A model generated the notes under the pieces. The model searched no databases, was not told the DNA's origin, and saw only the letters and a list, made by a program, of their open reading frames with translations. This document shows positions 1-64,000 of a stretch of DNA of 64,000 nucleotides, one piece after another. Made by a program: the position numbers and the translations under genes. This DNA comes from Mycoplasmatota bacterium (GTDB taxonomy: Bacteria > Bacillota_I > Bacilli_A > MAG-NZ): positions 248,001 to 312,000 of the forward strand of contig CP074575.1 in the NCBI GenBank assembly GCA_018394315.1, written 5' to 3'. How positions within the stretch are numbered: the stretch's first letter is position 1; the number at the start of each line of letters is the position of its first letter.

Positions 1-756
1 GTCAATAATTAAATCCTGCATTTGATATAATCTAAGATCTTTTCCATATTTATAGTTAGAACATATTTGATAAAAATAGGAGAACTTTCTATTAGCATCA
101 ATATTGTACATCATGATGTCGTACGACTTTTCATTCTCTTTTTTTAGTACATATCCAGATGTTATTGCTGGAATGAATAATGCGAGTAAAATTAATAATA
201 TACTCCATGGATTATTTAAAAATGTAATGAGTGAATTTGCACTTGTAATATCTTTGCTTTGTAGTAATCCAAATAACAATGTTATACCAAATACTAAACT
301 TAGTACGGATGAAAGAATCCCACTAAGTACATACTCACAATAAACTTTAATACCACCATTACCTGCACAACCCTCTTCAGCCATTTGAATTAACTTCATT
401 GTAGAATTATCCTCCAAAGTAGCATAGTCTATTTCAAATGATTTAAGGGCTATTTTATTGTCTAAATTGTAATTAAGTTCAACAGTATAGGTTTTATTTA
501 AGTAATTGAGATAGTTTCTAATTATACTTATAATTAAATTTAATCCTATCATCCAATAAACATAAAACATTAATTCGATTCTAGGAATATTATTTACTAT
601 TCCATCAATTAGTAAATAAGTAAAGAAGATTGATACATATGGGAAAACAGCAGTAAAAAATGATTGTAAAATGAATACATAGAAATACCCTTTTGATAAT
701 TTGAATGCCACTTTAAGTACATTTATTGTTTTACTAAAATTCCCCTTAACTTTCAT
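1..756 (-). CDS. ABC transporter permease/ATP-binding protein, N-terminal part (runs off the window edge)
   Basis: Hand-translated from ATG at 756, overlapping the upstream stop: MKVKGNFSKTINVLKVAFKLSKGYFYVFILQSFFTAVFPYVSIFF. Hydrophobic segments and a later YGKDLRLY motif resemble the 8765-10618 protein. Confidence 0.85.
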   Translation of the reverse strand, partial: MKVKGNFSKTINVLKVAFKLSKGYFYVFILQSFFTAVFPYVSIFFTYLLIDGIVNNIPRIELMFYVYWMIGLNLIISIIRNYLNYLNKTYTVELNYNLDNKIALKSFEIDYATLEDNSTMKLIQMAEEGCAGNGGIKVYCEYVLSGILSSVLSLVFGITLLFGLLQSKDITSANSLITFLNNPWSILLILLALFIPAITSGYVLKKENEKSYDIMMYNIDANRKFSYFYQICSNYKYGKDLRLYQMQDLIID

Positions 757-2551
757 TTTCTTCACCCTCCATATAATACTGAGCTTGAATATCGAATACT
801 TCACGATATAGCTTGTTAAGTTTCATAAGCTCCTTATGAGTTCCTTCTTCAACTATCTTTCCGTCATCTAAGAAGATAATACGATCACAGAACTTAGTTG
901 ATGCTAATCTATGAGATATGAAGATTGAAGTACTATCTTCTGTATACTCCTCATATTTCAGATACATTTTCTCCTCAGAGATAGGATCTAAGGAAGCTGT
1001 TGGTTCATCTAGAACTAATAACGAAGTACCTTTATATAAAGATCTTGCCAACATTAGTTTTTGTATTTCCCCACCACTCAGTCTAATTCCCGATTCATCA
1101 AATGTTTGTGTTATATATGTCTTTTCCTTGTTTTCTAGGGACATTACTTTATCTTTCAACCCTGAATTTTCTAAAGCATAATCAAGTTTTGCTTTATCGA
1201 CATCACTATTCTTAACACATGATATATTATCTTCAATAGTTAATGATAAAGGTTCTGAATCCTGAAATACCACTGAGATTAAAGACATATAATCCTCGGT
1301 ACTGAATTCACTGACGTTAATCCCATTAAATTCAATACTTCCTTCATCAGGTTTATATAATCCACAAAGTAATTTTATAACAGTAGTTTTACCTGCACCG
1401 TTATTACCAACAAGTGCTAAATTTTCACCAGAAATGATTTTAAAGTTAAGGTTTTCAATTACTGGTTTTTTAGACTTAGGATAAGAGAAAGTTACATTCT
1501 TAAATTCTACAGTTATTGGTAGTTTAAGATCACTTACACTTAATCCTTGGTTATTACGTAACCTATCTTCAGTTTCAATACATTCTCTATACTTATCCAC
1601 AGAAATATTACAAGCTCTTAATTGATTTGATGCTTCTGTAAATCCATTAAGCCACAATGAAAACCCAGTAATTATTCCTGTTAAAAATGTAAATGTAGTT
1701 AAATCAATCCTATTATTTATAACTAATCCAATAACTATTCCATATCCAACTGCATCTCTGATAAATAAGAATAATGTATTAGAAAAATTAGCTGTTAAAA
1801 ATCTTTTCTCAATTTTACTAGTTACTCTTCTTCTATTCTTAGTAAGATTAACAAATAATTTATCAAACCAATTGCCAAGGTTATATAGTCTAATATCCTT
1901 ACCATAATTTGGATTAGTAGAATCTTTAGTTAAATAATATTGTTCAAGAAATTCATCATTTAGCTCGTTCTTCTTATTAGCTAAATATATATTAGCTCTT
2001 TTAGTTAATATAAAATTGATGATTGTCATTAATACTAATATCACAAGAACAACAGGTACATATAATGTAATTAATACACCATATATTATTAATCCAACTA
2101 TGTTAATTAAGATTAAAGGAGTTTGTTTTAATAACATTTCAATTCCGTAATAATTACTTTTTATAGCCTCAAAAGCTTTTGATATAATTTTTCTTTTGTC
2201 CATTGATTCTACATTAATATAGTCTGTCGTAATTTGATGTTTAGAAAGTCTATTCCAAAACGTCGAATTTCTTGTAAATGTATTCTCAAAGGAATATCTA
2301 AGAAATGACCAATACCTTAATGATTCCAAGATATAAGTTAAGACTGTAACTCCAATTATAATTAAGATATAAGCCTCAACATTGGTATTGTTTGTTAAAA
2401 TATATACAACTATAGTAGTTATCACGATAGCTAAAAATGGTACAAGCAATTCTGTTATAAAATTTATTAATAAAAACCACTTAATTCTAGGATAATTCTT
2501 AAAAGTTTCTTTATACACATAATGAATATTATTTAGTACTGTCTTACTCAT
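746..2551 (-). CDS. ABC exporter (TMD-NBD fusion)
   Basis: Walker A GNNGAGKTT, signature LSGGE, Walker B LVLDEPT and N-terminal TM helices. Start moved to MSKT behind a GGGGGA RBS. Confidence 0.93.
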   Translation of the reverse strand: MSKTVLNNIHYVYKETFKNYPRIKWFLLINFITELLVPFLAIVITTIVVYILTNNTNVEAYILIIIGVTVLTYILESLRYWSFLRYSFENTFTRNSTFWNRLSKHQITTDYINVESMDKRKIISKAFEAIKSNYYGIEMLLKQTPLILINIVGLIIYGVLITLYVPVVLVILVLMTIINFILTKRANIYLANKKNELNDEFLEQYYLTKDSTNPNYGKDIRLYNLGNWFDKLFVNLTKNRRRVTSKIEKRFLTANFSNTLFLFIRDAVGYGIVIGLVINNRIDLTTFTFLTGIITGFSLWLNGFTEASNQLRACNISVDKYRECIETEDRLRNNQGLSVSDLKLPITVEFKNVTFSYPKSKKPVIENLNFKIISGENLALVGNNGAGKTTVIKLLCGLYKPDEGSIEFNGINVSEFSTEDYMSLISVVFQDSEPLSLTIEDNISCVKNSDVDKAKLDYALENSGLKDKVMSLENKEKTYITQTFDESGIRLSGGEIQKLMLARSLYKGTSLLVLDEPTASLDPISEEKMYLKYEEYTEDSTSIFISHRLASTKFCDRIIFLDDGKIVEEGTHKELMKLNKLYREVFDIQAQYYMEGEENES

Positions 2552-2871
2552 GGTTCCCCCCATTCAAATTTATATGATTCAGTACTAATCATAACACAGT
2601 ACTTCGCATACCGCAATACCGTGTGTGATAAAAGAATATCAGCTAATTTAGAGTAGACGTTCTTTTAAAGTGAATAAGAATGTTATTTCTTAAAACAACT
2701 TGTCACTGAAATCATATTAACAAACATTATAATTATGGAAAAAATAACTCTAATAAACAATCCGTACGAGTACAATTATCCATTATAACTCCCACTAACT
2801 ATTAATCTCATTTTACTTCCGTGATTTTTACTTCACTTTTACACAAAATTTATTACACTACCAGCGAACAG

Positions 2872-2913
2872 GAAAAAACAGTTGATGAGATCAATCTCGT
2901 AAATCAACTGTTT
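2872..2913 (-). terminator. Rho-independent terminator-like hairpin
   Basis: AAACAGTTGAT...ATCAACTGTTT inverted repeat with a minus-strand T-run. Confidence 0.6.
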
Positions 2914-3068
2914 GTTGTTGCATAATATTTATCACGTAATTCGTCGTTAGTATCTCCTATATAGTCCATCATAATTAATGATAATTGATGTGGATCTACG
3001 TCTCGCGGCACCGTATAGTTATTTTCTTCTATACTTTTTAATAATTCAATTAATACTACTTTTTCCAT
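2904..3068 (-). pseudogene. Truncated DUF2785-like gene (N-terminal 54 codons)
   Basis: RBS GAAGGGTG, then MEKVVLIELLKSIEENNYTVPRDVDPHQLSLIMMDYIGDTNDELRDK. IGDTxxELRD resembles the DUF2785 N-terminus from memory. The frame stops inside a hairpin. Confidence 0.55.
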
Positions 3069-3583
3069 AGTATCACCCTTCCTTTTTTTTCTAATATAAA
3101 CTCATTGTTTCTGTTCCTTTTATGTGCTGAAAATACTAAATCACGTAGAATCGCCGCTACTTATGATCTTGTTGAATGTAATGCTAATTATTATAAATCA
3201 TTATTTAATTTGTAACATACAGTTAGATAAAAATTGATGTAAAAACCTTATCATACTTCCCAACAACCTTTTATTTTAGTATAGATTTACAACAAACTAT
3301 TACAAATTTATCACATTTTTTACACATTATAAGTATTATATAAAATAATAAATATAAAAAATGACTCGTCTAAGCCATTATTCTACTTATACAATATAAA
3401 GACAGGAGATACACTTGTAAATCATATACAACTTTTAGAAAAATGTTACTTTGCTTGTAGATAAAAACCATACAGAGTCTAAATAATGTTTAGGTATATT
3501 GAATAGAAACCAATGATGCTTTTACTAATAATATAGCATTTTCCAAATTATAAATACCTATTTTTAGTTGTTATTCGTAATAA

Positions 3584-3618
3584 TGGGGTGACTGAAGGTG
3601 CCTATAAGGCACTCTCGA
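3584..3618 (-). repeat. tRNA-His 3'-end repeat R1 (class B: 15-bp core plus GTGCCT-ATA-AGGCAC hairpin)
   Basis: TGGGGTGACTGAAGG is a 14/15 match to tRNA 21950-21964, followed by TGCCTATAAGGCACTCTCGA. Confidence 0.88.
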
Positions 3619-3692
3619 TTAAATCAATTGCTGCCCTTCAACATCTTCATTGGTTTGAATCCGACTGTCAGAGCTGTGACGGCACGCAAATT

Positions 3693-4121
3693 CTAATACA
3701 ATTTAACTTTTCCTTGAAAGGTATAAGAGGCAGAATTATTAATCAATTTGCTAATACCATACTTATGATAAGGCATTAGACTATCAGCTGTTGGAATATC
3801 TACCCATTTTACTATTGAAATTTCATTTGGATCTGATATTGAAATCTCTCCATCAACAATTTCAGCCCTAAAGGTCACAAATATTGCATGTTCTTTCTTT
3901 TTTTCAAAAAAACATTCATTTATAGCAACCACATCTATGATTTCAATATGGAAACCTGTTTCTTCATGCATTTCTCTAATAGCTGCTTGTTCTAATGTTT
4001 CCCCATCTTCAACTAACCCACCTGGCATAGACCAGTGGTTAGTATCTTTATTATGTACCATTAGTACTTGATTAGTTACTTTATTATATATCAAACAATA
4101 TACCACATTTACTTTTTTCAT
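3693..4121 (-). CDS. Nudix hydrolase
   Basis: Nudix box GGLVEDGETLEQAAIREMHEETG. Confidence 0.93.
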   Translation of the reverse strand: MKKVNVVYCLIYNKVTNQVLMVHNKDTNHWSMPGGLVEDGETLEQAAIREMHEETGFHIEIIDVVAINECFFEKKKEHAIFVTFRAEIVDGEISISDPNEISIVKWVDIPTADSLMPYHKYGISKLINNSASYTFQGKVKLY

Positions 4122-4203
4122 TTATAATCACCTCATTTTTTAGTATTACATTCATAAATCCATAATACCACAACATACTAAATTGATAAAAGCAAATTTC
4201 AAC

Positions 4204-4236
4204 AAAAAATGACTAGTTCTTCTGAACTAGTCATTT
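4204..4236 (-). terminator. Terminator hairpin resembling the one beside repeat R3
   Basis: AAATGACTAGTTC-TTCT-GAACTAGTCATTT perfect stem with an A-run. Confidence 0.7.
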
Positions 4237-4542
4237 GTCAAAATACATTGTCTTCTCTTTAACATTAAAGAATCGGTGTTTCAACTTTTCAATTCTAGAT
4301 ACTATCACTAGTTCTTTTTTATCTTTTATATATTCATTTACAAACTAGTAAGGATCTTCTACACTATTCCTCAAACCGATAAAACCAACTCCAATTGTAT
4401 TGGAAATCTTAGTATTACATTTAGTACAATAAGAATACTATTAAATAACTTAAACAGGGTCTTACAGACCCTATTTCTTCTTATATTACCTAATATCGGT
4501 TTTTAAGTTAATTAAATATAAATATTGTTGTTTACATCAACT

Positions 4543-5094
4543 CTATGGACGTTTTGACATAAGAGTCTTAGATTTACAAGGAATGCTAACAACATAATCG
4601 GATAAATTTACGTTTTCTTCTATCTTCATCTTCAATAATTTATACGTTACTAAAGCATCACTCAAAGGGTTGTGAGCATCGTGCTGTATATCATAATGAA
4701 TAGCTAATTTCCCTAATGCTACCTTCTCTTCCGAAAAAAAATTCATATTAGAGATGTCTAGAAAAGAACCTTCTACAATATCAAGATTTGCAAGCTTGAG
4801 TTGATCGTTTAGTGCCAGAAAATCTTCTTTTGAAAAACAGACAGGGATCACATCATCTTCTACAAAAAAGTCCCTTATCTCATCGAATAATTCCTTCACT
4901 CCAAAAACAATAGTCGCAATATTTCTAAATTCGTTAACTTTTCTTTTAGGAGCATTCCTGTTACTTACATCTATACTATCATCAATGATAATGTTTTGAC
5001 TAAGTATATTAAGATCACTATCAACATAAATGTATCCCAGCATGTAGATTTTCGTATTCTTAATTCGTTCCGTATCCCAAATGAAAAACCTCAT
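4543..5094 (-). CDS. DEDDh 3'-5' exonuclease family protein
   Basis: Start MRFFIWDTE (ExoI DxE) behind RBS GAGGGA. ExoIII motif HNPLSDA. Confidence 0.8.
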   Translation of the reverse strand: MRFFIWDTERIKNTKIYMLGYIYVDSDLNILSQNIIIDDSIDVSNRNAPKRKVNEFRNIATIVFGVKELFDEIRDFFVEDDVIPVCFSKEDFLALNDQLKLANLDIVEGSFLDISNMNFFSEEKVALGKLAIHYDIQHDAHNPLSDALVTYKLLKMKIEENVNLSDYVVSIPCKSKTLMSKRP

Positions 5095-5214
5095 ATATTC
5101 CCTCGCATAATTCTCTTTCAATTTTTTCTTCGAGCTCATCTATTATCTTGTTTTCAGCATTGCTAAGTTTGTTTGATATATTTGTGTCAGTAATCATAAC
5201 TTCTCCACTCCTAA

Positions 5215-5438
5215 TTAATGGCTTCCTCCATACTTTTTGTGCAATGCTACTAAATACTTCAAACTACTCGAATCATAGTTGTTGTGTCTCTCAGACATGT
5301 GACAATGACTTATGTTCTTGTACATGTTCAATACACATTTTTAACTTCTCTTTTAATGTATAACGCATAATAAAAGTTCCCTTCATCAGAGTAGGTAATT
5401 AATTATACCATTTCTCCAACTTTTTGGAAGCCATTTCA
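5215..5438 (-). mobile_element. IS3-family (IS150-like) left-end remnant with decayed orfA
   Basis: Minus strand starts TGAAATGGCTTCCAAAAAGTTGGA (IS3-type IR), then TATAAT, an RBS and MRYTLKEKLKMCIEHVQEHKSLSHV*. It continues frameshifted as NYDSSSLKYLVALHKKYGG, which is OrfA HTH-like. Confidence 0.72.
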
Positions 5439-5446
5439 AGTCATAA

Positions 5447-5475
5447 TGGGGCGACTGAAGGGAATCGAACCCTCG
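5447..5475 (-). repeat. tRNA-His 3'-end repeat R2 (class A, 29 bp identical, whole T-arm to CCA)
   Basis: TGGGGCGACTGAAGGGAATCGAACCCTCG is identical to 21950-21978. Confidence 0.95.
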
Positions 5476-5740
5476 TAAGTCAAACATACACTTATTTCAA
5501 TATATATTTTTTCAAAGAGCAATCGAAAATATTTGATGAATTATGATGTCATTATATGACATAATTGCTTAATCCCATTAATTCATCTACTACTATTATA
5601 AGATTTACACGGAATGATTCGTTCTGTTCAAAAAAATAATTTGCTTTTTCTCAATTTATTCTCTATTCTTGAAAACATAATATATTCAATAAAGGCAATA
5701 ATTAGGGATCCAACTCCTGTAATTGCTTAATCTAAATTTC
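5476..5740. repeat. Class-A flank, copy 1 (direct repeat of about 18547-18811)
   Basis: Near-identical over about 160 bp (e.g. CTATTATAAGATTTACACGGAATGATTCGTTCTGTTCAAAAAAA), then degenerate similarity. Confidence 0.88.
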
Positions 5741-6077
5741 TTCTTTAGTTAACCAATTATTCAATTATATCAACTAGATCTAAATGTACGGTGTTGTAGA
5801 CCGTATTAAAATGGGAAATAAAATCTTATATATCACTTACCTTATCTTGATAATCATCTAGTCATAAATTATTTTAATTTGCAATTATGTCCGAATCACC
5901 ATGCGCACATAAAATCCAATAAAGGAACAAGCGACCTACCTTTTTCTGTAATACTATACTCAACTTTAGGTGGTATAACCTTATAATCCTTCCTATGAAC
6001 TAAACCATCTCTAACAAACTCTTTTGTATAAAATATGAATGCTAGTCTTAAAAAAAAAGAAGAATTTCACATTCCTC

Positions 6078-6620
6078 TTAAATAAACCTGATTAGCTCAT
6101 CGACTTCCATACGACCAACTGGTCTTCCTGGCCCTTCTGGGTACCCATAAACAATCAAAGCAGCGACAGTTTCATTAACTGGTAAGTTAACTATCTCGGA
6201 AATCTCTTTATCTGCTATTACACCCATTATAACTGTACCAATTCCCTTTGTATGTGCTGCCAGGCAAAACTGATGTGCAGCAATACCAGCATCGAACACT
6301 TCCCATGAATTCGCCTTACTAGTACCATAATTTCCATCATCCAATTTTCCACTTAATCCATTTACATAACTCAAAACAACTACACCCTTCGCATTCTCTA
6401 GCGTTTTCGTATTATAAATAAATCCATTTACTGCTTCAGTTGCCAGTCTCTTAATAATTTCTTCATCATCAACAAATGTGTATCTAGCTATCTGATAGTT
6501 CTTCCATGAAGGTGCAAACTTTGCAATTTCTACAATTTCTCTTAACAATTCTCGATCAACTTTTTGATCCTTATATTTTCTAATACTTCTTCTTTCTAAT
6601 AACAACTCTTTGGCTTCCAT
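6078..6620 (-). CDS. Nitroreductase family protein
   Basis: RRSIRKY, APSWKNYQ and C-terminal GYP motifs. Confidence 0.92.
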   Translation of the reverse strand: MEAKELLLERRSIRKYKDQKVDRELLREIVEIAKFAPSWKNYQIARYTFVDDEEIIKRLATEAVNGFIYNTKTLENAKGVVVLSYVNGLSGKLDDGNYGTSKANSWEVFDAGIAAHQFCLAAHTKGIGTVIMGVIADKEISEIVNLPVNETVAALIVYGYPEGPGRPVGRMEVDELIRFI

Positions 6621-6796
6621 AAATATCTCCTTTATATTACATGATTAATAAAAGAATAACACTCCTTTACATTACATGCAATATTGTTTTTTCTTTATTA
6701 TGCGAGAGGAGTTCAATATAAAAATTACTAGATTTCGAAAGGACAATAACATCATCTAAAGTTTTAAAAAGGAATGAAATCAATAAAAATAGTTTA

Positions 6797-7726
6797 TTAA
6801 AAATCACATACGTTATCCAAACATTGATTACGCCATCTCAATAACCAGTCAAGTTGATTATCTATGAAATCATCGTTAATACAATCTAGACCATTGATCT
6901 CTAAGATAGTAGCTTGTAATTGAAAGTGATATAGTGCAATTAAATAGTAAAATGATTTTATTTCACTTGGAGTCAGTTCACAGTGCTTTAAATATCCTTT
7001 TAAAAAAATTTCATATGCATCCTGTGACTTGAAAAATCCTGACTCATCAAACTCAAAATAGTCAGTCCGATTACAAACCATCATAATATCATACATAGGA
7101 AAAGCAAAACTTGAAGTATCAAAATCAAGAATATAGTACGTATCATTCTTATCCCTTAATAAATTACCTAAGTATAAGTCACCATGACAAAAACCTCTAG
7201 GTAAATTCTTAACACTCTCCCATAAATAATTACCATACTCTATAAACGTGCTTAGTTTACTCTCTTCATAACATTTTTGTTTCAATTGACATATATATCG
7301 TTCGATAAAATAGTTTTTATCTTGTTCTATCAATTCATTGGGATATTCTTTCATTATTTTGTGCAACTTGCCAACTAGTTCCCCAATTTTTGAATAATCT
7401 TCAACTCTATCAACTTTAGCAACTTCATCTCCATCTATATAATAAAATAGCACACCAATTTTTCCGACTTCAGTTTTAAAGAAACTTTGATTTGACTTAG
7501 TTTTGACGACTTTAGGAGAAAGAAACTCATTTTCTTCCAAGAAATTTAAAACACTTAATGACTGTTTAATTGTTTTCGAAAATGAATCTGGTACAAGTTT
7601 AAATAAATACCTCTCTCCTCTACTAACTGCAATAAAGGACTTCGATCCCCCTTCTCTATTATTTTCTAGTAATGTTATGTCTATTCCGTAATTAATTCTT
7701 AGTAAATCAATGAGATTTTCATTCAT
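6797..7726 (-). CDS. Aminoglycoside phosphotransferase / homoserine kinase type II-like kinase
   Basis: Brenner motif HGDLYLGN and DFD. Confidence 0.88.
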   Translation of the reverse strand: MNENLIDLLRINYGIDITLLENNREGGSKSFIAVSRGERYLFKLVPDSFSKTIKQSLSVLNFLEENEFLSPKVVKTKSNQSFFKTEVGKIGVLFYYIDGDEVAKVDRVEDYSKIGELVGKLHKIMKEYPNELIEQDKNYFIERYICQLKQKCYEESKLSTFIEYGNYLWESVKNLPRGFCHGDLYLGNLLRDKNDTYYILDFDTSSFAFPMYDIMMVCNRTDYFEFDESGFFKSQDAYEIFLKGYLKHCELTPSEIKSFYYLIALYHFQLQATILEINGLDCINDDFIDNQLDWLLRWRNQCLDNVCDF

Positions 7727-7821
7727 TGCGCTAATCCTCCTAACAAATAGAACTTAATTCTTATCTCTTCAAGATAGGTATAGTAAATAAGTCCATTACC
7801 ACTTAATCTTTGTTGTGATAA

Positions 7822-8238
7822 TTAATGATTGTTTTCATTAATACTCAAATTTCTATAAATCAAATCATCTCTTTTATCAAAACCAAGTGATTGCCAAAAT
7901 TTATTTCCTAAATCATTAGAATTAAATACAAGAAGTGCAATCTTATTTATTCCTTCTTTCTTTAAAGCTTCAAGCACAGTATTAACCATTTTTTTCCCAA
8001 TTCCTTCCCCACGATATTGAGAATCAACTGCCGTATGATAAACGTATCCTCTTCTTCCATCATGTCCACATAATATTACACCGACAATATCATTTTCGAC
8101 TTGTGCAATATAATTTGTGGTGGGGTTTCTTTTTAAGAATTTTTCTATTCCCTCATATGAATCATCTAAATTACGCATACCCATACCTTTTGTATCTGTC
8201 CATAATTGATATACTTTGTCATAATCCCCAATTGTCAT
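7822..8238 (-). CDS. GNAT acetyltransferase
   Basis: GHDGRRGYVYHTAV and the acetyl-CoA motif YRGEGIG. The true start may be ATA at 8253. Confidence 0.9.
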   Translation of the reverse strand: MTIGDYDKVYQLWTDTKGMGMRNLDDSYEGIEKFLKRNPTTNYIAQVENDIVGVILCGHDGRRGYVYHTAVDSQYRGEGIGKKMVNTVLEALKKEGINKIALLVFNSNDLGNKFWQSLGFDKRDDLIYRNLSINENNH

Positions 8239-8610
8239 TAATTTAATTTCTATGTTAGCCGCCTCCTAAACCCATATATTCATCTTACTCCTGATTTTCC
8301 CTTATTCATTTTCCTTACTATCCATTAGTTCTTTTATAATCAACTTTATATTTCTAAAACATCAATATTTTTTCAGTATAAAAAACTTAGTTAGAGTAAA
8401 ACCGCTATTACCTTCATAATATCATATAGTCTCATAGCATACAATTAGCTATGCTATAAGAAAAAAAAGCGAAAGTTAATCGATTACTTATATCCATTTT
8501 GGGAATATGAGAACCAGTTATTTTCACGAAAAAGCATGAGCAACTAAATCTATAGAGAGATACATAAAAAAAATAACCAAGTTATTGTACTAGTCATTCG
8601 TATGTCATAA

Positions 8611-8642
8611 TGGGGCGACTGAAGGTAGCTATGAGGCACCGA
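8611..8642 (-). repeat. tRNA-His 3'-end repeat R3 (class B)
   Basis: TGGGGCGACTGAAGG is 15/15, followed by TAGCTATGAGGCACCGA. Trailer TCGTATGTCATAA and a degenerate terminator at 8566-8598. Confidence 0.9.
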
Positions 8643-8764
8643 TTAATGAAAGAGTAAGATGTTAGTAGACATGAAAAGAATGTGTTTTATAATCTATAAA
8701 AGGATTAATTTAGGTTTAGTATCCTGATTATGTTTACAAGAAGAATCGAGAAAAATCTCGATTC

Positions 8765-10618
8765 TTATGTATTATAGTGCTTTGCTTGAGCAGACCACAT
8801 ATTATAATATAAACCATCAGTACTTCTTAACAATTCATCATGGTTCCCTGACTGAATAATTTCGCCTTTGTCAAACACAATTATATTGTCGCAAAATCTA
8901 CAGGAAGACATTCTATGAGATATATATATTGCTGTTTTTCTTTCGACCAATGCGTCAAACTTCGTATATATTTCATATTCAGAAATTGGATCTAATGCTG
9001 AAGTTGGTTCATCAAGAATAACTAGAGGAGTGTCTTTATATAATGCTCTAGCTATAGCTATTTTTTGTGATTCTCCTCCTGAAACTTCTACCCCTTGTTC
9101 ACCAAAGTTTGAATAGAGATAAGAATCAATACCGTTTTCTAATTTTTCTATTCGTTCTTTCAATCCTGCTTGTTCTAAGTATTCTAGGACTTTTTCATCT
9201 TCTCCATCTTGCTCACACATCACGTTTTCTTTTATTGTTGACGAAAATAATTTAAAATCTTGGAAAACTACAGATATCAGGTCAATATATTCTTTATAAT
9301 CATATTTTCTAATATCAATTCCATTAAGTAAGATTTCTCCCTTTGTTGGATCGTATAACCTACACAATAATTTTATAAAAGTTGTCTTACCAGCTCCATT
9401 AGGTCCCACAATGGCTAATTTCTTGCCAGTTTCCATCTTCCACGAAACATTATTCAGAATTATTTCGTCATTATTAGGGTAATGAAATGAAACATTCTTA
9501 AATTCAAATTCATATTCACCATCATCACGTTTTTCGACTGGGAGTGTTCCTTTATACATGTTTGTATTTGTCTCCAAATATTCTTTGTAAAGAGCCAAAT
9601 ATCTTGTTTGCATTACTGCACCAGAGATATTAGACGCAAATTGTACGACAGCTGTATTAAACGCTGTTACCGCACTCACAAGTAAGAGTACATTACCTAC
9701 AGAGATTATTCCTAGTAATGCTTTAATCCCTATAATTGTATAAGCTGTATATAATACTACATGATTCAACAATCCACCTCTTGCATTCATCCAGCCAGAT
9801 TTATTAAAAATATATCCGTAAGACTTTGAGGTTCTTACGCTATAATCTTTAATTTTACTAGAAAGCAATTTATCAATATGAAATAACCTTATATCTTTGC
9901 TTAATTTATAATCCATTGAAGAATTAAGTAAATATAAAAATAACCTATTTACATATATATTCTCTTCAAACACGGCATGGTGTAATTTGTTTACGTTATT
10001 AATTATTTTGAAATTTAATAACAAAGAAATAATTATTAATCCTATTAACCCCACTCCCAATAAAGGACTGTTAAATATTCTTGTAATTTTATCTGGATCA
10101 TTTAAATCTACACTAATAAATAAAGCTATAATCAAAGTGAATGAGTAGATAATAGATATAATATTTTCAATGGCTTCACCTAATATATTTATAAAGGTTC
10201 CAATTCCACCTGTAAATAGTACTCCTTGATTAGCACTAGAAATTTTATCTTTTATTTCTTTTGACTCTAATTGTTCAAAATCTAAGTTAAGAGTCTTTTT
10301 TGAAATCTCACTATTTAAACGTAGACCTATCAGATTAGTCTTTTGTTCACAGAAGAAAGTCAACATGGTTCTAGAGATTAAGAGTATCCCACTGATAATA
10401 ATCATTTGATATACATAGGCCATGATAGACGTTTTATCTAGAGCATCAATAAACCCATCAAGAATTAACGCACTATAGATTATTGCTACAAATGGTAGTG
10501 AAGCCGTAACTAAAGATTTAATAATCATGAGAGGAAAAAATAGTCTATCTGATTTGTTTGATATTTTTATTACATCAATAATTTCTTTTAATAGTTTACG
10601 TTTAGATTTCATCTTCAT
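8765..10618 (-). CDS. ABC exporter (TMD-NBD fusion)
   Basis: GPNGAGKTT, VSGGE and ILDEPT. Start MKMKSK behind GAGGA. Terminator AAGAATCGAGA/TCTCGATTCTT at about 8741-8766. Confidence 0.93.
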   Translation of the reverse strand: MKMKSKRKLLKEIIDVIKISNKSDRLFFPLMIIKSLVTASLPFVAIIYSALILDGFIDALDKTSIMAYVYQMIIISGILLISRTMLTFFCEQKTNLIGLRLNSEISKKTLNLDFEQLESKEIKDKISSANQGVLFTGGIGTFINILGEAIENIISIIYSFTLIIALFISVDLNDPDKITRIFNSPLLGVGLIGLIIISLLLNFKIINNVNKLHHAVFEENIYVNRLFLYLLNSSMDYKLSKDIRLFHIDKLLSSKIKDYSVRTSKSYGYIFNKSGWMNARGGLLNHVVLYTAYTIIGIKALLGIISVGNVLLLVSAVTAFNTAVVQFASNISGAVMQTRYLALYKEYLETNTNMYKGTLPVEKRDDGEYEFEFKNVSFHYPNNDEIILNNVSWKMETGKKLAIVGPNGAGKTTFIKLLCRLYDPTKGEILLNGIDIRKYDYKEYIDLISVVFQDFKLFSSTIKENVMCEQDGEDEKVLEYLEQAGLKERIEKLENGIDSYLYSNFGEQGVEVSGGESQKIAIARALYKDTPLVILDEPTSALDPISEYEIYTKFDALVERKTAIYISHRMSSCRFCDNIIVFDKGEIIQSGNHDELLRSTDGLYYNMWSAQAKHYNT

Positions 10619-12425
10619 TATCCTCCTTTTCATTCTCTTTGTAATACTGACTTTGAATTGCAAACATCTTAGAGTATTTACCTTCCTTCTCCATCAATTC
10701 CTTATGATTCCCTATCTCTTGAATCACTCCGTCTTCTAAATAGATAATTCTATTACAAAACTGAGTTGATGATAATCGATGTGAAATAAAAATAGAAGTT
10801 TTATTCTCAGTTAATGAATCATACTTTAGATATAATTCCTGTTCTGCAAGTGGATCAAGTGCTGCAGTAGGTTCATCTAATACTAGGATTGGAGCATTTT
10901 TATATAAAGCTCTGGATAACATTAGTTTTTGTAATTCTCCTCCAGATAACATAATTCCTTTATCATCAATTACTTGGGTCAAATTGGTATTTTCTTTTTC
11001 TGGTAATGAAGATATTTTTTCTGATAGCCCAGATTGTTCCAATACATTCTTTACCTTTTCAAAATCAGTGGCTTCTTCAGGTTTTCCTGATATGTTTTGA
11101 GCAATTGTAAACGGCATTATATTAATATCTTGGAATATAACACCAAATAAATTGTAGTATTCATACTTATTAAACTTATCGATGGGAATTCCATTGACTA
11201 ATATCTCACCAGCAGTAGGATTATAAAGACCAGTTAGTAGTTTTACTATTGTTGTTTTACCAGCGCCATTCACTCCAACTAAGGCAATTTTTTCTCCTGC
11301 TTCAATTTTAAGATTCAGATTGACAATTGTTGGTTGTTCCGCTTTTGGATAGGTGAATGAGACATTTCTAAATTCAATTGATAGTTTTGTATCTAGTAAT
11401 GGCTCAGTATCCTCTCCAGGTCCCATATTAATACCATCATCCATACAAATATAATCTCGATAACTATTTACTCTAATATTAGCTTCTTTTAAACGTCCAT
11501 AGGTTCCAGATAATTGATTTAGCCACACAGCAAATCCAATTACTATCCCTATCATAAAAGTGAATTCAGCCACATTAATATGGCCATCCAAAACCATCGA
11601 TACTAATATTGTATATGCGATCAAATTTCTAATTATTGTAAATAGTGAATCAGATAAATTAGCTATTGAATAACGAGATTTTTGCTTCATTACCAAAGAA
11701 GAAAATTTTTTTGTAAAAAACTTAATTCCTTTATAGAACCATTCCTCTAGTTTGTAAACTCTAATATCTTTTGCGTTAACTAATTTATTTGCTTCTCCTT
11801 GATAATACATTAATTTAGTTCGGTAAATATTGAGTTCATCTTCCGTTCGTTTCTCATAGTTACGTGCATAGGAATTTAATACTAAATTCATTACAGACAT
11901 ACCAAGTAACACCAATACTATTAAATAGTTGATTGATAAAATATATGAACTAAATAATAGTAATCCAGCAATACTCGTGATAAAAATAGGGAAGTCTGAA
12001 AAGAAACGTTCAACTCCAACTGCATTAGCCTCTATTGCACCCACTGCCTTCATTAGTTTTTTACGGCCATCTTCAAATTCCATATTCTCATAACCAGTTT
12101 CCATTCCTTTACTGCTTAATAACTCAAAGAAATAATTTGTTCTTATCACAGTTTTTTCAAAAAATAATGCGTATGAAAGATATGTACTGATGAAGCTAAT
12201 AAATGCAAAAACCAACACAACAAGTCCAACAAATAATGCGTAACTCTTAAGTTCATAATCATTAATTATTAAGTAAACGACCACTGTAGGAATGAACGTC
12301 GCGAAAATCGGAATCAATAATTTAAGAATAATCGAAGATCCTAATTTGAATTTGTAATTCTTGTTAAAACTATTTGCTTGTGAATACAAGTATTTTGCGT
12401 TCTGTAAAATGTTACTATTTTCCAT
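10602..12425 (-). CDS. ABC exporter (TMD-NBD fusion), heterodimer partner
   Basis: GVNGAGKTT, LSGGE and VLDEPT. Start MENSN behind GGAGGGA. Paralog of 746-2551. Confidence 0.93.
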   Translation of the reverse strand: MENSNILQNAKYLYSQANSFNKNYKFKLGSSIILKLLIPIFATFIPTVVVYLIINDYELKSYALFVGLVVLVFAFISFISTYLSYALFFEKTVIRTNYFFELLSSKGMETGYENMEFEDGRKKLMKAVGAIEANAVGVERFFSDFPIFITSIAGLLLFSSYILSINYLIVLVLLGMSVMNLVLNSYARNYEKRTEDELNIYRTKLMYYQGEANKLVNAKDIRVYKLEEWFYKGIKFFTKKFSSLVMKQKSRYSIANLSDSLFTIIRNLIAYTILVSMVLDGHINVAEFTFMIGIVIGFAVWLNQLSGTYGRLKEANIRVNSYRDYICMDDGINMGPGEDTEPLLDTKLSIEFRNVSFTYPKAEQPTIVNLNLKIEAGEKIALVGVNGAGKTTIVKLLTGLYNPTAGEILVNGIPIDKFNKYEYYNLFGVIFQDINIMPFTIAQNISGKPEEATDFEKVKNVLEQSGLSEKISSLPEKENTNLTQVIDDKGIMLSGGELQKLMLSRALYKNAPILVLDEPTAALDPLAEQELYLKYDSLTENKTSIFISHRLSSTQFCNRIIYLEDGVIQEIGNHKELMEKEGKYSKMFAIQSQYYKENEKEDNEDEI

Positions 12426-12488
12426 TTCTTTCCCTCCTAATATCTTACAATTTAAATATATGACAAAATTTCTAACAATTAAAAAAAA

Positions 12489-12520
12489 GTGCACGAAACG
12501 TTGAATTTTGTGCACTAGTG
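12489..12520 (-). promoter_or_regulatory. Candidate LytTR-binding direct repeat
   Basis: GTGCAC at 12489 and 12510, a 21-bp period typical of LytTR sites, between the LytTR/GHKL pair and the ABC operon. Confidence 0.5.
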
Positions 12521-12525
12521 GTTGT

Positions 12526-13545
12526 TTATAGTGGCAATAGCACCTCTGAAACGAATACTTTAGGTTCATTTTGACGATTAATAAAGCCGCTATACTTATC
12601 AACAACATTATTAATTCTTTTTAAACCATGTCCGTGATTGCCCCTTTTTGTTGTAATATACTCATCGTCTAGTTTCCTTATTATTTCATTAGTAGAATTT
12701 GCTACAGAAATATATAGTTGCTGCTTAAATACCCCGATATATAGTCTTACAAATTTTGGACTTTTGTCTTTAATCTTTTCACAGGCTTCTACAGCGTTAT
12801 CGATTAGATTACCTATTAATACACATAAATCGATATCTGATATAGTGAGTTTCTCTGGGACTTTAGCTTTGTATTTTATTTCAACATTATTTTTAATCGC
12901 TAAGGAAAGTTTAGAGTTAAGAATTGCGTCAAGATTTACATTGCCCGATTCAACTAGTTGGTTAACACTATCCAAATCAATTTCCAGTTCATTGAGATAT
13001 TCATTAGCTTCTTTTATTTGATCCATCATGATATGAGCTTTAAGCTTTTGTAAATGATTGTGATAATCATGTCGCCAACTTCGCATTGTTAGATAAATAT
13101 TTTGGACTTCTTTTACCTGCTTATCAAGAATTTTATTTTGGTATTCTGTAGCAATATCTTCATAAGATTTTTTCATAAGAATCTGATTGTTTTCTGCTAA
13201 TAAAAATATCGTAGAAATCAGAAAACTAATGTATATAGAAGTTTCTTGAAATTCATAACTAAGGAATAAAAGTAACCCCATTGAAAAAATAAAGAGGAAT
13301 AGAAATATAAATGTTATTTTATGATATAAGCGCAATAAACAAAAAACGACTAATGTATCTGCCACAAGTAAAGTCACAAGATTTTCAGATATAGTCAAGT
13401 ACTTTAGCAAAACAAAAAACGCTATCAGAGTAATCGCTATGATAGCCAACCCAATCATAATGGTATTAAGTTTCTTATTTTTATCCAACAGAAACAATCC
13501 ATAAATAATTACAATAAAAATCGGTACTAATATATAATATTCCAT
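12526..13545 (-). CDS. GHKL sensor histidine kinase (AgrC/HATPase_c_5-like)
   Basis: TM N-terminus, H-box RHDYHNH, N-box NLIDNAVEA and G-box HGHGL. Confidence 0.92.
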   Translation of the reverse strand: MEYYILVPIFIVIIYGLFLLDKNKKLNTIMIGLAIIAITLIAFFVLLKYLTISENLVTLLVADTLVVFCLLRLYHKITFIFLFLFIFSMGLLLFLSYEFQETSIYISFLISTIFLLAENNQILMKKSYEDIATEYQNKILDKQVKEVQNIYLTMRSWRHDYHNHLQKLKAHIMMDQIKEANEYLNELEIDLDSVNQLVESGNVNLDAILNSKLSLAIKNNVEIKYKAKVPEKLTISDIDLCVLIGNLIDNAVEACEKIKDKSPKFVRLYIGVFKQQLYISVANSTNEIIRKLDDEYITTKRGNHGHGLKRINNVVDKYSGFINRQNEPKVFVSEVLLPL

Positions 13546-14258
13546 TACACACCTTTTCCTTTATAATAATTTATAAATTTCTCATTAACTTCTTTATATG
13601 AGTTCCTACTTAAAGGAACTTTTATATTATTGATTAGTTGGCATTCATTCTTAGTAATTTTTTCAATATAGTTAAGATTTACAACGTATGAACGATGAGT
13701 TCTAATAAATTCTGACTCAGATAGTTCAAGACATAAATCACTCATCTTATACTTATAGTCATATTCCTTATTTTCTACATGTAATACAATATAATGTCCC
13801 ATTGATTCAAAATAAACAATATCATCATAGTTTATTTTTTTCTTTTCTCCAGACACTGATAGAATTAAATATTTATTTTCTTTGCCTATATGAGTATTAG
13901 CATAATCTAAAAGCTCATATACTTTTTCATCTTTAATAGGTTTTAAAATATATCTAATTGCTTGGACTTCATAACCTACAAATACATAATCAGCCATTCC
14001 TGATATGAAAGCAATTATTACATTTTTATCAGTTTCCCTAATCTTCTTAGCAAGTTGAATTCCATTTATTTTACCCATTTGTATATCTAAAATAATCATA
14101 TCAAAAGGATATGATTCGTTATTTTCAAATAACATTTCTTCAGCACTTTGATAAAAATTTATGTCAGTATTTGTATTATATTTGTTAGCCCATTTTTTAA
14201 TAATCACTTTCAAATAGTCAAGTTGTGTCGAGTCATCATCAACTAAGCATATACGCAT
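13545..14258 (-). CDS. LytTR-family response regulator
   Basis: Receiver motifs VDDD, LDIQM and YILKP. LytTR motif FIRTHRSYVVN. Confidence 0.94.
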   Translation of the reverse strand: MRICLVDDDSTQLDYLKVIIKKWANKYNTNTDINFYQSAEEMLFENNESYPFDMIILDIQMGKINGIQLAKKIRETDKNVIIAFISGMADYVFVGYEVQAIRYILKPIKDEKVYELLDYANTHIGKENKYLILSVSGEKKKINYDDIVYFESMGHYIVLHVENKEYDYKYKMSDLCLELSESEFIRTHRSYVVNLNYIEKITKNECQLINNIKVPLSRNSYKEVNEKFINYYKGKGV

Positions 14259-14459
14259 ATAACTCCTCCATCCTAAAAAAATTTTACCATTTTTAATCAA
14301 CTTATTCTTTTAAAATATCAAATACCCTATCGTTTTCTCATCATGTATCATTATTTTCTAATTTGTAGTACCATACTTAATTATTAACATGCCATATAAA
14401 TACCAAAAAAAGCGCAAGAGGGGGGCTTTGTTATAGTATGATATAATTAGTTGCAATCC

Positions 14460-15149
14460 TTATTTTTTCTCTAAATACTCCTCACAACTAGTTTTTAATG
14501 GTATTAATTCAGTCTTAATAGTTTGCCATAATAGTTCATAATCGACGTTCATGAACAATGCCTCTTTCAAAGCGATACAGCCTTTCAATTTTGAAACATC
14601 TACCCCTATAATACTCTCTAATTCGGACATAGGCATTTGTGATGCCACCTGTCCTAATAATTGTATGTTTCTGGTAACGGCGTCTTGAACTAATACACTA
14701 CTCATAAACTCTTCTTTAGAAATGTTTTTACAGCACTCATTAATGCGATTAATTACCCATACAACACTTCTCATATTGAATGTAATCTTATCAAATTTAG
14801 TTTTTGGATTTTGCTTATTGCTATTCGCTTTGAAGTCTGCAAAATCAGTTATTGAAATACTATTATTATAAAAATGCTCTAATATATTGGAGTTTAACCC
14901 AGAATATGTAAGTATATCTACAGGTAGTTGTAATAATCTTTCTAAATCATATTTTAATCTCCCATAGTTAATCAATGTACTTTTATCTGATAACTTCATT
15001 ATTAAATCAACATCACTATTACAAGTATCTTCGCTCTTAAATATTGAGCCAAATATCCTTGCCTCAATAACATCATACTTATCAAACAATTGCAGCACAT
15101 CATTGTACTTTTGTAGCAATACATCTGAAGATCTTCTCTTTTTTTCCAT
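14460..15149 (-). CDS. Minimal nucleotidyltransferase (MNT) fused to a DUF86/HEPN-like domain
   Basis: N-terminal FGSx10DVD and PVDIL. C-terminal QDAVTRNIQLLGQ...VDYELLW is DUF86-like. Confidence 0.8.
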   Translation of the reverse strand: MEKKRRSSDVLLQKYNDVLQLFDKYDVIEARIFGSIFKSEDTCNSDVDLIMKLSDKSTLINYGRLKYDLERLLQLPVDILTYSGLNSNILEHFYNNSISITDFADFKANSNKQNPKTKFDKITFNMRSVVWVINRINECCKNISKEEFMSSVLVQDAVTRNIQLLGQVASQMPMSELESIIGVDVSKLKGCIALKEALFMNVDYELLWQTIKTELIPLKTSCEEYLEKK

Positions 15150-15251
15150 TAGTTATCTCCAATTATTAATCTAATAAATCTCAACAAAAACCTTAAAAGG
15201 TTTCACATACATATAATAACACAGAATCCAAAATAATAATAACTAAGAAAG

Positions 15252-15460
15252 TGAACTGGCTTTCTTATATTGGAGTGGATTTTGATCAACCCCCCACCAT
15301 ATTTGCTTCTTTAAAATACTCATTTCTATAGTTTACTGGACTCATCTTGTGTCTAGTTACTATTCTTGTGTTATTGTAATAATCTATATATTCGAGTATA
15401 GTACTCATCAATTCTTCTATCTCTATTATAAGATTTGATTTGTTTCGTTCAAAAAAAAAT
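15252..15460 (-). mobile_element. IS3-family right-end remnant (OrfB C-terminus plus IR)
   Basis: IEELMSTILEYIDYYNNTRIVTRHKMSPVNYR is typical of an IS3 OrfB tail. It ends CCAATATAAGAAAGCCAGTTCA. Confidence 0.8.
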
Positions 15461-15541
15461 TTCGTTTTCTTAGATATTTTAATAAGAAAAAGCAATAATA
15501 AGAGATCCAACTCAAATTATTGCCTTTAGTTCAAACTGTAG

Positions 15542-16735
15542 TTACTTCACCTTTTTACCCATAAATAATATATTACCTTCATCGTCACCGATTATAAACA
15601 TAAATGGTCTATTTACGATAAATTTTCTATTATCTGCTTCACATTCTTTCATCTTTACTGATGTAGCTGCTGCCGCCTCTGTACCCTTTTCACTTACATC
15701 CACTACTGCTTTATGATTCACTTCACTTATATAGAGTGACTTGTTGCCTTCAATTAAGTATGGAAAACCTTCTGCTTTACTATCAAAGGCAATGCCCATA
15801 CCAAGATGTTTCAAGGCGCCACTTATTTCTTCGATTCCATATTCCATCCTAAATTTTGGTAGTTCAAGAGTAACTTCATAATGATTATGCATACCGTTTT
15901 TTACATCTAACCATTTTTCTTGATTCATTTTAGAAACAATTGAGTTAATATCTGTGTTTTCTCTAGGCAAAATACAATACATACTAACTTTTCCATCACC
16001 ATAAGGAATTCTTACAGATATTATTTCTTCATTTTCATAGTAACTAAAATATTTAGATTTTCTCATCATGTCAACTTCTACTATAGTATTGTCGATCGTA
16101 TTGAAATCTTTTACTTTTGTCATTTCAGGATCGAACTCATCTTGCCATGATCCATTGAAATATATTGCATTTACTAGATACAATACTGCGCTTGGATCTA
16201 TTTTCTTAATTATTTTATCAATCATCTCGGAGGTTTCATCACTCACCCAATTGTTTATTGTTTCTGATGATTTCGTATCATTAAAGTCAAGTTTAGATAC
16301 TATTGAATCAAAATTAAATCTTACATCCTCTTTAAATTGCTCATTCAATTCGTACTCATCTCTTAACCATAATGAATTAGCAATATTAATTTTGACGTCT
16401 TTATCCAGGTTCATTAGCATGTGATTTATATAAGCAAATCCATTATTTATATCTTCCATACTAATATCAGTAAGTTTTAAAGTATCTTCCATCGCACTCT
16501 TTGTATTTCCTTCTGCTCCATTTAAAGTCATTGCTAGAGCACTTGAAATACTATATGGAGATATAAAAATATTTTCGTTATAATCCTCATTATTTAACTC
16601 TCTAAAGATATCAAAGGCAAACTCAGAATTCCCTTTAGTTACTAAAGGATTTTCTACACCCTTATTTACCCTTTCGCATGCTAACAAGGTAACGCTTAAC
16701 AATAATAGAAAAAGCATACTTACTAATTTATTCAT
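15542..16735 (-). CDS. Serpin (protease inhibitor), predicted lipoprotein
   Basis: Lipobox LLAC, NIFISPYSI, NAIYFNGSW, hinge EKGTEAAAAT, and NRPFMF...ILFMG. Confidence 0.95.
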   Translation of the reverse strand: MNKLVSMLFLLLLSVTLLACERVNKGVENPLVTKGNSEFAFDIFRELNNEDYNENIFISPYSISSALAMTLNGAEGNTKSAMEDTLKLTDISMEDINNGFAYINHMLMNLDKDVKINIANSLWLRDEYELNEQFKEDVRFNFDSIVSKLDFNDTKSSETINNWVSDETSEMIDKIIKKIDPSAVLYLVNAIYFNGSWQDEFDPEMTKVKDFNTIDNTIVEVDMMRKSKYFSYYENEEIISVRIPYGDGKVSMYCILPRENTDINSIVSKMNQEKWLDVKNGMHNHYEVTLELPKFRMEYGIEEISGALKHLGMGIAFDSKAEGFPYLIEGNKSLYISEVNHKAVVDVSEKGTEAAAATSVKMKECEADNRKFIVNRPFMFIIGDDEGNILFMGKKVK

Positions 16736-17090
16736 CTAATCCCTCACTTTTAATTCTTTATATTTTATAGCATACTCTAATATACTATCACTTCCACTAA
16801 GGTAATCTTCAAAGGTATAGCTAATTGAAATGTCTGGGTAAAGGGTTTCGTCATTCTCATCTATAAATTCAAAATAAAGAGACTGCTGAAAGTATTGAGT
16901 GGAGTAAGATGTATTAAGAAGTTTATTGGGTGTAACTAATGTTAGGATATCACCAAAAGAATCAGGCTTCTGTCCTGTTGGCTCACCAATTAATAGACCA
17001 TCCAAACTATTCTTTATGCTAAGTGCATTTAACATTCCTGAAGAATAAGTACCTAAATTGATTAACCCAATAATAGCATTACTGTTTTCC
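16736..17090 (-). pseudogene. C-terminal fragment of an S41 peptidase (paralog of 18940-20244)
   Basis: IGLINLGTYSSGMLN...IGEPTGQKPDSFGDI closely matches the C-terminal quarter of the 18940 protein. The N-terminal part is missing. Confidence 0.85.
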
Positions 17091-17244
17091 ACATAAAATA
17101 CCTTCTCCCATATATCGTATAGATATATTGTACCACAAAAAATATTTAAAGAATGCGAATGATTCGACAAGGGGTTAATGACCAATTAGTAAAAGAGGAG
17201 CAAATACTTTATTTAATTAAGTTTTATACTATAGTGCAACACAT

Positions 17245-17274
17245 AAAAAAACACCAACTTTTCCAGTTGATGTT
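17245..17274 (-). terminator. Terminator downstream of repeat R4
   Basis: AACACCAACT-TTTCC-AGTTGATGTT stem (G-U pair on the minus strand) with an A-run. Confidence 0.65.
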
Positions 17275-17284
17275 AATGATTTTT

Positions 17285-17320
17285 TGGGGGCGACTAAAGG
17301 TGCCTATAAGGCACTCACGA
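17285..17320 (-). repeat. tRNA-His 3'-end repeat R4 (class B)
   Basis: TGGGGGCGACTAAAGG followed by TGCCTATAAGGCACTCACGA. Confidence 0.85.
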
Positions 17321-17342
17321 ATAGTGAATCATTCTAATTTCA

Positions 17343-17434
17343 AGTCCTGAAAATAGCAAACCCAACATTGTGACTTAATAAAATTGATGGTGGGGGTTAG
17401 ATAGTAATCTATGCAATTTTTCAGAGTCACTTCA
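17343..17434 (+). mobile_element. Degenerate IS3-family right end
   Basis: ATGGTGGGGGTTAGAT...TGCAATTTTTCAGAGTCACTTCA parallels the IS3 end at 15252-15300 (ATGGTGGGGGGTTGAT...CAGTTCA). Confidence 0.55.
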
Positions 17435-17442
17435 AGTCATAA

Positions 17443-17473
17443 TGGGACGACTGAAGGTGCCTATAGGGAACTC
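17443..17473 (-). repeat. tRNA-His 3'-end repeat R5 (class B)
   Basis: TGGGACGACTGAAGG is 14/15, followed by TGCCTATAGGGAACTC. Trailer AGTCATAA. Confidence 0.87.
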
Positions 17474-17615
17474 ACCAATGTTACTTATTAAAAAACTTAT
17501 CATCTATTTATGATACGCCTCACCGTATCTATATAATCAGCAAACTTAAAAAAGTACTAATGAGCCTGATTTTCATCTCAGGCTCTTTAGTATAATATAA
17601 GAAGTTTGCGAATCA

Positions 17616-18080
17616 TTATTCTTTTGACTTCATCATCAAACATTCCGTTATACCTTGTCTGTATAAGTTAGGTATATCACCAATTACTGAATATCCTATA
17701 TCTTTGTACAATCTTTTTGCATCCGGATTAAAATCGGATACTACTAAAAATAGTTTTGAATATTTTTTATAATAAACATCCTCAATAAATTTTAAGAGCA
17801 TTTTTCCTATTCCCTGACCACGATTTTCACTTTTGACAGCAATAATATGTACATAAGGATGCATATGGAAGATTCCATTTAATATAACCCATACAAATCC
17901 CTTACAGTTGTTATTATTGTCTATTGCGACATATATATCATTTTCGTTAAATCCTTCTTCTAATGCTTTTCGAGCTTTTCCCTTTTCTGAAAAATATCTT
18001 TTTCCCAGTTCTGAATTTACTAATGCCTCCTCACAATCATCTATATAATTTATACTTCCCTTTTTAACTGTTATTTCCAT
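17616..18080 (-). CDS. GNAT acetyltransferase
   Basis: RGQGIGKMLL and NPDAKRLY motifs. Confidence 0.92.
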   Translation of the reverse strand: MEITVKKGSINYIDDCEEALVNSELGKRYFSEKGKARKALEEGFNENDIYVAIDNNNNCKGFVWVILNGIFHMHPYVHIIAVKSENRGQGIGKMLLKFIEDVYYKKYSKLFLVVSDFNPDAKRLYKDIGYSVIGDIPNLYRQGITECLMMKSKE

Positions 18081-18331
18081 ATAAAATACACCCCTAATCT
18101 TAAGTTAATTACCCAATATTTTACAAATGTTCACAATTAGTTATATTATATACCAAATTCCTACATCATGCACTAGGTCCAAACTTTATTTTATTTGTAA
18201 TTCTTGAGCTATCCATCTACCTCGTCAAATCTAAACCGTTTTAACTCTCTTTTCAAACACATATTATAATTATGTAATAATTGTTACAAACGGAATAATT
18301 AATAGCAGTTCACCCTATAGGAGGAGTTTAA

Positions 18332-18454
18332 ATGAGAATAATTCAATCACTAAACAACATAAGCCAACTAAAGCAACATTCCCCACTAGCTAAGGATATT
18401 AAGTTGTTAAGTTCATTCCTCTTTCATATTTATGGTACGGCTCATTGTTTTTAA
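18332..18454 (+). CDS. Small 40-aa ORF or gene remnant
   Basis: Strong RBS AGGAGGAG, then MRIIQSLNNISQLKQHSPLAKDIKLLSSFLFHIYGTAHCF*, ending before a hairpin. Confidence 0.35.
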   Translation: MRIIQSLNNISQLKQHSPLAKDIKLLSSFLFHIYGTAHCF

Positions 18455-18473
18455 TTCTAAACAACACATATAT

Positions 18474-18505
18474 AAAAAAAACGGTAGATTTATTAATCTA
18501 CCGTT
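18474..18505 (-). terminator. Terminator downstream of repeat R6
   Basis: AACGGTAGATT-TATT-AATCTACCGTT perfect stem with an A-run. Confidence 0.85.
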
Positions 18506-18517
18506 CGTAAGTCATAA

Positions 18518-18546
18518 TGGGGCGACTGAAGGGAATCGAACCCTCG
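18518..18546 (-). repeat. tRNA-His 3'-end repeat R6 (class A, 29 bp identical)
   Basis: Identical to 21950-21978. Trailer TCGTAAGTCATAA versus the tRNA's TCGTAAGTCTCAA. Confidence 0.95.
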
Positions 18547-18811
18547 TAAGTCAAACTTACACTTATTTCAATATATATTTTTCAAAGAACAATCATAAAC
18601 TATCTGATGAATTATTATGTCATTATATGACATAATTGCTTAATACCATCAATTCATCTACTTCTATTATAAGATTTACACGGAATGATTCGTTCTGTTC
18701 AAAAAAAAATTACCTTTTTCAAACTATCCTCTATCTTGTGGAACTGGACTATACTTAAAAAAAGCAATAACTGAAGATATACCTTCTAACATTGCCTCTA
18801 ATCAAGAATTC
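18547..18811. repeat. Class-A flank, copy 2
   Basis: Direct repeat of 5476-5740. Contains the palindrome ATTATGTCAT-TAT-ATGACATAAT (18614-18636). Confidence 0.88.
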
Positions 18812-18939
18812 TTATTTAATTCACAAATTCTATATAGTATTCAGTTCTTACCCTCAAAGAGAATAATCCAATTATTATGTATAATGCAACAGATTTACTC
18901 AGAGGAGTTTTAAAACACGGAAATTGCCCAGTGCAGTAT

Positions 18940-20244
18940 CTAGGTTTTATAGTTTATAGCATACTCAAGTATACTATCACTTCCATTAACATAATCATCA
19001 AATGTATATCTAATATGTATGTCTGGATAGAGTGTATCATCACTTTCATCTATGAAATCAAAAAATTGAGACATTTGAAAATATTCTGTAGAGTAAAAGA
19101 CATCGAGTAAATTATTTGGAGTAGATGTAGGACGAATATCACCAAAACTGTCCGGTTTTTGTCCTATCGGTTCTCCAATCAAAATTCCATCTAGTTGTCC
19201 CTTAATAGATAGTGAGTTTAACATACCAGATGAATAGGTTCTCAAATTAATCAGTCCAATAAAATCTATATCATTCTTATAATTTTCTAACTCAGAATAT
19301 AAAGGAGATATAATTGTTGAATTCCCTCCTCCATTATCTCTTAAATCAATAATTATTTTTGTGAAACTATTATCATGAATTTCCTGTTTTACATCTTCCA
19401 CAAACTGCTCCATCTGATATCTTGAATCTTCTTTGCATTTACTATATTTAATATAGAGAACATCCTCATCAATTTTCGCCTGCCAATAAATACGACCTGT
19501 TTCATTTCTTGTAATGAAATTATCTGCTTTCTCTGCAAGAGTAACTCTAGAAGAAACCGACTCCTTTAATTCATATGTAAATATTTTGCCTTCTTTTAAA
19601 AGTACCATTTCAAGAGTGTCAAAGTCTTCATTATCAGCTATCATTTTCCAATATTCTGATTGATGCAGAATTCCAGGCAGCTTGAAATCTAGTGCAAAAT
19701 TAGATTCATGGGAAACTATGGCCGAAAATTTTTCCGAAACTTCCTCAAGACTTAGTCCATTTATAGCTACTATCCGAGAATTAAGTATTTTAGGATTACT
19801 TCCGGTAGTAGCAGTAATATAATAGTAGTTATCAAACTTACTTACCCTAATAGGAAAATATCGAGTTGGCCTAAATATTAGATTTGTATGGCTATCTCCA
19901 ATTTTGGCGAGTTCTTTCATCACTTCATGTTTAATAAAAATTTCATCAGCCTTATCATTTGCTCTTTCAATTATTCTATTCATTTCACCCACAAAAACTT
20001 GTGCATCATAATTCCTACTAATATCTTTGTGTAACTCAGGAAGATTATCTCTAAGATATTCCAAGTCTTCCACATACTTGCTAATCAGTTCTCGTTTTTC
20101 TTCATCCTCTTCATTCTGAACAGTATCAAGATTATGAATTGGATTACTGTGAGAAGAATCTTCTATCTCATGAATATTTTCATAACTCTTTGAACATGCA
20201 CCTACTAAGAAAGGTATCACTAATAGAAATGCTTTTTTCCACAT
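18940..20244 (-). CDS. S41-family peptidase, predicted lipoprotein
   Basis: Start MWKK behind GGAGG, lipobox LVGAC, IIDLRDNGGGNS, TYSSG and IGEP. Confidence 0.88.
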   Translation of the reverse strand: MWKKAFLLVIPFLVGACSKSYENIHEIEDSSHSNPIHNLDTVQNEEDEEKRELISKYVEDLEYLRDNLPELHKDISRNYDAQVFVGEMNRIIERANDKADEIFIKHEVMKELAKIGDSHTNLIFRPTRYFPIRVSKFDNYYYITATTGSNPKILNSRIVAINGLSLEEVSEKFSAIVSHESNFALDFKLPGILHQSEYWKMIADNEDFDTLEMVLLKEGKIFTYELKESVSSRVTLAEKADNFITRNETGRIYWQAKIDEDVLYIKYSKCKEDSRYQMEQFVEDVKQEIHDNSFTKIIIDLRDNGGGNSTIISPLYSELENYKNDIDFIGLINLRTYSSGMLNSLSIKGQLDGILIGEPIGQKPDSFGDIRPTSTPNNLLDVFYSTEYFQMSQFFDFIDESDDTLYPDIHIRYTFDDYVNGSDSILEYAINYKT

Positions 20245-20342
20245 ATTAATAACCTCCAAAGCTATATATATAAATAATAGCATATAGTGCTATCAATAGA
20301 GTCAATTATGTATTTAACCGTTCGACAAAAAGCAACGCAAAC

Positions 20343-20371
20343 AAAAAAACAGTTAGAAATTTAACTGTTTT
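20343..20371 (-). terminator. Terminator downstream of repeat R7
   Basis: AAAACAGTTA-GAAATT-TAACTGTTTT with an A-run. Confidence 0.75.
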
Positions 20372-20381
20372 ACTGTTCTTT

Positions 20382-20416
20382 TGGGGTGACTGAAGGCGTA
20401 CACTAAGTGCTTACGA
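20382..20416 (-). repeat. tRNA-His 3'-end repeat R7 (class B variant)
   Basis: TGGGGTGACTGAAGG is 14/15, followed by the bulged hairpin CGTACACTAAGTGCTTACGA. Confidence 0.85.
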
Positions 20417-20744
20417 ATCAGCTATTTCATAAGAATATAGCAAACTCATAAGATATGAATCCGGCTACTTCTACTGTGTCGGCACACAAAATATAATACA
20501 ATTTAACTTTGTCTTCCCTTTCTAACTATTAGTATTCTATTTTACTTTTGGTTACATTTTATAACTTTACATTGAACCTTTCAAATTTTCCTTTTGTCCT
20601 TTATAAGTATTTGTATGAAAAGTTAAATTGTTTATCCTTCCGTCTGTTTTGAACTTCACAAATTTCATTTTATAGGACGGTTTTAACATTGTATATAGCT
20701 AACTAAAACATATATTAAATGTCATAACTTCATAATCTATATAT

Positions 20745-21542
20745 CTACTTTTCTTCTAATAATAATTCTGAAAACTTGATTCCTTCTTCATACAATTCTT
20801 CTAAAAACACTCTAAGCTTTTCAATATTATGCACACCTTTATATATCGATTCAATATTCAAAGAACCCTCATATTCAGTTTCTTTAAGTTTATTTGCAAG
20901 TCCCTCCAACTCGATTAAACCTTGTGATAAGCTAAGATGATCATCAGTTTCACCATAATTGTTGTGTAAATGTATAGCAGATAATCTATCTCCATATAAT
21001 TTTAACCAATCAATATCTTTTGACCAAACATTTTCATGACCACAATCATAACAAAAATTAACATTGCTATTAGAGTACTTTTCCAGTACAAATATTAATG
21101 TTTCAGGTTTTCTCACATTTTCAAGAGCAATTGTAATACCATACTTCAATGCCAACTCAAAAATACCATCAAGCCTTTTAAGACCAATGTCACTGATTTC
21201 TGGTGGAGTATCTCCATTAGTTAAATGCATTACTATTGTGTTTATATTATATTTATGACAATCTTCAATTTCTTGAAGTAATTTATTAAACTTGTAATTT
21301 CCATCAACACTATCTAGCCAAATACTATTCATATTATAAAAATCTGAATGTACATTAGAAATGTTCAAATTATTAATTCGAGCAAGTCCTACTCGCTCTT
21401 CTCGAGACAAGGAATCATCTTCACCCCACCAAATCATAACCGATGTAAATCCACATTCTTTGTAAAGCCTAAACCTTTCTGAACAAGATAAAAAAGGAAA
21501 TCCATTTGCATCACTAATTCCAATACCATTCTTAATTTTCAT
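20745..21542 (-). CDS. Sugar phosphate isomerase/epimerase (AP endonuclease 2-like TIM barrel)
   Basis: IALEN, YDCGH, HLHNN, DDHL and NIES metal-binding motifs. Confidence 0.88.
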   Translation of the reverse strand: MKIKNGIGISDANGFPFLSCSERFRLYKECGFTSVMIWWGEDDSLSREERVGLARINNLNISNVHSDFYNMNSIWLDSVDGNYKFNKLLQEIEDCHKYNINTIVMHLTNGDTPPEISDIGLKRLDGIFELALKYGITIALENVRKPETLIFVLEKYSNSNVNFCYDCGHENVWSKDIDWLKLYGDRLSAIHLHNNYGETDDHLSLSQGLIELEGLANKLKETEYEGSLNIESIYKGVHNIEKLRVFLEELYEEGIKFSELLLEEK

Positions 21543-21786
21543 TCATAAGCCTCTTTCTATATCTAGATAGCATTTATTAACTCACATCGCTCTTTTAAAA
21601 TATTATTTAATCAACAAAATATTTTAAATTAACTATTATTTATGTGAACACCACAGAATATATTATTTCTAACTGTGTAAATACATTATTTATTATATCA
21701 ATATTGAATTGACATGTTAAGGTCATATCTTCCATAATACTATTTGCAAAGTCCTACTTTTGTAATTAAGTATTCGTCAGTCTCAA

Positions 21787-21816
21787 TGGGGCCACTCAAG
21801 GGGCTCGAACCCACGA
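21787..21816 (-). repeat. tRNA-His 3'-end repeat R8 (diverged class A)
   Basis: TGGGGCCACTCAAGGGGCTCGAACCCACGA matches 21950-21979 at 25/30. Trailer TCGTCAGTCTCAA resembles that of the tRNA. Confidence 0.85.
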
Positions 21817-21909
21817 GTGAAAACAGTACTAAACACACCAATTCAACACTAAAATGACTCCATTTAGAAAATTTAGCGTTCTCAAAGCTCCATATAGTTC
21901 ATATAAAAC

Positions 21910-21937
21910 AAAAAAAGAACTAGTTTTCACTAGTTCT
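21910..21937 (-). terminator. tRNA-His terminator
   Basis: Minus strand AGAACTAGT-GAAA-ACTAGTTCT followed by a T-run. Confidence 0.9.
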
Positions 21938-21949
21938 CGTAAGTCTCAA

Positions 21950-22026
21950 TGGGGCGACTGAAGGGAATCGAACCCTCGAATATCGGAGCCACAATCCGAC
22001 GTGTTAACCACTTCACCACAATCGCC
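21950..22026 (-). tRNA. trnH: tRNA-His (GTG)
   Basis: GGCGATTG...TCGGA-TTGTGGC-TCCGA...GAGGG-TTCGATT-CCCTT-CAGTCGCC-CCA. 8-bp acceptor stem with G-1 and encoded CCA. Confidence 0.98.
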
Positions 22027-22098
22027 ATTTATTTTATTGCTATATGAGTATACCACAAATGAATATAGTTGTCTAGGTTTTTATAGCGAGAAATTTAA

Positions 22099-22845
22099 CT
22101 AAGAATTGCCATTTAGATTCCTACTTTTAACAACCATGTATTCAATTACTAGAACAATGACTATTAGGATAATGGTCCATGCATAAACTAAATCAAATTG
22201 TAGGTTTTGTCTTTCAAGATAAATCATATAACCAATTGAATCTTTTGTCTGAGCAATAAATTCGCTCATTACTATAACTTTTATACCAAGTCCAATAGAT
22301 TGTAATAACGCTGTCTTTAAAAACGGAGTTATAAGTGGAAGGTACAAATCCTTAATAATCGTAAAATTTATTCCATCATGTTCTAATTTCAACACTTCAA
22401 TAAATTTTTTATCAATACTTATGATACCTTCAAATACTGCTTGATAAACAACTGGGAAAATCATTAGAAAAGAGATTATGTATGGAGCCTTTTCATAACC
22501 AGTCCAAATCAGAACTATTAGAATAATTGAAACTACCGGTAATGTTCTAAGTACTGTAACAATTGGTTTCATAAATGTTGAAACACATTTATAAATACCT
22601 CCAATTATTCCAAGAAAAATTCCAAGGATACCAGCAATTGCTAGTGAAATAAATAACCTATATAAAGTCATTCCAATGATAAAATGAGTTTCCGCATCAC
22701 TTAATAATTCAACCACTGAACCAAAGACGACTGTTGGCATTGGTAGCACTATAGCATTATCTTTATAAGCGGCGAAAACTATCCAAATAAGGATAGTTAA
22801 CATTATATTGGAAGAGTACACTATGGCTTTCTTCAAAAATCCCAC
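22099..22845 (-). CDS. ABC transporter permease (NitT/TauT/SsuC type)
   Basis: LPMPTVV, six TM helices and SEFIA...SIG pattern. Confidence 0.88.
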   Translation of the reverse strand: MGFLKKAIVYSSNIMLTILIWIVFAAYKDNAIVLPMPTVVFGSVVELLSDAETHFIIGMTLYRLFISLAIAGILGIFLGIIGGIYKCVSTFMKPIVTVLRTLPVVSIILIVLIWTGYEKAPYIISFLMIFPVVYQAVFEGIISIDKKFIEVLKLEHDGINFTIIKDLYLPLITPFLKTALLQSIGLGIKVIVMSEFIAQTKDSIGYMIYLERQNLQFDLVYAWTIILIVIVLVIEYMVVKSRNLNGNS

Positions 22846-22862
22846 CGCCTAAATATTCTATT

Positions 22863-23879
22863 CTATTGATAATAGAAATCATCATCAGGTAACCTGTCAC
22901 CTAATAATTTACTATTTAAATCCATTATTTTATTAAAGTAAAACTCTAAAGAATCTTTAGAATCCATTGCAGAAACATATTCAATATGGCTAGCCTCAAT
23001 GGTATTCTCTAGTACAGGTTGCGGAAAACCATATCCTAGCTCTACCGCATATTCTGCCATTGTTTTTGTGCTTACATTAGCTTGAGTAGCTGATATTTTT
23101 ATTAATTTCATATAATTATCTACAACATCTTTTCTCTTCTCAATCAATTCTTTCTTTACAAAAACTCCAGCTTGAGGGTATGAACTACTATTAGTCATTT
23201 TCTTCCATTCATCTTGTAAATCAATTGTCTTAATATTATTTACTTTCATTTTAGTAGCGCTTACAACTGGTTCTGCTAATAGCACTATTTTTGAACTATC
23301 TAATACTAATTCAGTCTGTGCATCTGCAGCTGATTGTACGTATTTAATTGTTGGTTGATTATCAAACTCATAATTATTCAATACAGACTGAATAATTACA
23401 TCTGGTGTGGCATTATGCCCGAACACCACAATCTCTTTACCATCTAAATTTTCAATACTAAATTCTTCTTCACTTGAAGTAACTAAATATAGATTCCCCC
23501 ATACAACAGTCCCTGTGAAAACATATTCATTACCCATATTATATAATTTTGCTGCTAGATTCGTAGGCGCAAAAATTATGTCATGAGATCCGCTTGTAAA
23601 AGCAGCAACTAAAGGATCTACTCCTATAACTGTTTCTACTGCATAAGAAGAGTTTTTACCTAGACTCGTCATCTCATATTGAATAAATGTTTGAGCTAGT
23701 GCAGGAGAACCGATTGGCGCCATCACTTTAATATCAACTTGTTCATACTCAAATTCTTTTGAAACAACTTCTGGTAAATTCAACTTAGATTCTGATTGTT
23801 TTCCATCATTACTTAAAACTAGTACATAACTTGCGATCATTCCTAAAACTAAAAAAAGTCCGATTATTGTCTTCTTCAT
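22863..23879 (-). CDS. ABC substrate-binding protein (NitT/TauT type)
   Basis: Signal anchor, PTNLAAKLYN, WGNLY and LLAEP. Adjacent to the permease. Confidence 0.85.
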   Translation of the reverse strand: MKKTIIGLFLVLGMIASYVLVLSNDGKQSESKLNLPEVVSKEFEYEQVDIKVMAPIGSPALAQTFIQYEMTSLGKNSSYAVETVIGVDPLVAAFTSGSHDIIFAPTNLAAKLYNMGNEYVFTGTVVWGNLYLVTSSEEEFSIENLDGKEIVVFGHNATPDVIIQSVLNNYEFDNQPTIKYVQSAADAQTELVLDSSKIVLLAEPVVSATKMKVNNIKTIDLQDEWKKMTNSSSYPQAGVFVKKELIEKRKDVVDNYMKLIKISATQANVSTKTMAEYAVELGYGFPQPVLENTIEASHIEYVSAMDSKDSLEFYFNKIMDLNSKLLGDRLPDDDFYYQ

Positions 23880-23991
23880 CAATTTCCATCCTTTCATCCA
23901 ACTTTTTATATTATACATTGTTCGACAAGTCTATGCACTAAAAATGCTTTTTACACGAATTAAATGATATACTTAATATGGAGGTGCTTTT

Positions 23992-25110
23992 ATGAATACT
24001 GTAGTTATTAAGAAGTGCGATAGATATGATGTAGGTTTGATTAAGAGTCAAATAAATCTTTCATTACAGGAATTAGGGGGACTTGATTTATATATTAAAC
24101 CTAAATCAAAGGTACTCCTAAAAACAAACCTAATGACTGTTAAAAAGCCAATACAAGCAGCAACAACTCATCCAACATTTGTTGAAGCACTAATAGAAAT
24201 TTTTAAAGAACATGAGTGTGAAGTAATAATTGCAGATAGTCCTGGTGGACCATACATATCATCGATGATGAAAAGAGTATATAAAGCTACTAAAATGGAA
24301 GAGATATCTGATAAACATGGAATTGAGTTAAATAGGGACTATGGAAGTTATGAGGTGTTTGATAATAAATCTTCTTTATATAAAAAAATGAAAATATGTA
24401 ATTTTGTTAAAAATGCGGATCATATTATAAGTGTTTCAAAACTCAAAACTCATGCCTTTATTACATTTACTGGAGCTGTTAAAAATATGTTCGGTGTTGT
24501 ACCAGGACTTGCTAAAGCTGACTTACATATGCAATATCCAGAATTATTAGATTTCGGAAACATGCTTGTTGATGTATGTACTCATATAAGTCCAACACTT
24601 TCATTTATGGACGGTATTATAGCTATGGAAGGTGAAGGTCCAGGTAGTGGAAATCCAAGACAAATGAATACCATATTAACCTCTACTAGTCCTTATCATT
24701 TAGATGTAGTTGCTTCCAAGATGATTAATATCGATCCAAAAACAATTCCAACTGTTTATAATTCAATCGAGAGAGGAATTGTTAAGAGTGACTTTAGTGA
24801 TATAGATTTAATTGGTAATATGGATGAATTTATTGAGCATGATTTTGTCCAAGCCCAAAGTAATAAATTTAAAGACGGTCATAAGTGGAGTATATGGAGA
24901 TACTTCAAAAGATTCCCTAAAATTATCACTAAATCATGCGTAGGATGCAAGGACTGTGCTAATGTTTGTCCTGCTAATACAATTGATATAGTCAATAAGA
25001 AAGCAGTTATCAACTATGAAAATTGTATTAGTTGCTTTTGTTGTCATGAGTTTTGCCCTGTTAAAGCTATTACAGTAAAGAGAAAACTCTTCCGTAAGAA
25101 TTTAAAGTAA
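23992..25110 (+). CDS. DUF362 domain protein with C-terminal 2x[4Fe-4S] ferredoxin
   Basis: TTHP, KLKTH, GAVKN and EGEGP, plus two CxxCxxCxxxCP motifs. Confidence 0.9.
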   Translation: MNTVVIKKCDRYDVGLIKSQINLSLQELGGLDLYIKPKSKVLLKTNLMTVKKPIQAATTHPTFVEALIEIFKEHECEVIIADSPGGPYISSMMKRVYKATKMEEISDKHGIELNRDYGSYEVFDNKSSLYKKMKICNFVKNADHIISVSKLKTHAFITFTGAVKNMFGVVPGLAKADLHMQYPELLDFGNMLVDVCTHISPTLSFMDGIIAMEGEGPGSGNPRQMNTILTSTSPYHLDVVASKMINIDPKTIPTVYNSIERGIVKSDFSDIDLIGNMDEFIEHDFVQAQSNKFKDGHKWSIWRYFKRFPKIITKSCVGCKDCANVCPANTIDIVNKKAVINYENCISCFCCHEFCPVKAITVKRKLFRKNLK

Positions 25111-25190
25111 GTTACTTTTTCAAATATAATATTGATTGAATTATTATTATCTTTGTACTATAATAGGATGAATTAATAAGGAGGAAAGAT

Positions 25191-26582
25191 ATGCTAAAGG
25201 ATCAAGTCATTAAAGACGTTTTAATCACAGCTTTAAGCACTGGAGCTGATTTTGCTGAAATCTTTTTAGAAGATAAAGTAAGTAATAACCTTCAAGCTGA
25301 GGGGGGAGTAATATCAAGTGCAAACAATAGTCACATAAAAGGAGCAGGTATTAGAGTTTTCAAAGAAAAGGAAGTAGTATATGGATACTCAAATAATCTA
25401 GAAACTGATAAACTCCTTAAATTAGCAAGCGATCTAGCAAGTTCATTTAACGGAGCACCTATAATAAGCGAAATTATTTTTAATAAAACAAGTAGCAAAG
25501 ATAAACATAAAGCTAAAATTCATCCCAAAGATGTAAGTATTGAGCAAAAAGCAAAATACATTACTGATGCTCATAACTATGCTAAATCATATGATGAATG
25601 CATTTCACAAACAAGAATTACTCTTTCAGACGTAGCACAAGAAATTTTAATCGTAAATTCAAACGGTAAGTATGTAACTGATACTAGAGTTAGAACTAGA
25701 ATTTATATTACATCTATTGCTTCTAAAGACGGACAAATGCAAACTGGTTCAGAAGGTCCTGGAGGATTAGTAGGCTATGAATTATTCGATGAAATCAATT
25801 TAAAAGAAGTTGCTATTGATACTGCAAGAGTCGCAAAAACTATGGCTGAAGCTGAAGAATGTCCATCTAAAGAAATGCCTGTTATCATGAATAATGGATT
25901 TGGTGGAGTTATTTTCCATGAAGCTTGTGGTCATCCATTAGAAGCGACAACTGTTGCTAGAGGATTATCGGTATTCTGCGGGAAACTAGGTACAAAAATT
26001 GCTTCAGAATTAGTAACTGCAATTGATGATGCAACCATCCCAAATGCATGGGGTTCAGGAAATATTGATGATGAAGGTAATCCAACAGAAAATATAGTAC
26101 TGATTAAAGATGGTATCTTAAAGAGTTATTTAGTAGATAGTTTTAATACAAGATTAATGGATCATGAATTAAGAAGTTGTGGTAGAAGAGAATCATACAA
26201 ATTCATGCCTACCTCAAGAATGAGTAATACTTTCATTGACAATGGTACTAGTACTTTTGATGAAATAATTGAAAATACTGAATATGGATTATTCGCAGCT
26301 AGATTAGGAGGAGGTTCTGTTAATCCTATTACTGGTGACTTTAACTTTGCAGTTATGGAAGGTTATATTGTTGAAAATGGTAAAATTAGCAAACCGGTAC
26401 GTGGAGCAACTCTTGTAGGAAATGGAGCAGAAGTACTACATAAAATTGATATGATAGCTGATAACCTAGAGCGAGCACAAGGTATGTGTGGTTCATCAAG
26501 TGGATCAATACCAGCTGATGTTGGTCAACCAACTCTAAGAGTTTCTAAAATGACTGTTGGTGGAAGAAAGGGGGCTAACTAA
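25191..26582 (+). CDS. tldD: TldD metalloprotease
   Basis: HEACGHPLE, DDEG, RMSNT and GMCG...VGQP motifs. Confidence 0.93.
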   Translation: MLKDQVIKDVLITALSTGADFAEIFLEDKVSNNLQAEGGVISSANNSHIKGAGIRVFKEKEVVYGYSNNLETDKLLKLASDLASSFNGAPIISEIIFNKTSSKDKHKAKIHPKDVSIEQKAKYITDAHNYAKSYDECISQTRITLSDVAQEILIVNSNGKYVTDTRVRTRIYITSIASKDGQMQTGSEGPGGLVGYELFDEINLKEVAIDTARVAKTMAEAEECPSKEMPVIMNNGFGGVIFHEACGHPLEATTVARGLSVFCGKLGTKIASELVTAIDDATIPNAWGSGNIDDEGNPTENIVLIKDGILKSYLVDSFNTRLMDHELRSCGRRESYKFMPTSRMSNTFIDNGTSTFDEIIENTEYGLFAARLGGGSVNPITGDFNFAVMEGYIVENGKISKPVRGATLVGNGAEVLHKIDMIADNLERAQGMCGSSSGSIPADVGQPTLRVSKMTVGGRKGAN

Positions 26583-27892
26583 TGAATATTTTTAACGTTG
26601 CAAAACAAAAAGGGATTGAGGATTTAGAACTATATACTTCTAAATCACAAGGTAAAAATATAAGCGCACTTAATGGTACAGTTGAATCATATCAAATTTC
26701 TAACCAAGATTTACTTTCTGTAAGAGGAATTATAGATGGCAAAATGGGTTATGTTTACACAGAGGATTTAAATGAAAATACAGATGAACTATTAAATAGA
26801 TTAATCGATAATGCAAAAATAGTTTCTAGTCCTGATGTTGAGGAAATCTTTTCTGGCAGTGATGAATACACTGATTTGGGAGAAATAAGTTCTGAAGTAG
26901 TTGAACATGACGAAATCATCTCAATGGTAGAACTAATAAATAAAACCGCAAAAGAGTTTGACAGTAAAATTTCTGATACAAATATAGTTTTTATAGAAAA
27001 TACCAACGAGACAAAAATTCAAAACTCAAAAAATTTGAAATTAGAGAAAAAGGACAAACATTATATATTGGCGATAAGTACAGTAGGTTTGCTAGGTGAG
27101 CAAAAAAGTTCTGCTTTTGAATTTGAAGTTGTTAAATCCTTCAAAGATTTCAATCCTAAAAAAATAGCATTAGACAGCGCAAAAGCAGCAGTTGCAGAAT
27201 TAGGTGCTGGCCCTTGTAAGTCTGGATCATACCCAATTGTACTTAAAAACACTGCAGGTTCAGAAATCTTATCTGCAATCAGGGGAATGTTCTATGCAGA
27301 AAATGTACAAAAAGGACTATCTCCACTTAAAGATAAATTAAATGAAAAAATCACTGGTGGAAACATTACAATTGTTGACGACCCATTCATCAAAGTGGGA
27401 ATGAATAGATCATCATTTGATGATGAAGGAGTTTCTACTAGTGTAACTACTTTAATTGAAAATGGGAATTTGAATTCTTACTTACATAATTTAAAATCAT
27501 CTAAAATAGATAAAGTTGAATCGACTGGGAATGGATTTAAAGCATCTGTTCAATCTAAAGTGGGTACATCCACAACAAACCTTTACATAAAGGAAAATGA
27601 TAGTTCATTTGAGAGTTTATTTGAAGGTATAAAAAAAGGTGTATATATCACTAGAGTTGCTGGTACACATTCTGGAATTAATGGAATAAACGGAGATTTT
27701 TCTTTGCAGTCTCAGGGATTTATGATAGAAGATGGTAAAATTACTACCCCCGTACGTCTTATCACAATTGCCGGAAATTATTTTGATATGTTAAGCAAAG
27801 TAGAAAAAATAGCTAATGATATGAAATTCAATTTAACAGGTGTAGGAGCACCATCAATGTTGATTAAAGAATTACCAGTTTCAGGTAAATAG
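26582..27892 (+). CDS. pmbA: TldE/PmbA protein
   Basis: FDDEG, STGNG and GDFSL, no HExxxH. Coupled to tldD. Confidence 0.9.
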   Translation: MNIFNVAKQKGIEDLELYTSKSQGKNISALNGTVESYQISNQDLLSVRGIIDGKMGYVYTEDLNENTDELLNRLIDNAKIVSSPDVEEIFSGSDEYTDLGEISSEVVEHDEIISMVELINKTAKEFDSKISDTNIVFIENTNETKIQNSKNLKLEKKDKHYILAISTVGLLGEQKSSAFEFEVVKSFKDFNPKKIALDSAKAAVAELGAGPCKSGSYPIVLKNTAGSEILSAIRGMFYAENVQKGLSPLKDKLNEKITGGNITIVDDPFIKVGMNRSSFDDEGVSTSVTTLIENGNLNSYLHNLKSSKIDKVESTGNGFKASVQSKVGTSTTNLYIKENDSSFESLFEGIKKGVYITRVAGTHSGINGINGDFSLQSQGFMIEDGKITTPVRLITIAGNYFDMLSKVEKIANDMKFNLTGVGAPSMLIKELPVSGK

Positions 27893-27919
27893 GACGAACA
27901 TCAAGTTCGTCTTTTTTTT
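27893..27919 (+). terminator. Rho-independent terminator
   Basis: GACGAAC-ATCAA-GTTCGTC followed by T8. Confidence 0.85.
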
Positions 27920-28160
27920 GCTTTGCGATTAATCTACTTTAAGGTATAAGTTCATCCCGATTCCGCAAATCCCAAACAGTACCAGGCCTTTACATTAACA
28001 TCCAGCTAGTACCGCTTTTACTGTAGATAATTTTCCATCGTCATAACTTATTAGTTCTATGATTTTATAATTACATTCATTATAAGGAATTCTAATAATA
28101 CTTCTTTCAACCTTCAACTCAATTCCTTTAATTATATTATAAAAAAATGGTAGAATAATT

Positions 28161-29786
28161 CTACCACTTATAATTACTTTGTTTATAAATATTGTATCCA
28201 CCCGCTAAATTTAGTACTCTATAATCATGACTCATTAACATGCTTGCAGCGATATGTGCTCTTTGTCCTACTTCACAATACACGTATATTGTTTTATCTT
28301 TTGGGACTTCATCAATTCTACCTCTTAATTCATCAATTGGGATATTTATACTTGTAGGAACACTTCCTTGTTCAAACTCACCTTTAGTTCTTACATCTAG
28401 AATAAACTCTTTATTCTTAATCAATTCTTCAACATCATTCCACATAAAGAATTCGTATCCATTTAATTGATTATCTCCAATATAACCAGCAATATTGACT
28501 AGATCTTTTGCACTATTAAATGGTGGAGCATATGCTACTTCAATTTCTGCTAACTCGCTTACTTTAGCACCAAAACGAATAGCAGTAGCAATGACATCGA
28601 TTCTCTTTTCAGTACCCTCATAGCCAATTGCTTGTGCTCCAAGTATCAATTCATCTTTTTTATTATATATAACTTTTAGATCAATTTCTCTTGGATTTGG
28701 ATAATACCCTGCGTGATTATTTTTCTTTACATATATAACACCATAATCAATACCAGTATTCATTAGTGCCTTTTCATTTAATCCTGTACTAGCAGCAGTT
28801 AATTCGAAAACCTTAGCTACACTAGTTCCAAGTGTTCCTAAATATGATATCTCCTTACCTGAAATATGATCAGCAACAATTCTTCCTTGTCTATTAGCTG
28901 GCCAAGCTAAAGGAATAATTGTGCTAGCTTGACTAACATAATGTTTCACTTCAATAGCATCACCAATTGCGTAAATGTCAGGATCACTTGTTTGTAGTTG
29001 TTCATTAACAACGATGTTTCTGTTTACCTCTAATCCAGCATCTACAGCTAATTTAGTTTCACCACGAACACCAATTGCCAAAATAATAAGTTCTGTTTCA
29101 ATCTGACGTTTATTTGTTATAACTGTGTTTCCATCAAATCTAGAAACACTCTCCTCTAGGTGAATATTTACCTTATTATCAATTAACTCTTTATGCAAAA
29201 ACTGTGCCATTTCAAAGTCAAAGGGAGCCATCACTTGGTTTTGCATATCGACCAAGTCAACTTTAATACCTCTATCCGTTAAGTTTTCAGCCATTTCGAT
29301 ACCGATAAATCCTCCACCTATCACAACTGCACTTTTAATTTTATTAACAGCAATATAGTCGTAAATTTTATCAGTGTCTGGAATATTCCTTAATGTAAAA
29401 ACAGGTGCATCTTCTATCCCTTCAAATCTTGGTAAAATTGGTTGTGCACCAGGAGATAGAATTAATTTATCATAACTTTCAGTATAAATCTCATTTGTTT
29501 CTAAGTTCTTAACTGAAACCTCTTTTTTATCTCGATCAATTCCTATTACTTCTGATAAATTTCTTACATCAATATTAAATCTATTTTCCATTTTCTTTTT
29601 AGAAGTAACAAATAGTTTTTTTCTTTTTTCTATTACTCCACCTATATAATAAGGTAATCCACAATTCGCAAAAGAGATATGCTCTCCTCGTTCAAATAGA
29701 ATTATCTCTGCTTGCTCATTAAGTCTTCTCATTCTAGCAGCTGCACTTGCACCTCCAGCTACTCCTCCTATAATTAATATTTTCAT
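28161..29786 (-). CDS. cdr: CoA-disulfide reductase with C-terminal rhodanese domain
   Basis: GGVAGG, SFANCGLPY, YAPPF and rhodanese YCEVGQRA. Confidence 0.92.
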   Translation of the reverse strand: MKILIIGGVAGGASAAARMRRLNEQAEIILFERGEHISFANCGLPYYIGGVIEKRKKLFVTSKKKMENRFNIDVRNLSEVIGIDRDKKEVSVKNLETNEIYTESYDKLILSPGAQPILPRFEGIEDAPVFTLRNIPDTDKIYDYIAVNKIKSAVVIGGGFIGIEMAENLTDRGIKVDLVDMQNQVMAPFDFEMAQFLHKELIDNKVNIHLEESVSRFDGNTVITNKRQIETELIILAIGVRGETKLAVDAGLEVNRNIVVNEQLQTSDPDIYAIGDAIEVKHYVSQASTIIPLAWPANRQGRIVADHISGKEISYLGTLGTSVAKVFELTAASTGLNEKALMNTGIDYGVIYVKKNNHAGYYPNPREIDLKVIYNKKDELILGAQAIGYEGTEKRIDVIATAIRFGAKVSELAEIEVAYAPPFNSAKDLVNIAGYIGDNQLNGYEFFMWNDVEELIKNKEFILDVRTKGEFEQGSVPTSINIPIDELRGRIDEVPKDKTIYVYCEVGQRAHIAASMLMSHDYRVLNLAGGYNIYKQSNYKW

Positions 29787-29853
29787 AACTCCTCCTAAAA
29801 ATAAACTACTAAGCTATTGTATCTTATTATATGAATTATTTAAAATAGTTTGC

Positions 29854-31287
29854 TTACAAACTAATATCTCTTGTGCTAGGACCCTGAATCACTTGCCCGT
29901 GAATGTTAAATCTTGACCCATGACACGAACAATCCCATGTTTTGTCTGTATCGTTAAAGAACAGTTCACACCCTAAGTGAGGACATTTAGTTCTCACAAA
30001 ATGTTCACCCTCAGCATCTTTAAATACACCCAAATGTTCTTTAGTTATTCCACCTTCATTGATCTTTATTAATTCTTTTTTCTTTGAGTGAGTAAAATAG
30101 TTGCTAATACTATTCCCCATATCTTTTAAAAAGTTTTTAATCCTTATTTTCCTTCTAGGATTAAATACGTGCTGAAATTCACTCTCATTCTTAGTAATTA
30201 AATCACTTATAATTTTACCTGCAATACTCCCATTTGTCATTCCCCATTTATTGAATCCAGTAGCAACGTACACATTACTATACCCATCAAACCTTCCTAT
30301 ATACGGTAACCCATCTTGAGTTATACAATCGTGAGTCGACCAAGCCATAACTGAAGTCCCAGGAAAAATCTCTTCTCTTTTTTCCTTAAGTGAATTAAAT
30401 CTTTTTAAATAACTATATTTCTTACTTAAAATATGTCCGCTTCCACCAAATATTAAATTATCTTTATGAAACCTAATAGACGTTATTGGACTATCTGCGG
30501 TTATCAAAGAAAAGTTTCCATTTCTCTTTGAAACATCTACATAAGATCTTTCTAAATGCATTCTCATAAAATAAAAGCCTGGAAAGTTTACAAATGGAAA
30601 GTGACAAGCCATAATTACATTTTCTGCTGTTACATTTGCTCTATCTGTTTCAATTATCACCTTATTAGAAACTCTTCTCATTTTCTTAGCTACTGTCTTT
30701 TCATATATATTAATCCCTTTATCAAGACAAATTCCCTTTAGACTATTTATGTACTTAAAGGGATGAAAGACAGCACCCTCATTTACCTTGAGGGTGAATT
30801 TATTTTCACCATACGGTGTTTCTAAAAATAATTCTGCATCAATATTACATTTCTTTAAAAATTCTATTTCATCATTAAAAGACAACACGTCTTCATTCTT
30901 ATTCGATACAACATAAGAAGGTACCTCTTCATAGTCGCAATCAATATCATTTTCATTTATAATTTCACTAACTTCGTTAATAATCTTTTTGGTTGCGAAC
31001 AAATAATCTCTAGCCTTTTCAAAACCGTGATAAAACTCTAACTTATGATAGATTAATTTTTGTAAAAAGGTAAGTTTACCAGTAGTATATAAAGAAACCC
31101 CACGTCCACAAACATCTCTATCAATTAAAGTTACTCTCTTTCCAGAGTCTATTAAATGATAAGCAGTTGAAATTCCAGCAATTCCACCACCAATAATCAA
31201 TACATCTGTCTCAACATTTTCTTTTAAGGGATCTAATTCATTGTAGTCAACGTCATCCCATAAGCTTTTTTTCACATTATCACCCAT
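29854..31287 (-). CDS. FAD-dependent oxidoreductase with C-terminal Rieske domain (YhfW-like)
   Basis: GGGIAG, GFNKWGMT, CPHLGC and WDCSCHGSRF. Confidence 0.92.
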   Translation of the reverse strand: MGDNVKKSLWDDVDYNELDPLKENVETDVLIIGGGIAGISTAYHLIDSGKRVTLIDRDVCGRGVSLYTTGKLTFLQKLIYHKLEFYHGFEKARDYLFATKKIINEVSEIINENDIDCDYEEVPSYVVSNKNEDVLSFNDEIEFLKKCNIDAELFLETPYGENKFTLKVNEGAVFHPFKYINSLKGICLDKGINIYEKTVAKKMRRVSNKVIIETDRANVTAENVIMACHFPFVNFPGFYFMRMHLERSYVDVSKRNGNFSLITADSPITSIRFHKDNLIFGGSGHILSKKYSYLKRFNSLKEKREEIFPGTSVMAWSTHDCITQDGLPYIGRFDGYSNVYVATGFNKWGMTNGSIAGKIISDLITKNESEFQHVFNPRRKIRIKNFLKDMGNSISNYFTHSKKKELIKINEGGITKEHLGVFKDAEGEHFVRTKCPHLGCELFFNDTDKTWDCSCHGSRFNIHGQVIQGPSTRDISL

Positions 31288-31347
31288 ATCTATTATTGGT
31301 AGAATTAGGATATAAATACAAAAAAAACTATGATAATTGTCATAGCT

Positions 31348-31878
31348 TTAGTATTGTTTAGCTTTTTCTACTATATGTTCTATTTCCTTTTTACCCATTA
31401 GTTTTTCAACTATAAATGAACCTACCAAGAACATTAATATTAATATTATATTCGATACTACCGTGAACTTTAACCCTAGCGTAGTTACTTGAAAGAATAT
31501 AATAGGAATTTTAGCACTTGCCCACATCATTAAGAAAAATAATACATTTGCATACCTTGCACCTTTTTTAAGCATTATCATCGCAAGTGGGAAAGCCCCA
31601 ACTAATGGACCTGCTGCGAATGTACCAAATATAAATGCAACTGATATTCCTATAAAACCACTCTTTTCACCCATTAGTTTTATCATTGTTTCTCTAGGAA
31701 CCCATACATCCATCAAACCAATTAGAATGAATATTGGTGGCACTATTTGAATCATTAAATAAAACTGATTGACAGATGACTTAGTAGCGTCAATTGCTAA
31801 GTTATAGTCAATAAATAGTAAGATAAATATTATAGCTAAACTTATATATAACATTTTACTTTTGAATAATACTTTCAT
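31348..31878 (-). CDS. Predicted permease (DUF318/ArsP-like) subunit
   Basis: Hydrophobic, with DVWVP and AAGP motifs. Confidence 0.75.
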   Translation of the reverse strand: MKVLFKSKMLYISLAIIFILLFIDYNLAIDATKSSVNQFYLMIQIVPPIFILIGLMDVWVPRETMIKLMGEKSGFIGISVAFIFGTFAAGPLVGAFPLAMIMLKKGARYANVLFFLMMWASAKIPIIFFQVTTLGLKFTVVSNIILILMFLVGSFIVEKLMGKKEIEHIVEKAKQY

Positions 31879-32360
31879 TACATCACCATCCAAATTACAA
31901 TTGCTACTACAATTGAACCAATTAAAGCTAGACTATTTCTTAATAATGTAGCCCTTTTACTAAAGAACTTAGTTTCAGCACCAATATATACAAATCCTAC
32001 TGCCATTAATGTAGTAACTAATGCAGCTACTTGTGGATATCCAGCACCATTTTCTAATAACTCTGCCCCGAGTGGATAAGTAACAAATGGCGGCATGAAT
32101 GAAACACTTCCTACTACTAAAGAAATTATAACCCCAATTACTCCAGAATCTTCGCCAATCGCTTGTCTAATTTGATCAGGAGTTATTAAAGTTAAAATAA
32201 TCCCAACAAATAAGAATAATGGAATAAGAACTGGCAATATTTTTATAAATGCCATATACCCTTTTTTAAGTGCTTTTTTAGTTTTCTTCTTATCCTTGAT
32301 AAAAGATATAACTAATAGAACTGCTGTTAATACATACAATATGTACGAACTTATACCCAT
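31878..32360 (-). CDS. Predicted permease (DUF318/ArsP-like) subunit
   Basis: Hydrophobic, YPLGAELLENGAG. Translationally coupled to the next gene. Confidence 0.75.
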   Translation of the reverse strand: MGISSYILYVLTAVLLVISFIKDKKKTKKALKKGYMAFIKILPVLIPLFLFVGIILTLITPDQIRQAIGEDSGVIGVIISLVVGSVSFMPPFVTYPLGAELLENGAGYPQVAALVTTLMAVGFVYIGAETKFFSKRATLLRNSLALIGSIVVAIVIWMVM

Positions 32361-32478
32361 ACTTACTTCCTCCTTAAATAACTCTCATAAAAGCTTAGTA
32401 GTAAAGCGCGTTTACAATAGTTAGTATACAAACTTGTATTAATCTTTACAATTAGTTTGCTCAAAAAAAGATAATCTA

Positions 32479-33354
32479 TTAATTATCTTCTCTTATGGGT
32501 ATTAGATATACATTAATATCTTGAATATTGTCAATCCGCTTTATTATCTTATTCTTAAGTTCATTGATAAGAAGATAACCTTCTTCAATAGTTAGAGTGT
32601 TTTCAACTTTTAGATTTGTATAAATATCAATATGATTTAAATGGAAGATAGCCTTTAAACTATCTATTTCTAGTACACTCTCGTCATCAGTCAACAAATG
32701 CCTTATTAGATCGATTATTTGCTTGCTTGGTGCTGTATCCATTAATTCTTTTATCGATTGATAATAGATTTTAAGACCCGCTCTAGCAATAATCAATGCT
32801 ACTACAATCGCCGCAATCGGATCAAGAATGGAAAACCCAAACATAGAACCAACAACTCCAACTAAAGCAGCAACACTACTTAGTGAATCAGTACGGTGAT
32901 GCCAACCATCTGCTATTAGTGATTGAGAGCCAATTTTCTCACCAGTTCTAACACAGTAAAAATACATAAACTCATTTAGCCCTATTGAAACAAAAACAAC
33001 TATTAAGGCGAAAACTCCAGGTGTATGAACAACTTCATTTTTAATTCCGTTGATAGCACCATAAGTAATTCCTACAGCAGTAATCATTAGGATTATCGCA
33101 ATGATCTTAGATACTATTAATTCAGCTTTTTCATGTCCAAAAGGATGTTCTTCATCAGCTGGCTTATTTGAAATTGTTATCCCAAAATAAACAAACATAG
33201 TAGATAAGATATCAGTAAGAGAATGAAAAGCATCTGCAATCAAAACACTACTACCAGAAAGTAATCCTACAATTAATTTAATCGCAACTAATAAGCCATT
33301 CAGCAACATTGTATGCGTTGATACTCTTCTACCTATTCTAGCTTTTTCATTCAT
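32479..33354 (-). CDS. Cation diffusion facilitator transporter
   Basis: ADAFHSLTD, HPFGHEKAE and WHHRTD. Confidence 0.93.
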   Translation of the reverse strand: MNEKARIGRRVSTHTMLLNGLLVAIKLIVGLLSGSSVLIADAFHSLTDILSTMFVYFGITISNKPADEEHPFGHEKAELIVSKIIAIILMITAVGITYGAINGIKNEVVHTPGVFALIVVFVSIGLNEFMYFYCVRTGEKIGSQSLIADGWHHRTDSLSSVAALVGVVGSMFGFSILDPIAAIVVALIIARAGLKIYYQSIKELMDTAPSKQIIDLIRHLLTDDESVLEIDSLKAIFHLNHIDIYTNLKVENTLTIEEGYLLINELKNKIIKRIDNIQDINVYLIPIREDN

Positions 33355-33419
33355 ATTTGACCTCCACAATCCGTAACATTATATCAGCTTATTACTATAA
33401 TTCCCAAATGATACCATTA

Positions 33420-33644
33420 CTAATTAATTTTACCACTATATATGAATGATTTACCAATCATTTTATAATATTGATCCTTTTTTATTCCGATTTTATTTCC
33501 ACAAGTACATCTTAAGTCGCTTTCAGTATTGACAAACTTCTTTTCAATTCTATTGAAATAGCATTTTAGAATAGACCCGTGACCAACTTTATTGTACTTC
33601 ATTATTTTACTCTTACATTTAGCACACCTTATAATTAACATCAT
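33420..33644 (-). CDS. Small Cys-rich (Zn-ribbon-like) protein
   Basis: RBS GGAGG, with CAKC and CTCG. Confidence 0.7.
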   Translation of the reverse strand: MMLIIRCAKCKSKIMKYNKVGHGSILKCYFNRIEKKFVNTESDLRCTCGNKIGIKKDQYYKMIGKSFIYSGKIN

Positions 33645-33721
33645 AATCCTCCAAATTAATTATACATTATAATTGCCTTTAAATTTCATTGTGTTACTAT
33701 ATTAATGAAAGGATGTTTTTC

Positions 33722-34864
33722 ATGATAGAACTAATTGCTACCACGACATTCGGCTTAGAAGCTGTGGTAAAAAGAGAATTAATATCACTAGGATTTAGAA
33801 TAATAAAAACCGAAGATGGGAAGGTCACATTTGAAAGTGATTTTTCTGGGATAGCTAAGGCTAACTTATGGCTAAGAAGTGCCGATCGTGTCTTACTTAA
33901 ACTGGGTGAGTTTAGAGCTATTACTTTTGATGAGCTTTTCGAGAAGACAAAGGCATTACCTTGGACTGATTGGATATCAGTAAATGGTCAATTTCCTGTT
34001 AATGGTAAGTCAGTAAAATCAAAATTATTTAGTATATCAGATTGCCAAAGAATTGTAAAAAAAGCTGTTGTTGAGAAAATGAAGACAAAATATAGTAAAG
34101 ACTTTTTTGAAGAGACAGGTCCAAACTATACTATACAGGTATCTCTTTTAAAAGATGTAGCCACACTTACAATTGATACCAGTGGCGCTGGATTACATAA
34201 AAGAGGCTATCGAGTAAGCAATGTTAGTGCACCAATCAAAGAAACTCTAGCTGCGGCTTTAATTATGTTAAGCTATTGGAATAAAGACCGTGCCTTATAT
34301 GATGTTTTTTGCGGATCAGGTACTATCCCAATTGAAGCTGCTTTAATTGCTAGAAATATAGCTCCTGGGTTAAATAGAAAATTTGCTTCAGAAGAATGGC
34401 CTATCCTAGATCAAGAAATTTGGACCCTTAATAGAGAGGAGGCTACTAAAGCAATAGACAGAACCCTAAATTTAGAAATATATGCTTCTGATATTAATCA
34501 AGAAAATCTAACTGCTGCTAAAAGTAATGCTACCCAAGCGGGGGTAGGAAATGACATTACTTTTTTCAAGAGTGACTTTAAAAGCGTAAACTTCTCTAAA
34601 GACTATGGAATAATTATTTCTAATCCTCCTTATGGTGAAAGATTAGAAAATGAAAATATTTATAAAGTAAAACAGATGTATAGAGATATGGGGAAAATAT
34701 TCAACCAATTAGAAACATGGAGTAAGTATATAATTACATCGTTTGAAGGTTTTGAGAATTTGTTTGAAAAAAAAGCAGACAAGGTAAGAAAACTATACAA
34801 TGGAAAACTAAAGGTAAGATACTATCAATATTATGGACCACGACCACCAAAAGAAAGAGGGTAA
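33722..34864 (+). CDS. rlmL: THUMP-domain 23S rRNA methyltransferase (RlmL/YpsC-like)
   Basis: GLHKRGYR, CGSGTIPIEAA and NPPYGER. Confidence 0.9.
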   Translation: MIELIATTTFGLEAVVKRELISLGFRIIKTEDGKVTFESDFSGIAKANLWLRSADRVLLKLGEFRAITFDELFEKTKALPWTDWISVNGQFPVNGKSVKSKLFSISDCQRIVKKAVVEKMKTKYSKDFFEETGPNYTIQVSLLKDVATLTIDTSGAGLHKRGYRVSNVSAPIKETLAAALIMLSYWNKDRALYDVFCGSGTIPIEAALIARNIAPGLNRKFASEEWPILDQEIWTLNREEATKAIDRTLNLEIYASDINQENLTAAKSNATQAGVGNDITFFKSDFKSVNFSKDYGIIISNPPYGERLENENIYKVKQMYRDMGKIFNQLETWSKYIITSFEGFENLFEKKADKVRKLYNGKLKVRYYQYYGPRPPKERG

Positions 34865-34877
34865 AAACCCTCTTTTA

Positions 34878-35285
34878 CTAATAGTTCATTTTTGTGAATG
34901 TAATAACACCAGTTTCCTTACCAGAATTTAATCCGACTTTCTTATAGAAATTAACTGTCTTTTCTTTATCATCAGTAATTAGAACAATTTGATAAACATC
35001 ACTAAATTTCTTTAAAGTATCTTCTAGTAATTTTGTTCCAATTCCTTTTCCTTGATAATTAGGGTCAACTAGCAAATCTTGTATATAAAAAATAGTTAGT
35101 CCATCTCCAACTGAACGAATTAATCCCACCAATTTTTCTCCATCCCACGCAGAGTAAACATATAAAGCTTTTTCTAAAGCTTGCATAGTTCTATCAACAT
35201 TTCTTACATAACTAACCCAGCCATTAGAATCATATAAATTCCTAACGTCTTCAGTTTTAAAATCTCTTGTCTCCTTATAAATCAC
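34878..35285 (-). CDS. GNAT acetyltransferase
   Basis: QDLLVDPNYQGKGIG. Confidence 0.9.
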   Translation of the reverse strand: MIYKETRDFKTEDVRNLYDSNGWVSYVRNVDRTMQALEKALYVYSAWDGEKLVGLIRSVGDGLTIFYIQDLLVDPNYQGKGIGTKLLEDTLKKFSDVYQIVLITDDKEKTVNFYKKVGLNSGKETGVITFTKMNY

Positions 35286-35344
35286 TATATCACTCTCCTA
35301 AAATAAAATTCAATCTTGTCACATAGAATTAAATGGTGATTAAA

Positions 35345-35794
35345 ATGAAGAAAAAATTCTTGTTTATATTTTTGATACTTGCTTTCTTAATTCCAGGAGC
35401 GTTGTTTCAAAGTGATGTTTTATACTATAATTCTCTAAATTTACCATCGTTTTCGCCACCTAAAGAAGTATTTAGCATTTGGATTGTACTATATATTTTG
35501 ATAGCATATGTAGTTTCAACGATCTTCACTAGTTATAAAAATAATGAAATTAGGGATTTTAAACAAGTCTTTTTAGTTAATTATATTTTAAACATTTCTT
35601 TTACACCAATATTTTTCAGTCTACATAATCAATTCTTAGGATTATTAGTTACGATCGCTATATTTATAACATCAGTATTTTTATTTTATGAGACATATAA
35701 GTTAGAGAAGAGATTATCATCTCTTTTAATGCCTTATGTTATGTGGAGTTTTTTAGTAAGCATCTTAAGTTTCGCAATTTATTCTATAAACTAG
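35345..35794 (+). CDS. tspO: TspO/MBR family membrane protein
   Basis: YNSLNLPSFSPP...WIVLY, FTPIFF and LMPYVMW. Confidence 0.85.
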   Translation: MKKKFLFIFLILAFLIPGALFQSDVLYYNSLNLPSFSPPKEVFSIWIVLYILIAYVVSTIFTSYKNNEIRDFKQVFLVNYILNISFTPIFFSLHNQFLGLLVTIAIFITSVFLFYETYKLEKRLSSLLMPYVMWSFLVSILSFAIYSIN

Positions 35795-35845
35795 TAGGTT
35801 AACATCAAACTAACATAAATTAGATTCGCATTCAAAAGTGAATTT

Positions 35846-37492
35846 TTATGCTATAGTATGTAACACATCATTAATAAAAATTTCGACTAAGTTAGGATCA
35901 AATTGACTTCCTGAGTTATTCTTCAATTCAGAAACCGCTTCTTCCTTAGACAGTTTGTTGCGGTATGGTCTTTCACTAGTCATCGCGTCATATGCGTCTG
36001 CAATTGATAAAATTCTAGCCAGAAGAGGAATTTTCTCCCCATTTATACCTCTAGGATATCCATTTCCGTCCCATCTTTCATGATGAGCAATCACACATTC
36101 TAAGATATCGCTAGTATCCTTAACTGAACTAAGAATCCTATATCCAACCTCGGGATGTTTTCTCATTTCAATCCACTCATCTTCACTTAATGAATCTTGC
36201 TTTTTCAGAATCCTCGTAGGAATAGCAACTTTTCCAATATCATGCAACATCCCCATCATTCTTAAATCTCTAAGATCTGACTCAGATAGTTCCATCTTAT
36301 TCCCTATTTGTACGCATATATCTGAGACTCTTCTAGAATGCGCTTCTGAATTTTCATCTCTTTTAAAAAGTGAATTAATGATTGCATCAATTGTTTCTTT
36401 ACGGACAATTGGTCCATCTATCAACTTGGTTTTATACATCTTGTCTTCTGCGTCCTTAATCACCATTTTTATGTTTTCTTTAACCAAGTATTTCGTAGCA
36501 CATCCAACACTAATAGAAATTACTGTGCTATCTAAATACTCATCAAGTGATTTTTCCATAATTGCCTTAGAAATACTCTCTGCCACATCAATATCTGTAT
36601 TGGGTAGTAAGATCATGAACTCATCACCACCTACTCTAGCAATAATGTCGTTCTCTCTACATGACTCGTTCAATATTCTTGAAACCTTAAGAATTAATTG
36701 ATCACCTGCGTCATGGCCTAAAGAATCGTTAACGAGTTTTAAGCCGTTTACGTCTCCCATCATTATGGTTAATGGATAGTATTTCTCTTGGTCTAATTCT
36801 TTTAAAATAAGTTCGTAATATCGTCTATTATACAAATCAGTAAGTGGGTCATGGAAACTCAAGTATTCTAGCTTTCTCTCACTTTCCTTAACTTTAATAG
36901 CCATTTCATCTTTATCATGCTGTTGGAAGAATAAAACACCTAAAAGCGTAGTACCCAGTGGATATACGACAATTATTATTAATCCTAAAGATCTAATTAA
37001 TTCCATAGCTACATCATAAGGCATCAAAAAAAACCACAGAATCATTACCGAGTGCACTATTAATCCCAATAAATAGAGTTCTACCCATCTTCTAATCCAT
37101 CCATTTATTCCCTTATTAAACCTAACGTATCTATAAGTTAAGCCAAGAATCCCTGAACTAAAAATGACCACTACTCCTGTAATTGCGCCAGTGCCACCTT
37201 GAATTAATCTATGAACACTGGTGAATAATGCAGTAATAAACGTTGGAATAAACCCTAAAAATACACCTGACATAGTAATAAGGATTGACCTACTATCAAA
37301 TACAATCCCAGGACCAAATATAACTGGTGTTGACATTACCGCAAGACCAACCGCACCCGCACCTATTCCGATAAAAAACTTATAAAGGTATTTATTTTTC
37401 AATCTGTCTAGTGGAATAATTGAATAAACCAATAAGATTGTAAATAATAGAGCAATATTGTTTATAATTCCTATAAAAGTTTGATTATTCAT
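35846..37492 (-). CDS. Membrane sensor (5TM-5TMR_LYT-like) with GGDEF and HD-GYP domains
   Basis: TM N-terminus with FDSRS, GGDEF, LHDIGK and HHERWDGNGYP. Confidence 0.92.
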   Translation of the reverse strand: MNNQTFIGIINNIALLFTILLVYSIIPLDRLKNKYLYKFFIGIGAGAVGLAVMSTPVIFGPGIVFDSRSILITMSGVFLGFIPTFITALFTSVHRLIQGGTGAITGVVVIFSSGILGLTYRYVRFNKGINGWIRRWVELYLLGLIVHSVMILWFFLMPYDVAMELIRSLGLIIIVVYPLGTTLLGVLFFQQHDKDEMAIKVKESERKLEYLSFHDPLTDLYNRRYYELILKELDQEKYYPLTIMMGDVNGLKLVNDSLGHDAGDQLILKVSRILNESCRENDIIARVGGDEFMILLPNTDIDVAESISKAIMEKSLDEYLDSTVISISVGCATKYLVKENIKMVIKDAEDKMYKTKLIDGPIVRKETIDAIINSLFKRDENSEAHSRRVSDICVQIGNKMELSESDLRDLRMMGMLHDIGKVAIPTRILKKQDSLSEDEWIEMRKHPEVGYRILSSVKDTSDILECVIAHHERWDGNGYPRGINGEKIPLLARILSIADAYDAMTSERPYRNKLSKEEAVSELKNNSGSQFDPNLVEIFINDVLHTIA

Positions 37493-37572
37493 CTACTCCT
37501 CCAAATACTCAGCGCTGTATAGAATAAGTATAACATATCATAACTCTTCAGACAATTTTTGGCAAAAATCAT

Positions 37573-38412
37573 CTATAAATCTAAATGTTTTACGATATCT
37601 TCAAAGACCTTGTCCCAGTTATAATCTTCATTATTAATCATTATAGCGTTTTCATGACTATTAACAACTTCAAGTTCAAGGTCTTTTCTTGTTTCGAGAA
37701 AACTTATTAATCCACAAAAACCTGTAAGATTATTCACTTTTCCATATTCGCTTTTTTCAACATACTGTATCGCTAAGTCTATCCAATCACTCCATTTAGA
37801 CTTATCTGGCGATAATCTTTCCTTAGCGACTCTATTGATTGTTTCTTCAATATTTTCTTGTGATAAGTATATTAATCTAGGGTTTAGTTCGCTAATGGAA
37901 TCAAGTAAATTTGCTAAGTGTTCTTTAATGATATTTGTAGAGATATTATGTTGAACTAATAATTTACTAATGTGATTTTGAAGAAATGCACATTCAAATA
38001 TATACACTGAGTCATCACATGATTTTGAAAAAGCTTTCCATCTTTTTAGATGTACATCAATAAACTCATCGATATCATTCTTCTCATAAACAGCATGACT
38101 CTTGAAGTATTCTACTAAATCAGGTTCATCTTTTCCAATACCAAGTAAAGAATAAGCTACTAATACATATTCATTTTCTTCTTTTGAATTCTTAATGATA
38201 ATATCTTTATACTTTGGAAACTTCTTTAATAAATCCTCAAACTCATCTTTTTCAAGTAATGCTGTCCAAGCCAAATCGACAGGATGTATATCCCCCTCGT
38301 TATATAAGTTTACATTGAGATTTTTTTCAGTTAAAAACTTTTCCAATCTTTTTGACAGTGTTGTTTTTCCTGAACCAGGAATACCTTCAATCATTATTAA
38401 TTTGTTCTTCAT
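37573..38412 (-). CDS. P-loop NTPase / nucleotide kinase-like protein
   Basis: IEGIPGSGKTT. Confidence 0.75.
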   Translation of the reverse strand: MKNKLIMIEGIPGSGKTTLSKRLEKFLTEKNLNVNLYNEGDIHPVDLAWTALLEKDEFEDLLKKFPKYKDIIIKNSKEENEYVLVAYSLLGIGKDEPDLVEYFKSHAVYEKNDIDEFIDVHLKRWKAFSKSCDDSVYIFECAFLQNHISKLLVQHNISTNIIKEHLANLLDSISELNPRLIYLSQENIEETINRVAKERLSPDKSKWSDWIDLAIQYVEKSEYGKVNNLTGFCGLISFLETRKDLELEVVNSHENAIMINNEDYNWDKVFEDIVKHLDL

Positions 38413-38537
38413 ACTATTCTCCCATATTTTTCCATATTTCTACCTTAATAGTACCATAAAAATCATAGTTATACTAATAATCTATAATTAAGAAAAACTC
38501 TAATACAATCTGTATTAGAGTTTTATTTTTATGAAAT

Positions 38538-39134
38538 TTAAGTGAATAGTATTACTACGGATTGTACAACTCCAATAATCAAGCCCAAAAGCAATCCAAT
38601 ATACTCTATATGTTTTAATTCCTTTTTAGTTACATCATAAACTAGGTTCTCAAACTGAATAAAATCAAGTTCATCAATTTTTTCCTTAACTATTTCAGCT
38701 ATGTTTAAACGTTCAAACCCTTGATTTCTAAACGATTCCATTAAATCATTAAAAATGCCATCACCTTCACTATCTATGAATTTTGAAACTAACACATCAA
38801 TTTTGCCTCCAAACATTGCTAAAACCATAGGAGGTAGTATTTCTCTGAATTTTACAACTAACATTTTTTTTAACTTGTCTTTAATAATGTCAATATCCAC
38901 TGAGTTAATTAACTTAGATATTATTTCTTTCTCATTTAAGAATTCTCTTTGAATTGTTTCTGCAATTGATTTGGCTATTTCGTCTTTTCGCTTAGGTAAT
39001 ACACCTTGAAAAGTGAAGATAAACTTAATTGGTTTTATTGGTCTGAATAACATCTTGATAGCTAGTTTATTTGTTGTCCACCCAATAATCCCGCCTATTA
39101 ATATCAATATAATAATCTGAATAAACTGCTCCAT
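38538..39134 (-). CDS. DUF445 family membrane protein
   Basis: IGWTTNKLAIKMLFRP and ELKHIEYIG. Confidence 0.88.
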   Translation of the reverse strand: MEQFIQIIILILIGGIIGWTTNKLAIKMLFRPIKPIKFIFTFQGVLPKRKDEIAKSIAETIQREFLNEKEIISKLINSVDIDIIKDKLKKMLVVKFREILPPMVLAMFGGKIDVLVSKFIDSEGDGIFNDLMESFRNQGFERLNIAEIVKEKIDELDFIQFENLVYDVTKKELKHIEYIGLLLGLIIGVVQSVVILFT

Positions 39135-39225
39135 ATCTATAGCTCCAATCCATGCCTTATATTAAAGATTATATCACAATTCGACAGATATCATAAAAGG
39201 AAATAATTACCCATAAGAAAAATGA

Positions 39226-40266
39226 CTAAGTACTAATACTTGAGTCATTTATTGTTTTGTATCCGTATAAATATAAAATTTCCGCTTCAGAACTCACATA
39301 CTCCATTGCATATGAAATTCCCATTAATCTTAAATCCATTACTGTTATCTTATGGTAATGTTGAGCTAAGAATGGTGCAATACTTGTTCCATATGAATCC
39401 GAGAATATTACTAACTCACCTTCCTCAACTTGATCATTTATTATAGTAGTTATAGGTTTATTCCCATCTAAATAAACAGAATATTTGTCTTCTATAAGTA
39501 AATTTTCATTAAAGTAAACACCATCTCGACACTCATATGAATTACTACTTAGACTACATATTTCTAGATTATCTATTATTTCGTTACTAGCAATATACAT
39601 ATCATCCTTAATAAACAAGTTCATTGCTTTGTTAGAGTAATAACCTTGAAAATCTTCACTCACTTTTACAAAATCTACTTCTATTGGGTTATCAACTAGC
39701 GTTTTATATATATTGTAAGATCCCTTATGAGTAAGATGTAAATCTGTCTTATAATAGTCTTCTAAGGATAAAGAATTATACATAAATGAGTAATCTGAAA
39801 AATAAGTCTCTATATCCGTAGGTTCTATATGTAAATATTCATTGCCTAAGTACATACTTTTTTCTGGAATAATAACTACTCTTGAAGTGTTTTTAAACAT
39901 CATCTGCATATTGCTTATTTTCTCTAAGAAATTATCAATACCTATATTATCTATTGGGTAAACATGATCAAACATTACTCCATCCACAAGATAAATATTA
40001 TTATTAATAGGATTATTAAATACATTATAAGAAACCCAAGATTTAACAGCGCTCAAATTATCTCTGATAAAGAATTGGTCCTCAACATAATCATTTAATC
40101 TATTAGCAAATTCACCACTAAAAAATCCTTTTAGAGAAATTTCTGGAAACATTTGCAGGCGTCTCTTCTCTCGATCGCTTACTTCGTTATCTTGAGCTAT
40201 AACGTCTAGAACAAGTATAGTCGTTGTTATTACAATGAGTTGTAAAGCTATCCATATCTTTTTCAT
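39226..40266 (-). CDS. DHHW-family (AlgJ-like) O-acetylation protein
   Basis: YYKTDLHLT (variant of DHHW) and DSYG. Coupled to an MBOAT gene. Confidence 0.8.
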   Translation of the reverse strand: MKKIWIALQLIVITTTILVLDVIAQDNEVSDREKRRLQMFPEISLKGFFSGEFANRLNDYVEDQFFIRDNLSAVKSWVSYNVFNNPINNNIYLVDGVMFDHVYPIDNIGIDNFLEKISNMQMMFKNTSRVVIIPEKSMYLGNEYLHIEPTDIETYFSDYSFMYNSLSLEDYYKTDLHLTHKGSYNIYKTLVDNPIEVDFVKVSEDFQGYYSNKAMNLFIKDDMYIASNEIIDNLEICSLSSNSYECRDGVYFNENLLIEDKYSVYLDGNKPITTIINDQVEEGELVIFSDSYGTSIAPFLAQHYHKITVMDLRLMGISYAMEYVSSEAEILYLYGYKTINDSSIST

Positions 40267-40274
40267 GCTCTCAC

Positions 40275-41636
40275 CTAAAATCTAAAATATATAAATGGAC
40301 TAAATGAAGAATCCACTATAAAACTAACTGTAACAATAAATAATATTACGTATAAAGCTATCTTTAATTTGTAAGGTACTCTTATATGTTTAATTACAGG
40401 TAGCGAACAAATCAATGAAATAATCAAAATAATTAAGTACTGTCTAAAATAAAATATAGACTCTTCATTAAAAAGTGGAACATCAATACCAAGCATACCT
40501 TTATAAACTATGATTTGTTTAGATAAATCTTCTAGTGAGAAGATCACCCAACCAAACAGCACAACTAATAGAGTATATATATGTCTTATTAAAGCTGGAA
40601 CTTTATCAAGTATATTCTTAAGCAATGTCTTTTCCATGACTATAAAGAATCCAAAATAAATTCCCCATAATATATAATTCCAACTAGCTCCATGCCATAA
40701 ACCTGTTAATAGCCATACTATTAATAGATTTCTAACAACCTTATTTTTACTTACCTTACTTCCTCCAAGTGGAAAATATAAGTAGTCCTTAAACCAGTTC
40801 CCTAATGATATGTGCCATCTTCGCCAAAATTCTGAAATTGATTTCGAAATATAAGGGTAATTAAAGTTCTCTAGTAAATCAAATCCAAACATTTTTCCTA
40901 GTCCAATCGCCATATCGCTATATCCTGAGAAATCAAAATAGATTTGTAACGCAAAAGCGATAATAGCTAACCAATATCCCAATACACTACCCTCAGTCTT
41001 AAGTAATGTCACATTTAACAAGGCCATCTGATCAGCAAGTAATACTTTTTTACTAAGACCCATTATAAATCTCTTCATACCTTCTTCAATATTGATCAAG
41101 GAATGCTTTCTAGTCTTAATTTGCTTCTCAACATCAATATAACGAACTATAGGTCCTGCTATTAACTGAGGAAACATTGACACATACATCGTGAAGTCAA
41201 TATATCTTTTCTGAGGTTCTACTCTTTTTCTATATACATCTATGGTATAACTAAGCGTTTGAAAGGAATAGAAACTTATCCCAATCGGTAATGGTAAATC
41301 CATTAGATTTATTGACAAACCAGTAAGAGAGTTTACATTCGCAATAAGAAAGTCTCCATATTTAAAGAAGCCTAATAAACCCAGATTCATTACGACAGAG
41401 ACTAATAAATAAATTTTTCTCTTAAACTCATTATCTTCTTCACCCAACTTTTTACTTAATAGAAAATCAATAGAACTACTAAATAATAATAGGATTATAT
41501 ATACAGGTTCACCAAATGCATAAAAGAATAGACTAGCAATAAGTAACACAATATTTCTGTAATTCTTCAATTTGTAATACGCTATTAATACAATAGGTAA
41601 GAAATATATAATAAACAATAGACTACTAAAAACCAT
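40275..41636 (-). CDS. MBOAT O-acyltransferase (AlgI/PatA-like)
   Basis: LPIGISFY, DFSGYSDMA, FWRRWHISL and GLWHGA. Confidence 0.94.
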   Translation of the reverse strand: MVFSSLLFIIYFLPIVLIAYYKLKNYRNIVLLIASLFFYAFGEPVYIILLLFSSSIDFLLSKKLGEEDNEFKRKIYLLVSVVMNLGLLGFFKYGDFLIANVNSLTGLSINLMDLPLPIGISFYSFQTLSYTIDVYRKRVEPQKRYIDFTMYVSMFPQLIAGPIVRYIDVEKQIKTRKHSLINIEEGMKRFIMGLSKKVLLADQMALLNVTLLKTEGSVLGYWLAIIAFALQIYFDFSGYSDMAIGLGKMFGFDLLENFNYPYISKSISEFWRRWHISLGNWFKDYLYFPLGGSKVSKNKVVRNLLIVWLLTGLWHGASWNYILWGIYFGFFIVMEKTLLKNILDKVPALIRHIYTLLVVLFGWVIFSLEDLSKQIIVYKGMLGIDVPLFNEESIFYFRQYLIILIISLICSLPVIKHIRVPYKLKIALYVILFIVTVSFIVDSSFSPFIYFRF

Positions 41637-41687
41637 AATTAAACTCCTTTTTGAAACAAATAGTCTTGTTCAACAAGACTAAATATT

Positions 41688-42674
41688 TTATAAATCTAAT
41701 GCTTCAAATGCTTCAACTAACTCAAGTGATTCTTCAATTCCAGCAAATAGTACATAATTACCATTTACACCAATTTCAAACCCATCTATCGGAGTCTCAG
41801 TCCAGCTAAAGTGATTTACTAACTCTGGTAATTTTTCAACAATTAAATCAATTTCTTCTTCTCCACTTAACTGAACCATAAATACTAGTTTATCAAATGA
41901 TGATACATCTTGATTCATAACAGCATTTAAGTAAGTCTCTAATATAATTTCTTCATCTTTACTGATTATGTCTTCAACTTGTTTCTTTTCAAATTCGTTA
42001 CTTGAATAAACTTGTAATCCAGGTAACATTGTAAGCCCTGCGTTTATATAACTTCTTGATAATACACTTAATGATGATTTGTTTGATATTTCATCAACGG
42101 GTCTTTCTAATTCCATCCCTAAAAATGCATCTACTAAAGATTGGTGTTCTTCCATTCCAGCAAATAATAAATAGTTTCCATTTACTGCTATTTGATATTC
42201 ATCAATTCTTACACAAATCTTATAAGTTGATAAATTTTCTAACGCTGCTTCTATTTCTTCATGTAATGAATCATCACTTAATTGAATAACCATAACTGTT
42301 CTAGCATCTGTCATCATCATTGGTGCTGCTAACGCACCGTCAACTAAATTAGTAATCTCAATACCTTCTCCAGTTATAGCATTTGTCAATAATCTTTCAA
42401 TACCTAAAATTGATTCTTCATCATTTCCATATGAAGATAAACTAGAGAACATTTCAACTTCTGCTAATTCAAATACCTCAGTCAAGATTTCCAAAGCACT
42501 TTTTGGTACCATTTCAACTTCCGGTTCCGGATCTGGCTCTGGGTCTGGATCAATGTCCGGATCTGGGTCTGGATCAGGATCAACAATCGGATTATCAATT
42601 TCTGGATCATTATCTACAGTTCCACACCCCACAACTATAAAACTCAACATTAATAATAATAATAATTTTTTCAT
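41688..42674 (-). CDS. Lipoprotein with Asp/Glu-Pro linker and two similar domains
   Basis: Lipobox VVGC, a (DP/EP)n tract, and a repeated VNGNY(L/V)LFAG motif. Confidence 0.8.
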   Translation of the reverse strand: MKKLLLLLMLSFIVVGCGTVDNDPEIDNPIVDPDPDPDPDIDPDPEPDPEPEVEMVPKSALEILTEVFELAEVEMFSSLSSYGNDEESILGIERLLTNAITGEGIEITNLVDGALAAPMMMTDARTVMVIQLSDDSLHEEIEAALENLSTYKICVRIDEYQIAVNGNYLLFAGMEEHQSLVDAFLGMELERPVDEISNKSSLSVLSRSYINAGLTMLPGLQVYSSNEFEKKQVEDIISKDEEIILETYLNAVMNQDVSSFDKLVFMVQLSGEEEIDLIVEKLPELVNHFSWTETPIDGFEIGVNGNYVLFAGIEESLELVEAFEALDL

Positions 42675-42933
42675 CTTCTTCCTCCTACCTAAACCATTTT
42701 AGCAGTATAGATTCCAATTACAACTGTTTTCCTATAACTTACATAATAACGAGAATAAAATGCAATTTTAGGCATTATTGTAAAAGAAAATTTATAGAAA
42801 TTAATTATATTTTTCATATATAAACGTGACTTTTTTCATAAAAAAAATGCACTTTTTGGGTGCACTTTCTATTCCATTGTGATAATTCATATATCATAAA
42901 ACAGATTTGATAACTTGTACAATTATTTTCCCA

Positions 42934-43824
42934 TTAAATTTTCTTTACAGGCAGCCACACTTCTGAATACTCTAATTTATTCACACTAGATCCATAAAGT
43001 TCAAGATTTGGTCCATCAATAATTTCATATCCTGAGTTAGGTAACCACTCAGAATAGATTCTTCTCCATAAGTCTTGAATCTTAATAACAGTTTCATCAG
43101 ATTTATGGTCTTCTGTCCTAAATATTGCCCAAGTCAATGATTCAATATCTACTTTAAGATAACCATCTGTATTGCATAGATCATCTACAAATGCTCCTAT
43201 TAAGTAAGGAAAAGTGTCCTTTCCTGTGTCTCTATAGCACATAATTGCGTTTACTTGAGTTATCCCTTGGTATGAACCATCAAGCTTCATGTTTGTGGAC
43301 TCTAACAATCTCCTAAACGACCCATCTTCCATAGTGTCATCCCAAAACTGTGGAATCGTTTTATAGTTTTCTCCTTTAACGGTATTAATAACTCTCTCAA
43401 TACCATACATAGAAAAAGATTCCTTTTTTACAATCTTATAATTCATCTCAACATCTCCTTTAATATTAATTTGAAATGATATTCGTGAATATAACTTTAA
43501 TTGTGTATCCTCTCTTTTTGCTGTTGATGGATTTACTCCATGAAGCTTAGTAAAAGCCCTTGTAAACGAATCTGGAGAACTATACCCATATTTAAGAGCT
43601 ACATCGATTACTTTCGCATTACTTTGAAGTTCAAATGCAGCTTGAGTTAATCTTCTTCTCCTTATATACTCAATTAAAGTAATATCAGTAAGTATCGCAA
43701 ACATACTCTGGAAATGATATGCACTGATGTACGCCTCCTTCGCAATTTCATCAACACTTAATTCCTTATCTAAATTGTTCTCGATGTAGTCTAGAGCTCT
43801 ATTTAACCTTTTAATCAGGTTCAC
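42934..43824 (-). CDS. AraC-family regulator with GyrI-like effector domain
   Basis: EYIRRRRLT, YGYSSPDSFTRAF, IYSEWLP and EVWLPV. Confidence 0.93.
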   Translation of the reverse strand: MNLIKRLNRALDYIENNLDKELSVDEIAKEAYISAYHFQSMFAILTDITLIEYIRRRRLTQAAFELQSNAKVIDVALKYGYSSPDSFTRAFTKLHGVNPSTAKREDTQLKLYSRISFQINIKGDVEMNYKIVKKESFSMYGIERVINTVKGENYKTIPQFWDDTMEDGSFRRLLESTNMKLDGSYQGITQVNAIMCYRDTGKDTFPYLIGAFVDDLCNTDGYLKVDIESLTWAIFRTEDHKSDETVIKIQDLWRRIYSEWLPNSGYEIIDGPNLELYGSSVNKLEYSEVWLPVKKI

Positions 43825-43915
43825 AAAATCACCTCTCATAAATTTTATCTTACCTAATGAATCGAATCCCGATAATTTCCAATCAATAAATGTCGTATTA
43901 AGAAAATAAATTCAT

Positions 43916-44359
43916 CTACTTATCATTTACTAAATCTATAAATTTTTTGTACCAAAAACTAGTTTCTTTAAATGTATTAAAGTCTCCTTTTTCTATTTCT
44001 TCTAATGTAAACCACTTAGTTAACAACCCCTCTTCATTTGACAACTCTATATCAGAATTATCCACTACTCCTAAATATATAAAATCCATATGAATATGAT
44101 CTTCGTTTATATAGTTCTTTTGCATACCATATGGAACTAAAATATCCATTTCTCTAGGTAATTGTTCTCCAAGTAACTCAACTGTTAATCCAGTCTCTTC
44201 TTTTACTTCTCTTAAAGCCGCTTCAACAGGTCCTTCATTAGGTTCAATATGACCACCTGGAGGAATCCACTTATTAAGCTTTTTATGAAATATCATTAAG
44301 CATTTATTATATTTTCTATCAACTATGTAGGTTGTTACACAAAAATGTTTCTCCGTCAT
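43916..44359 (-). CDS. Nudix hydrolase
   Basis: GGHIEPNEGPVEAALREVKEETG. Confidence 0.93.
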   Translation of the reverse strand: MTEKHFCVTTYIVDRKYNKCLMIFHKKLNKWIPPGGHIEPNEGPVEAALREVKEETGLTVELLGEQLPREMDILVPYGMQKNYINEDHIHMDFIYLGVVDNSDIELSNEEGLLTKWFTLEEIEKGDFNTFKETSFWYKKFIDLVNDK

Positions 44360-44567
44360 GATTACCTCCTTAAATTACAATAATATTATACATATAATAA
44401 CTTTCTATAACTACCTAAAGTTACAAAAATTGTTGTAATCTCCTAAATTTAAGAATAAGTATTAAAACCCTATCCATCCACATCCCTTTAACACTTCACT
44501 TTTTAGTTATACTTTAATTTTTTCAGCGGGGATCTATAACTCAGCTAACTTCACACCAATTCAGTTG

Positions 44568-44650
44568 ACAAAAAAAAGGACATAGATTTCTCAATCTACA
44601 TCCTAAGTTTTAATCTATTAATGAGTTCATCTAAGGCTATGCCTAGAGTC
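44568..44650 (+). mobile_element. Degenerate right end of an ISL3 element
   Basis: ACAAAAAAAAGGACATAGATTTCTCAATCTACATCCTAA...TGAGTT...TAGAGTC parallels 52761-52846. Confidence 0.65.
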
Positions 44651-44670
44651 TCATTTGAGTTAATCTAATA

Positions 44671-45654
44671 TTAGTCTAAGATTGTATCCATATCGCTTAC
44701 TTTACGAGTTCCTTCGTATCCTAAGAAAGTAATAGGAGCATAAGCAGCATGTGAATAAATATCGAAGATATCAGCGTTCTCAGGTTTTGAGATTAATTTC
44801 ATGAAAGCAATTTGAAGAGATTCAGCTAGCTTAACATTTACATGTTTAGCAACTTGAATACCATCATTTGCAATTTGATCACTAACAGCAATTACATCAG
44901 TTAATCCAAAGATATCTCCTTCAGTAAATGAATTGTGCATACGAGCATCACCATATAATGCAGCAATATCACACGTTTCGGCTTCTATTTTAGCAATTGA
45001 GTTACCATATCCACCAGCATCACTTGCATTAGGCATATCAACTATACCTTTGCCAAAGTTTTCTTCTAACCATAGGTTTGGATAAATATAACTTGCACTT
45101 GAAGTTGCTCCACCTGTACAGAAAGCAGCATCTTTTAAATCATCCCAAGTAAGTTCTCCTCCGCCATTAATAATTCCAGCTAACTCTCTACCTTTTGGAG
45201 ATTGACCAGCAATAATTATTGATCTGTAAGTAGTTGCATTTTTAGAATTAGGAATTTCCATTGTTGCTAATCCATCATTCCAGTCTTGTGCAGTTGTAGA
45301 ATTCTTATTTAAACTATTTCTTGCAGCCGCCAAGATTGGCACTAAAGCGTCTTGATAAGTTACATAAGTTCCACCTGGTAAAAATACAACATCCGCAGTT
45401 CCAGCTCTTGCAGCTTCTGCAGCAGCAGCATAATCAGCGCTAACGTCAATATTTATACTCTCAAAATTATAATCCAAATTATTTAATTCCGTTTTAAGTT
45501 GTTCAGCCAAAGGTGCAGTCACTTCTAAAATATCGACAGCATCTCTCGATGGAACAAATACTACGTTCAGCTCAGTTAATTCTTCATCACTAGTACACGC
45601 AGTTAATGCGAAAATAAAGACAAATAATACTAAAATACTTGTTAACTTTTTCAT
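44671..45654 (-). CDS. phnD: Phosphonate/phosphate ABC substrate-binding lipoprotein
   Basis: Lipobox LTAC, FVPS, YRSII and TSSASYIYP. Downstream of phnCEE. Confidence 0.85.
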   Translation of the reverse strand: MKKLTSILVLFVFIFALTACTSDEELTELNVVFVPSRDAVDILEVTAPLAEQLKTELNNLDYNFESINIDVSADYAAAAEAARAGTADVVFLPGGTYVTYQDALVPILAAARNSLNKNSTTAQDWNDGLATMEIPNSKNATTYRSIIIAGQSPKGRELAGIINGGGELTWDDLKDAAFCTGGATSSASYIYPNLWLEENFGKGIVDMPNASDAGGYGNSIAKIEAETCDIAALYGDARMHNSFTEGDIFGLTDVIAVSDQIANDGIQVAKHVNVKLAESLQIAFMKLISKPENADIFDIYSHAAYAPITFLGYEGTRKVSDMDTILD

Positions 45655-46389
45655 TTTTCCTCCCCGAGCTATCTCTTCAGTATTAGGCGCTCACCCCCAA
45701 TAGACCAATTGTGGTTTCGAATTTAATTTATTATAATTAAATTATATACTAATCCCTTTATGTATGCAATAAGTATCATTTAAGTGCCAAATGCAAAAAA
45801 CATTTATTTATATCATTAGCAACAAATAATCGATGTAATCATAGAAGAAAACAGCCGATTTTCGCTTCATGGTTATTTGTATCCATACACATACTCAAAC
45901 AACAACATGTAGAATTTAGGTTTATCTAAATCAGCTTCAATTATCAAACAAAATCGCACCAAAACCAAAAATGTTCTTCGCTATGTGTCACAGTGGATTT
46001 GAAAAGACTGACAATATGTGGATCGTCCTAAATAGAAAGCAAAATCGGAAATAATATCGAACCAACCCTAGAGATTATTGCCTCAGTAAATAGCACTTAA
46101 AAAGAATTACAAGACTAGCTTGATATTGCTATATGAAAAATGAGCAAAGGCATTTTACTAATATCAAACTTGCTTCAAGCTAGACTTCATAAACGCTCAG
46201 TAATTAAATTCATCAATGATATTCAATTGAGTTTCAGCGAAGCAGATATTTCATGCAATTCATTAGCTAACGATGTCAAAGTCTTTAACAATGAAATAAG
46301 AAGTCATTTAGACATACGTCTATCCTAATACGTTGTTGGTATTGGAGATTGACGGAAAAACAAGCCTTAGTTTATTTAAGACTTTTCTT

Positions 46390-47211
46390 TTACGCTAATT
46401 TTTCTCTTATTACATTTGAGAAGAATTCAATAATTAATACCATTACTCCTAGTCCAATTAAATATGCACTAGCGTCACTAAATCTACCAGCACTTATAGC
46501 ATTTAATAATGGGCCACCAATACCACCAGCACCAACTAAACCTAGTACGGCAGCATTTTTAACATTAATTTCAAAACGATAAATTGCTGTTGATAAAAAC
46601 TGAGCTGTCAACTGTGGAATAATCCCAAATCTTATTTTTTGGAAAGTACTACATCCTGTAGCATCCAATGCCTCGAGAACGTTTTTGTTTATTCCCTCGA
46701 TTGCTTCTACATAGAGTTTTGTCATCATTCCAATCGATGTAATACCCATCGTTATAACTCCCGCAAAAGGACCAAAACCTGTAATTTTTATAACCGCAAC
46801 CCCAATAACGAATACTGGAAAAACACGAATTCCTGTTATCGTACCTTGGAAAAACAAATTCACAAATTTAGGCATTATATTTCTCGCCGCTAAAAATGCA
46901 ATTGGTATTGCCATTAAAGCTCCAAAAATAGTACCCAAAAAAGCAATCGCTAGTGTTTCTAATCCTAAAACTCTAACACTATAAGCATTATCTCCAAATA
47001 AAATTATTTTATTGGGTTCTAAAAAACTCCCTAACAATCTCATCGCAACTTCGAAACCTTTACCGTTAAAGCCGTCAAAGGAAATGCCCATTATCGACCA
47101 TAAAACTAAAATAATTACTGCCACAAAACTAATTATCTTTGCTCTAGACATCTTCGGAGCGTTGTTATATTGAGATATTACATTCTCGTTTACAATATGT
47201 TTTTCATTCAT
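46390..47211 (-). CDS. phnE: Phosphonate ABC permease
   Basis: ETLAIAFLGT, YRFEINVK and GLVGAGGIG. Confidence 0.9.
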   Translation of the reverse strand: MNEKHIVNENVISQYNNAPKMSRAKIISFVAVIILVLWSIMGISFDGFNGKGFEVAMRLLGSFLEPNKIILFGDNAYSVRVLGLETLAIAFLGTIFGALMAIPIAFLAARNIMPKFVNLFFQGTITGIRVFPVFVIGVAVIKITGFGPFAGVITMGITSIGMMTKLYVEAIEGINKNVLEALDATGCSTFQKIRFGIIPQLTAQFLSTAIYRFEINVKNAAVLGLVGAGGIGGPLLNAISAGRFSDASAYLIGLGVMVLIIEFFSNVIREKLA

Positions 47212-48128
47212 TAAGCCAACCTCCTTCTAATAGCTTTACTTACCGCTTCTATAGAAAGAATGGCTACAAATACAACAAGCAAAATCATCCCAGATTGTTC
47301 GTAGTTATCACTTTGCAATGTTCTTTTTAAGATAACACCTATCCCCCCAGCACCAACGTATCCTAAAATAGTTGAATGGCGAATGTTGATATCGAAACAA
47401 TACAATGAATATGAATAATACACAGAAATAATTTCTGGCAAAATCGCAGTGGTAAACGCTTTGAGTTTTGTTACTCCTGTACTCTCTATAGCTTCAAATG
47501 CTCCTAAATCAAGAGTCTCGATATATTCATATAACATTTTTGTTAAAATACTAAAAGTAAATATACTTACAGCTATAGTTCCTGTCAATGGTCCACTTCC
47601 GGCTGCAAAAAGCAACAAAATTATTTGTGCGTAAACTAACATCGGGAATGTTCTTAATAAAGATAAAGACGCTTTTACGATATTAATAAAAAACATCGCG
47701 ACCTTAGTATCTTTATGCAAATTTGCACTAATAAAATAAGCAACAGGTAAAGATGCTATTGCACCAACAAAAGTTCCTAATAGCGCCATTCTTATAGTTT
47801 CAATCACCTTTAGAATAACTTCTGGATAATAACTGAAATCAGGTTTGAATATTCTTGATGTAAATTCAAAGATATTGGTGAAATTCTTAAAGAGTAAAAT
47901 GATATTAAACTCAGTAATATTAACGAAATATAAAATAATAATTAATAAAATAATCGATACATAAATGCTAGTACTTCTTGGTGGATCTACTTTAGTTCCA
48001 TCAGCAAGAACTACTTGCTTAGGCTTTGGAAGGATTCGGTCAATCACTGATGCGACGCTTTTCCAATTTTTCAAAAATGACTGCTTAAAACTCTTTGACT
48101 CATTCTTGCTACTAGATGTTTTTCTCAT
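47211..48128 (-). CDS. phnE: Phosphonate ABC permease
   Basis: ETIRMALLGT and FDINIRHSTILGYVGAGGIG. Confidence 0.9.
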   Translation of the reverse strand: MRKTSSSKNESKSFKQSFLKNWKSVASVIDRILPKPKQVVLADGTKVDPPRSTSIYVSIILLIIILYFVNITEFNIILLFKNFTNIFEFTSRIFKPDFSYYPEVILKVIETIRMALLGTFVGAIASLPVAYFISANLHKDTKVAMFFINIVKASLSLLRTFPMLVYAQIILLLFAAGSGPLTGTIAVSIFTFSILTKMLYEYIETLDLGAFEAIESTGVTKLKAFTTAILPEIISVYYSYSLYCFDINIRHSTILGYVGAGGIGVILKRTLQSDNYEQSGMILLVVFVAILSIEAVSKAIRRRLA

Positions 48129-48129
48129 A

Positions 48130-48897
48130 TTACTCACCTATGTAGTCATCATCTGTCAATTTTCTACCATAAACATGCGTCAAGATATCATCATCAACCT
48201 CTTCAACTGGTCCATCAAACACTATCCTACCATCACGAACACCAATTACTCTAGTTGCATACTGTAAAGCTAAATCCACATGATGCATGTTCGCAATAAT
48301 CGAGATTTTTTCTTGTTGATTTATATTTTTAAAATCATCCATTACTTGCTTAGCTGTAATCGGATCCAATGAAGCAACTGGTTCATCCGCTAAAATCACG
48401 TTAGGCTCTTGAGCAACAGTTCTTGCTAATGCAACACGTTGTTGTTGCCCTCCAGATAATTGGTCAGCTCTTATATAAGCTTTTTCTAAAATGTCTACTT
48501 TATTTAAAGCCTCTAAAGCTAGAATCTTATCTTTTTTAGAGTAAATACCTAATATCGTTTTCCAAAGTGGCATACCTGCAACTCTTGATGCTAAAACATT
48601 TCTTAAAACAGTTGTTTTACTAATTAAATTGAATGATTGAAAAACCATCCCTATCTTACGTTTGTAATCTCTTAATTCCTTGCCATGTAATGTATCTGGG
48701 TTAACACCATTAACAATTAATACACCTTCTGTTACATCGAGTATTTTATTTATGCATTTTAATAAGGTCGATTTACCTGCACCAGATAGTCCAATGATTG
48801 TAACAAATTCCCCTTGCTCAATTGTTGTACTAACATCTCTTAAAGCCACTGTTCCATTATCATACGTTTTACCAACGTTTTTAAAAATTATTGACAT
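48130..48897 (-). CDS. phnC: Phosphonate ABC ATP-binding protein
   Basis: GLSGAGKST, LSGGQQQRV and ADEPVASLDP. Confidence 0.92.
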   Translation of the reverse strand: MSIIFKNVGKTYDNGTVALRDVSTTIEQGEFVTIIGLSGAGKSTLLKCINKILDVTEGVLIVNGVNPDTLHGKELRDYKRKIGMVFQSFNLISKTTVLRNVLASRVAGMPLWKTILGIYSKKDKILALEALNKVDILEKAYIRADQLSGGQQQRVALARTVAQEPNVILADEPVASLDPITAKQVMDDFKNINQQEKISIIANMHHVDLALQYATRVIGVRDGRIVFDGPVEEVDDDILTHVYGRKLTDDDYIGE

Positions 48898-49166
48898 TAA
48901 CACTACCTCTTCTCTTAAATAATTATTTAGTATCTAGGTCATCTGCACAACCAATAATAAATAACATGTTATGTAACTAATTATCATTTTTTTCTTTTGA
49001 TAATTCCCTGAAGATATTCGATCCCAACCCTACTAATCATTCATTTTAATAATCTTGGATGTTTAGTCAGAGGACTTATTTATAGAATTGGAAGAACTAA
49101 TCTGACAAAGTTTCTCTCCCAATTAGATATTCAAGCAGTAATAACAATTCATATAAAGTATCTAAC

Positions 49167-49533
49167 TGTAAAATGGCAACCTAAAATCGTATGAAAAAGT
49201 GAATTAAATATACAATGTCGTTCTGTCTTTTTGTCTACTCAAATCAACAATAAGTTAGATGATGTATTAAATTATTACGATGAATGGAGAATAATGCCTG
49301 TCTCAAGCCACTAATATGGTTTCTAATATACTCTTTCAAAAGAAAAAAGTATTTAAATCCTATAAACCAATTTGTGATTGATAGATACCATGCCCCACCA
49401 AGAACATATAAAGTAACTAATGAATCACTCGTTAGTTATAAGGGTAGTAAATACTCTGTACCTGTAGATTATATGTTTAAAGAAGTTACAATCGATCTTA
49501 GAGATTTTATACATTCTCTCATGGACATTTACA
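49167..49533 (+). mobile_element. Internally deleted IS21-family element
   Basis: Imperfect IRs TGTAAAATGGCAAC and ATGGACATTTACA, enclosing an IstA-like fragment YKVTNESLVSYKGSKYSVPVDY. Confidence 0.65.
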
Positions 49534-49628
49534 CGAAGTAAACATTTATTTTTTTCTCCGCCACAAGCAGCTAATGTTAAAACTAAAATAATAGCAACTA
49601 CAAGTGTAAAAATTGTTCCATTCTTCAA
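49534..49628 (-). pseudogene. Lipoprotein gene start interrupted by the IS21 relic
   Basis: MKNGTIFTLVVAIILVLTLAAC signal peptide and lipobox. The frame runs into the IS end. Confidence 0.5.
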
Positions 49629-49743
49629 TCTTTTATTTTCCTTATTTTACCATAATTTGACCCAATTTTCAAATTTTTCATGCTATAATAGACAAAAAAC
49701 AACATAAATTCCTATTTTAGGATAAAATTTAACAGGTGATAAC

Positions 49744-51291
49744 ATGAGAAGATTCAAACTAACTATCTTACATACAAGTGATGTTCATGGATATGTAATG
49801 CCTTACAATTACTCTAACAACAAAGACTCAAATATTGGATTATCTAAATTATCTACACTGATTAAGCAGTATAGGACTGAGAACTCACTATTGATAGATA
49901 CCGGTGATACAATTCAAGGTAGTGCACTTACATACTATTATTCATTAAATCAGGAAACCATCAATCCAATATCAAAAGTCTATAACTATCTTAATTATGA
50001 CTATTCTATTATTGGAAATCATGATTTTAACTATGGACAAACTTACCTTACGGAATTCTTAAAAGACTGTAATTCAAAAGTTCTTGCTGCAAATATATTT
50101 AAAAACAACTCAAAATTATTTGATTCTTTCGATATAAAGGAATTTGAAGATGGACCTACAGTAGCCATCGTTGGATTAACTACCCATTTCATTCCAAATT
50201 GGGAAAATCCTATTAACATAAAAAACATGCGTTTTGATCATGAACTTGAAACGTTAAAGTTAGTATTAAGTAACATAAGAAGAGACTACAAAGTTGATTT
50301 AATTATAGTTGGATATCACGGAGGCTTTGAAAACGATATAATCACTGGTCAGGCTATTCAAAATGAAACCGGGGAGAACAATGGATATAAAATGTTAGAT
50401 TTAGATATCGATGTATTACTCTCAGGTCATCAACATAGATTCTTAGCGGGTGAACAAGGTGGTGTTAGTTATACACAACCCGGGTTTAATGGAAGCCATT
50501 TAGGTTTAGTTGAAGTCAACTTTTCTTATGAGGGTAAGTGGAAAGTCGCTTCAAAAGAAACTAAAATAATCTCAACATCTTCTATCAAGGGTGACTCTGA
50601 AATCATTAAACTTATTAAAAACATAGAGACTAAAACTCAAGAGTGGTTGGATACTCCTATAGGAAGATTAAGTTCAGGTGACTGTTTAATTACTGATCCC
50701 TTACTTGATAGAATTAATAAAAACCCAATGGTGACTTTAATAAATTCTATCCAAATGGAAGCTACAAACACCGATATATCTTGTACTTCGCTTGGAAACT
50801 CAGTCATGGGCTTTAATGCTTTAATAACAATGCGCGATATAATTTCTACTTATATATATCCAAATACATTAGTGGTCTTGGAAGTGACAGGAAAAGACAT
50901 TAAAGACGCTATTGAAAAATCTGCGGAATTCTTTACGGTTAAAAACAACTCAATAGAAATCAGTGAACAGTTTATATCTCCTAAACTAGAACTTTATAAT
51001 TATGATATGTTCGATGGATTAGAGTATATAATCAATTTAAGTAATAAGATTGGTGATAGAGCAACTAAAATAACACATAAAAACGCTCCACTTGATATGA
51101 AAAAAAATTACAAAGTCGTCATGAATAATTACCGTGCTGCAGGTGGAGGAAATTATACTATGTTCAAGAACAAAAAAGTAATCAGAACGGTAGAAAAGGA
51201 TATGGTTGATATTATAGCTGATTATATTTTAAAGTACAAAGTAATTAATCTAGAAAGAGTAAATAATATTAAATTAGTAAAAAATGATTAA
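49744..51291 (+). CDS. Bifunctional metallophosphatase / 5'-nucleotidase (CpdB/YfkN-like, no signal peptide)
   Basis: TSDVHG, DTGDTIQG, GNHDFNYG, GHQH and NNYRAAGGG. Confidence 0.92.
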   Translation: MRRFKLTILHTSDVHGYVMPYNYSNNKDSNIGLSKLSTLIKQYRTENSLLIDTGDTIQGSALTYYYSLNQETINPISKVYNYLNYDYSIIGNHDFNYGQTYLTEFLKDCNSKVLAANIFKNNSKLFDSFDIKEFEDGPTVAIVGLTTHFIPNWENPINIKNMRFDHELETLKLVLSNIRRDYKVDLIIVGYHGGFENDIITGQAIQNETGENNGYKMLDLDIDVLLSGHQHRFLAGEQGGVSYTQPGFNGSHLGLVEVNFSYEGKWKVASKETKIISTSSIKGDSEIIKLIKNIETKTQEWLDTPIGRLSSGDCLITDPLLDRINKNPMVTLINSIQMEATNTDISCTSLGNSVMGFNALITMRDIISTYIYPNTLVVLEVTGKDIKDAIEKSAEFFTVKNNSIEISEQFISPKLELYNYDMFDGLEYIINLSNKIGDRATKITHKNAPLDMKKNYKVVMNNYRAAGGGNYTMFKNKKVIRTVEKDMVDIIADYILKYKVINLERVNNIKLVKND

Positions 51292-51339
51292 CAAATGCTA
51301 GTCATTTTCCTATCGTAATTAAAAAACCTAGAGTCTTAT

Positions 51340-52846
51340 GGCTGTAAAATTAAGTTTGGGGTAAGAGAGTTATTCTCTTATTTCAAACTTTTTTAATGGA
51401 AACAAAAAAAGTGCATAATAATCCGATATAATTTAAGCGCTCAAACCTAATTAGAAAGGAAATTATTATGCACTCAAATTCTATCACATTTAATAATGAT
51501 ATAAAATCTATTTTCAATATCCACGATAAATCTATAGTCCTAGATAACTATGAAATTATCGATGACTCAATAATCATTCATCTTTCAAGGAATCGCCAAT
51601 TAGTCAAATGTTCAGTCTGTGGAGAATTAACTGATAAGGTCCACGACTATTATATTCGCACTATTAATCATGGTGTTTTCAATAACCGTAAGTGTTTTAT
51701 TAAATACAAGCAACGTAGATATCGTTGTGATTGTGGTAAGAGATTCTCTTTACCTAATCAATTTGTTGAGAAGTACAATAAGATTAGTTCTAACTCTAAA
51801 TGGAGTATCATTAACGAGGCTATACTTGTTTCTTCTTTCAAAGACATGGGGAAAAGACTTAATATGTCTTCTACCACTGTAAGAAGAATATTTAATATGC
51901 ATTGTAAACAATCTAGAAAGTCTTTACCTAGAGTATTAAGCATTGATGAATTCAAAGGTAATAGTGGTGGATACAAATACAATCTAAGTATTTGTGATCC
52001 TTCTAATAGACAAATAATAGATATATTACCTTGTAGATATAAGGATTACTTACACCACTACTTTAGTACGTTTTCTTCTGAAGAACTAAGTAATGTAGAG
52101 GTTATTACTATGGATATGTATCATACTTACCACGATATTTGTAAGGAATTCTTTCCTAACGCTACTATAGTAATCGATACTTTCCACTTTGTTAGACTAG
52201 TTACCAATGCAGCTAATAATGTAAGGATTAGAATTATGAAGAAGTTTAATCGAATTGATAAGCAATACAAAGTCCTCAAATCTAGATGGAGATTATTTAA
52301 TACTAAACCAGATTGCATCTCGGATAAATGGATATTTGATAAAAGGAGTAAGCAATGGACAAGTGATTCATCATTACTTGATTACATGAGAAACATTCAT
52401 CCAGAGTTAGGTAAGACCAGAGAGTTACTAGAATCGTTTTATGAGATTGTTCATAACTCAAGCTATCCTACCGTTTATCATGAGCTCAATAATTGGATCA
52501 TTGAAGCGAAGAAAACTAACATTGGTGAAGTTAGAGAAGCAGCATTATCTATAGAAAGGTGGTTACCTGAGATAGTTAATTCGTTTATGATTAATCCTGA
52601 TACTGAAACTAAATACACCTCAGCCTTTATTGAAGGTAGTAATAACTATATCAAAGTGATAAAACGTACTTCATATGGATTTAGATGTTTCAATACTTTT
52701 AGAAACAAAATACTTTATCATCACAATAATTCAAGACATATTATATCTGCATAGTTATGCACAAAAAAAGGACATAGATTTTTTCAATCTATATCCTTAA
52801 ACTCTTACTCATTTATTGAGTTTACCCCAATCCTTGACTTAGAGCC
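51340..52846 (+). mobile_element. Complete ISL3-family IS (1507 bp) with 8-bp target duplication AGTCTTAT
   Basis: IRs GGCTGTAAAATTAAGTTTGGGGTAA and GGCTCTAAGTCAAGGATTGGGGTAA (18/25). AGTCTTAT at 51332-51339 and 52847-52854. Confidence 0.93.
51468..52754 (+). CDS. ISL3-family transposase
   Basis: CSVCG and CDCG zinc finger, SIDEF, TMDM, IDTFH and EGSNNYIKVIKRTSYGFR. Confidence 0.95.
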   Translation: MHSNSITFNNDIKSIFNIHDKSIVLDNYEIIDDSIIIHLSRNRQLVKCSVCGELTDKVHDYYIRTINHGVFNNRKCFIKYKQRRYRCDCGKRFSLPNQFVEKYNKISSNSKWSIINEAILVSSFKDMGKRLNMSSTTVRRIFNMHCKQSRKSLPRVLSIDEFKGNSGGYKYNLSICDPSNRQIIDILPCRYKDYLHHYFSTFSSEELSNVEVITMDMYHTYHDICKEFFPNATIVIDTFHFVRLVTNAANNVRIRIMKKFNRIDKQYKVLKSRWRLFNTKPDCISDKWIFDKRSKQWTSDSSLLDYMRNIHPELGKTRELLESFYEIVHNSSYPTVYHELNNWIIEAKKTNIGEVREAALSIERWLPEIVNSFMINPDTETKYTSAFIEGSNNYIKVIKRTSYGFRCFNTFRNKILYHHNNSRHIISA

Positions 52847-52871
52847 AGTCTTATAGACTCTAGGTCATTAG

Positions 52872-53753
52872 TTATTCAATAAATTCACTGATTAACTTAG
52901 CTAATTCTTCTGGACAATCTACCATAGGAGAATGACCAGAATTTTCTAAAATTATTTTGTTTGCATCGCTTAAAGCGTTTACGGTTTCATCAACCATACT
53001 TTCTAACACAACTATATCTGAGTCACCCCATAAAGATAAAGTTTTTGCTCTTACATCTTTAATAGAGTCATCTCCTTCACATACACCATTACTGTGATTT
53101 GACATATTAAACGAAGTCAAACACCAATCTATATCTACAAGATTTCTTTGTTTCATAGTTTCACTTAGATATAACTTATCATCCTCTAAAGATGGATTAT
53201 TTACGTTATAAATAACCATATCCCAAATGCTTTTCATCGTTGCTACGTCGTTATTCCTTAGTGCAGTAATAATAGGTAAAACTTGTACCGCATCTAGAGC
53301 TAACTCTTCTTTAGTTGAATATGTTTCCCCAATGATTGGTTGTCCCAATTCATTTTTCTTGAATACTGGATATCCTCTAAATGAGGCTGACTCTACTAGG
53401 ATCAGTTTTTCACACATTTCTTTATACTTTGCAGCAAACTTCAAGGCAATTGCCCCACCAGTACTCCATCCTAGGATATGTGCTTTATCAATGTTAAGTT
53501 CTTCCATTAAAAGATAAATATCATCAGATAAATCCTCTAGTGAGTTAATGGCTACATTATAAGACGAGTCACCAAATCCACGTAAGTCTGGTGCTATAAT
53601 CTTATATTCAGTTTCAAGTAGTTCAATCAATGGTTTGAAATGAATCCCACTACTCATATTACCATGAATTAGAATTAAAACTTCCTTACTAGTACCACGC
53701 TCTATGTAATAATAAGTTTCATCATTAGTTAAACGTAAAGACTTCTTTTTCAT
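52872..53753 (-). CDS. Alpha/beta hydrolase (PhaZ-like PHA depolymerase candidate)
   Basis: HGNMSS, GWSTGG lipase box and GHSP. Confidence 0.85.
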   Translation of the reverse strand: MKKKSLRLTNDETYYYIERGTSKEVLILIHGNMSSGIHFKPLIELLETEYKIIAPDLRGFGDSSYNVAINSLEDLSDDIYLLMEELNIDKAHILGWSTGGAIALKFAAKYKEMCEKLILVESASFRGYPVFKKNELGQPIIGETYSTKEELALDAVQVLPIITALRNNDVATMKSIWDMVIYNVNNPSLEDDKLYLSETMKQRNLVDIDWCLTSFNMSNHSNGVCEGDDSIKDVRAKTLSLWGDSDIVVLESMVDETVNALSDANKIILENSGHSPMVDCPEELAKLISEFIE

Positions 53754-53763
53754 ACAAATCCTC

Positions 53764-54594
53764 CTAAATCACATACTTATAATTTCCGCTATTAATAAAT
53801 CCAAGTACAAGCGCGACAAATAGTTCGGGTTTTTCATACATACTAGCGTGACCACAATTAGGTATTATAACTAATTCAGAATCTTTTATTCTTTCGCTAA
53901 TGAATTTTTGGTCTTCCATTGGAGTTAAGAAATCCTGCTCTGAACTAATTATCATAGTAGGTACAGTGATATTATAAAGATCTTTATTAACATCGTGATT
54001 TTCTGAACTAATTGTTAACCTACTCATTGCATCAAGAAAATTTGGATCACTAAAAATTGGTATTAACAGCTCTTTTCTTTTATTCATCCAGTCTATCTTA
54101 TTCATGTAAAACAGAGGCGAATAAATATAAGGAATAGTGATATTATAATACGCTTCACCATTTCTAGATTTAGCAACTTCATTCCACCCGTTTCCTATAG
54201 CTCTTAACCAATCTGAAGTCTTTGAAACAGCGTTAGCTAAAAACAGTTTCTCAATGAAAGACTGATATTTTACAGTGAATTTCAGTGCCACACTTGCTCC
54301 ATAACTAATCCCAACAAGATTGATTTTCTCAATATTTAAATATTCCAAAAGAGCTTTAAGTAACTCAACTTGTAGGTCTAATGTATAGTTGTAATTTAGT
54401 TTACTCGTATCACCTTGGTCAAACATATCAAATCTGATTAATGTATTATCTTTAGAAAATGGTTTTTTAAACATCTCCCAACTTCTCGTTGACATCATTA
54501 TACCGTTTAGTAGGATGATTTTATTTTTATCAGAATTAATATCTCCATCAACAATATAATGTACATCATAACCATTATATTTGAATATAGCCAT
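53764..54594 (-). CDS. Alpha/beta hydrolase
   Basis: NGIMMS, GISYG and GHASMYE. Confidence 0.88.
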   Translation of the reverse strand: MAIFKYNGYDVHYIVDGDINSDKNKIILLNGIMMSTRSWEMFKKPFSKDNTLIRFDMFDQGDTSKLNYNYTLDLQVELLKALLEYLNIEKINLVGISYGASVALKFTVKYQSFIEKLFLANAVSKTSDWLRAIGNGWNEVAKSRNGEAYYNITIPYIYSPLFYMNKIDWMNKRKELLIPIFSDPNFLDAMSRLTISSENHDVNKDLYNITVPTMIISSEQDFLTPMEDQKFISERIKDSELVIIPNCGHASMYEKPELFVALVLGFINSGNYKYVI

Positions 54595-55892
54595 TAGATA
54601 TAACCTAATTCCTTTGCTTGTTTCCTTAGTTCATCTCTAAACTTAGGATGTGCTATTCCGATTAACAACTCGACTCTTTCATGAATGCTAGTTCCTCTTA
54701 GATGAGCAACACCATATTCAGTAACTACATAATCAACATCATTTCTAGATAATGATACAGCAGCGCCTGGTTTTAAAGTGCCAACTATTTTTGACATTTC
54801 TTCTTTTTGACCAGTTTCTTTATTTCTAACCATAGCTGTTGAATAAAGAGCTATGAAGCTTCTACCATTCTTGGCTTTTTGTGCTCCTGTAGCTGTATCA
54901 GTTTGTCCACCAGTTCCACTAAATTGAACTGGTCCAATAGACTCACTACAACACTGTCCTGTTAAATCAATTTCAATTGAAGTATTTATGGAAACTTGAT
55001 TATCATTTTGACCTATTACATATGGGTCATTTACATAATTCCCATCGAGTAACATTACGCTAGGATTATCATCAACAAAGTCATATAGTTCTCTAGTTCC
55101 AAGCGCAAATGCAGCTACCATTTTTCCTTTGTGTAAAGTTTTCTTAGAGTTATTAACTGCTCCTGCTTTAAATAGTTTCATAAATCCTGTTGTTAACATT
55201 TCAGTATGTACACCCAAATTCTTTTTAGTCATTAATGCTGAAGCAACAGCATTAGGAATACCTCCAATACCTAGTTGAATACAGTCTCCATCATTTATAT
55301 ATTCAGCAATCATTTTTCCTATTTTAAGATCTCGCTCATTTGGTTCGATATCAGGTAACTCAGGCACTTCATAATCAACTTTGATAAAATAATCAACTTC
55401 TGATTTATGTAATTCTAAATCCCCTAGAGTTCTTGGAAAATTCGGATTAGTTTCTAATATAACTATGTCTGCTGCTTCTATAATCATTTTCTCATATACA
55501 TTGGATAGAGATAAAGATACAAATCCATGCTTATCTGGCATTGATGCATTTCCTATATATATGTTGGGTTTAACATGTTCGAGTCTCTTCAATCCAGCCA
55601 TATGAAGTTGATTAGGTATAAAAGAGATATTCTTATTCTTAAATGCCCTTCTCAAATCACCTGAAAAGAACCAACTACTTATTTCAAATAGTTCTTTATA
55701 TTTCTCATTACAAATATATTCATACGGATATAATGGTAAACAATTATCAATGTTAATTTTATTTACCCTTCCATCTATTTTGTGAATATTCTTTAAGAAT
55801 TCTCTTCCTTCACTAGCTGCCATTCCAGTTACGATGTGATCACCATCTTTAATTAAATCGAGCGCTGCTTCGATTGAGATTATTTTTGCCAT
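54594..55892 (-). CDS. 4-hydroxybutyrate CoA-transferase / acetyl-CoA hydrolase family
   Basis: QLGIGGIPNA, HTEM, SGTGGQ, VTEYG and IAHPKFR. Confidence 0.92.
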   Translation of the reverse strand: MAKIISIEAALDLIKDGDHIVTGMAASEGREFLKNIHKIDGRVNKINIDNCLPLYPYEYICNEKYKELFEISSWFFSGDLRRAFKNKNISFIPNQLHMAGLKRLEHVKPNIYIGNASMPDKHGFVSLSLSNVYEKMIIEAADIVILETNPNFPRTLGDLELHKSEVDYFIKVDYEVPELPDIEPNERDLKIGKMIAEYINDGDCIQLGIGGIPNAVASALMTKKNLGVHTEMLTTGFMKLFKAGAVNNSKKTLHKGKMVAAFALGTRELYDFVDDNPSVMLLDGNYVNDPYVIGQNDNQVSINTSIEIDLTGQCCSESIGPVQFSGTGGQTDTATGAQKAKNGRSFIALYSTAMVRNKETGQKEEMSKIVGTLKPGAAVSLSRNDVDYVVTEYGVAHLRGTSIHERVELLIGIAHPKFRDELRKQAKELGYI

Positions 55893-55953
55893 GAGTATCC
55901 TCCTTAATAAAATGAATATAGAGATTTTTCCCTATATTCATTTTTTTATTAAA

Positions 55954-57195
55954 TTATTTTCCTAAGATTGAATCAATTGATTGTATTGGTTGTTCAACAT
56001 CCCATAAATATACTGCTTCTGCTGAATCTGTAGCTGGAGTATAATATAGTTTTGTTAATGCCATCGCTTGAGTACCAACACGTTGTCCGCTAGAATAGTC
56101 AATATTACCACCAAATGGGTTTTTAATTGGATCTGATTCCATTGCGTTAATATAATTTTCCCAAGTTAAATCATCATCACCAACGCGTGTTAAACCTTCA
56201 ACAAAGAAGTGAGCTGCGATCCATCCAGTCATTGCATATACACTATTAACGTATTCACTATTATATTCTTCCATTTCATCTCTGAATAATTGATATTCCT
56301 CAGTGAAAGACGCATCATCATTTAAAATGTCAACCCATGCACTAGCATATACATCAAATGAATCTAAAGTTTCAGCGATTAACGCACCGAATGATGGTGA
56401 CGCATTTACATAAGAAGTGATACAATCAACATCACTACCAGCAACTTCTAAAGCTTTAATTGATGTAGCTGCACTACCTTGGTTAGCAGCTATGATAATA
56501 AAGTCAACATCAGCTTCAACAATTTTGATTGCTGCTGCTGATAAGTCTGCTGCACCAAATTCTACCTCAACAATTTCAAGTTCTACATTGTTCTTTTCAG
56601 CTTCAAGTTCGATTCCTTCTAACATACTTGTTCCAGAATCATCATTAGAATAGATAACACCTATTTTTGATGCATTGAAATCCCCAATTGCTCTTGCAAC
56701 CATTACTTGACCCTCAGCTGGGTACAATGGTTGAACAGGGAAAGAAGCTCTTTCATTTCCTTCAGCACTAGGGTTAAATAATGTACCAACACCTGTTGCA
56801 TAATAAACACGAGGAATTCCCATTTCTGTTAAGTAAGTCTCTGTAGCTCCTATAATTGGTGTCCCAAAGTGTCCAACGAATGAGAAGATTTGATCATCTT
56901 CCACTAACTTTTCAGCGTAAGTTAAACCTTTAGCTCCATTAAATTCATCATCATAATGTTTAAATTCAATAGTTCTACCACTAACTCCACCTTCATCGTT
57001 TACCATTTCAAAATACGCTTCAATACCAGCGTTAAATGGTAATCCAACAAACGCTAACGCACCTGAAGTTGCAGCTGAATTACCTACTGTTACAGTTGTT
57101 TCAGTAACTCCTTGTGCACTTTCTTCACTACCATTACATGCTGTTAACGAAAATACAGCCATAACTAATAATACACTCAATAATAATTTTTTCAT
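55954..57195 (-). CDS. Branched-chain-amino-acid-type ABC substrate-binding lipoprotein
   Basis: Lipobox LTAC and VNDEGGVSGRTIE...DD periplasmic binding fold. Confidence 0.88.
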   Translation of the reverse strand: MKKLLLSVLLVMAVFSLTACNGSEESAQGVTETTVTVGNSAATSGALAFVGLPFNAGIEAYFEMVNDEGGVSGRTIEFKHYDDEFNGAKGLTYAEKLVEDDQIFSFVGHFGTPIIGATETYLTEMGIPRVYYATGVGTLFNPSAEGNERASFPVQPLYPAEGQVMVARAIGDFNASKIGVIYSNDDSGTSMLEGIELEAEKNNVELEIVEVEFGAADLSAAAIKIVEADVDFIIIAANQGSAATSIKALEVAGSDVDCITSYVNASPSFGALIAETLDSFDVYASAWVDILNDDASFTEEYQLFRDEMEEYNSEYVNSVYAMTGWIAAHFFVEGLTRVGDDDLTWENYINAMESDPIKNPFGGNIDYSSGQRVGTQAMALTKLYYTPATDSAEAVYLWDVEQPIQSIDSILGK

Positions 57196-57230
57196 ACTCT
57201 CCTCCTATTTTTTAGTTTTAAAAAATTATC

Positions 57231-58070
57231 TTAATCACCCAAATAAGCTTCAACCAGTTTTGGATCTTTCATTAAATCTTTTGCAGATCCTTCAAGAATT
57301 AATTCACCAACCTGAATCACATACGCATAGTCAGCAATTTTTAGGGTTTGAAGCGCATTTTGTTCAACAATTAAAACTGTAGTACCTTCTTTTTGAAATT
57401 CCTTAATTATTTCAAAGATGCTTTTTATAATCAATGGAGCTAACCCAAGTGAAGGCTCATCCAATATTAATAACTCAGGATTTGCCATCATCGCTCTAGA
57501 GATAGCAAGCATTTGCTGCTCTCCCCCTGAAAGAGTATTTGCTATTTGATTTCCTCTTTCCTTTAGTACTGGAAAATACTTATAAACTCTTTCCTTGTTG
57601 TTTTCCATTAATTCATTTCTTGTAAGTTTAATTTCCGTATTATCTAAATCTTCTTTAGATAAACTACTTCTTAATTTCTCAATTTCCCTTTTTATTCTTG
57701 AATTAATTGCTCCAGGAAATATTTGTGACACTTTTATTTTGTCCTTTTTAACTTTGAAAGCACCGATTCGTAAATTCTCTTCCACTGTTAAGTCAACGAA
57801 TATTTGTCTACCTTCAGGCGATAATGTAATACCTTCTCTTGTAATTTTCTCTGTAGATAATTTAGTAATATTTTTCCCTTTAAATAAGACTTTACCAGAT
57901 TCTGCTTCTTTTAAACCTGTAATTTTCTTAAGTAGAGTTGTTTTTCCACCACCGTTTGCCCCTAGTATCGCTACGATACTTCCTTTTGGAACATTTAAAG
58001 AAATACCTTTAAGCGCAGTGATAGGACCATAATTAACGACTAAGTCTTTTATCTCAAGTAAGTTTCTCAT
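57231..58070 (-). CDS. livF: LivF-like ABC ATP-binding protein
   Basis: GANGGGKTT, LSGGEQQMLAI and DEPSLGLAP. Confidence 0.88.
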   Translation of the reverse strand: MRNLLEIKDLVVNYGPITALKGISLNVPKGSIVAILGANGGGKTTLLKKITGLKEAESGKVLFKGKNITKLSTEKITREGITLSPEGRQIFVDLTVEENLRIGAFKVKKDKIKVSQIFPGAINSRIKREIEKLRSSLSKEDLDNTEIKLTRNELMENNKERVYKYFPVLKERGNQIANTLSGGEQQMLAISRAMMANPELLILDEPSLGLAPLIIKSIFEIIKEFQKEGTTVLIVEQNALQTLKIADYAYVIQVGELILEGSAKDLMKDPKLVEAYLGD

Positions 58071-58882
58071 CAATCATCATCCTTTCCAAGATAAGCTTCT
58101 TGCACAATCGGGTTATTCTTAATATTTTCAGGTGTATCCATCGCCAGAAATTTACCAAATGAAATTGCACATATTCTATCACACACATTCATTACAAATC
58201 CCATATCATGTTCAACAAGTAGAATCGAAATATCAAACTTATCCCTTATATTTAGTATTAATTTACATAACTCTTCTGTCTCAACGTCATTTAATCCTGC
58301 AGCTGGTTCATCTAATATAATTAATTTTGGATCGCTAATCAGTGTTCTAGCAATTCCAATTTTCTTTAATATTCCGTAAGGTTGACCTCCTGCATATTGG
58401 TCTTTAAGGTGATCAATCCCCATAAATTTAAGTACTTCAATCGCTTTACTTCTATATTCCTCTTCTTCTTTACAAGCCTTCTTCGTTTTAAGAATATGCG
58501 AGAAAATTCCTTTTTTATATAAAGTATGAGCGCCTATTAAAACATTATCTAATATTGATAAATCAGCAACTAATTCAACATTTTGGAATGTTCTAACCAA
58601 ACCTTCTTTGATAATATTAGTTACTTTTAAGTCGTTTAAATTAACAGTTTCGTTGTTTTTATTATTAAATAATACTGTACCCGTATCAGCATCATAAAAC
58701 TGTGTGATGCAATTAAACACGGTTGTCTTCCCAGCACCATTTGGTCCAATTAGACCAACAATTTCTCTTTCTTTTATATCAAATGATAACTCATCAACGG
58801 CTTTAAGTCCTCCAAATGATATTGAAATATTATCAACTTTTAATAACATTCCTTTGTCTAAATTTACAGTAGAATTACTCAT
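58070..58882 (-). CDS. livG: LivG-like ABC ATP-binding protein
   Basis: GPNGAGKTT, RTFQN, DEPAAG and VEHDM. Confidence 0.88.
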   Translation of the reverse strand: MSNSTVNLDKGMLLKVDNISISFGGLKAVDELSFDIKEREIVGLIGPNGAGKTTVFNCITQFYDADTGTVLFNNKNNETVNLNDLKVTNIIKEGLVRTFQNVELVADLSILDNVLIGAHTLYKKGIFSHILKTKKACKEEEEYRSKAIEVLKFMGIDHLKDQYAGGQPYGILKKIGIARTLISDPKLIILDEPAAGLNDVETEELCKLILNIRDKFDISILLVEHDMGFVMNVCDRICAISFGKFLAMDTPENIKNNPIVQEAYLGKDDD

Positions 58883-59939
58883 TAGCTTTTTGTCCTTTTT
58901 TTACCTTGATTTTCAATTCGCCGTTTTTATATTTCTTATATAACTTTTTAAAATCCTGAAATACATTAACTGCACCATTTGGATAAAACATTACAACAAT
59001 AATAATTAGAACTCCAGAGAAAATATATGCTATCCCCTCTGTTCCTGCGAATAAATCTTCTAACCATAATGTCGGCACTCCGTATATTACAAAGACTCCT
59101 AGGAATGTACCAATTATTGATTTAACACCACCTACAACCACCATTGCTAGTACAAGTAAAGTTAACATTAAATTCCAATCAAGTGGTTGAACATATCTAA
59201 AGAATGATGCGTATAAAATTCCACCAGTAGTTGCAAATAGTGTCGCTATAATAAAGGCTATCAATCTATACCTTGGTACACTTACACCCATTGCTTGAGC
59301 TGAAGAGTCACTTCTACTCATCGCCATTAATGCTCGACCAGTTCTACTATGTACAATGTTATACATAATAAACATAAAGAGAACCATCATTACTACTAAG
59401 AATATAAACATCGTACTTTTTTGTAATTGTAGTACGCCAAATAGCTTTGGAAACTTAAAGTGTACTCCTCCATAAGCGTTTGTAAACCAAGTAACCTTTT
59501 TAAATACTTGTGAGAATATTTCCCCTACTGCTAGAGTAGCTATGGCTAAATATACACCATCTACTTTCAGTGAGAATAACCCTATGAAAATACCTATTAA
59601 AGCTGCAATTAATAAAGTTATTAGTGCTGCAAACTCATATGGTATTCCATGCCCATAGAAATATACAACTCCATAAGCGCCAAACCCAACAAATCCAGCA
59701 GTACCAAGACTAATTAACCCCGAGTACCCTATTAATATATTTAATCCCATCGCAACAATTGTGAAGATAATAATATAAGCAAACAAAGACACAGTTGAAA
59801 CTTTCATTATCCCTACTGTTGAAAGTAGTGGTATTAATGATAACAGTACTCCAAAAGCTGTAAAACGATAATAAATATTCTTACTAAATTTATTCTTTAT
59901 CTGTCCAATCAACCTTGATTTTCTTTTTTTTCCTTCCAT
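58875..59939 (-). CDS. livM: LivM-like ABC permease
   Basis: GYSGLISLG, YLAIATLA and SRTGRALMA. Confidence 0.87.
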   Translation of the reverse strand: MEGKKRKSRLIGQIKNKFSKNIYYRFTAFGVLLSLIPLLSTVGIMKVSTVSLFAYIIIFTIVAMGLNILIGYSGLISLGTAGFVGFGAYGVVYFYGHGIPYEFAALITLLIAALIGIFIGLFSLKVDGVYLAIATLAVGEIFSQVFKKVTWFTNAYGGVHFKFPKLFGVLQLQKSTMFIFLVVMMVLFMFIMYNIVHSRTGRALMAMSRSDSSAQAMGVSVPRYRLIAFIIATLFATTGGILYASFFRYVQPLDWNLMLTLLVLAMVVVGGVKSIIGTFLGVFVIYGVPTLWLEDLFAGTEGIAYIFSGVLIIIVVMFYPNGAVNVFQDFKKLYKKYKNGELKIKVKKGQKANE

Positions 59940-59951
59940 AGTTTCACCTCT

Positions 59952-60836
59952 TTAAACTTTTTTGATTGTTTTCTTACCAACCAAACCTACAGGTTTAAAG
60001 AATAAGAAAATCAGTATTACAACATATACTATTACCGTACTCCATGTTGATGTAATATAAAAATTCGTTAAGTTTCGCGATAATGCAATCAAGTAAGCAC
60101 CGATTACAGGACCATAAAATGACTGGAATCCTCCAAGAACACAAGCGAAGAATGCACTCATTTGTACGTCATTCATCATATTAATATCAACTGCAGATTG
60201 TGGTGCCACAATGATTGCAGCTAATGTACCAAATGCTGCTGCAGTTGCCCAAGACATCATAGTCACGTTTTTAGTAGGAACTCCCATCAATTTAGAGGCC
60301 ATTTCATTTGATGCAGTGGCTCTAATCGCAAGTCCCCAAGAAGTGAATTTTAAGAACCAAAATGCCGATGCCATTAACGCAATGGATATTGCAATAGTGA
60401 ATAATGCATTATATCCGATTGATGCACCCATAAATTCTACTTGAGTAAGGGTTGAGAACTCAATAAATCTCGGCATCGGTATTGGTTCAACTCCAAACAG
60501 TATGGGTGTAATTCCCAAAATCACTATAATTAATCCTAGTGTGATTATTTGTTTTCCTTCATGACCAACCCGAGCAGCTGGTCTAATAAAGAAAGCATCA
60601 ATAACAAATCCAGTTAATATAGCTGTTACCATCGCTATTGGCACAGTAACCCAAATAGACCAACCCCAAGACATTAACAACGTAGCTGCAACAAATGCAT
60701 TTAATGTACCAATTGCACCCTGAGCAAAGTTAAACGCTCTACTTGTTCTATATATAAGTACTACACCAAGTGCAGCTAGTGCATAAACACTCCCAGTTTC
60801 TAAACTCCTAAATAATAACGTTATAAAAACTTTCAT
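59952..60836 (-). CDS. livH: LivH-like ABC permease
   Basis: GSVYALAALG, NFAQG and GLAIRA. Confidence 0.87.
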   Translation of the reverse strand: MKVFITLLFRSLETGSVYALAALGVVLIYRTSRAFNFAQGAIGTLNAFVAATLLMSWGWSIWVTVPIAMVTAILTGFVIDAFFIRPAARVGHEGKQIITLGLIIVILGITPILFGVEPIPMPRFIEFSTLTQVEFMGASIGYNALFTIAISIALMASAFWFLKFTSWGLAIRATASNEMASKLMGVPTKNVTMMSWATAAAFGTLAAIIVAPQSAVDINMMNDVQMSAFFACVLGGFQSFYGPVIGAYLIALSRNLTNFYITSTWSTVIVYVVILIFLFFKPVGLVGKKTIKKV

Positions 60837-60839
60837 TTT

Positions 60840-61862
60840 CTACCCCCATCTAACCATACTAGCTGCCCAAACATAGCCTATCCCAGCCGCTAATAGACAA
60901 ACATTATCGTTCTCTTTAATCTTGCCTTGTTCTATTCCTAAGTGTAAAGAAACTATTTGATCAATTTGTCCGACATGTCCATAATCTTCTAAATATATGG
61001 TTTGATCTTCAGTAAGTTGCAACTCGTCAAGTATAGCGATATGTCCCGATCTTTTTATATGAAGTATTGCTAAAAAGTCTACATCTTCTCTTGTTAAGTT
61101 CGACTTTGTTAACGAGTCATCAATACACTGCATCCAATTTTTAAATGAAACCTCATTTAATCTATCTTTCATCTTTTTAGGTTCCATTAACTTTAATGAC
61201 TTGTAAGCATAATCAATGTTTTCCTTTGTTATTGGATTACATGACCCACCAATTTCAACACCAGCTGATCTTGCTAAACTACCATCTCCAATAATATGAG
61301 AACCTAAAACTAAATTCTTTCCATAATTCTTCTTTAAAATCATGGCTCCTCCGCCTGCAGAGAGATTATACATCATAGACATATCTTTATCTTCATAGTT
61401 CACAAAGTCGCCATTTCTATATCCACCAACGATCATTATTGTATTTATTGAATCATCGGCAATAAGTAAATCTTTTGCTATTTTTATTGCTGAAACACTA
61501 GTACAACATCTATTTTGTAAGTCTATTCCCCAAGCATTATCTGCTCCTATCTTACCTTGAACATAAAGAGCAGATGTAGTTAAGGGGTATTCCTTCCACT
61601 CTTCAGTAATGGATAAAATCACATCAATCTCGAGAGGATCGATTTTTGTATTATTCAAACAATCAACAGCAGCTAAATAAGACATCTCTTGCGATCCTTC
61701 ATTCTCTGATGCAATGAATTTTTCTTTGATCCCAAGTTTATCGATGACTGCTTGTTCAGTCCATACACCATTAGTTAACGAAGCTATTTCTTTAGCATTT
61801 AATTTATTTTTCGGTAAATATAGTCCTGTTCCTACGATTCCTACATTTATCTTACTGGTCAT
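60840..61862 (-). CDS. 3-oxoacyl-ACP synthase III-like (FabH-like) protein
   Basis: GTGLYLP, catalytic NRCC, ILH, YGHVG and AAGIGYVW. Confidence 0.85.
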   Translation of the reverse strand: MTSKINVGIVGTGLYLPKNKLNAKEIASLTNGVWTEQAVIDKLGIKEKFIASENEGSQEMSYLAAVDCLNNTKIDPLEIDVILSITEEWKEYPLTTSALYVQGKIGADNAWGIDLQNRCCTSVSAIKIAKDLLIADDSINTIMIVGGYRNGDFVNYEDKDMSMMYNLSAGGGAMILKKNYGKNLVLGSHIIGDGSLARSAGVEIGGSCNPITKENIDYAYKSLKLMEPKKMKDRLNEVSFKNWMQCIDDSLTKSNLTREDVDFLAILHIKRSGHIAILDELQLTEDQTIYLEDYGHVGQIDQIVSLHLGIEQGKIKENDNVCLLAAGIGYVWAASMVRWG

Positions 61863-61882
61863 CGAATCACCTCTTGTGTTAC

Positions 61883-62602
61883 TTATAATCTCATTCCACC
61901 GTTCACACTTAAAGTGTGTCCAGTAATATAAGAAGCTTCATCACTTGCTAAGAATAACGCTGCGTTAGCTATTTCTTCTGGTTGTCCTAATCTCTTAAGC
62001 ATTGTCAATTGAGCAAATGAGTTAAGTAGATCTTCAGGAACTGTTTTAAGTATATCTGTCATTATGTATCCTGGTGAAATAGCATTTACTCTTACAGGTA
62101 CACCTTTTCTTGCAAATTCTTTTGCCCAAGTTTTCGTAAGCCCGATTAATCCAGCCTTAGTAGCTGAATAATTGGCTTGTCCAATATTTCCATATTCGCC
62201 AACAACACTTGAGATATTAATTATCGATCCTCCACCATTTACTTCCATCTGTGGACCAATATGTCTTACTAAGTTGAATACTCCTTTTAAATTTACGTCA
62301 ATTACTAGATTCCACTGCTCATCAGTCATCTTTCTAGTCATTGAGTCTCTAGTAATTCCTGCATTATTAACTAGAATATCTATTTTTCCATACTTCTCAA
62401 TAATCTTATCAAAAAAATTCTTACAATCTTCGGTATTAGTTACATTCAGTACATATCCTTCTACTTGATCGTTTTCATAACTTAATTCAGTCATGTCTAC
62501 AGCTACGACTTTAGCACCTTCTTTTGCATATCTTAATGCCATTTCCATACCTAAACCTTTTGCTGCTCCAGTTACAACAGCTACCTTATTTTCAAGTCTC
62601 AT
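61883..62602 (-). CDS. fabG: 3-oxoacyl-ACP / acetoacetyl-CoA reductase (SDR)
   Basis: TGAAKGLG, NNAGITRD and YSATK. Confidence 0.88.
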   Translation of the reverse strand: MRLENKVAVVTGAAKGLGMEMALRYAKEGAKVVAVDMTELSYENDQVEGYVLNVTNTEDCKNFFDKIIEKYGKIDILVNNAGITRDSMTRKMTDEQWNLVIDVNLKGVFNLVRHIGPQMEVNGGGSIINISSVVGEYGNIGQANYSATKAGLIGLTKTWAKEFARKGVPVRVNAISPGYIMTDILKTVPEDLLNSFAQLTMLKRLGQPEEIANAALFLASDEASYITGHTLSVNGGMRL

Positions 62603-63816
62603 TTACTCTCCTCCATACTTTTAAGAATTAATGCAGTACCCATTCCTCCACCAATACAAAGTGAAGCTAATCCATATTTTGATTTTCTTCGAAGCATTTC
62701 GTGTACTAACGTAGTGGTAATTCTATTTCCACTAGCACCAACAGGATGACCTAATGCAATAGCTCCACCATTAACATTTGTTCTTTCCATAATTGCTTCT
62801 TCTGTCATTTTGAATTCTGAAGCTAATTCTTTAACAACTCCTAGACTTTGTGCAGCAAAAGCTTCATTTAACTCTAATAATTCGATATCACTTAAAGTTA
62901 AATCTGTTTTACCAATTGCATCTATTACAGCAGGAACTGGTCCTAGTCCCATATAAAGGGGTTCTACGCCACCTTGCCCAACACTTATAATTTCAACTAG
63001 CGGGTTCAAGTTATGTTCTTTTACTGCTTCTTCACTAGCTATTAACATAAAACTAGCACCGTCATTTATTCCAGAACTATTTCCAGCTGTTACCGAACCA
63101 TCCTTTTTAAAGGCTGCTCTTAATTTTCCTAATTTCTCTAGAGTAGTCTTACCGTTAGGATATTCATCTTTATCAAATATGATTTCTTCTCTTCTACTCT
63201 TAACTGTAACAGGTACTATCTCATCATTAAATTTGTTTTCTTCTAAAGCCTTAACAGCTTTCTTCTGAGAGTTAATAGCGAACTCATCCTGTTCCTCTCT
63301 TGTCAAAGAGTACTTCTCAACGATATTTTCAGCTGTTATTCCCATATGAACTTGATTAAAAGCATCAGTTAGAGCATCATCAATCATATGATCCTTAACA
63401 TTGAATCCAACCATCTTTATCCCATTTCTTACTTTTTCTGGCAGTAAGTATGGCGACAAACTCATTGATTCAGTACCACCAACAACTACCAGATTGTGAA
63501 TCCCTGCTTTAATACTTGTGAATGCATTCATTATCGTTTTCATCCCTGATCCACATACCATGTTTAAACTGTACGCTGGTACACTTACTGGTATTCCAGC
63601 TTTGATAGATACCTGTCTACCAAGTCCTTGACCCAATCCTGCAGGCAAAATATTACCTACAATTACTTCATCAATTTTCTCAGCACTAATTTTAGTCTCT
63701 TCTAAAATGTTCTTTACTACTACCGCTCCTAAATCCGCTGGATGCACCGATTTAAGAGTGCCAAGAAATGACCCAATTGCTGTACGTTTTGCTGATACAA
63801 TGTAAACTTTACTCAT
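62599..63816 (-). CDS. Acetyl-CoA C-acetyltransferase (thiolase)
   Basis: VCGSGM, NEAFA, GHPVGASG and LCIGGGMG. Confidence 0.95.
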   Translation of the reverse strand: MSKVYIVSAKRTAIGSFLGTLKSVHPADLGAVVVKNILEETKISAEKIDEVIVGNILPAGLGQGLGRQVSIKAGIPVSVPAYSLNMVCGSGMKTIMNAFTSIKAGIHNLVVVGGTESMSLSPYLLPEKVRNGIKMVGFNVKDHMIDDALTDAFNQVHMGITAENIVEKYSLTREEQDEFAINSQKKAVKALEENKFNDEIVPVTVKSRREEIIFDKDEYPNGKTTLEKLGKLRAAFKKDGSVTAGNSSGINDGASFMLIASEEAVKEHNLNPLVEIISVGQGGVEPLYMGLGPVPAVIDAIGKTDLTLSDIELLELNEAFAAQSLGVVKELASEFKMTEEAIMERTNVNGGAIALGHPVGASGNRITTTLVHEMLRRKSKYGLASLCIGGGMGTALILKSMEESK

Positions 63817-63917
63817 ATAATCCTCCTCCAAAATATTAAAAGTTTTACACAGTTAAAAACTACAAATTGTCATTTAAACTTATACTTGAAATTTGTACTT
63901 TTTTCCTTTATACTATC

Positions 63918-63949
63918 TTCAGTTACTGGTTATCTCGTTAGTAACTGAA
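63918..63949. promoter_or_regulatory. Candidate operator upstream of the thiolase operon
   Basis: TTCAGTTACT-N12-AGTAACTGAA perfect 10-bp inverted repeat. Confidence 0.4.
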
Positions 63950-64000
63950 TAACTGTTCATAACATGAAGACTTATTCAATAAATATCATAAAACGCTTAC

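Follow-up and report, generated by a model that had tools for sequence, protein, structure and literature searches.

What does a row of repeated tRNA-His 3' ends delimit in the genome of a wall-less bacterium: the cassettes of an integron analogue, or remains of inserted elements? Integrons comprise intI, attI, Pc and attC cassettes. The original prediction saw an analogous array in the DNA analysed here, a window of 64,000 nt from a Mycoplasmatota genome. Eight copies of the tRNA-His tail would separate small, non-autonomous cassettes, moved by a recombinase acting in trans or encoded beyond the left edge.

The sole tRNA detected by ARAGORN in the window, tRNA-His(gtg), anchors the island. 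Its upstream flank encodes a permease and a 351-aa protein and is syntenic in the relative G004 and in one metagenome contig. A search of the window with the 15-mer of the tRNA-His 3' end, tolerating up to two mismatches, yielded nine matches including the tRNA itself, all on the minus strand. The chance expectation is 0.01 matches, and none of 100 shuffles attained nine. The eight predicted copies were thus confirmed in orientation, position and spacing (Table 1); from the tRNA outward, the spacings are 163, 1405, 1864, 1075, 157, 8675, 3164 and 1863 bp. Across the genome, the motif is concentrated at one locus and not scattered: 9 of the 12 15-mer matches lie at tRNA-His, and a profile built from the nine sites found 12 genome sites at E<1, 10 of them at this locus. 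As anticipated, the array runs off the window. A ninth displaced copy at genome positions 234,864-234,886, located 16.7 kb to the left of the 3584 copy, matches the tRNA junction in 22 of 23 bases, which makes the island ~35 kb long.

Table 1. Positions of the tRNA-His anchor, displaced cores and insertion sequence fragments in the window.
Feature	Position	Strand	Basis
tRNA-His(gtg), island anchor (attB side)	21950..22025	-	ARAGORN; Rfam tRNA 63.3 bits
Displaced core 1, 2 mismatches, tRNA-like but diverged T-arm	21787..21801	-	15-mer search
Displaced core 2; unit 20397-21786 with TIM-barrel (AP_endonuc_2) gene	20382..20396	-	Pfam
Displaced core 3; PA-1 end module 18533-18829; unit with S41-peptidase-like gene	18518..18532	-	Pfam
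Displaced core 4; unit 17458-18517 with GNAT#2	17443..17457	-	Pfam
Displaced core 5, 2 mismatches, degenerate extension	17286..17300	-	15-mer search
IS3-family 3' fragment fused to truncated PA-1 (15406-15470)	15252..15510	-	rve_2; 95% identity to full IS copy
Displaced core 6; upstream four-gene LytTR/GHKL/ABC operon 8770-14296	8611..8625	-	Pfam
Displaced core 7; PA-1 at 5462-5760; unit with GNAT#1, APH-like kinase, nitroreductase	5447..5461	-	Pfam
5' fragment of IS3-family element, 8 nt after CCA of core 7	5214..5446	-	
Displaced core 8; unit 3599-5213 with Nudix gene and 198-aa protein of no known family	3584..3598	-	Pfam
Start of outermost 16.7-kb stretch (ABC exporters and more), reaching 234,864-234,886	1..3583	-	Pfam

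The repeat had been described as the last 15-30 nt of the tRNA. The tail copies are present; their extent required correction, as the repeat continues ~13 nt beyond the CCA, as TTATGACTTACGA or TTGAGACTTACGA. The consensus core is TCAGTCGCCCCA, then TTATGACTTACGA, and cores plus extensions share ~25-45 nt of identity. The ten His sites all point the same way, and their conserved block has sharp limits around the CCA end. A terminator-like hairpin was predicted within 45 nt after three of nine cores, and inspection by eye found a hairpin with a T-run after five of nine. Expression from one common promoter is therefore unlikely. The bounding sites are tRNA-His tail sequences in direct repeat, not attC-type palindromes, and the His cores were not among the hits of a generic search for dif-like palindromes. 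Among the 46 sites listed, six had, at a single fixed offset, an arm/extension inverted repeat that matched in 8 or more of 13 positions; four of these six had a shuffle p <= 0.07. Outside tRNA-His, His-type sites are also present within other arrays.

The small units measure 0.16-3.2 kb and often carry one gene. Between core 1 and the tRNA lies a 163-bp 'empty' unit, consisting of a terminator and an arm only. Two of the proposed units kept their spacing and changed in content. The 157-bp unit holds an inverted IS end. The 8.7-kb unit is not a single one: the fusion of truncated PA-1 and IS at 15252-15470 marks a lost copy, so this stretch represents at least two units. The lost core lay between the units of the serpin and MNT-HEPN genes; in one metagenome contig, a core is located directly upstream of the MNT-HEPN gene (joint 15154->18503). 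Units have been eroded by IS insertions and deletions, and degenerate extensions are a further visible sign of decay. The end module PA-1 occurs on units with unrelated cargo, at an identity of 84-87% over 200-325 nt, and carries the tails of three tRNAs: His, Ser(gct) and Pro. This genome (G000) has 10 matches to it, G005 a single weak one and six relatives none. The copies at 3584 and 20382 have another type of arm in common, with a shared block of 37 nt.

Pfam supported the predicted cargo functions except for the 'exonuclease' at 4543-5139; this protein of 198 aa had no match in Pfam, NCBIfam or PADLOC. The shared orientation of cargo genes and tRNA turned out to be weak evidence, because the minus strand already carries ~80% of the ORFs of at least 200 aa in this replichore (142 of 173 and 138 of 180). 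The operon at 8770-14296 encodes a LytTR regulator, a GHKL kinase and two ABC exporters. DNA in at least 10 genomes of four other families matches it at 70-79% identity over up to 5.5 kb. A genome of another family has DNA 97% identical to the GNAT#2 module (17520-18400), which recurs in two sediment metagenomes with 99-100% identity, at a depth 25- to 150-fold that of its neighbours. The GNAT#1 module (7780-8556) shares 80% of nucleotides and 89% of amino acids with a module in the G004 array, where it is the only common cargo; the flanking genes of both genomes are ~60% identical in amino acids. As judged by these alignments, the cargo is of foreign origin. Neither GNAT module has repeats bounding both sides, so part of the turnover takes another route.

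No tyrosine or serine recombinase (PF00589, PF00239, PF07508) was found in or near the island, and Pfam detected no integrase among all ORFs of the island and the 20 kb to its left. The window was correctly described as free of integrases: none of the 10 PF00589 matches of the genome lies between 8 kb and 657 kb. The suggested recombinase beyond the left edge was not found leftward to the array end. The intact PF00589 genes number seven: two Xer-like genes and those at tRNA-Trp (two), tmRNA, Ser(tga) and Arg(tct). The Xer-like genes are of the housekeeping type, one of them at the skew-defined terminus. The genome encodes no serine recombinases; a resident or unassigned recombinase was found neither beside the array nor elsewhere in the genome.

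Remnants of integrases were sought by tblastn with nine integrases as queries. Below E = 0.2, none appeared in the His arrays of this genome, G004, G005 and the metagenome contig PPCM01000075.1. The same search detected two C-terminal remnants in the Ser(tga) array (E = 4e-35 and 2e-06), two in the Arg(tct) array and further remnants in the tmRNA array of this genome. The Ser(tga) and Arg(tct) remnants span 30-62 aa and are located within ~250 nt of displaced cores. In the His units, core extension and terminator pass straight into cargo. A decayed integrase in each unit, which would characterise ordinary tandem islands, was thus not seen, with a method that finds such remnants in other arrays. 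A His-specific integrase was found in none of eight genomes of the order, two metagenome contigs and viral contigs; a helper is therefore hypothetical.

Integrase-free arrays occur at the syntenic tRNA-His in three relatives; that of G004 spans 31.6 kb with 10 or more displaced cores, and G005 and the metagenome contig have four each. Pfam annotation of these arrays (26, 10 and 16 ORFs, respectively) revealed no integrase. The cargo is hypervariable, almost wholly different among the genomes, while the flank is kept. Identical gene order, which would have spoken against unit turnover, was not observed. For accessory and anti-phage genes, the chief hotspot of this lineage is the tRNA-His locus. 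Among the products encoded there in relatives are a DRT-type reverse transcriptase, ThsB-like TIR proteins, a caspase-like protein and a STAND NTPase.

In one metagenome contig, the 3' flank of the tRNA immediately adjoins the serpin unit's terminator. The four proximal units are missing there, as expected if newer units insert beside the tRNA. Such metagenome joints are single low-depth contigs (depth 5-7) from mixed communities; they suggest that units have been gained or lost at the repeats. The expectation that breakpoints coincide with repeats agrees with this joint and disagrees with the boundaries of GNAT#1 and GNAT#2, which miss the cores.

The same architecture is present at ~10 tRNA or tmRNA loci, four of them with an integrase beside the tRNA. 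The tRNA-Trp of this genome carries an element with PF00589 and Viral_Rep genes. Relatives have integrase-plus-Rep elements at Ser(gct), Leu(tag), Trp, Phe and Leu(caa); in this genome, the first two of these tRNAs have integrase-free arrays. Integrase-free units are found here at tRNA-Ser(gct), Pro, Glu, Gln and Leu(tag) as well.

These observations are probably best explained by a tRNA-His-anchored accretion island, built by serial site-specific integration of att-flanked, non-autonomous units with the integrase borne by a helper. A tyrosine-type recombinase would recognise the last ~12 nt of tRNA-His and ~13 nt beyond the CCA, with the crossover region at the CCA end. Circular DNA would have been inserted repeatedly at the tRNA 3' end, each insertion rebuilding the tRNA end and bringing a new terminator. 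Older units would be pushed outward, so that newer units adjoin the tRNA. The outcome would be the 35-kb row in which every unit ends in an element-derived arm and a displaced core. The units may be non-autonomous in the manner of CIMEs or of tycheposon-island cargo. The integrase may have resided on a transient integrase-plus-Rep helper, as seen at tRNA-Trp here and at other tRNAs in relatives. This hypothetical helper could mobilise units in trans or, once they had accreted, in cis. Later, a tRNA-end-targeting IS, deletions and single-gene replacement may have eroded and reshuffled the row.

A bolder and less probable version would unite the His units and the Ser(gct), Pro, Glu, Gln and Leu(tag) units in one family of helper-dependent 'satellite cassettes'. 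These could be minimal circles of a tRNA-tail core, a terminator and an end module (PA-1 or similar) that capture single genes. Devoid of a recombinase of their own, they could live off integrase-plus-Rep elements by using the tRNA-specific integrases of these. The tRNA-His locus of Izemoplasmatales-type bacteria would then be an open, integron-like site of gene capture without a resident integrase. Should the units be cassettes that depend on a helper, as opposed to wrecks, they would represent a second, widespread route to integron-like gene capture, via tRNA ends and borrowed integrases. This could explain the many tRNA-linked islands with att scars that lack an integrase.

We regard as unlikely a dedicated cassette system in the sense of a true integron analogue, in which purpose-built integrase-free cassettes are singly excised and inserted by a recombinase elsewhere in the cell or on a helper, and the locus is maintained as a gene-capture platform. 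Small units of 0.16-3.2 kb, down to the arms-only 'empty' unit of 163 bp, would suit such a system. So would the lack of integrase remnants with working positive controls, PA-1 and the second end type on unrelated cargo, PA-1 with three tRNA tails, the conservation of an integrase-free array over three genera and one metagenome contig, and a GNAT#2 unit far commoner and more conserved than its neighbours in two metagenomes. It is at odds with the assignment of all seven intact PF00589 genes and the lack of serine recombinases, with cargo-module boundaries that miss the cores, with terminator-like hairpins that disfavour a common promoter, with the evident IS-mediated decay and with the confinement of PA-1 to this genome, one weak G005 match aside.

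Ordinary eroded tandem islands, in which all units were once autonomous and the integrase modules were deleted without trace, seem decidedly improbable. Such erosion is the textbook route to CIMEs in the available part of PMC5704250. Decay is visible at tRNA-His in the IS fragments, the lost core and the degenerate extensions, and other arrays of the genome show such decay with remnants retained. The His arrays of four lineages have no remnants, in contrast to the 30-62 aa in Ser(tga) and Arg(tct), and their core extensions and terminators run directly into cargo. The absence of remnants in ~30 units of four lineages fits poorly with a simple decay of integrase-bearing elements. Very improbable is a role of the repeats as short homology anchors for RecA-dependent or illegitimate swaps after DNA uptake, with tail copies made by duplication: it accommodates GNAT#1 and GNAT#2 moving with boundaries off the cores and an identity of just ~25-45 nt, and has against it ten co-oriented sites with a sharp boundary at the CCA end, the same layout at ~10 tRNA/tmRNA loci (four with adjoining integrase) and His-type sites in arrays away from tRNA-His.

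The island resembles integrons as a row of small, mostly single-gene, co-oriented units parted by a recurring site. The cargo is also integron-like with its acetyltransferases, a phosphotransferase-like kinase and a toxin-antitoxin-like gene. Unlike integrons, it lacks an adjacent integrase, attI and Pc, and its sites are tRNA-tail direct repeats and not folded attC sites. By a strict definition, it is no integron. Of the proposed analogy, the att-type scars at one tRNA and the integrase-free units stand; the integron-type platform does not. IMEX and pdif modules (Acinetobacter plasmids) are integrase-free, with short recombination sites and a recombinase encoded elsewhere. A dif-type site has two inverted 11-nt arms around a 6-nt spacer. 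Compared by eye with this consensus, the His core has no such arms or spacer, a possible difference from Xer-dependent modules.

The island is a known way of gathering foreign genes, in a clean form and in a little-studied group. Integrase-less, att-flanked stacks at tRNA or tmRNA genes are in print, as CIMEs with tandem accretion (PMC5704250, as far as its available text goes) and as tycheposon islands (bioRxiv 10.1101/2020.12.28.424599, likewise in part). CIMEs of the ICESt1 family and others are described in those sections as lying between directly repeated copies of the target gene's 3' end, devoid of integration and transfer genes and placed in tandem at one site (PMC5704250); the His units are likewise. 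CIMEs are thought to be mobile only via an incoming element with the cognate integrase (PMC5704250, same part), which is hypothetical for the His units. In contrast to CIMEs, the His units show no trace of integrase modules, are much smaller and often single-gene, and have no conjugation-related genes or helper in view; their host belongs to a wall-less Mycoplasmatota lineage, apparently of the Izemoplasmatales type.

The Dehalococcoides ssrA islands, in the portion of PMC3146451 available, are similarly in tandem downstream of one small-RNA gene, with ~20-bp direct repeats of its 3' end. Their number differs among strains, and some islands without an integration module are proposed to be cis-mobilizable (PMC3146451, same portion). 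Sixteen of them retain a serine-recombinase integration module according to this portion; the His island has none and targets a tRNA. Prochlorococcus tycheposon islands are, in the accessible text of bioRxiv 10.1101/2020.12.28.424599, tRNA-anchored with scattered partial tRNAs, similar to the present locus. There, new elements push older ones inward, the cargo is adaptive or defensive, and integrase-carrying tycheposons are rare and transient relative to the islands (same text). At tRNA-Trp, this genome carries an element that is laid out like a tycheposon, with an integrase and a replication gene. The His island differs by having no integrase, Rep or fragmented integrase, and the lineage and integrase-associated motifs are unrelated.

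A separate observation concerns the IS3-family insertion sequence, which lands exactly 8 nt after tRNA CCA ends. Within the 157-bp unit, the inverted IS end lies 8 nt after the CCA of core 4. If confirmed, the transposase would be a candidate for sequence- or structure-guided targeting, and its tRNA-end preference would offer a natural safe-site insertion system to study.

The only tRNA of the window is a tRNA-His(gtg), identified by ARAGORN, and displaced copies of its 3' end (cores) delimit the units of the island (see the table). The eight repeats of the original prediction were recovered: the last 15 nt of the gene recur eight times on the same minus strand with 0-2 mismatches; shuffled sequence predicts 0.01 matches. 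The conserved block extends ~13 nt beyond the CCA, as TTATGACTTACGA or TTGAGACTTACGA. Identity spans the CCA region, and the T-arm portion has diverged in most arms, the sequences upstream of the cores. The source genome is a single contig of 2.17 Mb with 31% GC and holds just three more matches to the 15-mer beyond those at the locus. A profile built from nine His sites found 12 genomic sites at E<1, 10 of them at the tRNA-His locus. One of these 10 lies left of the window, 16.7 kb from the copy at 3584, and shares 22 of 23 bases with the junction at the tRNA. The island therefore measures ~35 kb, and nine displaced sites were found in it. A tenth core was lost: a truncated end module joined to an IS fragment (15252-15470) divides the '8.7-kb unit'. 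The island GC of 0.26-0.32 is just slightly low versus 0.31 for the genome. The anatomy is consistent with repeated site-specific insertion at the end of the tRNA, the putative crossover being in or near the CCA region.

Coordinates of the tRNA-His island and related features in the window and in the genome
Feature	Reference	Position	Strand
tRNA-His(gtg)	window	21950-22025	minus
Displaced tRNA-His core	window	3584	minus
Displaced tRNA-His core	window	5447	minus
Displaced tRNA-His core	window	8611	minus
Displaced tRNA-His core	window	17286	minus
Displaced tRNA-His core	window	17443	minus
Displaced tRNA-His core	window	18518	minus
Displaced tRNA-His core	window	20382	minus
Displaced tRNA-His core	window	21787	minus
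Further His site	genome	234,864-234,886	
IS3-family piece	window	5214-5446	
IS3-family piece	window	15252-15510	
IS3-family piece	window	17370-17442	
IS3-family element, full copy	genome	1,071,555-1,073,032	
PA-1 match	window	5462-5760	
PA-1 match	window	18533-18829	
PA-1 match	genome	390,044-390,214	
PA-1 match	genome	2,046,882-2,046,945	
PA-1 match	genome	1,815,787-1,815,974	
PA-1 match	genome	224,414-224,493	
PA-1 match	genome	674,780-674,935	
Serpin gene	window	15542-16735	
Serpin gene	genome	199,899-201,024	
Serpin gene	genome	1,443,889-1,445,095	
Serpin gene	genome	1,452,191-1,453,400	
Serpin gene	genome	1,460,729-1,461,944	

His-type sites also occur away from the tRNA-His. One (genome 974,044-974,078) precedes a paralogous ABC exporter pair, and two (genome 1,815,778-1,819,754) flank two genes downstream of thiI, one trypsin-like and the other of 278 aa. 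Two scans of viral contigs for the core plus extension gave 0 and 1 match; the single match was attributed to chance (37% GC contig, no tRNA or integrase nearby).

The predicted absence of an integrase was upheld. PF00589 had 10 matches genome-wide, none of them between 8 kb and 657 kb, and PF00239 and PF07508 had no match in the whole genome. The 20 kb left of the window encode no recombinase, only an IS3 transposase. No integrase-bearing element for tRNA-His was found in 8 genomes of the order, metagenome contigs or viral contigs. Decayed integrases in each unit, which would have pointed to eroded tandem islands, were not found either. In the His arrays of the source genome and three relatives, no tblastn match to 9 integrase proteins scored better than E = 0.2; integrases of a highly divergent family may have been missed by this search. 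It served as its own positive control, detecting C-terminal integrase remnants ~100-250 nt after displaced cores of the arrays at tRNA-Ser(tga) (E = 4e-35 and 2e-06) and tRNA-Arg(tct). Additional remnants were present within the Arg and tmRNA islands.

The tRNA-His is not the only locus of this kind. Displaced, co-oriented 3'-end copies lie behind about ten tRNA or tmRNA genes of the genome. Four loci (Trp, Ser-tga, tmRNA and Arg-tct) have a tyrosine integrase convergent to the tRNA; six (His, Ser-gct, Gln, Glu, Pro and Leu-tag) have small integrase-free units only. The tRNA-Trp and a Trp repeat enclose a complete element of 7.3 kb (genome 1-8,100) encoding a tyrosine integrase, a Viral_Rep (HUH) protein, an HTH gene and a ThiF/DUF6791 and DUF6527 pair. 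A second integrase follows, which is the classical tandem arrangement. Relatives have integrases beside tRNA-Ser(gct) and tRNA-Leu(tag). Thus, the family possesses integrase-bearing elements for those sites that are absent from the source genome. One of the two Xer-like genes (genome 1,567,682-1,568,581) lies less than 5 kb from the maximum of the cumulative GC skew (~1,572 kb), a placement like that in single-recombinase XerS/XerH-type systems.

His arrays are present in relatives. The upstream flank, a permease and a 351-aa protein, is syntenic in the relative G004 and the metagenome contig PPCM01000075.1. G004 has at least 10 displaced His cores across 31.6 kb, the relative G005 has 4 across 12 kb and the metagenome contig has 4. 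Scans of their ORFs (26, 10 and 16, respectively) detected no integrase in any of the three arrays. The cargo is almost wholly different from genome to genome. Arrays of the relatives are rich in defence genes: a UG5-type reverse transcriptase, PDC-S73, ThsB-like TIR proteins, a caspase-like protein and a GajA-like ATPase. The single segment common to the arrays of the source genome and G004 is a GNAT (acetyltransferase) module with 80% nucleotide and 89% amino-acid identity; the flanking genes share ~60% amino-acid identity. In the source genome, one end of this module lies ~55 nt after a core, but the opposite end does not coincide with a core, and in G004 neither end does. Two PPCM contigs were considered as independent insertions and rejected, because the flank is shared as well as the element (93.5% identity over 8.2 kb). 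The genome G001, of the same genus, is 55% complete and its array is unassembled; only two short contigs carry a composite Leu-plus-His repeat. This repeat of 99 nt combines the tail of a tRNA-Leu(tag) with a terminator and a His-type core, and the two contigs part directly after the core.

The sequence upstream of the cores is element-derived and grouped in families. The module PA-1 (200-325 nt, copies 84-87% identical) terminates the units at 5447 and 18518, with a truncated copy at 15406-15470. It is also present at the ectopic His-type sites (genome 1,815,778 and 1,819,738) and, with other tRNA tails, closes units at tRNA-Ser(gct) and tRNA-Pro. Ten matches to PA-1 were found in the source genome and a single weak one in G005; six relatives had no match. 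The module is non-coding and consists of a terminator, a conserved box with TATAAT, an inverted repeat, an A/T-rich stretch and a tRNA-like tail. Rfam (E <= 0.1) found the tRNA alone in 1-23000; hence, PA-1 is not a described RNA family. An RNA gene was considered and set aside: a conserved TTGAAC accompanies the TATAAT upstream, but the 25-nt spacing in full copies is non-canonical, and a promoter scan scored the truncated copy alone. In a consensus fold, 5 of 25 predicted pairs survive two-sided changes, and two of the five belong to the stem that closes the first hairpin; the 5 sequences are too few for a call. PA-1 does not copy the promoter of tRNA-His. A second arm type is common to the copies at 3584 and 20382, and most other arms retain TTCGTGRG, a motif matching the variable-loop/T-stem region of tRNA-His in relatives. 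A terminator-like hairpin follows the core extension at three (by tool) or five (by eye) of nine sites. The 163-bp unit adjoining the tRNA is a terminator plus arm only.

There are several signs of recent movement. For the GNAT#2 module (17520-18400), the acetyltransferase cargo of the unit ending at 17443, class-wide BLAST found a counterpart with 97% identity in one genome from another family; no His core flanks it there. The unit occurs at 99-100% identity in two sediment metagenomes, with depths of 43-96 (X1) and 5-12 (X2), and neighbouring bins have depths of 0-0.8. X1 also contains ABC genes of a relative (~92% identity, depth 7). No RNA run was among the matches listed; the DNA runs matched only 0.06-0.10 of the sampled words, and the raw-read run X3 gave 26 reads, too few for detecting circles. 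Four contigs of X1 part at 18543, within the T-arm and slightly upstream of the core. In one contig (depth 5.1), the 3' flank of the tRNA runs into the serpin unit's terminator, with the four proximal units missing; another has a core directly before the MNT-HEPN gene. The contigs with these joints are single, of low depth and from mixed communities; they agree with insertion beside the tRNA and with breakpoints at the cores but prove neither.

The island is also eroded. At the copies 5447 and 17443, an IS3-family element (left end TGAAATGGCTTCC...) or a fragment of it lies precisely 8 nt past the CCA on the 3' side, with the left end proximal. The source genome shows the same spacing at one tmRNA and one tRNA-Leu repeat and at the core that was lost near 15400. 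Twelve loci from other families of the class were compared. At eight, a distance of 8 nt separates the IS end from the CCA of tRNA-Gly (3), Ala, Leu (2) or two tRNA-/tmRNA-like fragments; three have this spacing in a conserved non-tRNA context and one had no IS end. Among the titles and abstracts listed for IS3 tRNA targeting, none describes this habit of landing 8 nt past a tRNA CCA.

The His units are non-autonomous. Their integrase would be supplied by a helper without a representative in the sampled genomes. Two features, the total absence of remnants and the conservation of the end modules, speak for helper-dependent cassettes that may never have been autonomous. Cargo-module boundaries independent of the cores and visible decay argue for ordinary turnover. 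PMC5704250 describes a CIME/accretion model with the same scheme as proposed here for the tRNA-His island, and PMC3146451 also proposes it for Dehalococcoides ssrA islands without integrase. The island resembles the surroundings of the tycheposons of Prochlorococcus, islands strewn with partial tRNAs (10.1101/2020.12.28.424599). The original prediction of an integron analogue was supported in part; the island fails the defining integron tests. An attC-like fold, an inverted repeat between arm and extension, was rejected: just 6 of 46 sites reached 8 or more of 13 matches at a single fixed offset. A dif/Xer-like core was not supported by a scan for dif-like palindromes and reading by eye. A bridge-RNA mechanism was dismissed; the genome has one IS110-family gene (673 kb), but the long contiguous tRNA identity is unlike split guides.

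For the cargo, Pfam confirmed the predicted Nudix, nitroreductase, APH-like kinase, two GNATs, fused MNT-HEPN, serpin, S41-like peptidase and TIM-barrel proteins. The supposed exonuclease (4543-5139) had no match in Pfam, NCBIfam or PADLOC. Further Pfam assignments in the island are a LytTR regulator, a GHKL kinase and two ABC exporters. All substantial ORFs of the island are on the minus strand. The replication origin is near 533 kb by GC skew, and ~80% of the large ORFs in this replichore have the same orientation; therefore, the co-orientation of the cargo says little. The Agr/Com-like LytTR regulator, the kinase and both exporters form an operon (8770-14296); class-wide BLAST of the array found it in four further families, with 70-79% nucleotide identity across at least 10 genomes. 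The source genome encodes three paralogous ABC exporter pairs. It also encodes five serpins with ~72% mutual identity, three of them inside the tRNA-Arg island.

Follow-up and report, generated by a model that had tools for sequence, protein, structure and literature searches.

The tRNA-His array

The window, the entire 64,000-nucleotide stretch that was analysed, forms part of a 2.17-Mb genome (G000; its relatives are G001, G004 and G005) and carries an array of repeats of the 3' end of a tRNA-His gene, labelled R1 to R8, with small groups of genes between them. Five of the repeats had been picked out in the original prediction and all are present, the 15-nt core of the tRNA 3' end beginning at 3584, 8611, 17285/6, 17443 and 20382. 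As had been described, identity with the tRNA ends after a GAAGG block (TAAAGG in R4), right before the T-loop, and such sites are termed class-B. Three further repeats (5447, 18518 and 21787) retain the T-loop and are termed class-A.

21950..22025, minus strand: tRNA-His(GTG), anchor of the array (ARAGORN, Rfam, motif offset); the 5' strand of its T-stem is a putative B-type half-site with the motif at -18
21937..21984, minus strand: 48-bp site overlapping the tRNA (putative B.P'), centre TC 21960-21961; the 9-bp distal motif at +15..+23 ends its right arm
21915..21938, minus strand: intrinsic-terminator-like hairpin just after the right arm of the tRNA-overlapping site
21774..21821, minus strand: R8, degenerate class-A/B-type site, motif at -18, centre TG
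20745..21542, minus strand: R8-R7 cargo, xylose-isomerase-like TIM barrel
20369..20416, minus strand: R7, class-B (putative P.P'), motif at -23, centre TC 20392-20393, degenerate right arm
20397-20415: bulged local hairpin of R7
18940..20283, minus strand: R7-R6 cargo, peptidase S41-like protein
18505..18552, minus strand: R6, class-A, whole T-arm kept, right arm intact
17616..18080, minus strand: R6-R5 cargo, GNAT acetyltransferase
17430..17477, minus strand: R5, class-B, motif at -23, centre TC 17453-17454, 4/6 hairpin pairs
17273..17320, minus strand: R4, class-B, motif at -23, centre TT (mutated), right arm degenerate, perfect local hairpin
8765..17185, minus strand: R4-R3 cargo, 149-aa fragment, serpin, MNT-HEPN fusion, LytTR two-component pair, two ABC exporters
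8598..8645, minus strand: R3, class-B, degenerate left arm (best motif offset -27), right arm nearly intact, centre TC 8621-8622
6078..8238, minus strand: R3-R2 cargo, GNAT, APH-family kinase, nitroreductase
5434..5481, minus strand: R2, class-A, T-arm kept
3693..5139, minus strand: R2-R1 cargo, unknown 198-aa protein and NUDIX hydrolase
3571..3618, minus strand: R1, class-B, motif at -23, centre TC 3594-3595, perfect local hairpin

Unit size within the window ranges from 0.16 to 8.7 kb; R4 and R5 are spaced by 157 bp, and the 163-bp interval closed by R8 contains no ORF of 90 aa or more. No recombinase gene and no phage genes were found in the His-array cassettes of the window. The 149-aa fragment between R4 and R3 resembles the end of the S41 gene, while a flank of ~200 nt at R6 is common to R2 and to sites at other tRNAs. 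Terminator-like hairpins comparable to that at the tRNA-overlapping site follow R6 (18479-18506) and R4 (17250-17274). An Rfam search over 1-24000 gave nothing above threshold except tRNA, and promoter-like sites were at chance level (127 vs 126).

Chance does not account for the repeats. A profile of the right arm reached a maximum of 16.9 bits on the reversed genome and 22.9-46.4 bits in 7/9 window sites, with R4 and R7, whose right arms are degenerate, under the 14-bit threshold.

Two DNA sequencing runs carried 10% and 6% of words, and contigs from the DNA runs contained two joints near right arms of His sites (15154 to 18503; 17259 to 21937). These are compatible with other cassette orders in related strains and were set aside as evidence because their sides are short and their middle parts unknown.

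Site geometry

Comparison of 49 distinct sites from this genome and its relatives (44 non-tRNA sites and five tRNA-His genes) revealed that the conserved feature is an imperfect 48-bp dyad, centred on a TC dinucleotide that lies 12 nt from the CCA end of the tRNA. The suggestion that dyad symmetry is maintained was right in so far as symmetry matters, but the conserved dyad is that of 48 bp around the crossover dinucleotide and not the local 6-bp hairpin to which it had been ascribed. Complementarity was highest at TC among 49 candidate dyad centres (0.37 vs a mean of 0.25, over the 44 unselected sites), as it was in 16 P-type sites outside this genome (0.47); in the five window sites alone TC is not the best centre (0.34, z 1.4), and inner arm positions 1-10 fail to single it out (z 1.6-1.9). 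R4 has a mutated dinucleotide at its centre, as have sites in other parts of this genome. The boundary of tRNA identity is sharp in the 16 outside P-type sites, 15/16 matching at T, 15/16 at C and 5/16 at -1. In this genome 6/7 class-B sites also match the tRNA at -3..-1, which places the boundary at 15 nt and not 12.

A 9-bp motif profile was built solely from right-arm positions +15..+23 of the 49 sites, a score >4 being counted as a hit. The motif was found mirrored at -23 in the left arms of 12/44 non-tRNA sites and at -18 in 6/44 of them, as well as in the T-stem of all five tRNA-His genes (5/5); at any of the other 24 offsets it occurred in no more than 3/44 sites, and 10/44 fell outside both classes. 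Judged from sequence, this bimodality is the 5-bp shift between attP and attB that is the signature of serine recombinases of the LSR type, in which the zinc-domain (ZD) motif has been placed at positions 16-24 in attP and 11-19 in attB (PMC3783163); the offsets at the His sites agree with these positions. At three sites (G001 L024 and L025, and G004 2258431) the -18 motif stands alongside non-tRNA loop sequence, and the -18 position is therefore kept without the T-loop.

When 401 genomes of the class were searched with the P-type His pattern, seven matched; outside the family there were five matches in four genomes, each with one mismatch. Eleven viral matches to a 17-mer of the right arm were rejected, all lying outside tRNA-His arrays.

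The local hairpin

The original prediction held that the T-loop had been replaced by a structure-conserved hairpin, recognised as a single strand in the manner of integron attC sites. The observations behind it were confirmed: R1 (3598-3612) and R4 (17300-17314) both carry GTGCCT-ATA-AGGCAC, whose inverted repeat is perfect, and the bulged hairpin of R7 folds as stated (-2.1 kcal/mol). The 18-nt hairpin motif, sought at ≤2 mismatches across the whole 2.17-Mb genome, occurs at three places, all joined to the tRNA core. There is also some excess of folding, in that 4/23 P-type arms fold better than shuffles (p<0.05), the mean folding energy of all 23 arms beats column shuffles (p 0.007) and 46% of cells are paired compared with 40% when shuffled (9/500). 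This excess, however, hangs on the near-identical R1 and R4, the p value being 0.052 without R4, 0.21 without both and 0.37 outside this genome. Among the 49 distinct sites the stem is complete only in R1 and R4; in the same register R3 and R5 keep 4/6 pairs, R7 2/6 and 16 sites from relatives 0-3/6, and the remaining copies either adopt a different register or do not fold. On the tRNA-sense strand, 10 of the 23 arms lack a stable fold. No pair is kept in more than 11/21 rows, the covariation score was equalled by 36/500 shuffles and RNAalifold gave no consensus pair (0), and a covariance model was not built because no consensus structure existed. Patterns based on the hairpin had no match in the genome contigs or viral contigs searched.

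In attC the exchange takes place at the border of the folded site, unlike here, where the identity boundary is the dyad centre. A 48-bp dyad on the crossover dinucleotide is the double-stranded binding geometry of LSRs and not the folded single strand of attC. The genome has 10 PF00589 matches, all of them away from the array. For the hairpin, covariation and conservation in other copies are thus largely lacking; there is no new hairpin-recognised cassette site here, and single-strand recognition is a very unlikely explanation of the class-B sites. R1 was also considered as an Xer dif-like site and dropped, the other copies showing no resemblance to dif.

Serine recombinases in relatives and at other tRNAs

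Elements bearing intact LSR genes lie between analogous sites at tRNA-Leu(TAG) and tmRNA in G004; the domains PF00239, PF07508 and PF13408 were identified in one of these elements, and family matches were obtained for four. Seven sets of genes and fragments (10 fragments) bracket or adjoin LSR genes, and in 10/10 fragments identity runs 12-14 nt from the 3' end. The 9-mer at -23 in the fragment best matches the gene at -18 in 8/10 cases, with ties in two. At tRNA-Leu the B-arm motif had its best offset at -13 by profile and at -18 or -19 pairwise, and at some tmRNA sites the right motif was at +14, not +15. Truncated LSR remnants occur in this genome in its own tmRNA array (C1:1082945-1083727, 77% identical to a G004 tmRNA LSR) and its own Leu array (C1:100714-101022), and a family search found no intact LSR in it. 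More widely, 17/86 loci with LSRs of this group end convergently ≤1.5 kb from the 3' end of a tRNA or tmRNA, a raw count, several of the 17 loci being near-duplicates. On the NCBIfam model of CcrB, whose cut-off is 900, the related LSRs reach 132-156 bits. The Leu element of G004 has PolA, Toprim and DUF960 genes beside its LSR, a set reminiscent of the gene content of SCC.

The His arrays of G000, G004, G005 and the metagenome loci, searched with a custom HMM, yielded neither a His-specific LSR nor a remnant of one, and there was none among the 86 LSR loci or beside 11 tRNA-His genes in viral contigs. A His-specific recombinase was thus not found, and the action of this LSR group on the His sites is inferred. 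The order of insertion and any present activity of the array are likewise inferred.

Origin of the array

The five repeats are best read as joints of small gene cassettes stacked behind tRNA-His by a serine-type DNA recombinase. The class-B sites would be attP-type (P.P') junctions in a tandem array of recombinase-less cassettes, similar to those of SCC and DsiB, to which we give a probability of about 0.82 because of the 48-bp dyad, the 5-bp motif shift and the LSR genes bracketed at tmRNA and tRNA-Leu. The view that an element-derived attP half had been joined to the tRNA 3' end in a recombination site is thereby supported. Strands would be exchanged by an LSR at TC, the meeting point of T-stem and acceptor stem 12 nt from the CCA end, within a site of 23 bp + TC + 23 bp. 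The right arm rebuilds the last 10 nt of the tRNA and has the 9-bp distal motif, a putative ZD motif, at its end, with a terminator-like hairpin after it. The left arm of the incoming circle would bear the mirrored motif at -23 (P type), whereas the similar motif that the tRNA has in the 5' strand of its T-stem lies 5 bp closer to the centre (B type). Integration would leave the tRNA whole (B.P') and displace the earlier cassette outward behind a P.P' joint. As the cassettes are without a recombinase they may be moved in trans, or have accumulated by accretion with a helper element since lost. Phage LSRs normally do not recombine B.P' with attP (PMC3783163), and an SCC-like relaxed directionality must therefore be assumed.

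The class-B sites could instead be attP/attR joints of a 'junction' (T-stem/acceptor-stem) tyrosine integrase that moves cis-mobilizable cassettes in trans. Enzymes that target tRNAs are usually tyrosine integrases, for which the junction is a recognised subsite (PMC4383910); four tyrosine recombinase genes directly adjoin tRNA-Trp, tmRNA, tRNA-Ser and tRNA-Arg in this genome, which has no intact LSR, and the 15-nt identity seen in it favours such an enzyme. The class-A sites of the same array resemble T-loop-type tyrosine sites and probably belong to tyrosine-integrase tRNA islands. However, a 7-bp overlap from TC predicts a centre near +3, and complementarity is 0.16-0.23 at +2.5 to +4 compared with 0.44 at TC; inverted core sites around a 6-8 bp overlap, by which the junction class of tyrosine sites is recognised, were not found. 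The -23/-18 bimodality, the LSR genes bracketed by analogous sites and the lack of a tyrosine integrase remnant in three His arrays likewise argue against a tyrosine enzyme, which we consider improbable. The least credible origin is that of decayed scars of mixed descent, left by duplication or by homologous exchange between tRNA ends and lacking the geometry of a dedicated enzyme. Many copies are indeed degenerate, some centres are mutated, 10/44 left arms fit no class, and a single metagenome site is simply a tandem duplication, but random duplication would not be expected to fix motif offsets over three assemblies or to give a sharp identity boundary.

A broader and distinctly tentative proposal may be made. 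A widespread, little-described LSR group might read the 5' strand of the tRNA T-stem as an attB ZD motif and cut many tRNAs at the T-stem/acceptor junction. The Mycoplasmatota family studied here might have made an integron-like system of it, in which helper elements provide the enzyme in trans to stacked cassettes of one to a few genes. Such cassettes could be released by recombination of two P.P' joints and enter again at the tRNA, and the secondary B-type sites that they carry could start further arrays at other places in the genome.

Implications

The analysis leaves a clear case, at the level of sequence, for serine integrases that use ordinary tRNAs as targets and enter at a constant point of the 3' end. 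Such targeting is given as not known by a standard island database (PMC4383910). The prior descriptions found concern tmRNA (DsiB) and, without site detail, a few elements of the tycheposon study. TIGER 2020 and Williams 2002 may already mention serine integrases at tRNAs. As tRNA ends are present in every genome, integrases with a predictable tRNA attB would be useful as integration tools. The arrays also illustrate how bacteria with small genomes may gather accessory genes without an integron.

Comparison with known systems

In common with integron attC arrays, the cassettes are promoter-flanked or single-gene and nearly all in one orientation, and their cargo (GNAT, NUDIX, kinase, toxin-antitoxin) is integron-like. 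They differ from attC arrays in that no single-strand fold is kept, no integrase lies beside the array and the right arm is tRNA-derived; RYYYAAC / GTTRRRY boxes were not apparent in alignment A1, nor was there a PF00589 match in or beside the array that could mark an integron integrase with attI at its head. As in tyrosine-integrase islands, CIMEs and tycheposons (PMC4383910; bioRxiv 10.1101/2020.12.28.424599), each integration is marked by a tRNA 3' fragment and displaces the older elements outward, whereas the class-B geometry appears to be serine-type.

Closer parallels are found among serine recombinases. The sites of LI/A118 phages have a 9-bp distal motif at 16-24 in the P arms, which in the B arm is moved 5 bp towards the centre (Rutherford et al. 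2013, PMC3783163), with a 2-bp centre and a total of ~48-50 bp (PMC3783163), as here; they differ in that phage integrases block repeat integration at a used B.P' site (PMC3783163). SCC composites (CcrAB/CcrC) share two degenerate inverted half-sites around a central dinucleotide (PMC13739063), three half-sites that are alike with one overlapping the target gene (PMC13739063), and tandem integration with recombinase-less cassettes (PMC13739063). The target of SCC is rlmH, whereas here it is tRNA-His and the TATCATAA core is not in the site consensus; SCC is moved by CcrAB/CcrC, whereas the array has no such recombinase and the LSRs of relatives fall far under the NCBIfam cut-offs.

The Dehalococcoides ssrA islands, with their CcrB-like serine integrase DsiB (McMurdie et al. 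2011, PMC3146451), are likewise stacked in tandem downstream of a t(m)RNA 3' end with repeats of that end between units, have a conserved non-tRNA motif upstream of each repeat and include many units without an integration module, read as cis-mobilizable. Neither the six-gene DsiB module, located at attL in those islands, nor a DsiA/ParB/Mom module had a counterpart among the window ORFs. In Dehalococcoides the target is tmRNA, with a 20-bp repeat and insertion in the T-loop, whereas here a true tRNA appears to be used, with 12-15 nt of identity and a predicted crossover at the junction.

The tRNA-His array

The sole tRNA gene of the window is tRNA-His(GTG), downstream of which its 3' end is repeated eight times. 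Three repeats retain the T-arm (class A), and in five the tRNA identity ends just before the T-loop (class B), exactly as the original prediction had described.

21950-22025, minus strand, tRNA-His(GTG)
21787, minus strand, R8, class A
20382, minus strand, R7, class B
18518, minus strand, R6, class A
17443, minus strand, R5, class B
17285, minus strand, R4, class B
8611, minus strand, R3, class B
5447, minus strand, R2, class A
3584, minus strand, R1, class B

From the tRNA outward the intervals measure 163, 1405, 1864, 1075, 157, 8675, 3164 and 1863 bp, and their cargo consists of accessory genes on the same strand as the tRNA (TIM barrel, S41 peptidase, GNATs, serpin, MNT-HEPN, LytTR pair, ABC exporters, kinase, nitroreductase and NUDIX). 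No recombinase gene was found within the 64-kb window. A ninth site lies 13 kb past the window start and three further sites occur elsewhere in the genome. The class-B sites are very probably (about 0.8) serine-integrase attP-type joints in a cassette array that has no recombinase.

Several other features of the window were recorded. The serpin gene (15542-16735) is of bacterial type; its four paralogues in other parts of the genome are ~72% identical, and three belong to the region of the tRNA-Arg array. Two copies of a 42-bp block (3674-3715 and 20474-20515, 86% identity) are situated 56-58 bp past the P arms of repeats R1 and R7, the R1 copy overlapping the end of the NUDIX ORF. An ISL3-family transposase is encoded at 51468-52754.

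Distribution and collection of sites

Comparable tRNA-His arrays or sites were found in three genomes of the same family (G001, G004 and G005) and in metagenome contigs; of the family's contigs PPCM01000075.1 and PPCM01000253.1 the analysis covered 16-21 kb. The P-type pattern matched 7/401 genomes of the class, with exact matches in family members only, and among named genome records the right-arm motif was present in one Mycoplasmatota genome and one Mollicutes MAG. A total of 52 sites was gathered; two were duplicates and another a plain tandem duplication, and removing these left 49. Two chance-level matches had been dropped earlier, and the G005 tRNA and two indel-bearing G004 sites are likewise outside the set. 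The 49 comprise five tRNA genes and 44 non-tRNA sites, which were typed by eye as 23 class-B (P) sites, 11 of B type and 10 in neither class. Away from the tRNA, the genome under study has a B-type/P-type His pair 3.8 kb apart (contig positions 970246-974054) and a class-A-like His-type site (1819749), which suggests secondary arrays.

The local hairpin

Both the perfect 6-bp inverted repeat (R1, R4) and the bulged stem of R7 were confirmed. The six pairs are complete in only 2/23 P sites (R1 and R4), with 4/6 formed in R3 and R5 and 0-3/6 in the others. Only 4/23 P arms fold better than shuffles (p<0.05), spread over three registers, and for 10/23 the tRNA-sense strand gave no stable fold. 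An alignment of 21/23 P sites, leaving out two sites of the same genome outside the window, had 46% paired cells versus 40% in shuffles (matched by 9/500); its covariation score was equalled or passed by 36/500 shuffles, and RNAalifold returned zero consensus pairs. The mean folding energy of all 23 arms was better than that of column shuffles (p 0.007), a signal that fell to p 0.052 without R4, 0.21 without R1 and R4, and 0.37 outside this genome. The residual hairpin signal is weak and carried by the near-identical pair R1/R4. The original reading as a recombination site stands, while the hairpin as its conserved feature, for which covariation among homologous sites had been proposed as the check, is not borne out.

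A 48-bp dyad with distal motifs

On the tRNA strand each site comprises a left arm and the dinucleotide TC (12 nt from the tRNA CCA end), followed by the final ten bases of the tRNA and a tail of 13 nt whose end is a 9-bp motif (+15..+23); a terminator usually comes next. The tail is absent from 11 other tRNA-His genes and so is not generic to tRNA-His. When a profile built from the right-arm motif alone was run along the left arms, the mirrored motif was found at -23 in 12/44 non-tRNA sites, among them R1, R4, R5 and R7 (4/5 of the window class-B sites), and at -18 in 6/44 as well as in 5/5 tRNA genes, in which the 5' strand of the T-stem supplies it. Each of the remaining 24 left-arm offsets had the motif in at most 3/44 sites. 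Among 49 candidate dyad centres TC came first when the 44 unselected sites were scored (0.37 vs 0.25) and again for 16 P sites of other genomes (0.47); it was not the best on the five window sites alone, nor when the comparison was restricted to arm positions 1-10. In the other genomes the identity to the tRNA has a sharp start at TC (15/16 sites, with 5/16 at -1); in the genome under study it extends 3 nt beyond TC in 6/7 sites. According to PMC3783163, the zinc-domain motif of LI serine integrase occupies positions 16-24 in attP and 11-19 in attB, and the His-site motifs lie at the same positions, counting the central base as 1. In class-A repeats R2 (5434-5481) and R6 (18505-18552) the distal motif is repeated directly at -23..-15 of the left arm.

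Search for the recombinase

No intact large serine recombinase (LSR) was found in the genome under study, which has truncated C-terminal remnants of both the tmRNA and the Leu LSR type in its tmRNA array (contig positions 1082945-1083727) and tRNA-Leu array (100714-101022). Among eight genomes of the order LSRs occurred only in G004, whose four genes lie outside the His array, two in tRNA-Leu(TAG)-bounded elements, one of which also codes for PolA, a Toprim protein and DUF960, and two in tmRNA-bounded elements. The sites of these elements have their centre 12 nt from the CCA end and carry the motif in mirrored form at -23 or close to it; for the Leu sites the B arm is ambiguous, and in some tmRNA sites the right motif lies at +14.

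In other families LSR homologues were at tmRNA in 5/11 regions inspected. Within 86 further loci of the LSR group, a convergent end no more than 1.5 kb from tmRNA or from a tRNA (Ala, Leu, Glu, Gly, Pro, Trp, Arg or Ser) was seen at 17, an uncontrolled count that includes some near-duplicates. In displaced fragments from seven sets at LSR loci, identity ran 12-14 nt from the 3' end (10/10), and the -23 motif matched the gene best at -18 in 8/10, two of these being ties. A His-specific LSR was not found in the His arrays, at the 86 LSR loci or beside tRNA-His genes in viral contigs, and the assignment of the enzyme therefore rests on geometry and analogy, by which the His sites would be worked by an LSR of this group.

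Class-A sites and other att types

The class-A sites probably derive from T-loop-type tyrosine integrases. Their ~200-nt flank is common to sites at tRNA-Ser and tRNA-Pro, and four tyrosine integrases adjoin other t(m)RNAs in the genome; the His arrays showed no tyrosine integrase remnant. The head of the cassette that follows R2 (window 5214-5476) is 89% identical to that after a tmRNA fragment (contig positions 1071518-1071782), so that one cassette start stands behind two att types. B-type His sites directly follow the terminator of tRNA-Leu-type sites in two loci of G001 (L024:1609-1682, L025:1965-2038) and in G004 (C1:2030487 and 2023658), which gives Leu cassettes a secondary target for the His system; in the G001 sites the loop is no longer T-loop-like.

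Displaced 3' fragments were seen for at least 10 t(m)RNA genes of the genome under study (Trp, His, Glu, two Ser, Gln, tmRNA, Arg, Pro and Leu), which also encodes tRNA-SeC. In G004 (C1:1534000-1630000; L075, L042, L036, L035) there are dense arrays of short genes, integron-like in scale, parted by dozens of repeats resembling a tRNA-Phe anticodon arm and a tRNA-Trp segment.

Proposed mechanism

A circular element with an attP-type (P.P') site would recombine with the tRNA at TC, regenerating the tRNA as a B.P' site that would remain a target, and the older cassette would be displaced outward behind a P.P' joint, the class-B site. For phage integrases a B.P' site would not serve a second time (PMC3783163). 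Since the cassettes have no recombinases, their movement would have been in trans or by accretion, which is what PMC3146451 proposes for the ssrA islands of Dehalococcoides. The mutated centre of R4 and the decayed arms of R3, R4 and R7 suggest that several joints are inactive.

Comparison with known systems

A literature search that paired serine integrase with acceptor-stem and crossover terms gave no match in the material covered; papers beyond that coverage, such as TIGER (2020), may treat the subject. The word 'tRNA' is absent from the text of the Durrant LSR survey, and the tycheposon preprint (bioRxiv 10.1101/2020.12.28.424599) gives LSRs in 27/937 elements. A likeness to integron attC sites had been proposed, but the His sites failed the attC tests. 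SCC sites are built like the His sites, with three like half-sites and a fourth that overlaps a gene, and they stack in tandem (PMC13739063); the His array works like an SCC composite but is not a member, its target being different and the related LSRs falling far below the Ccr cut-offs. It likewise works as the DsiB ssrA array does, from which it is set apart by its target.
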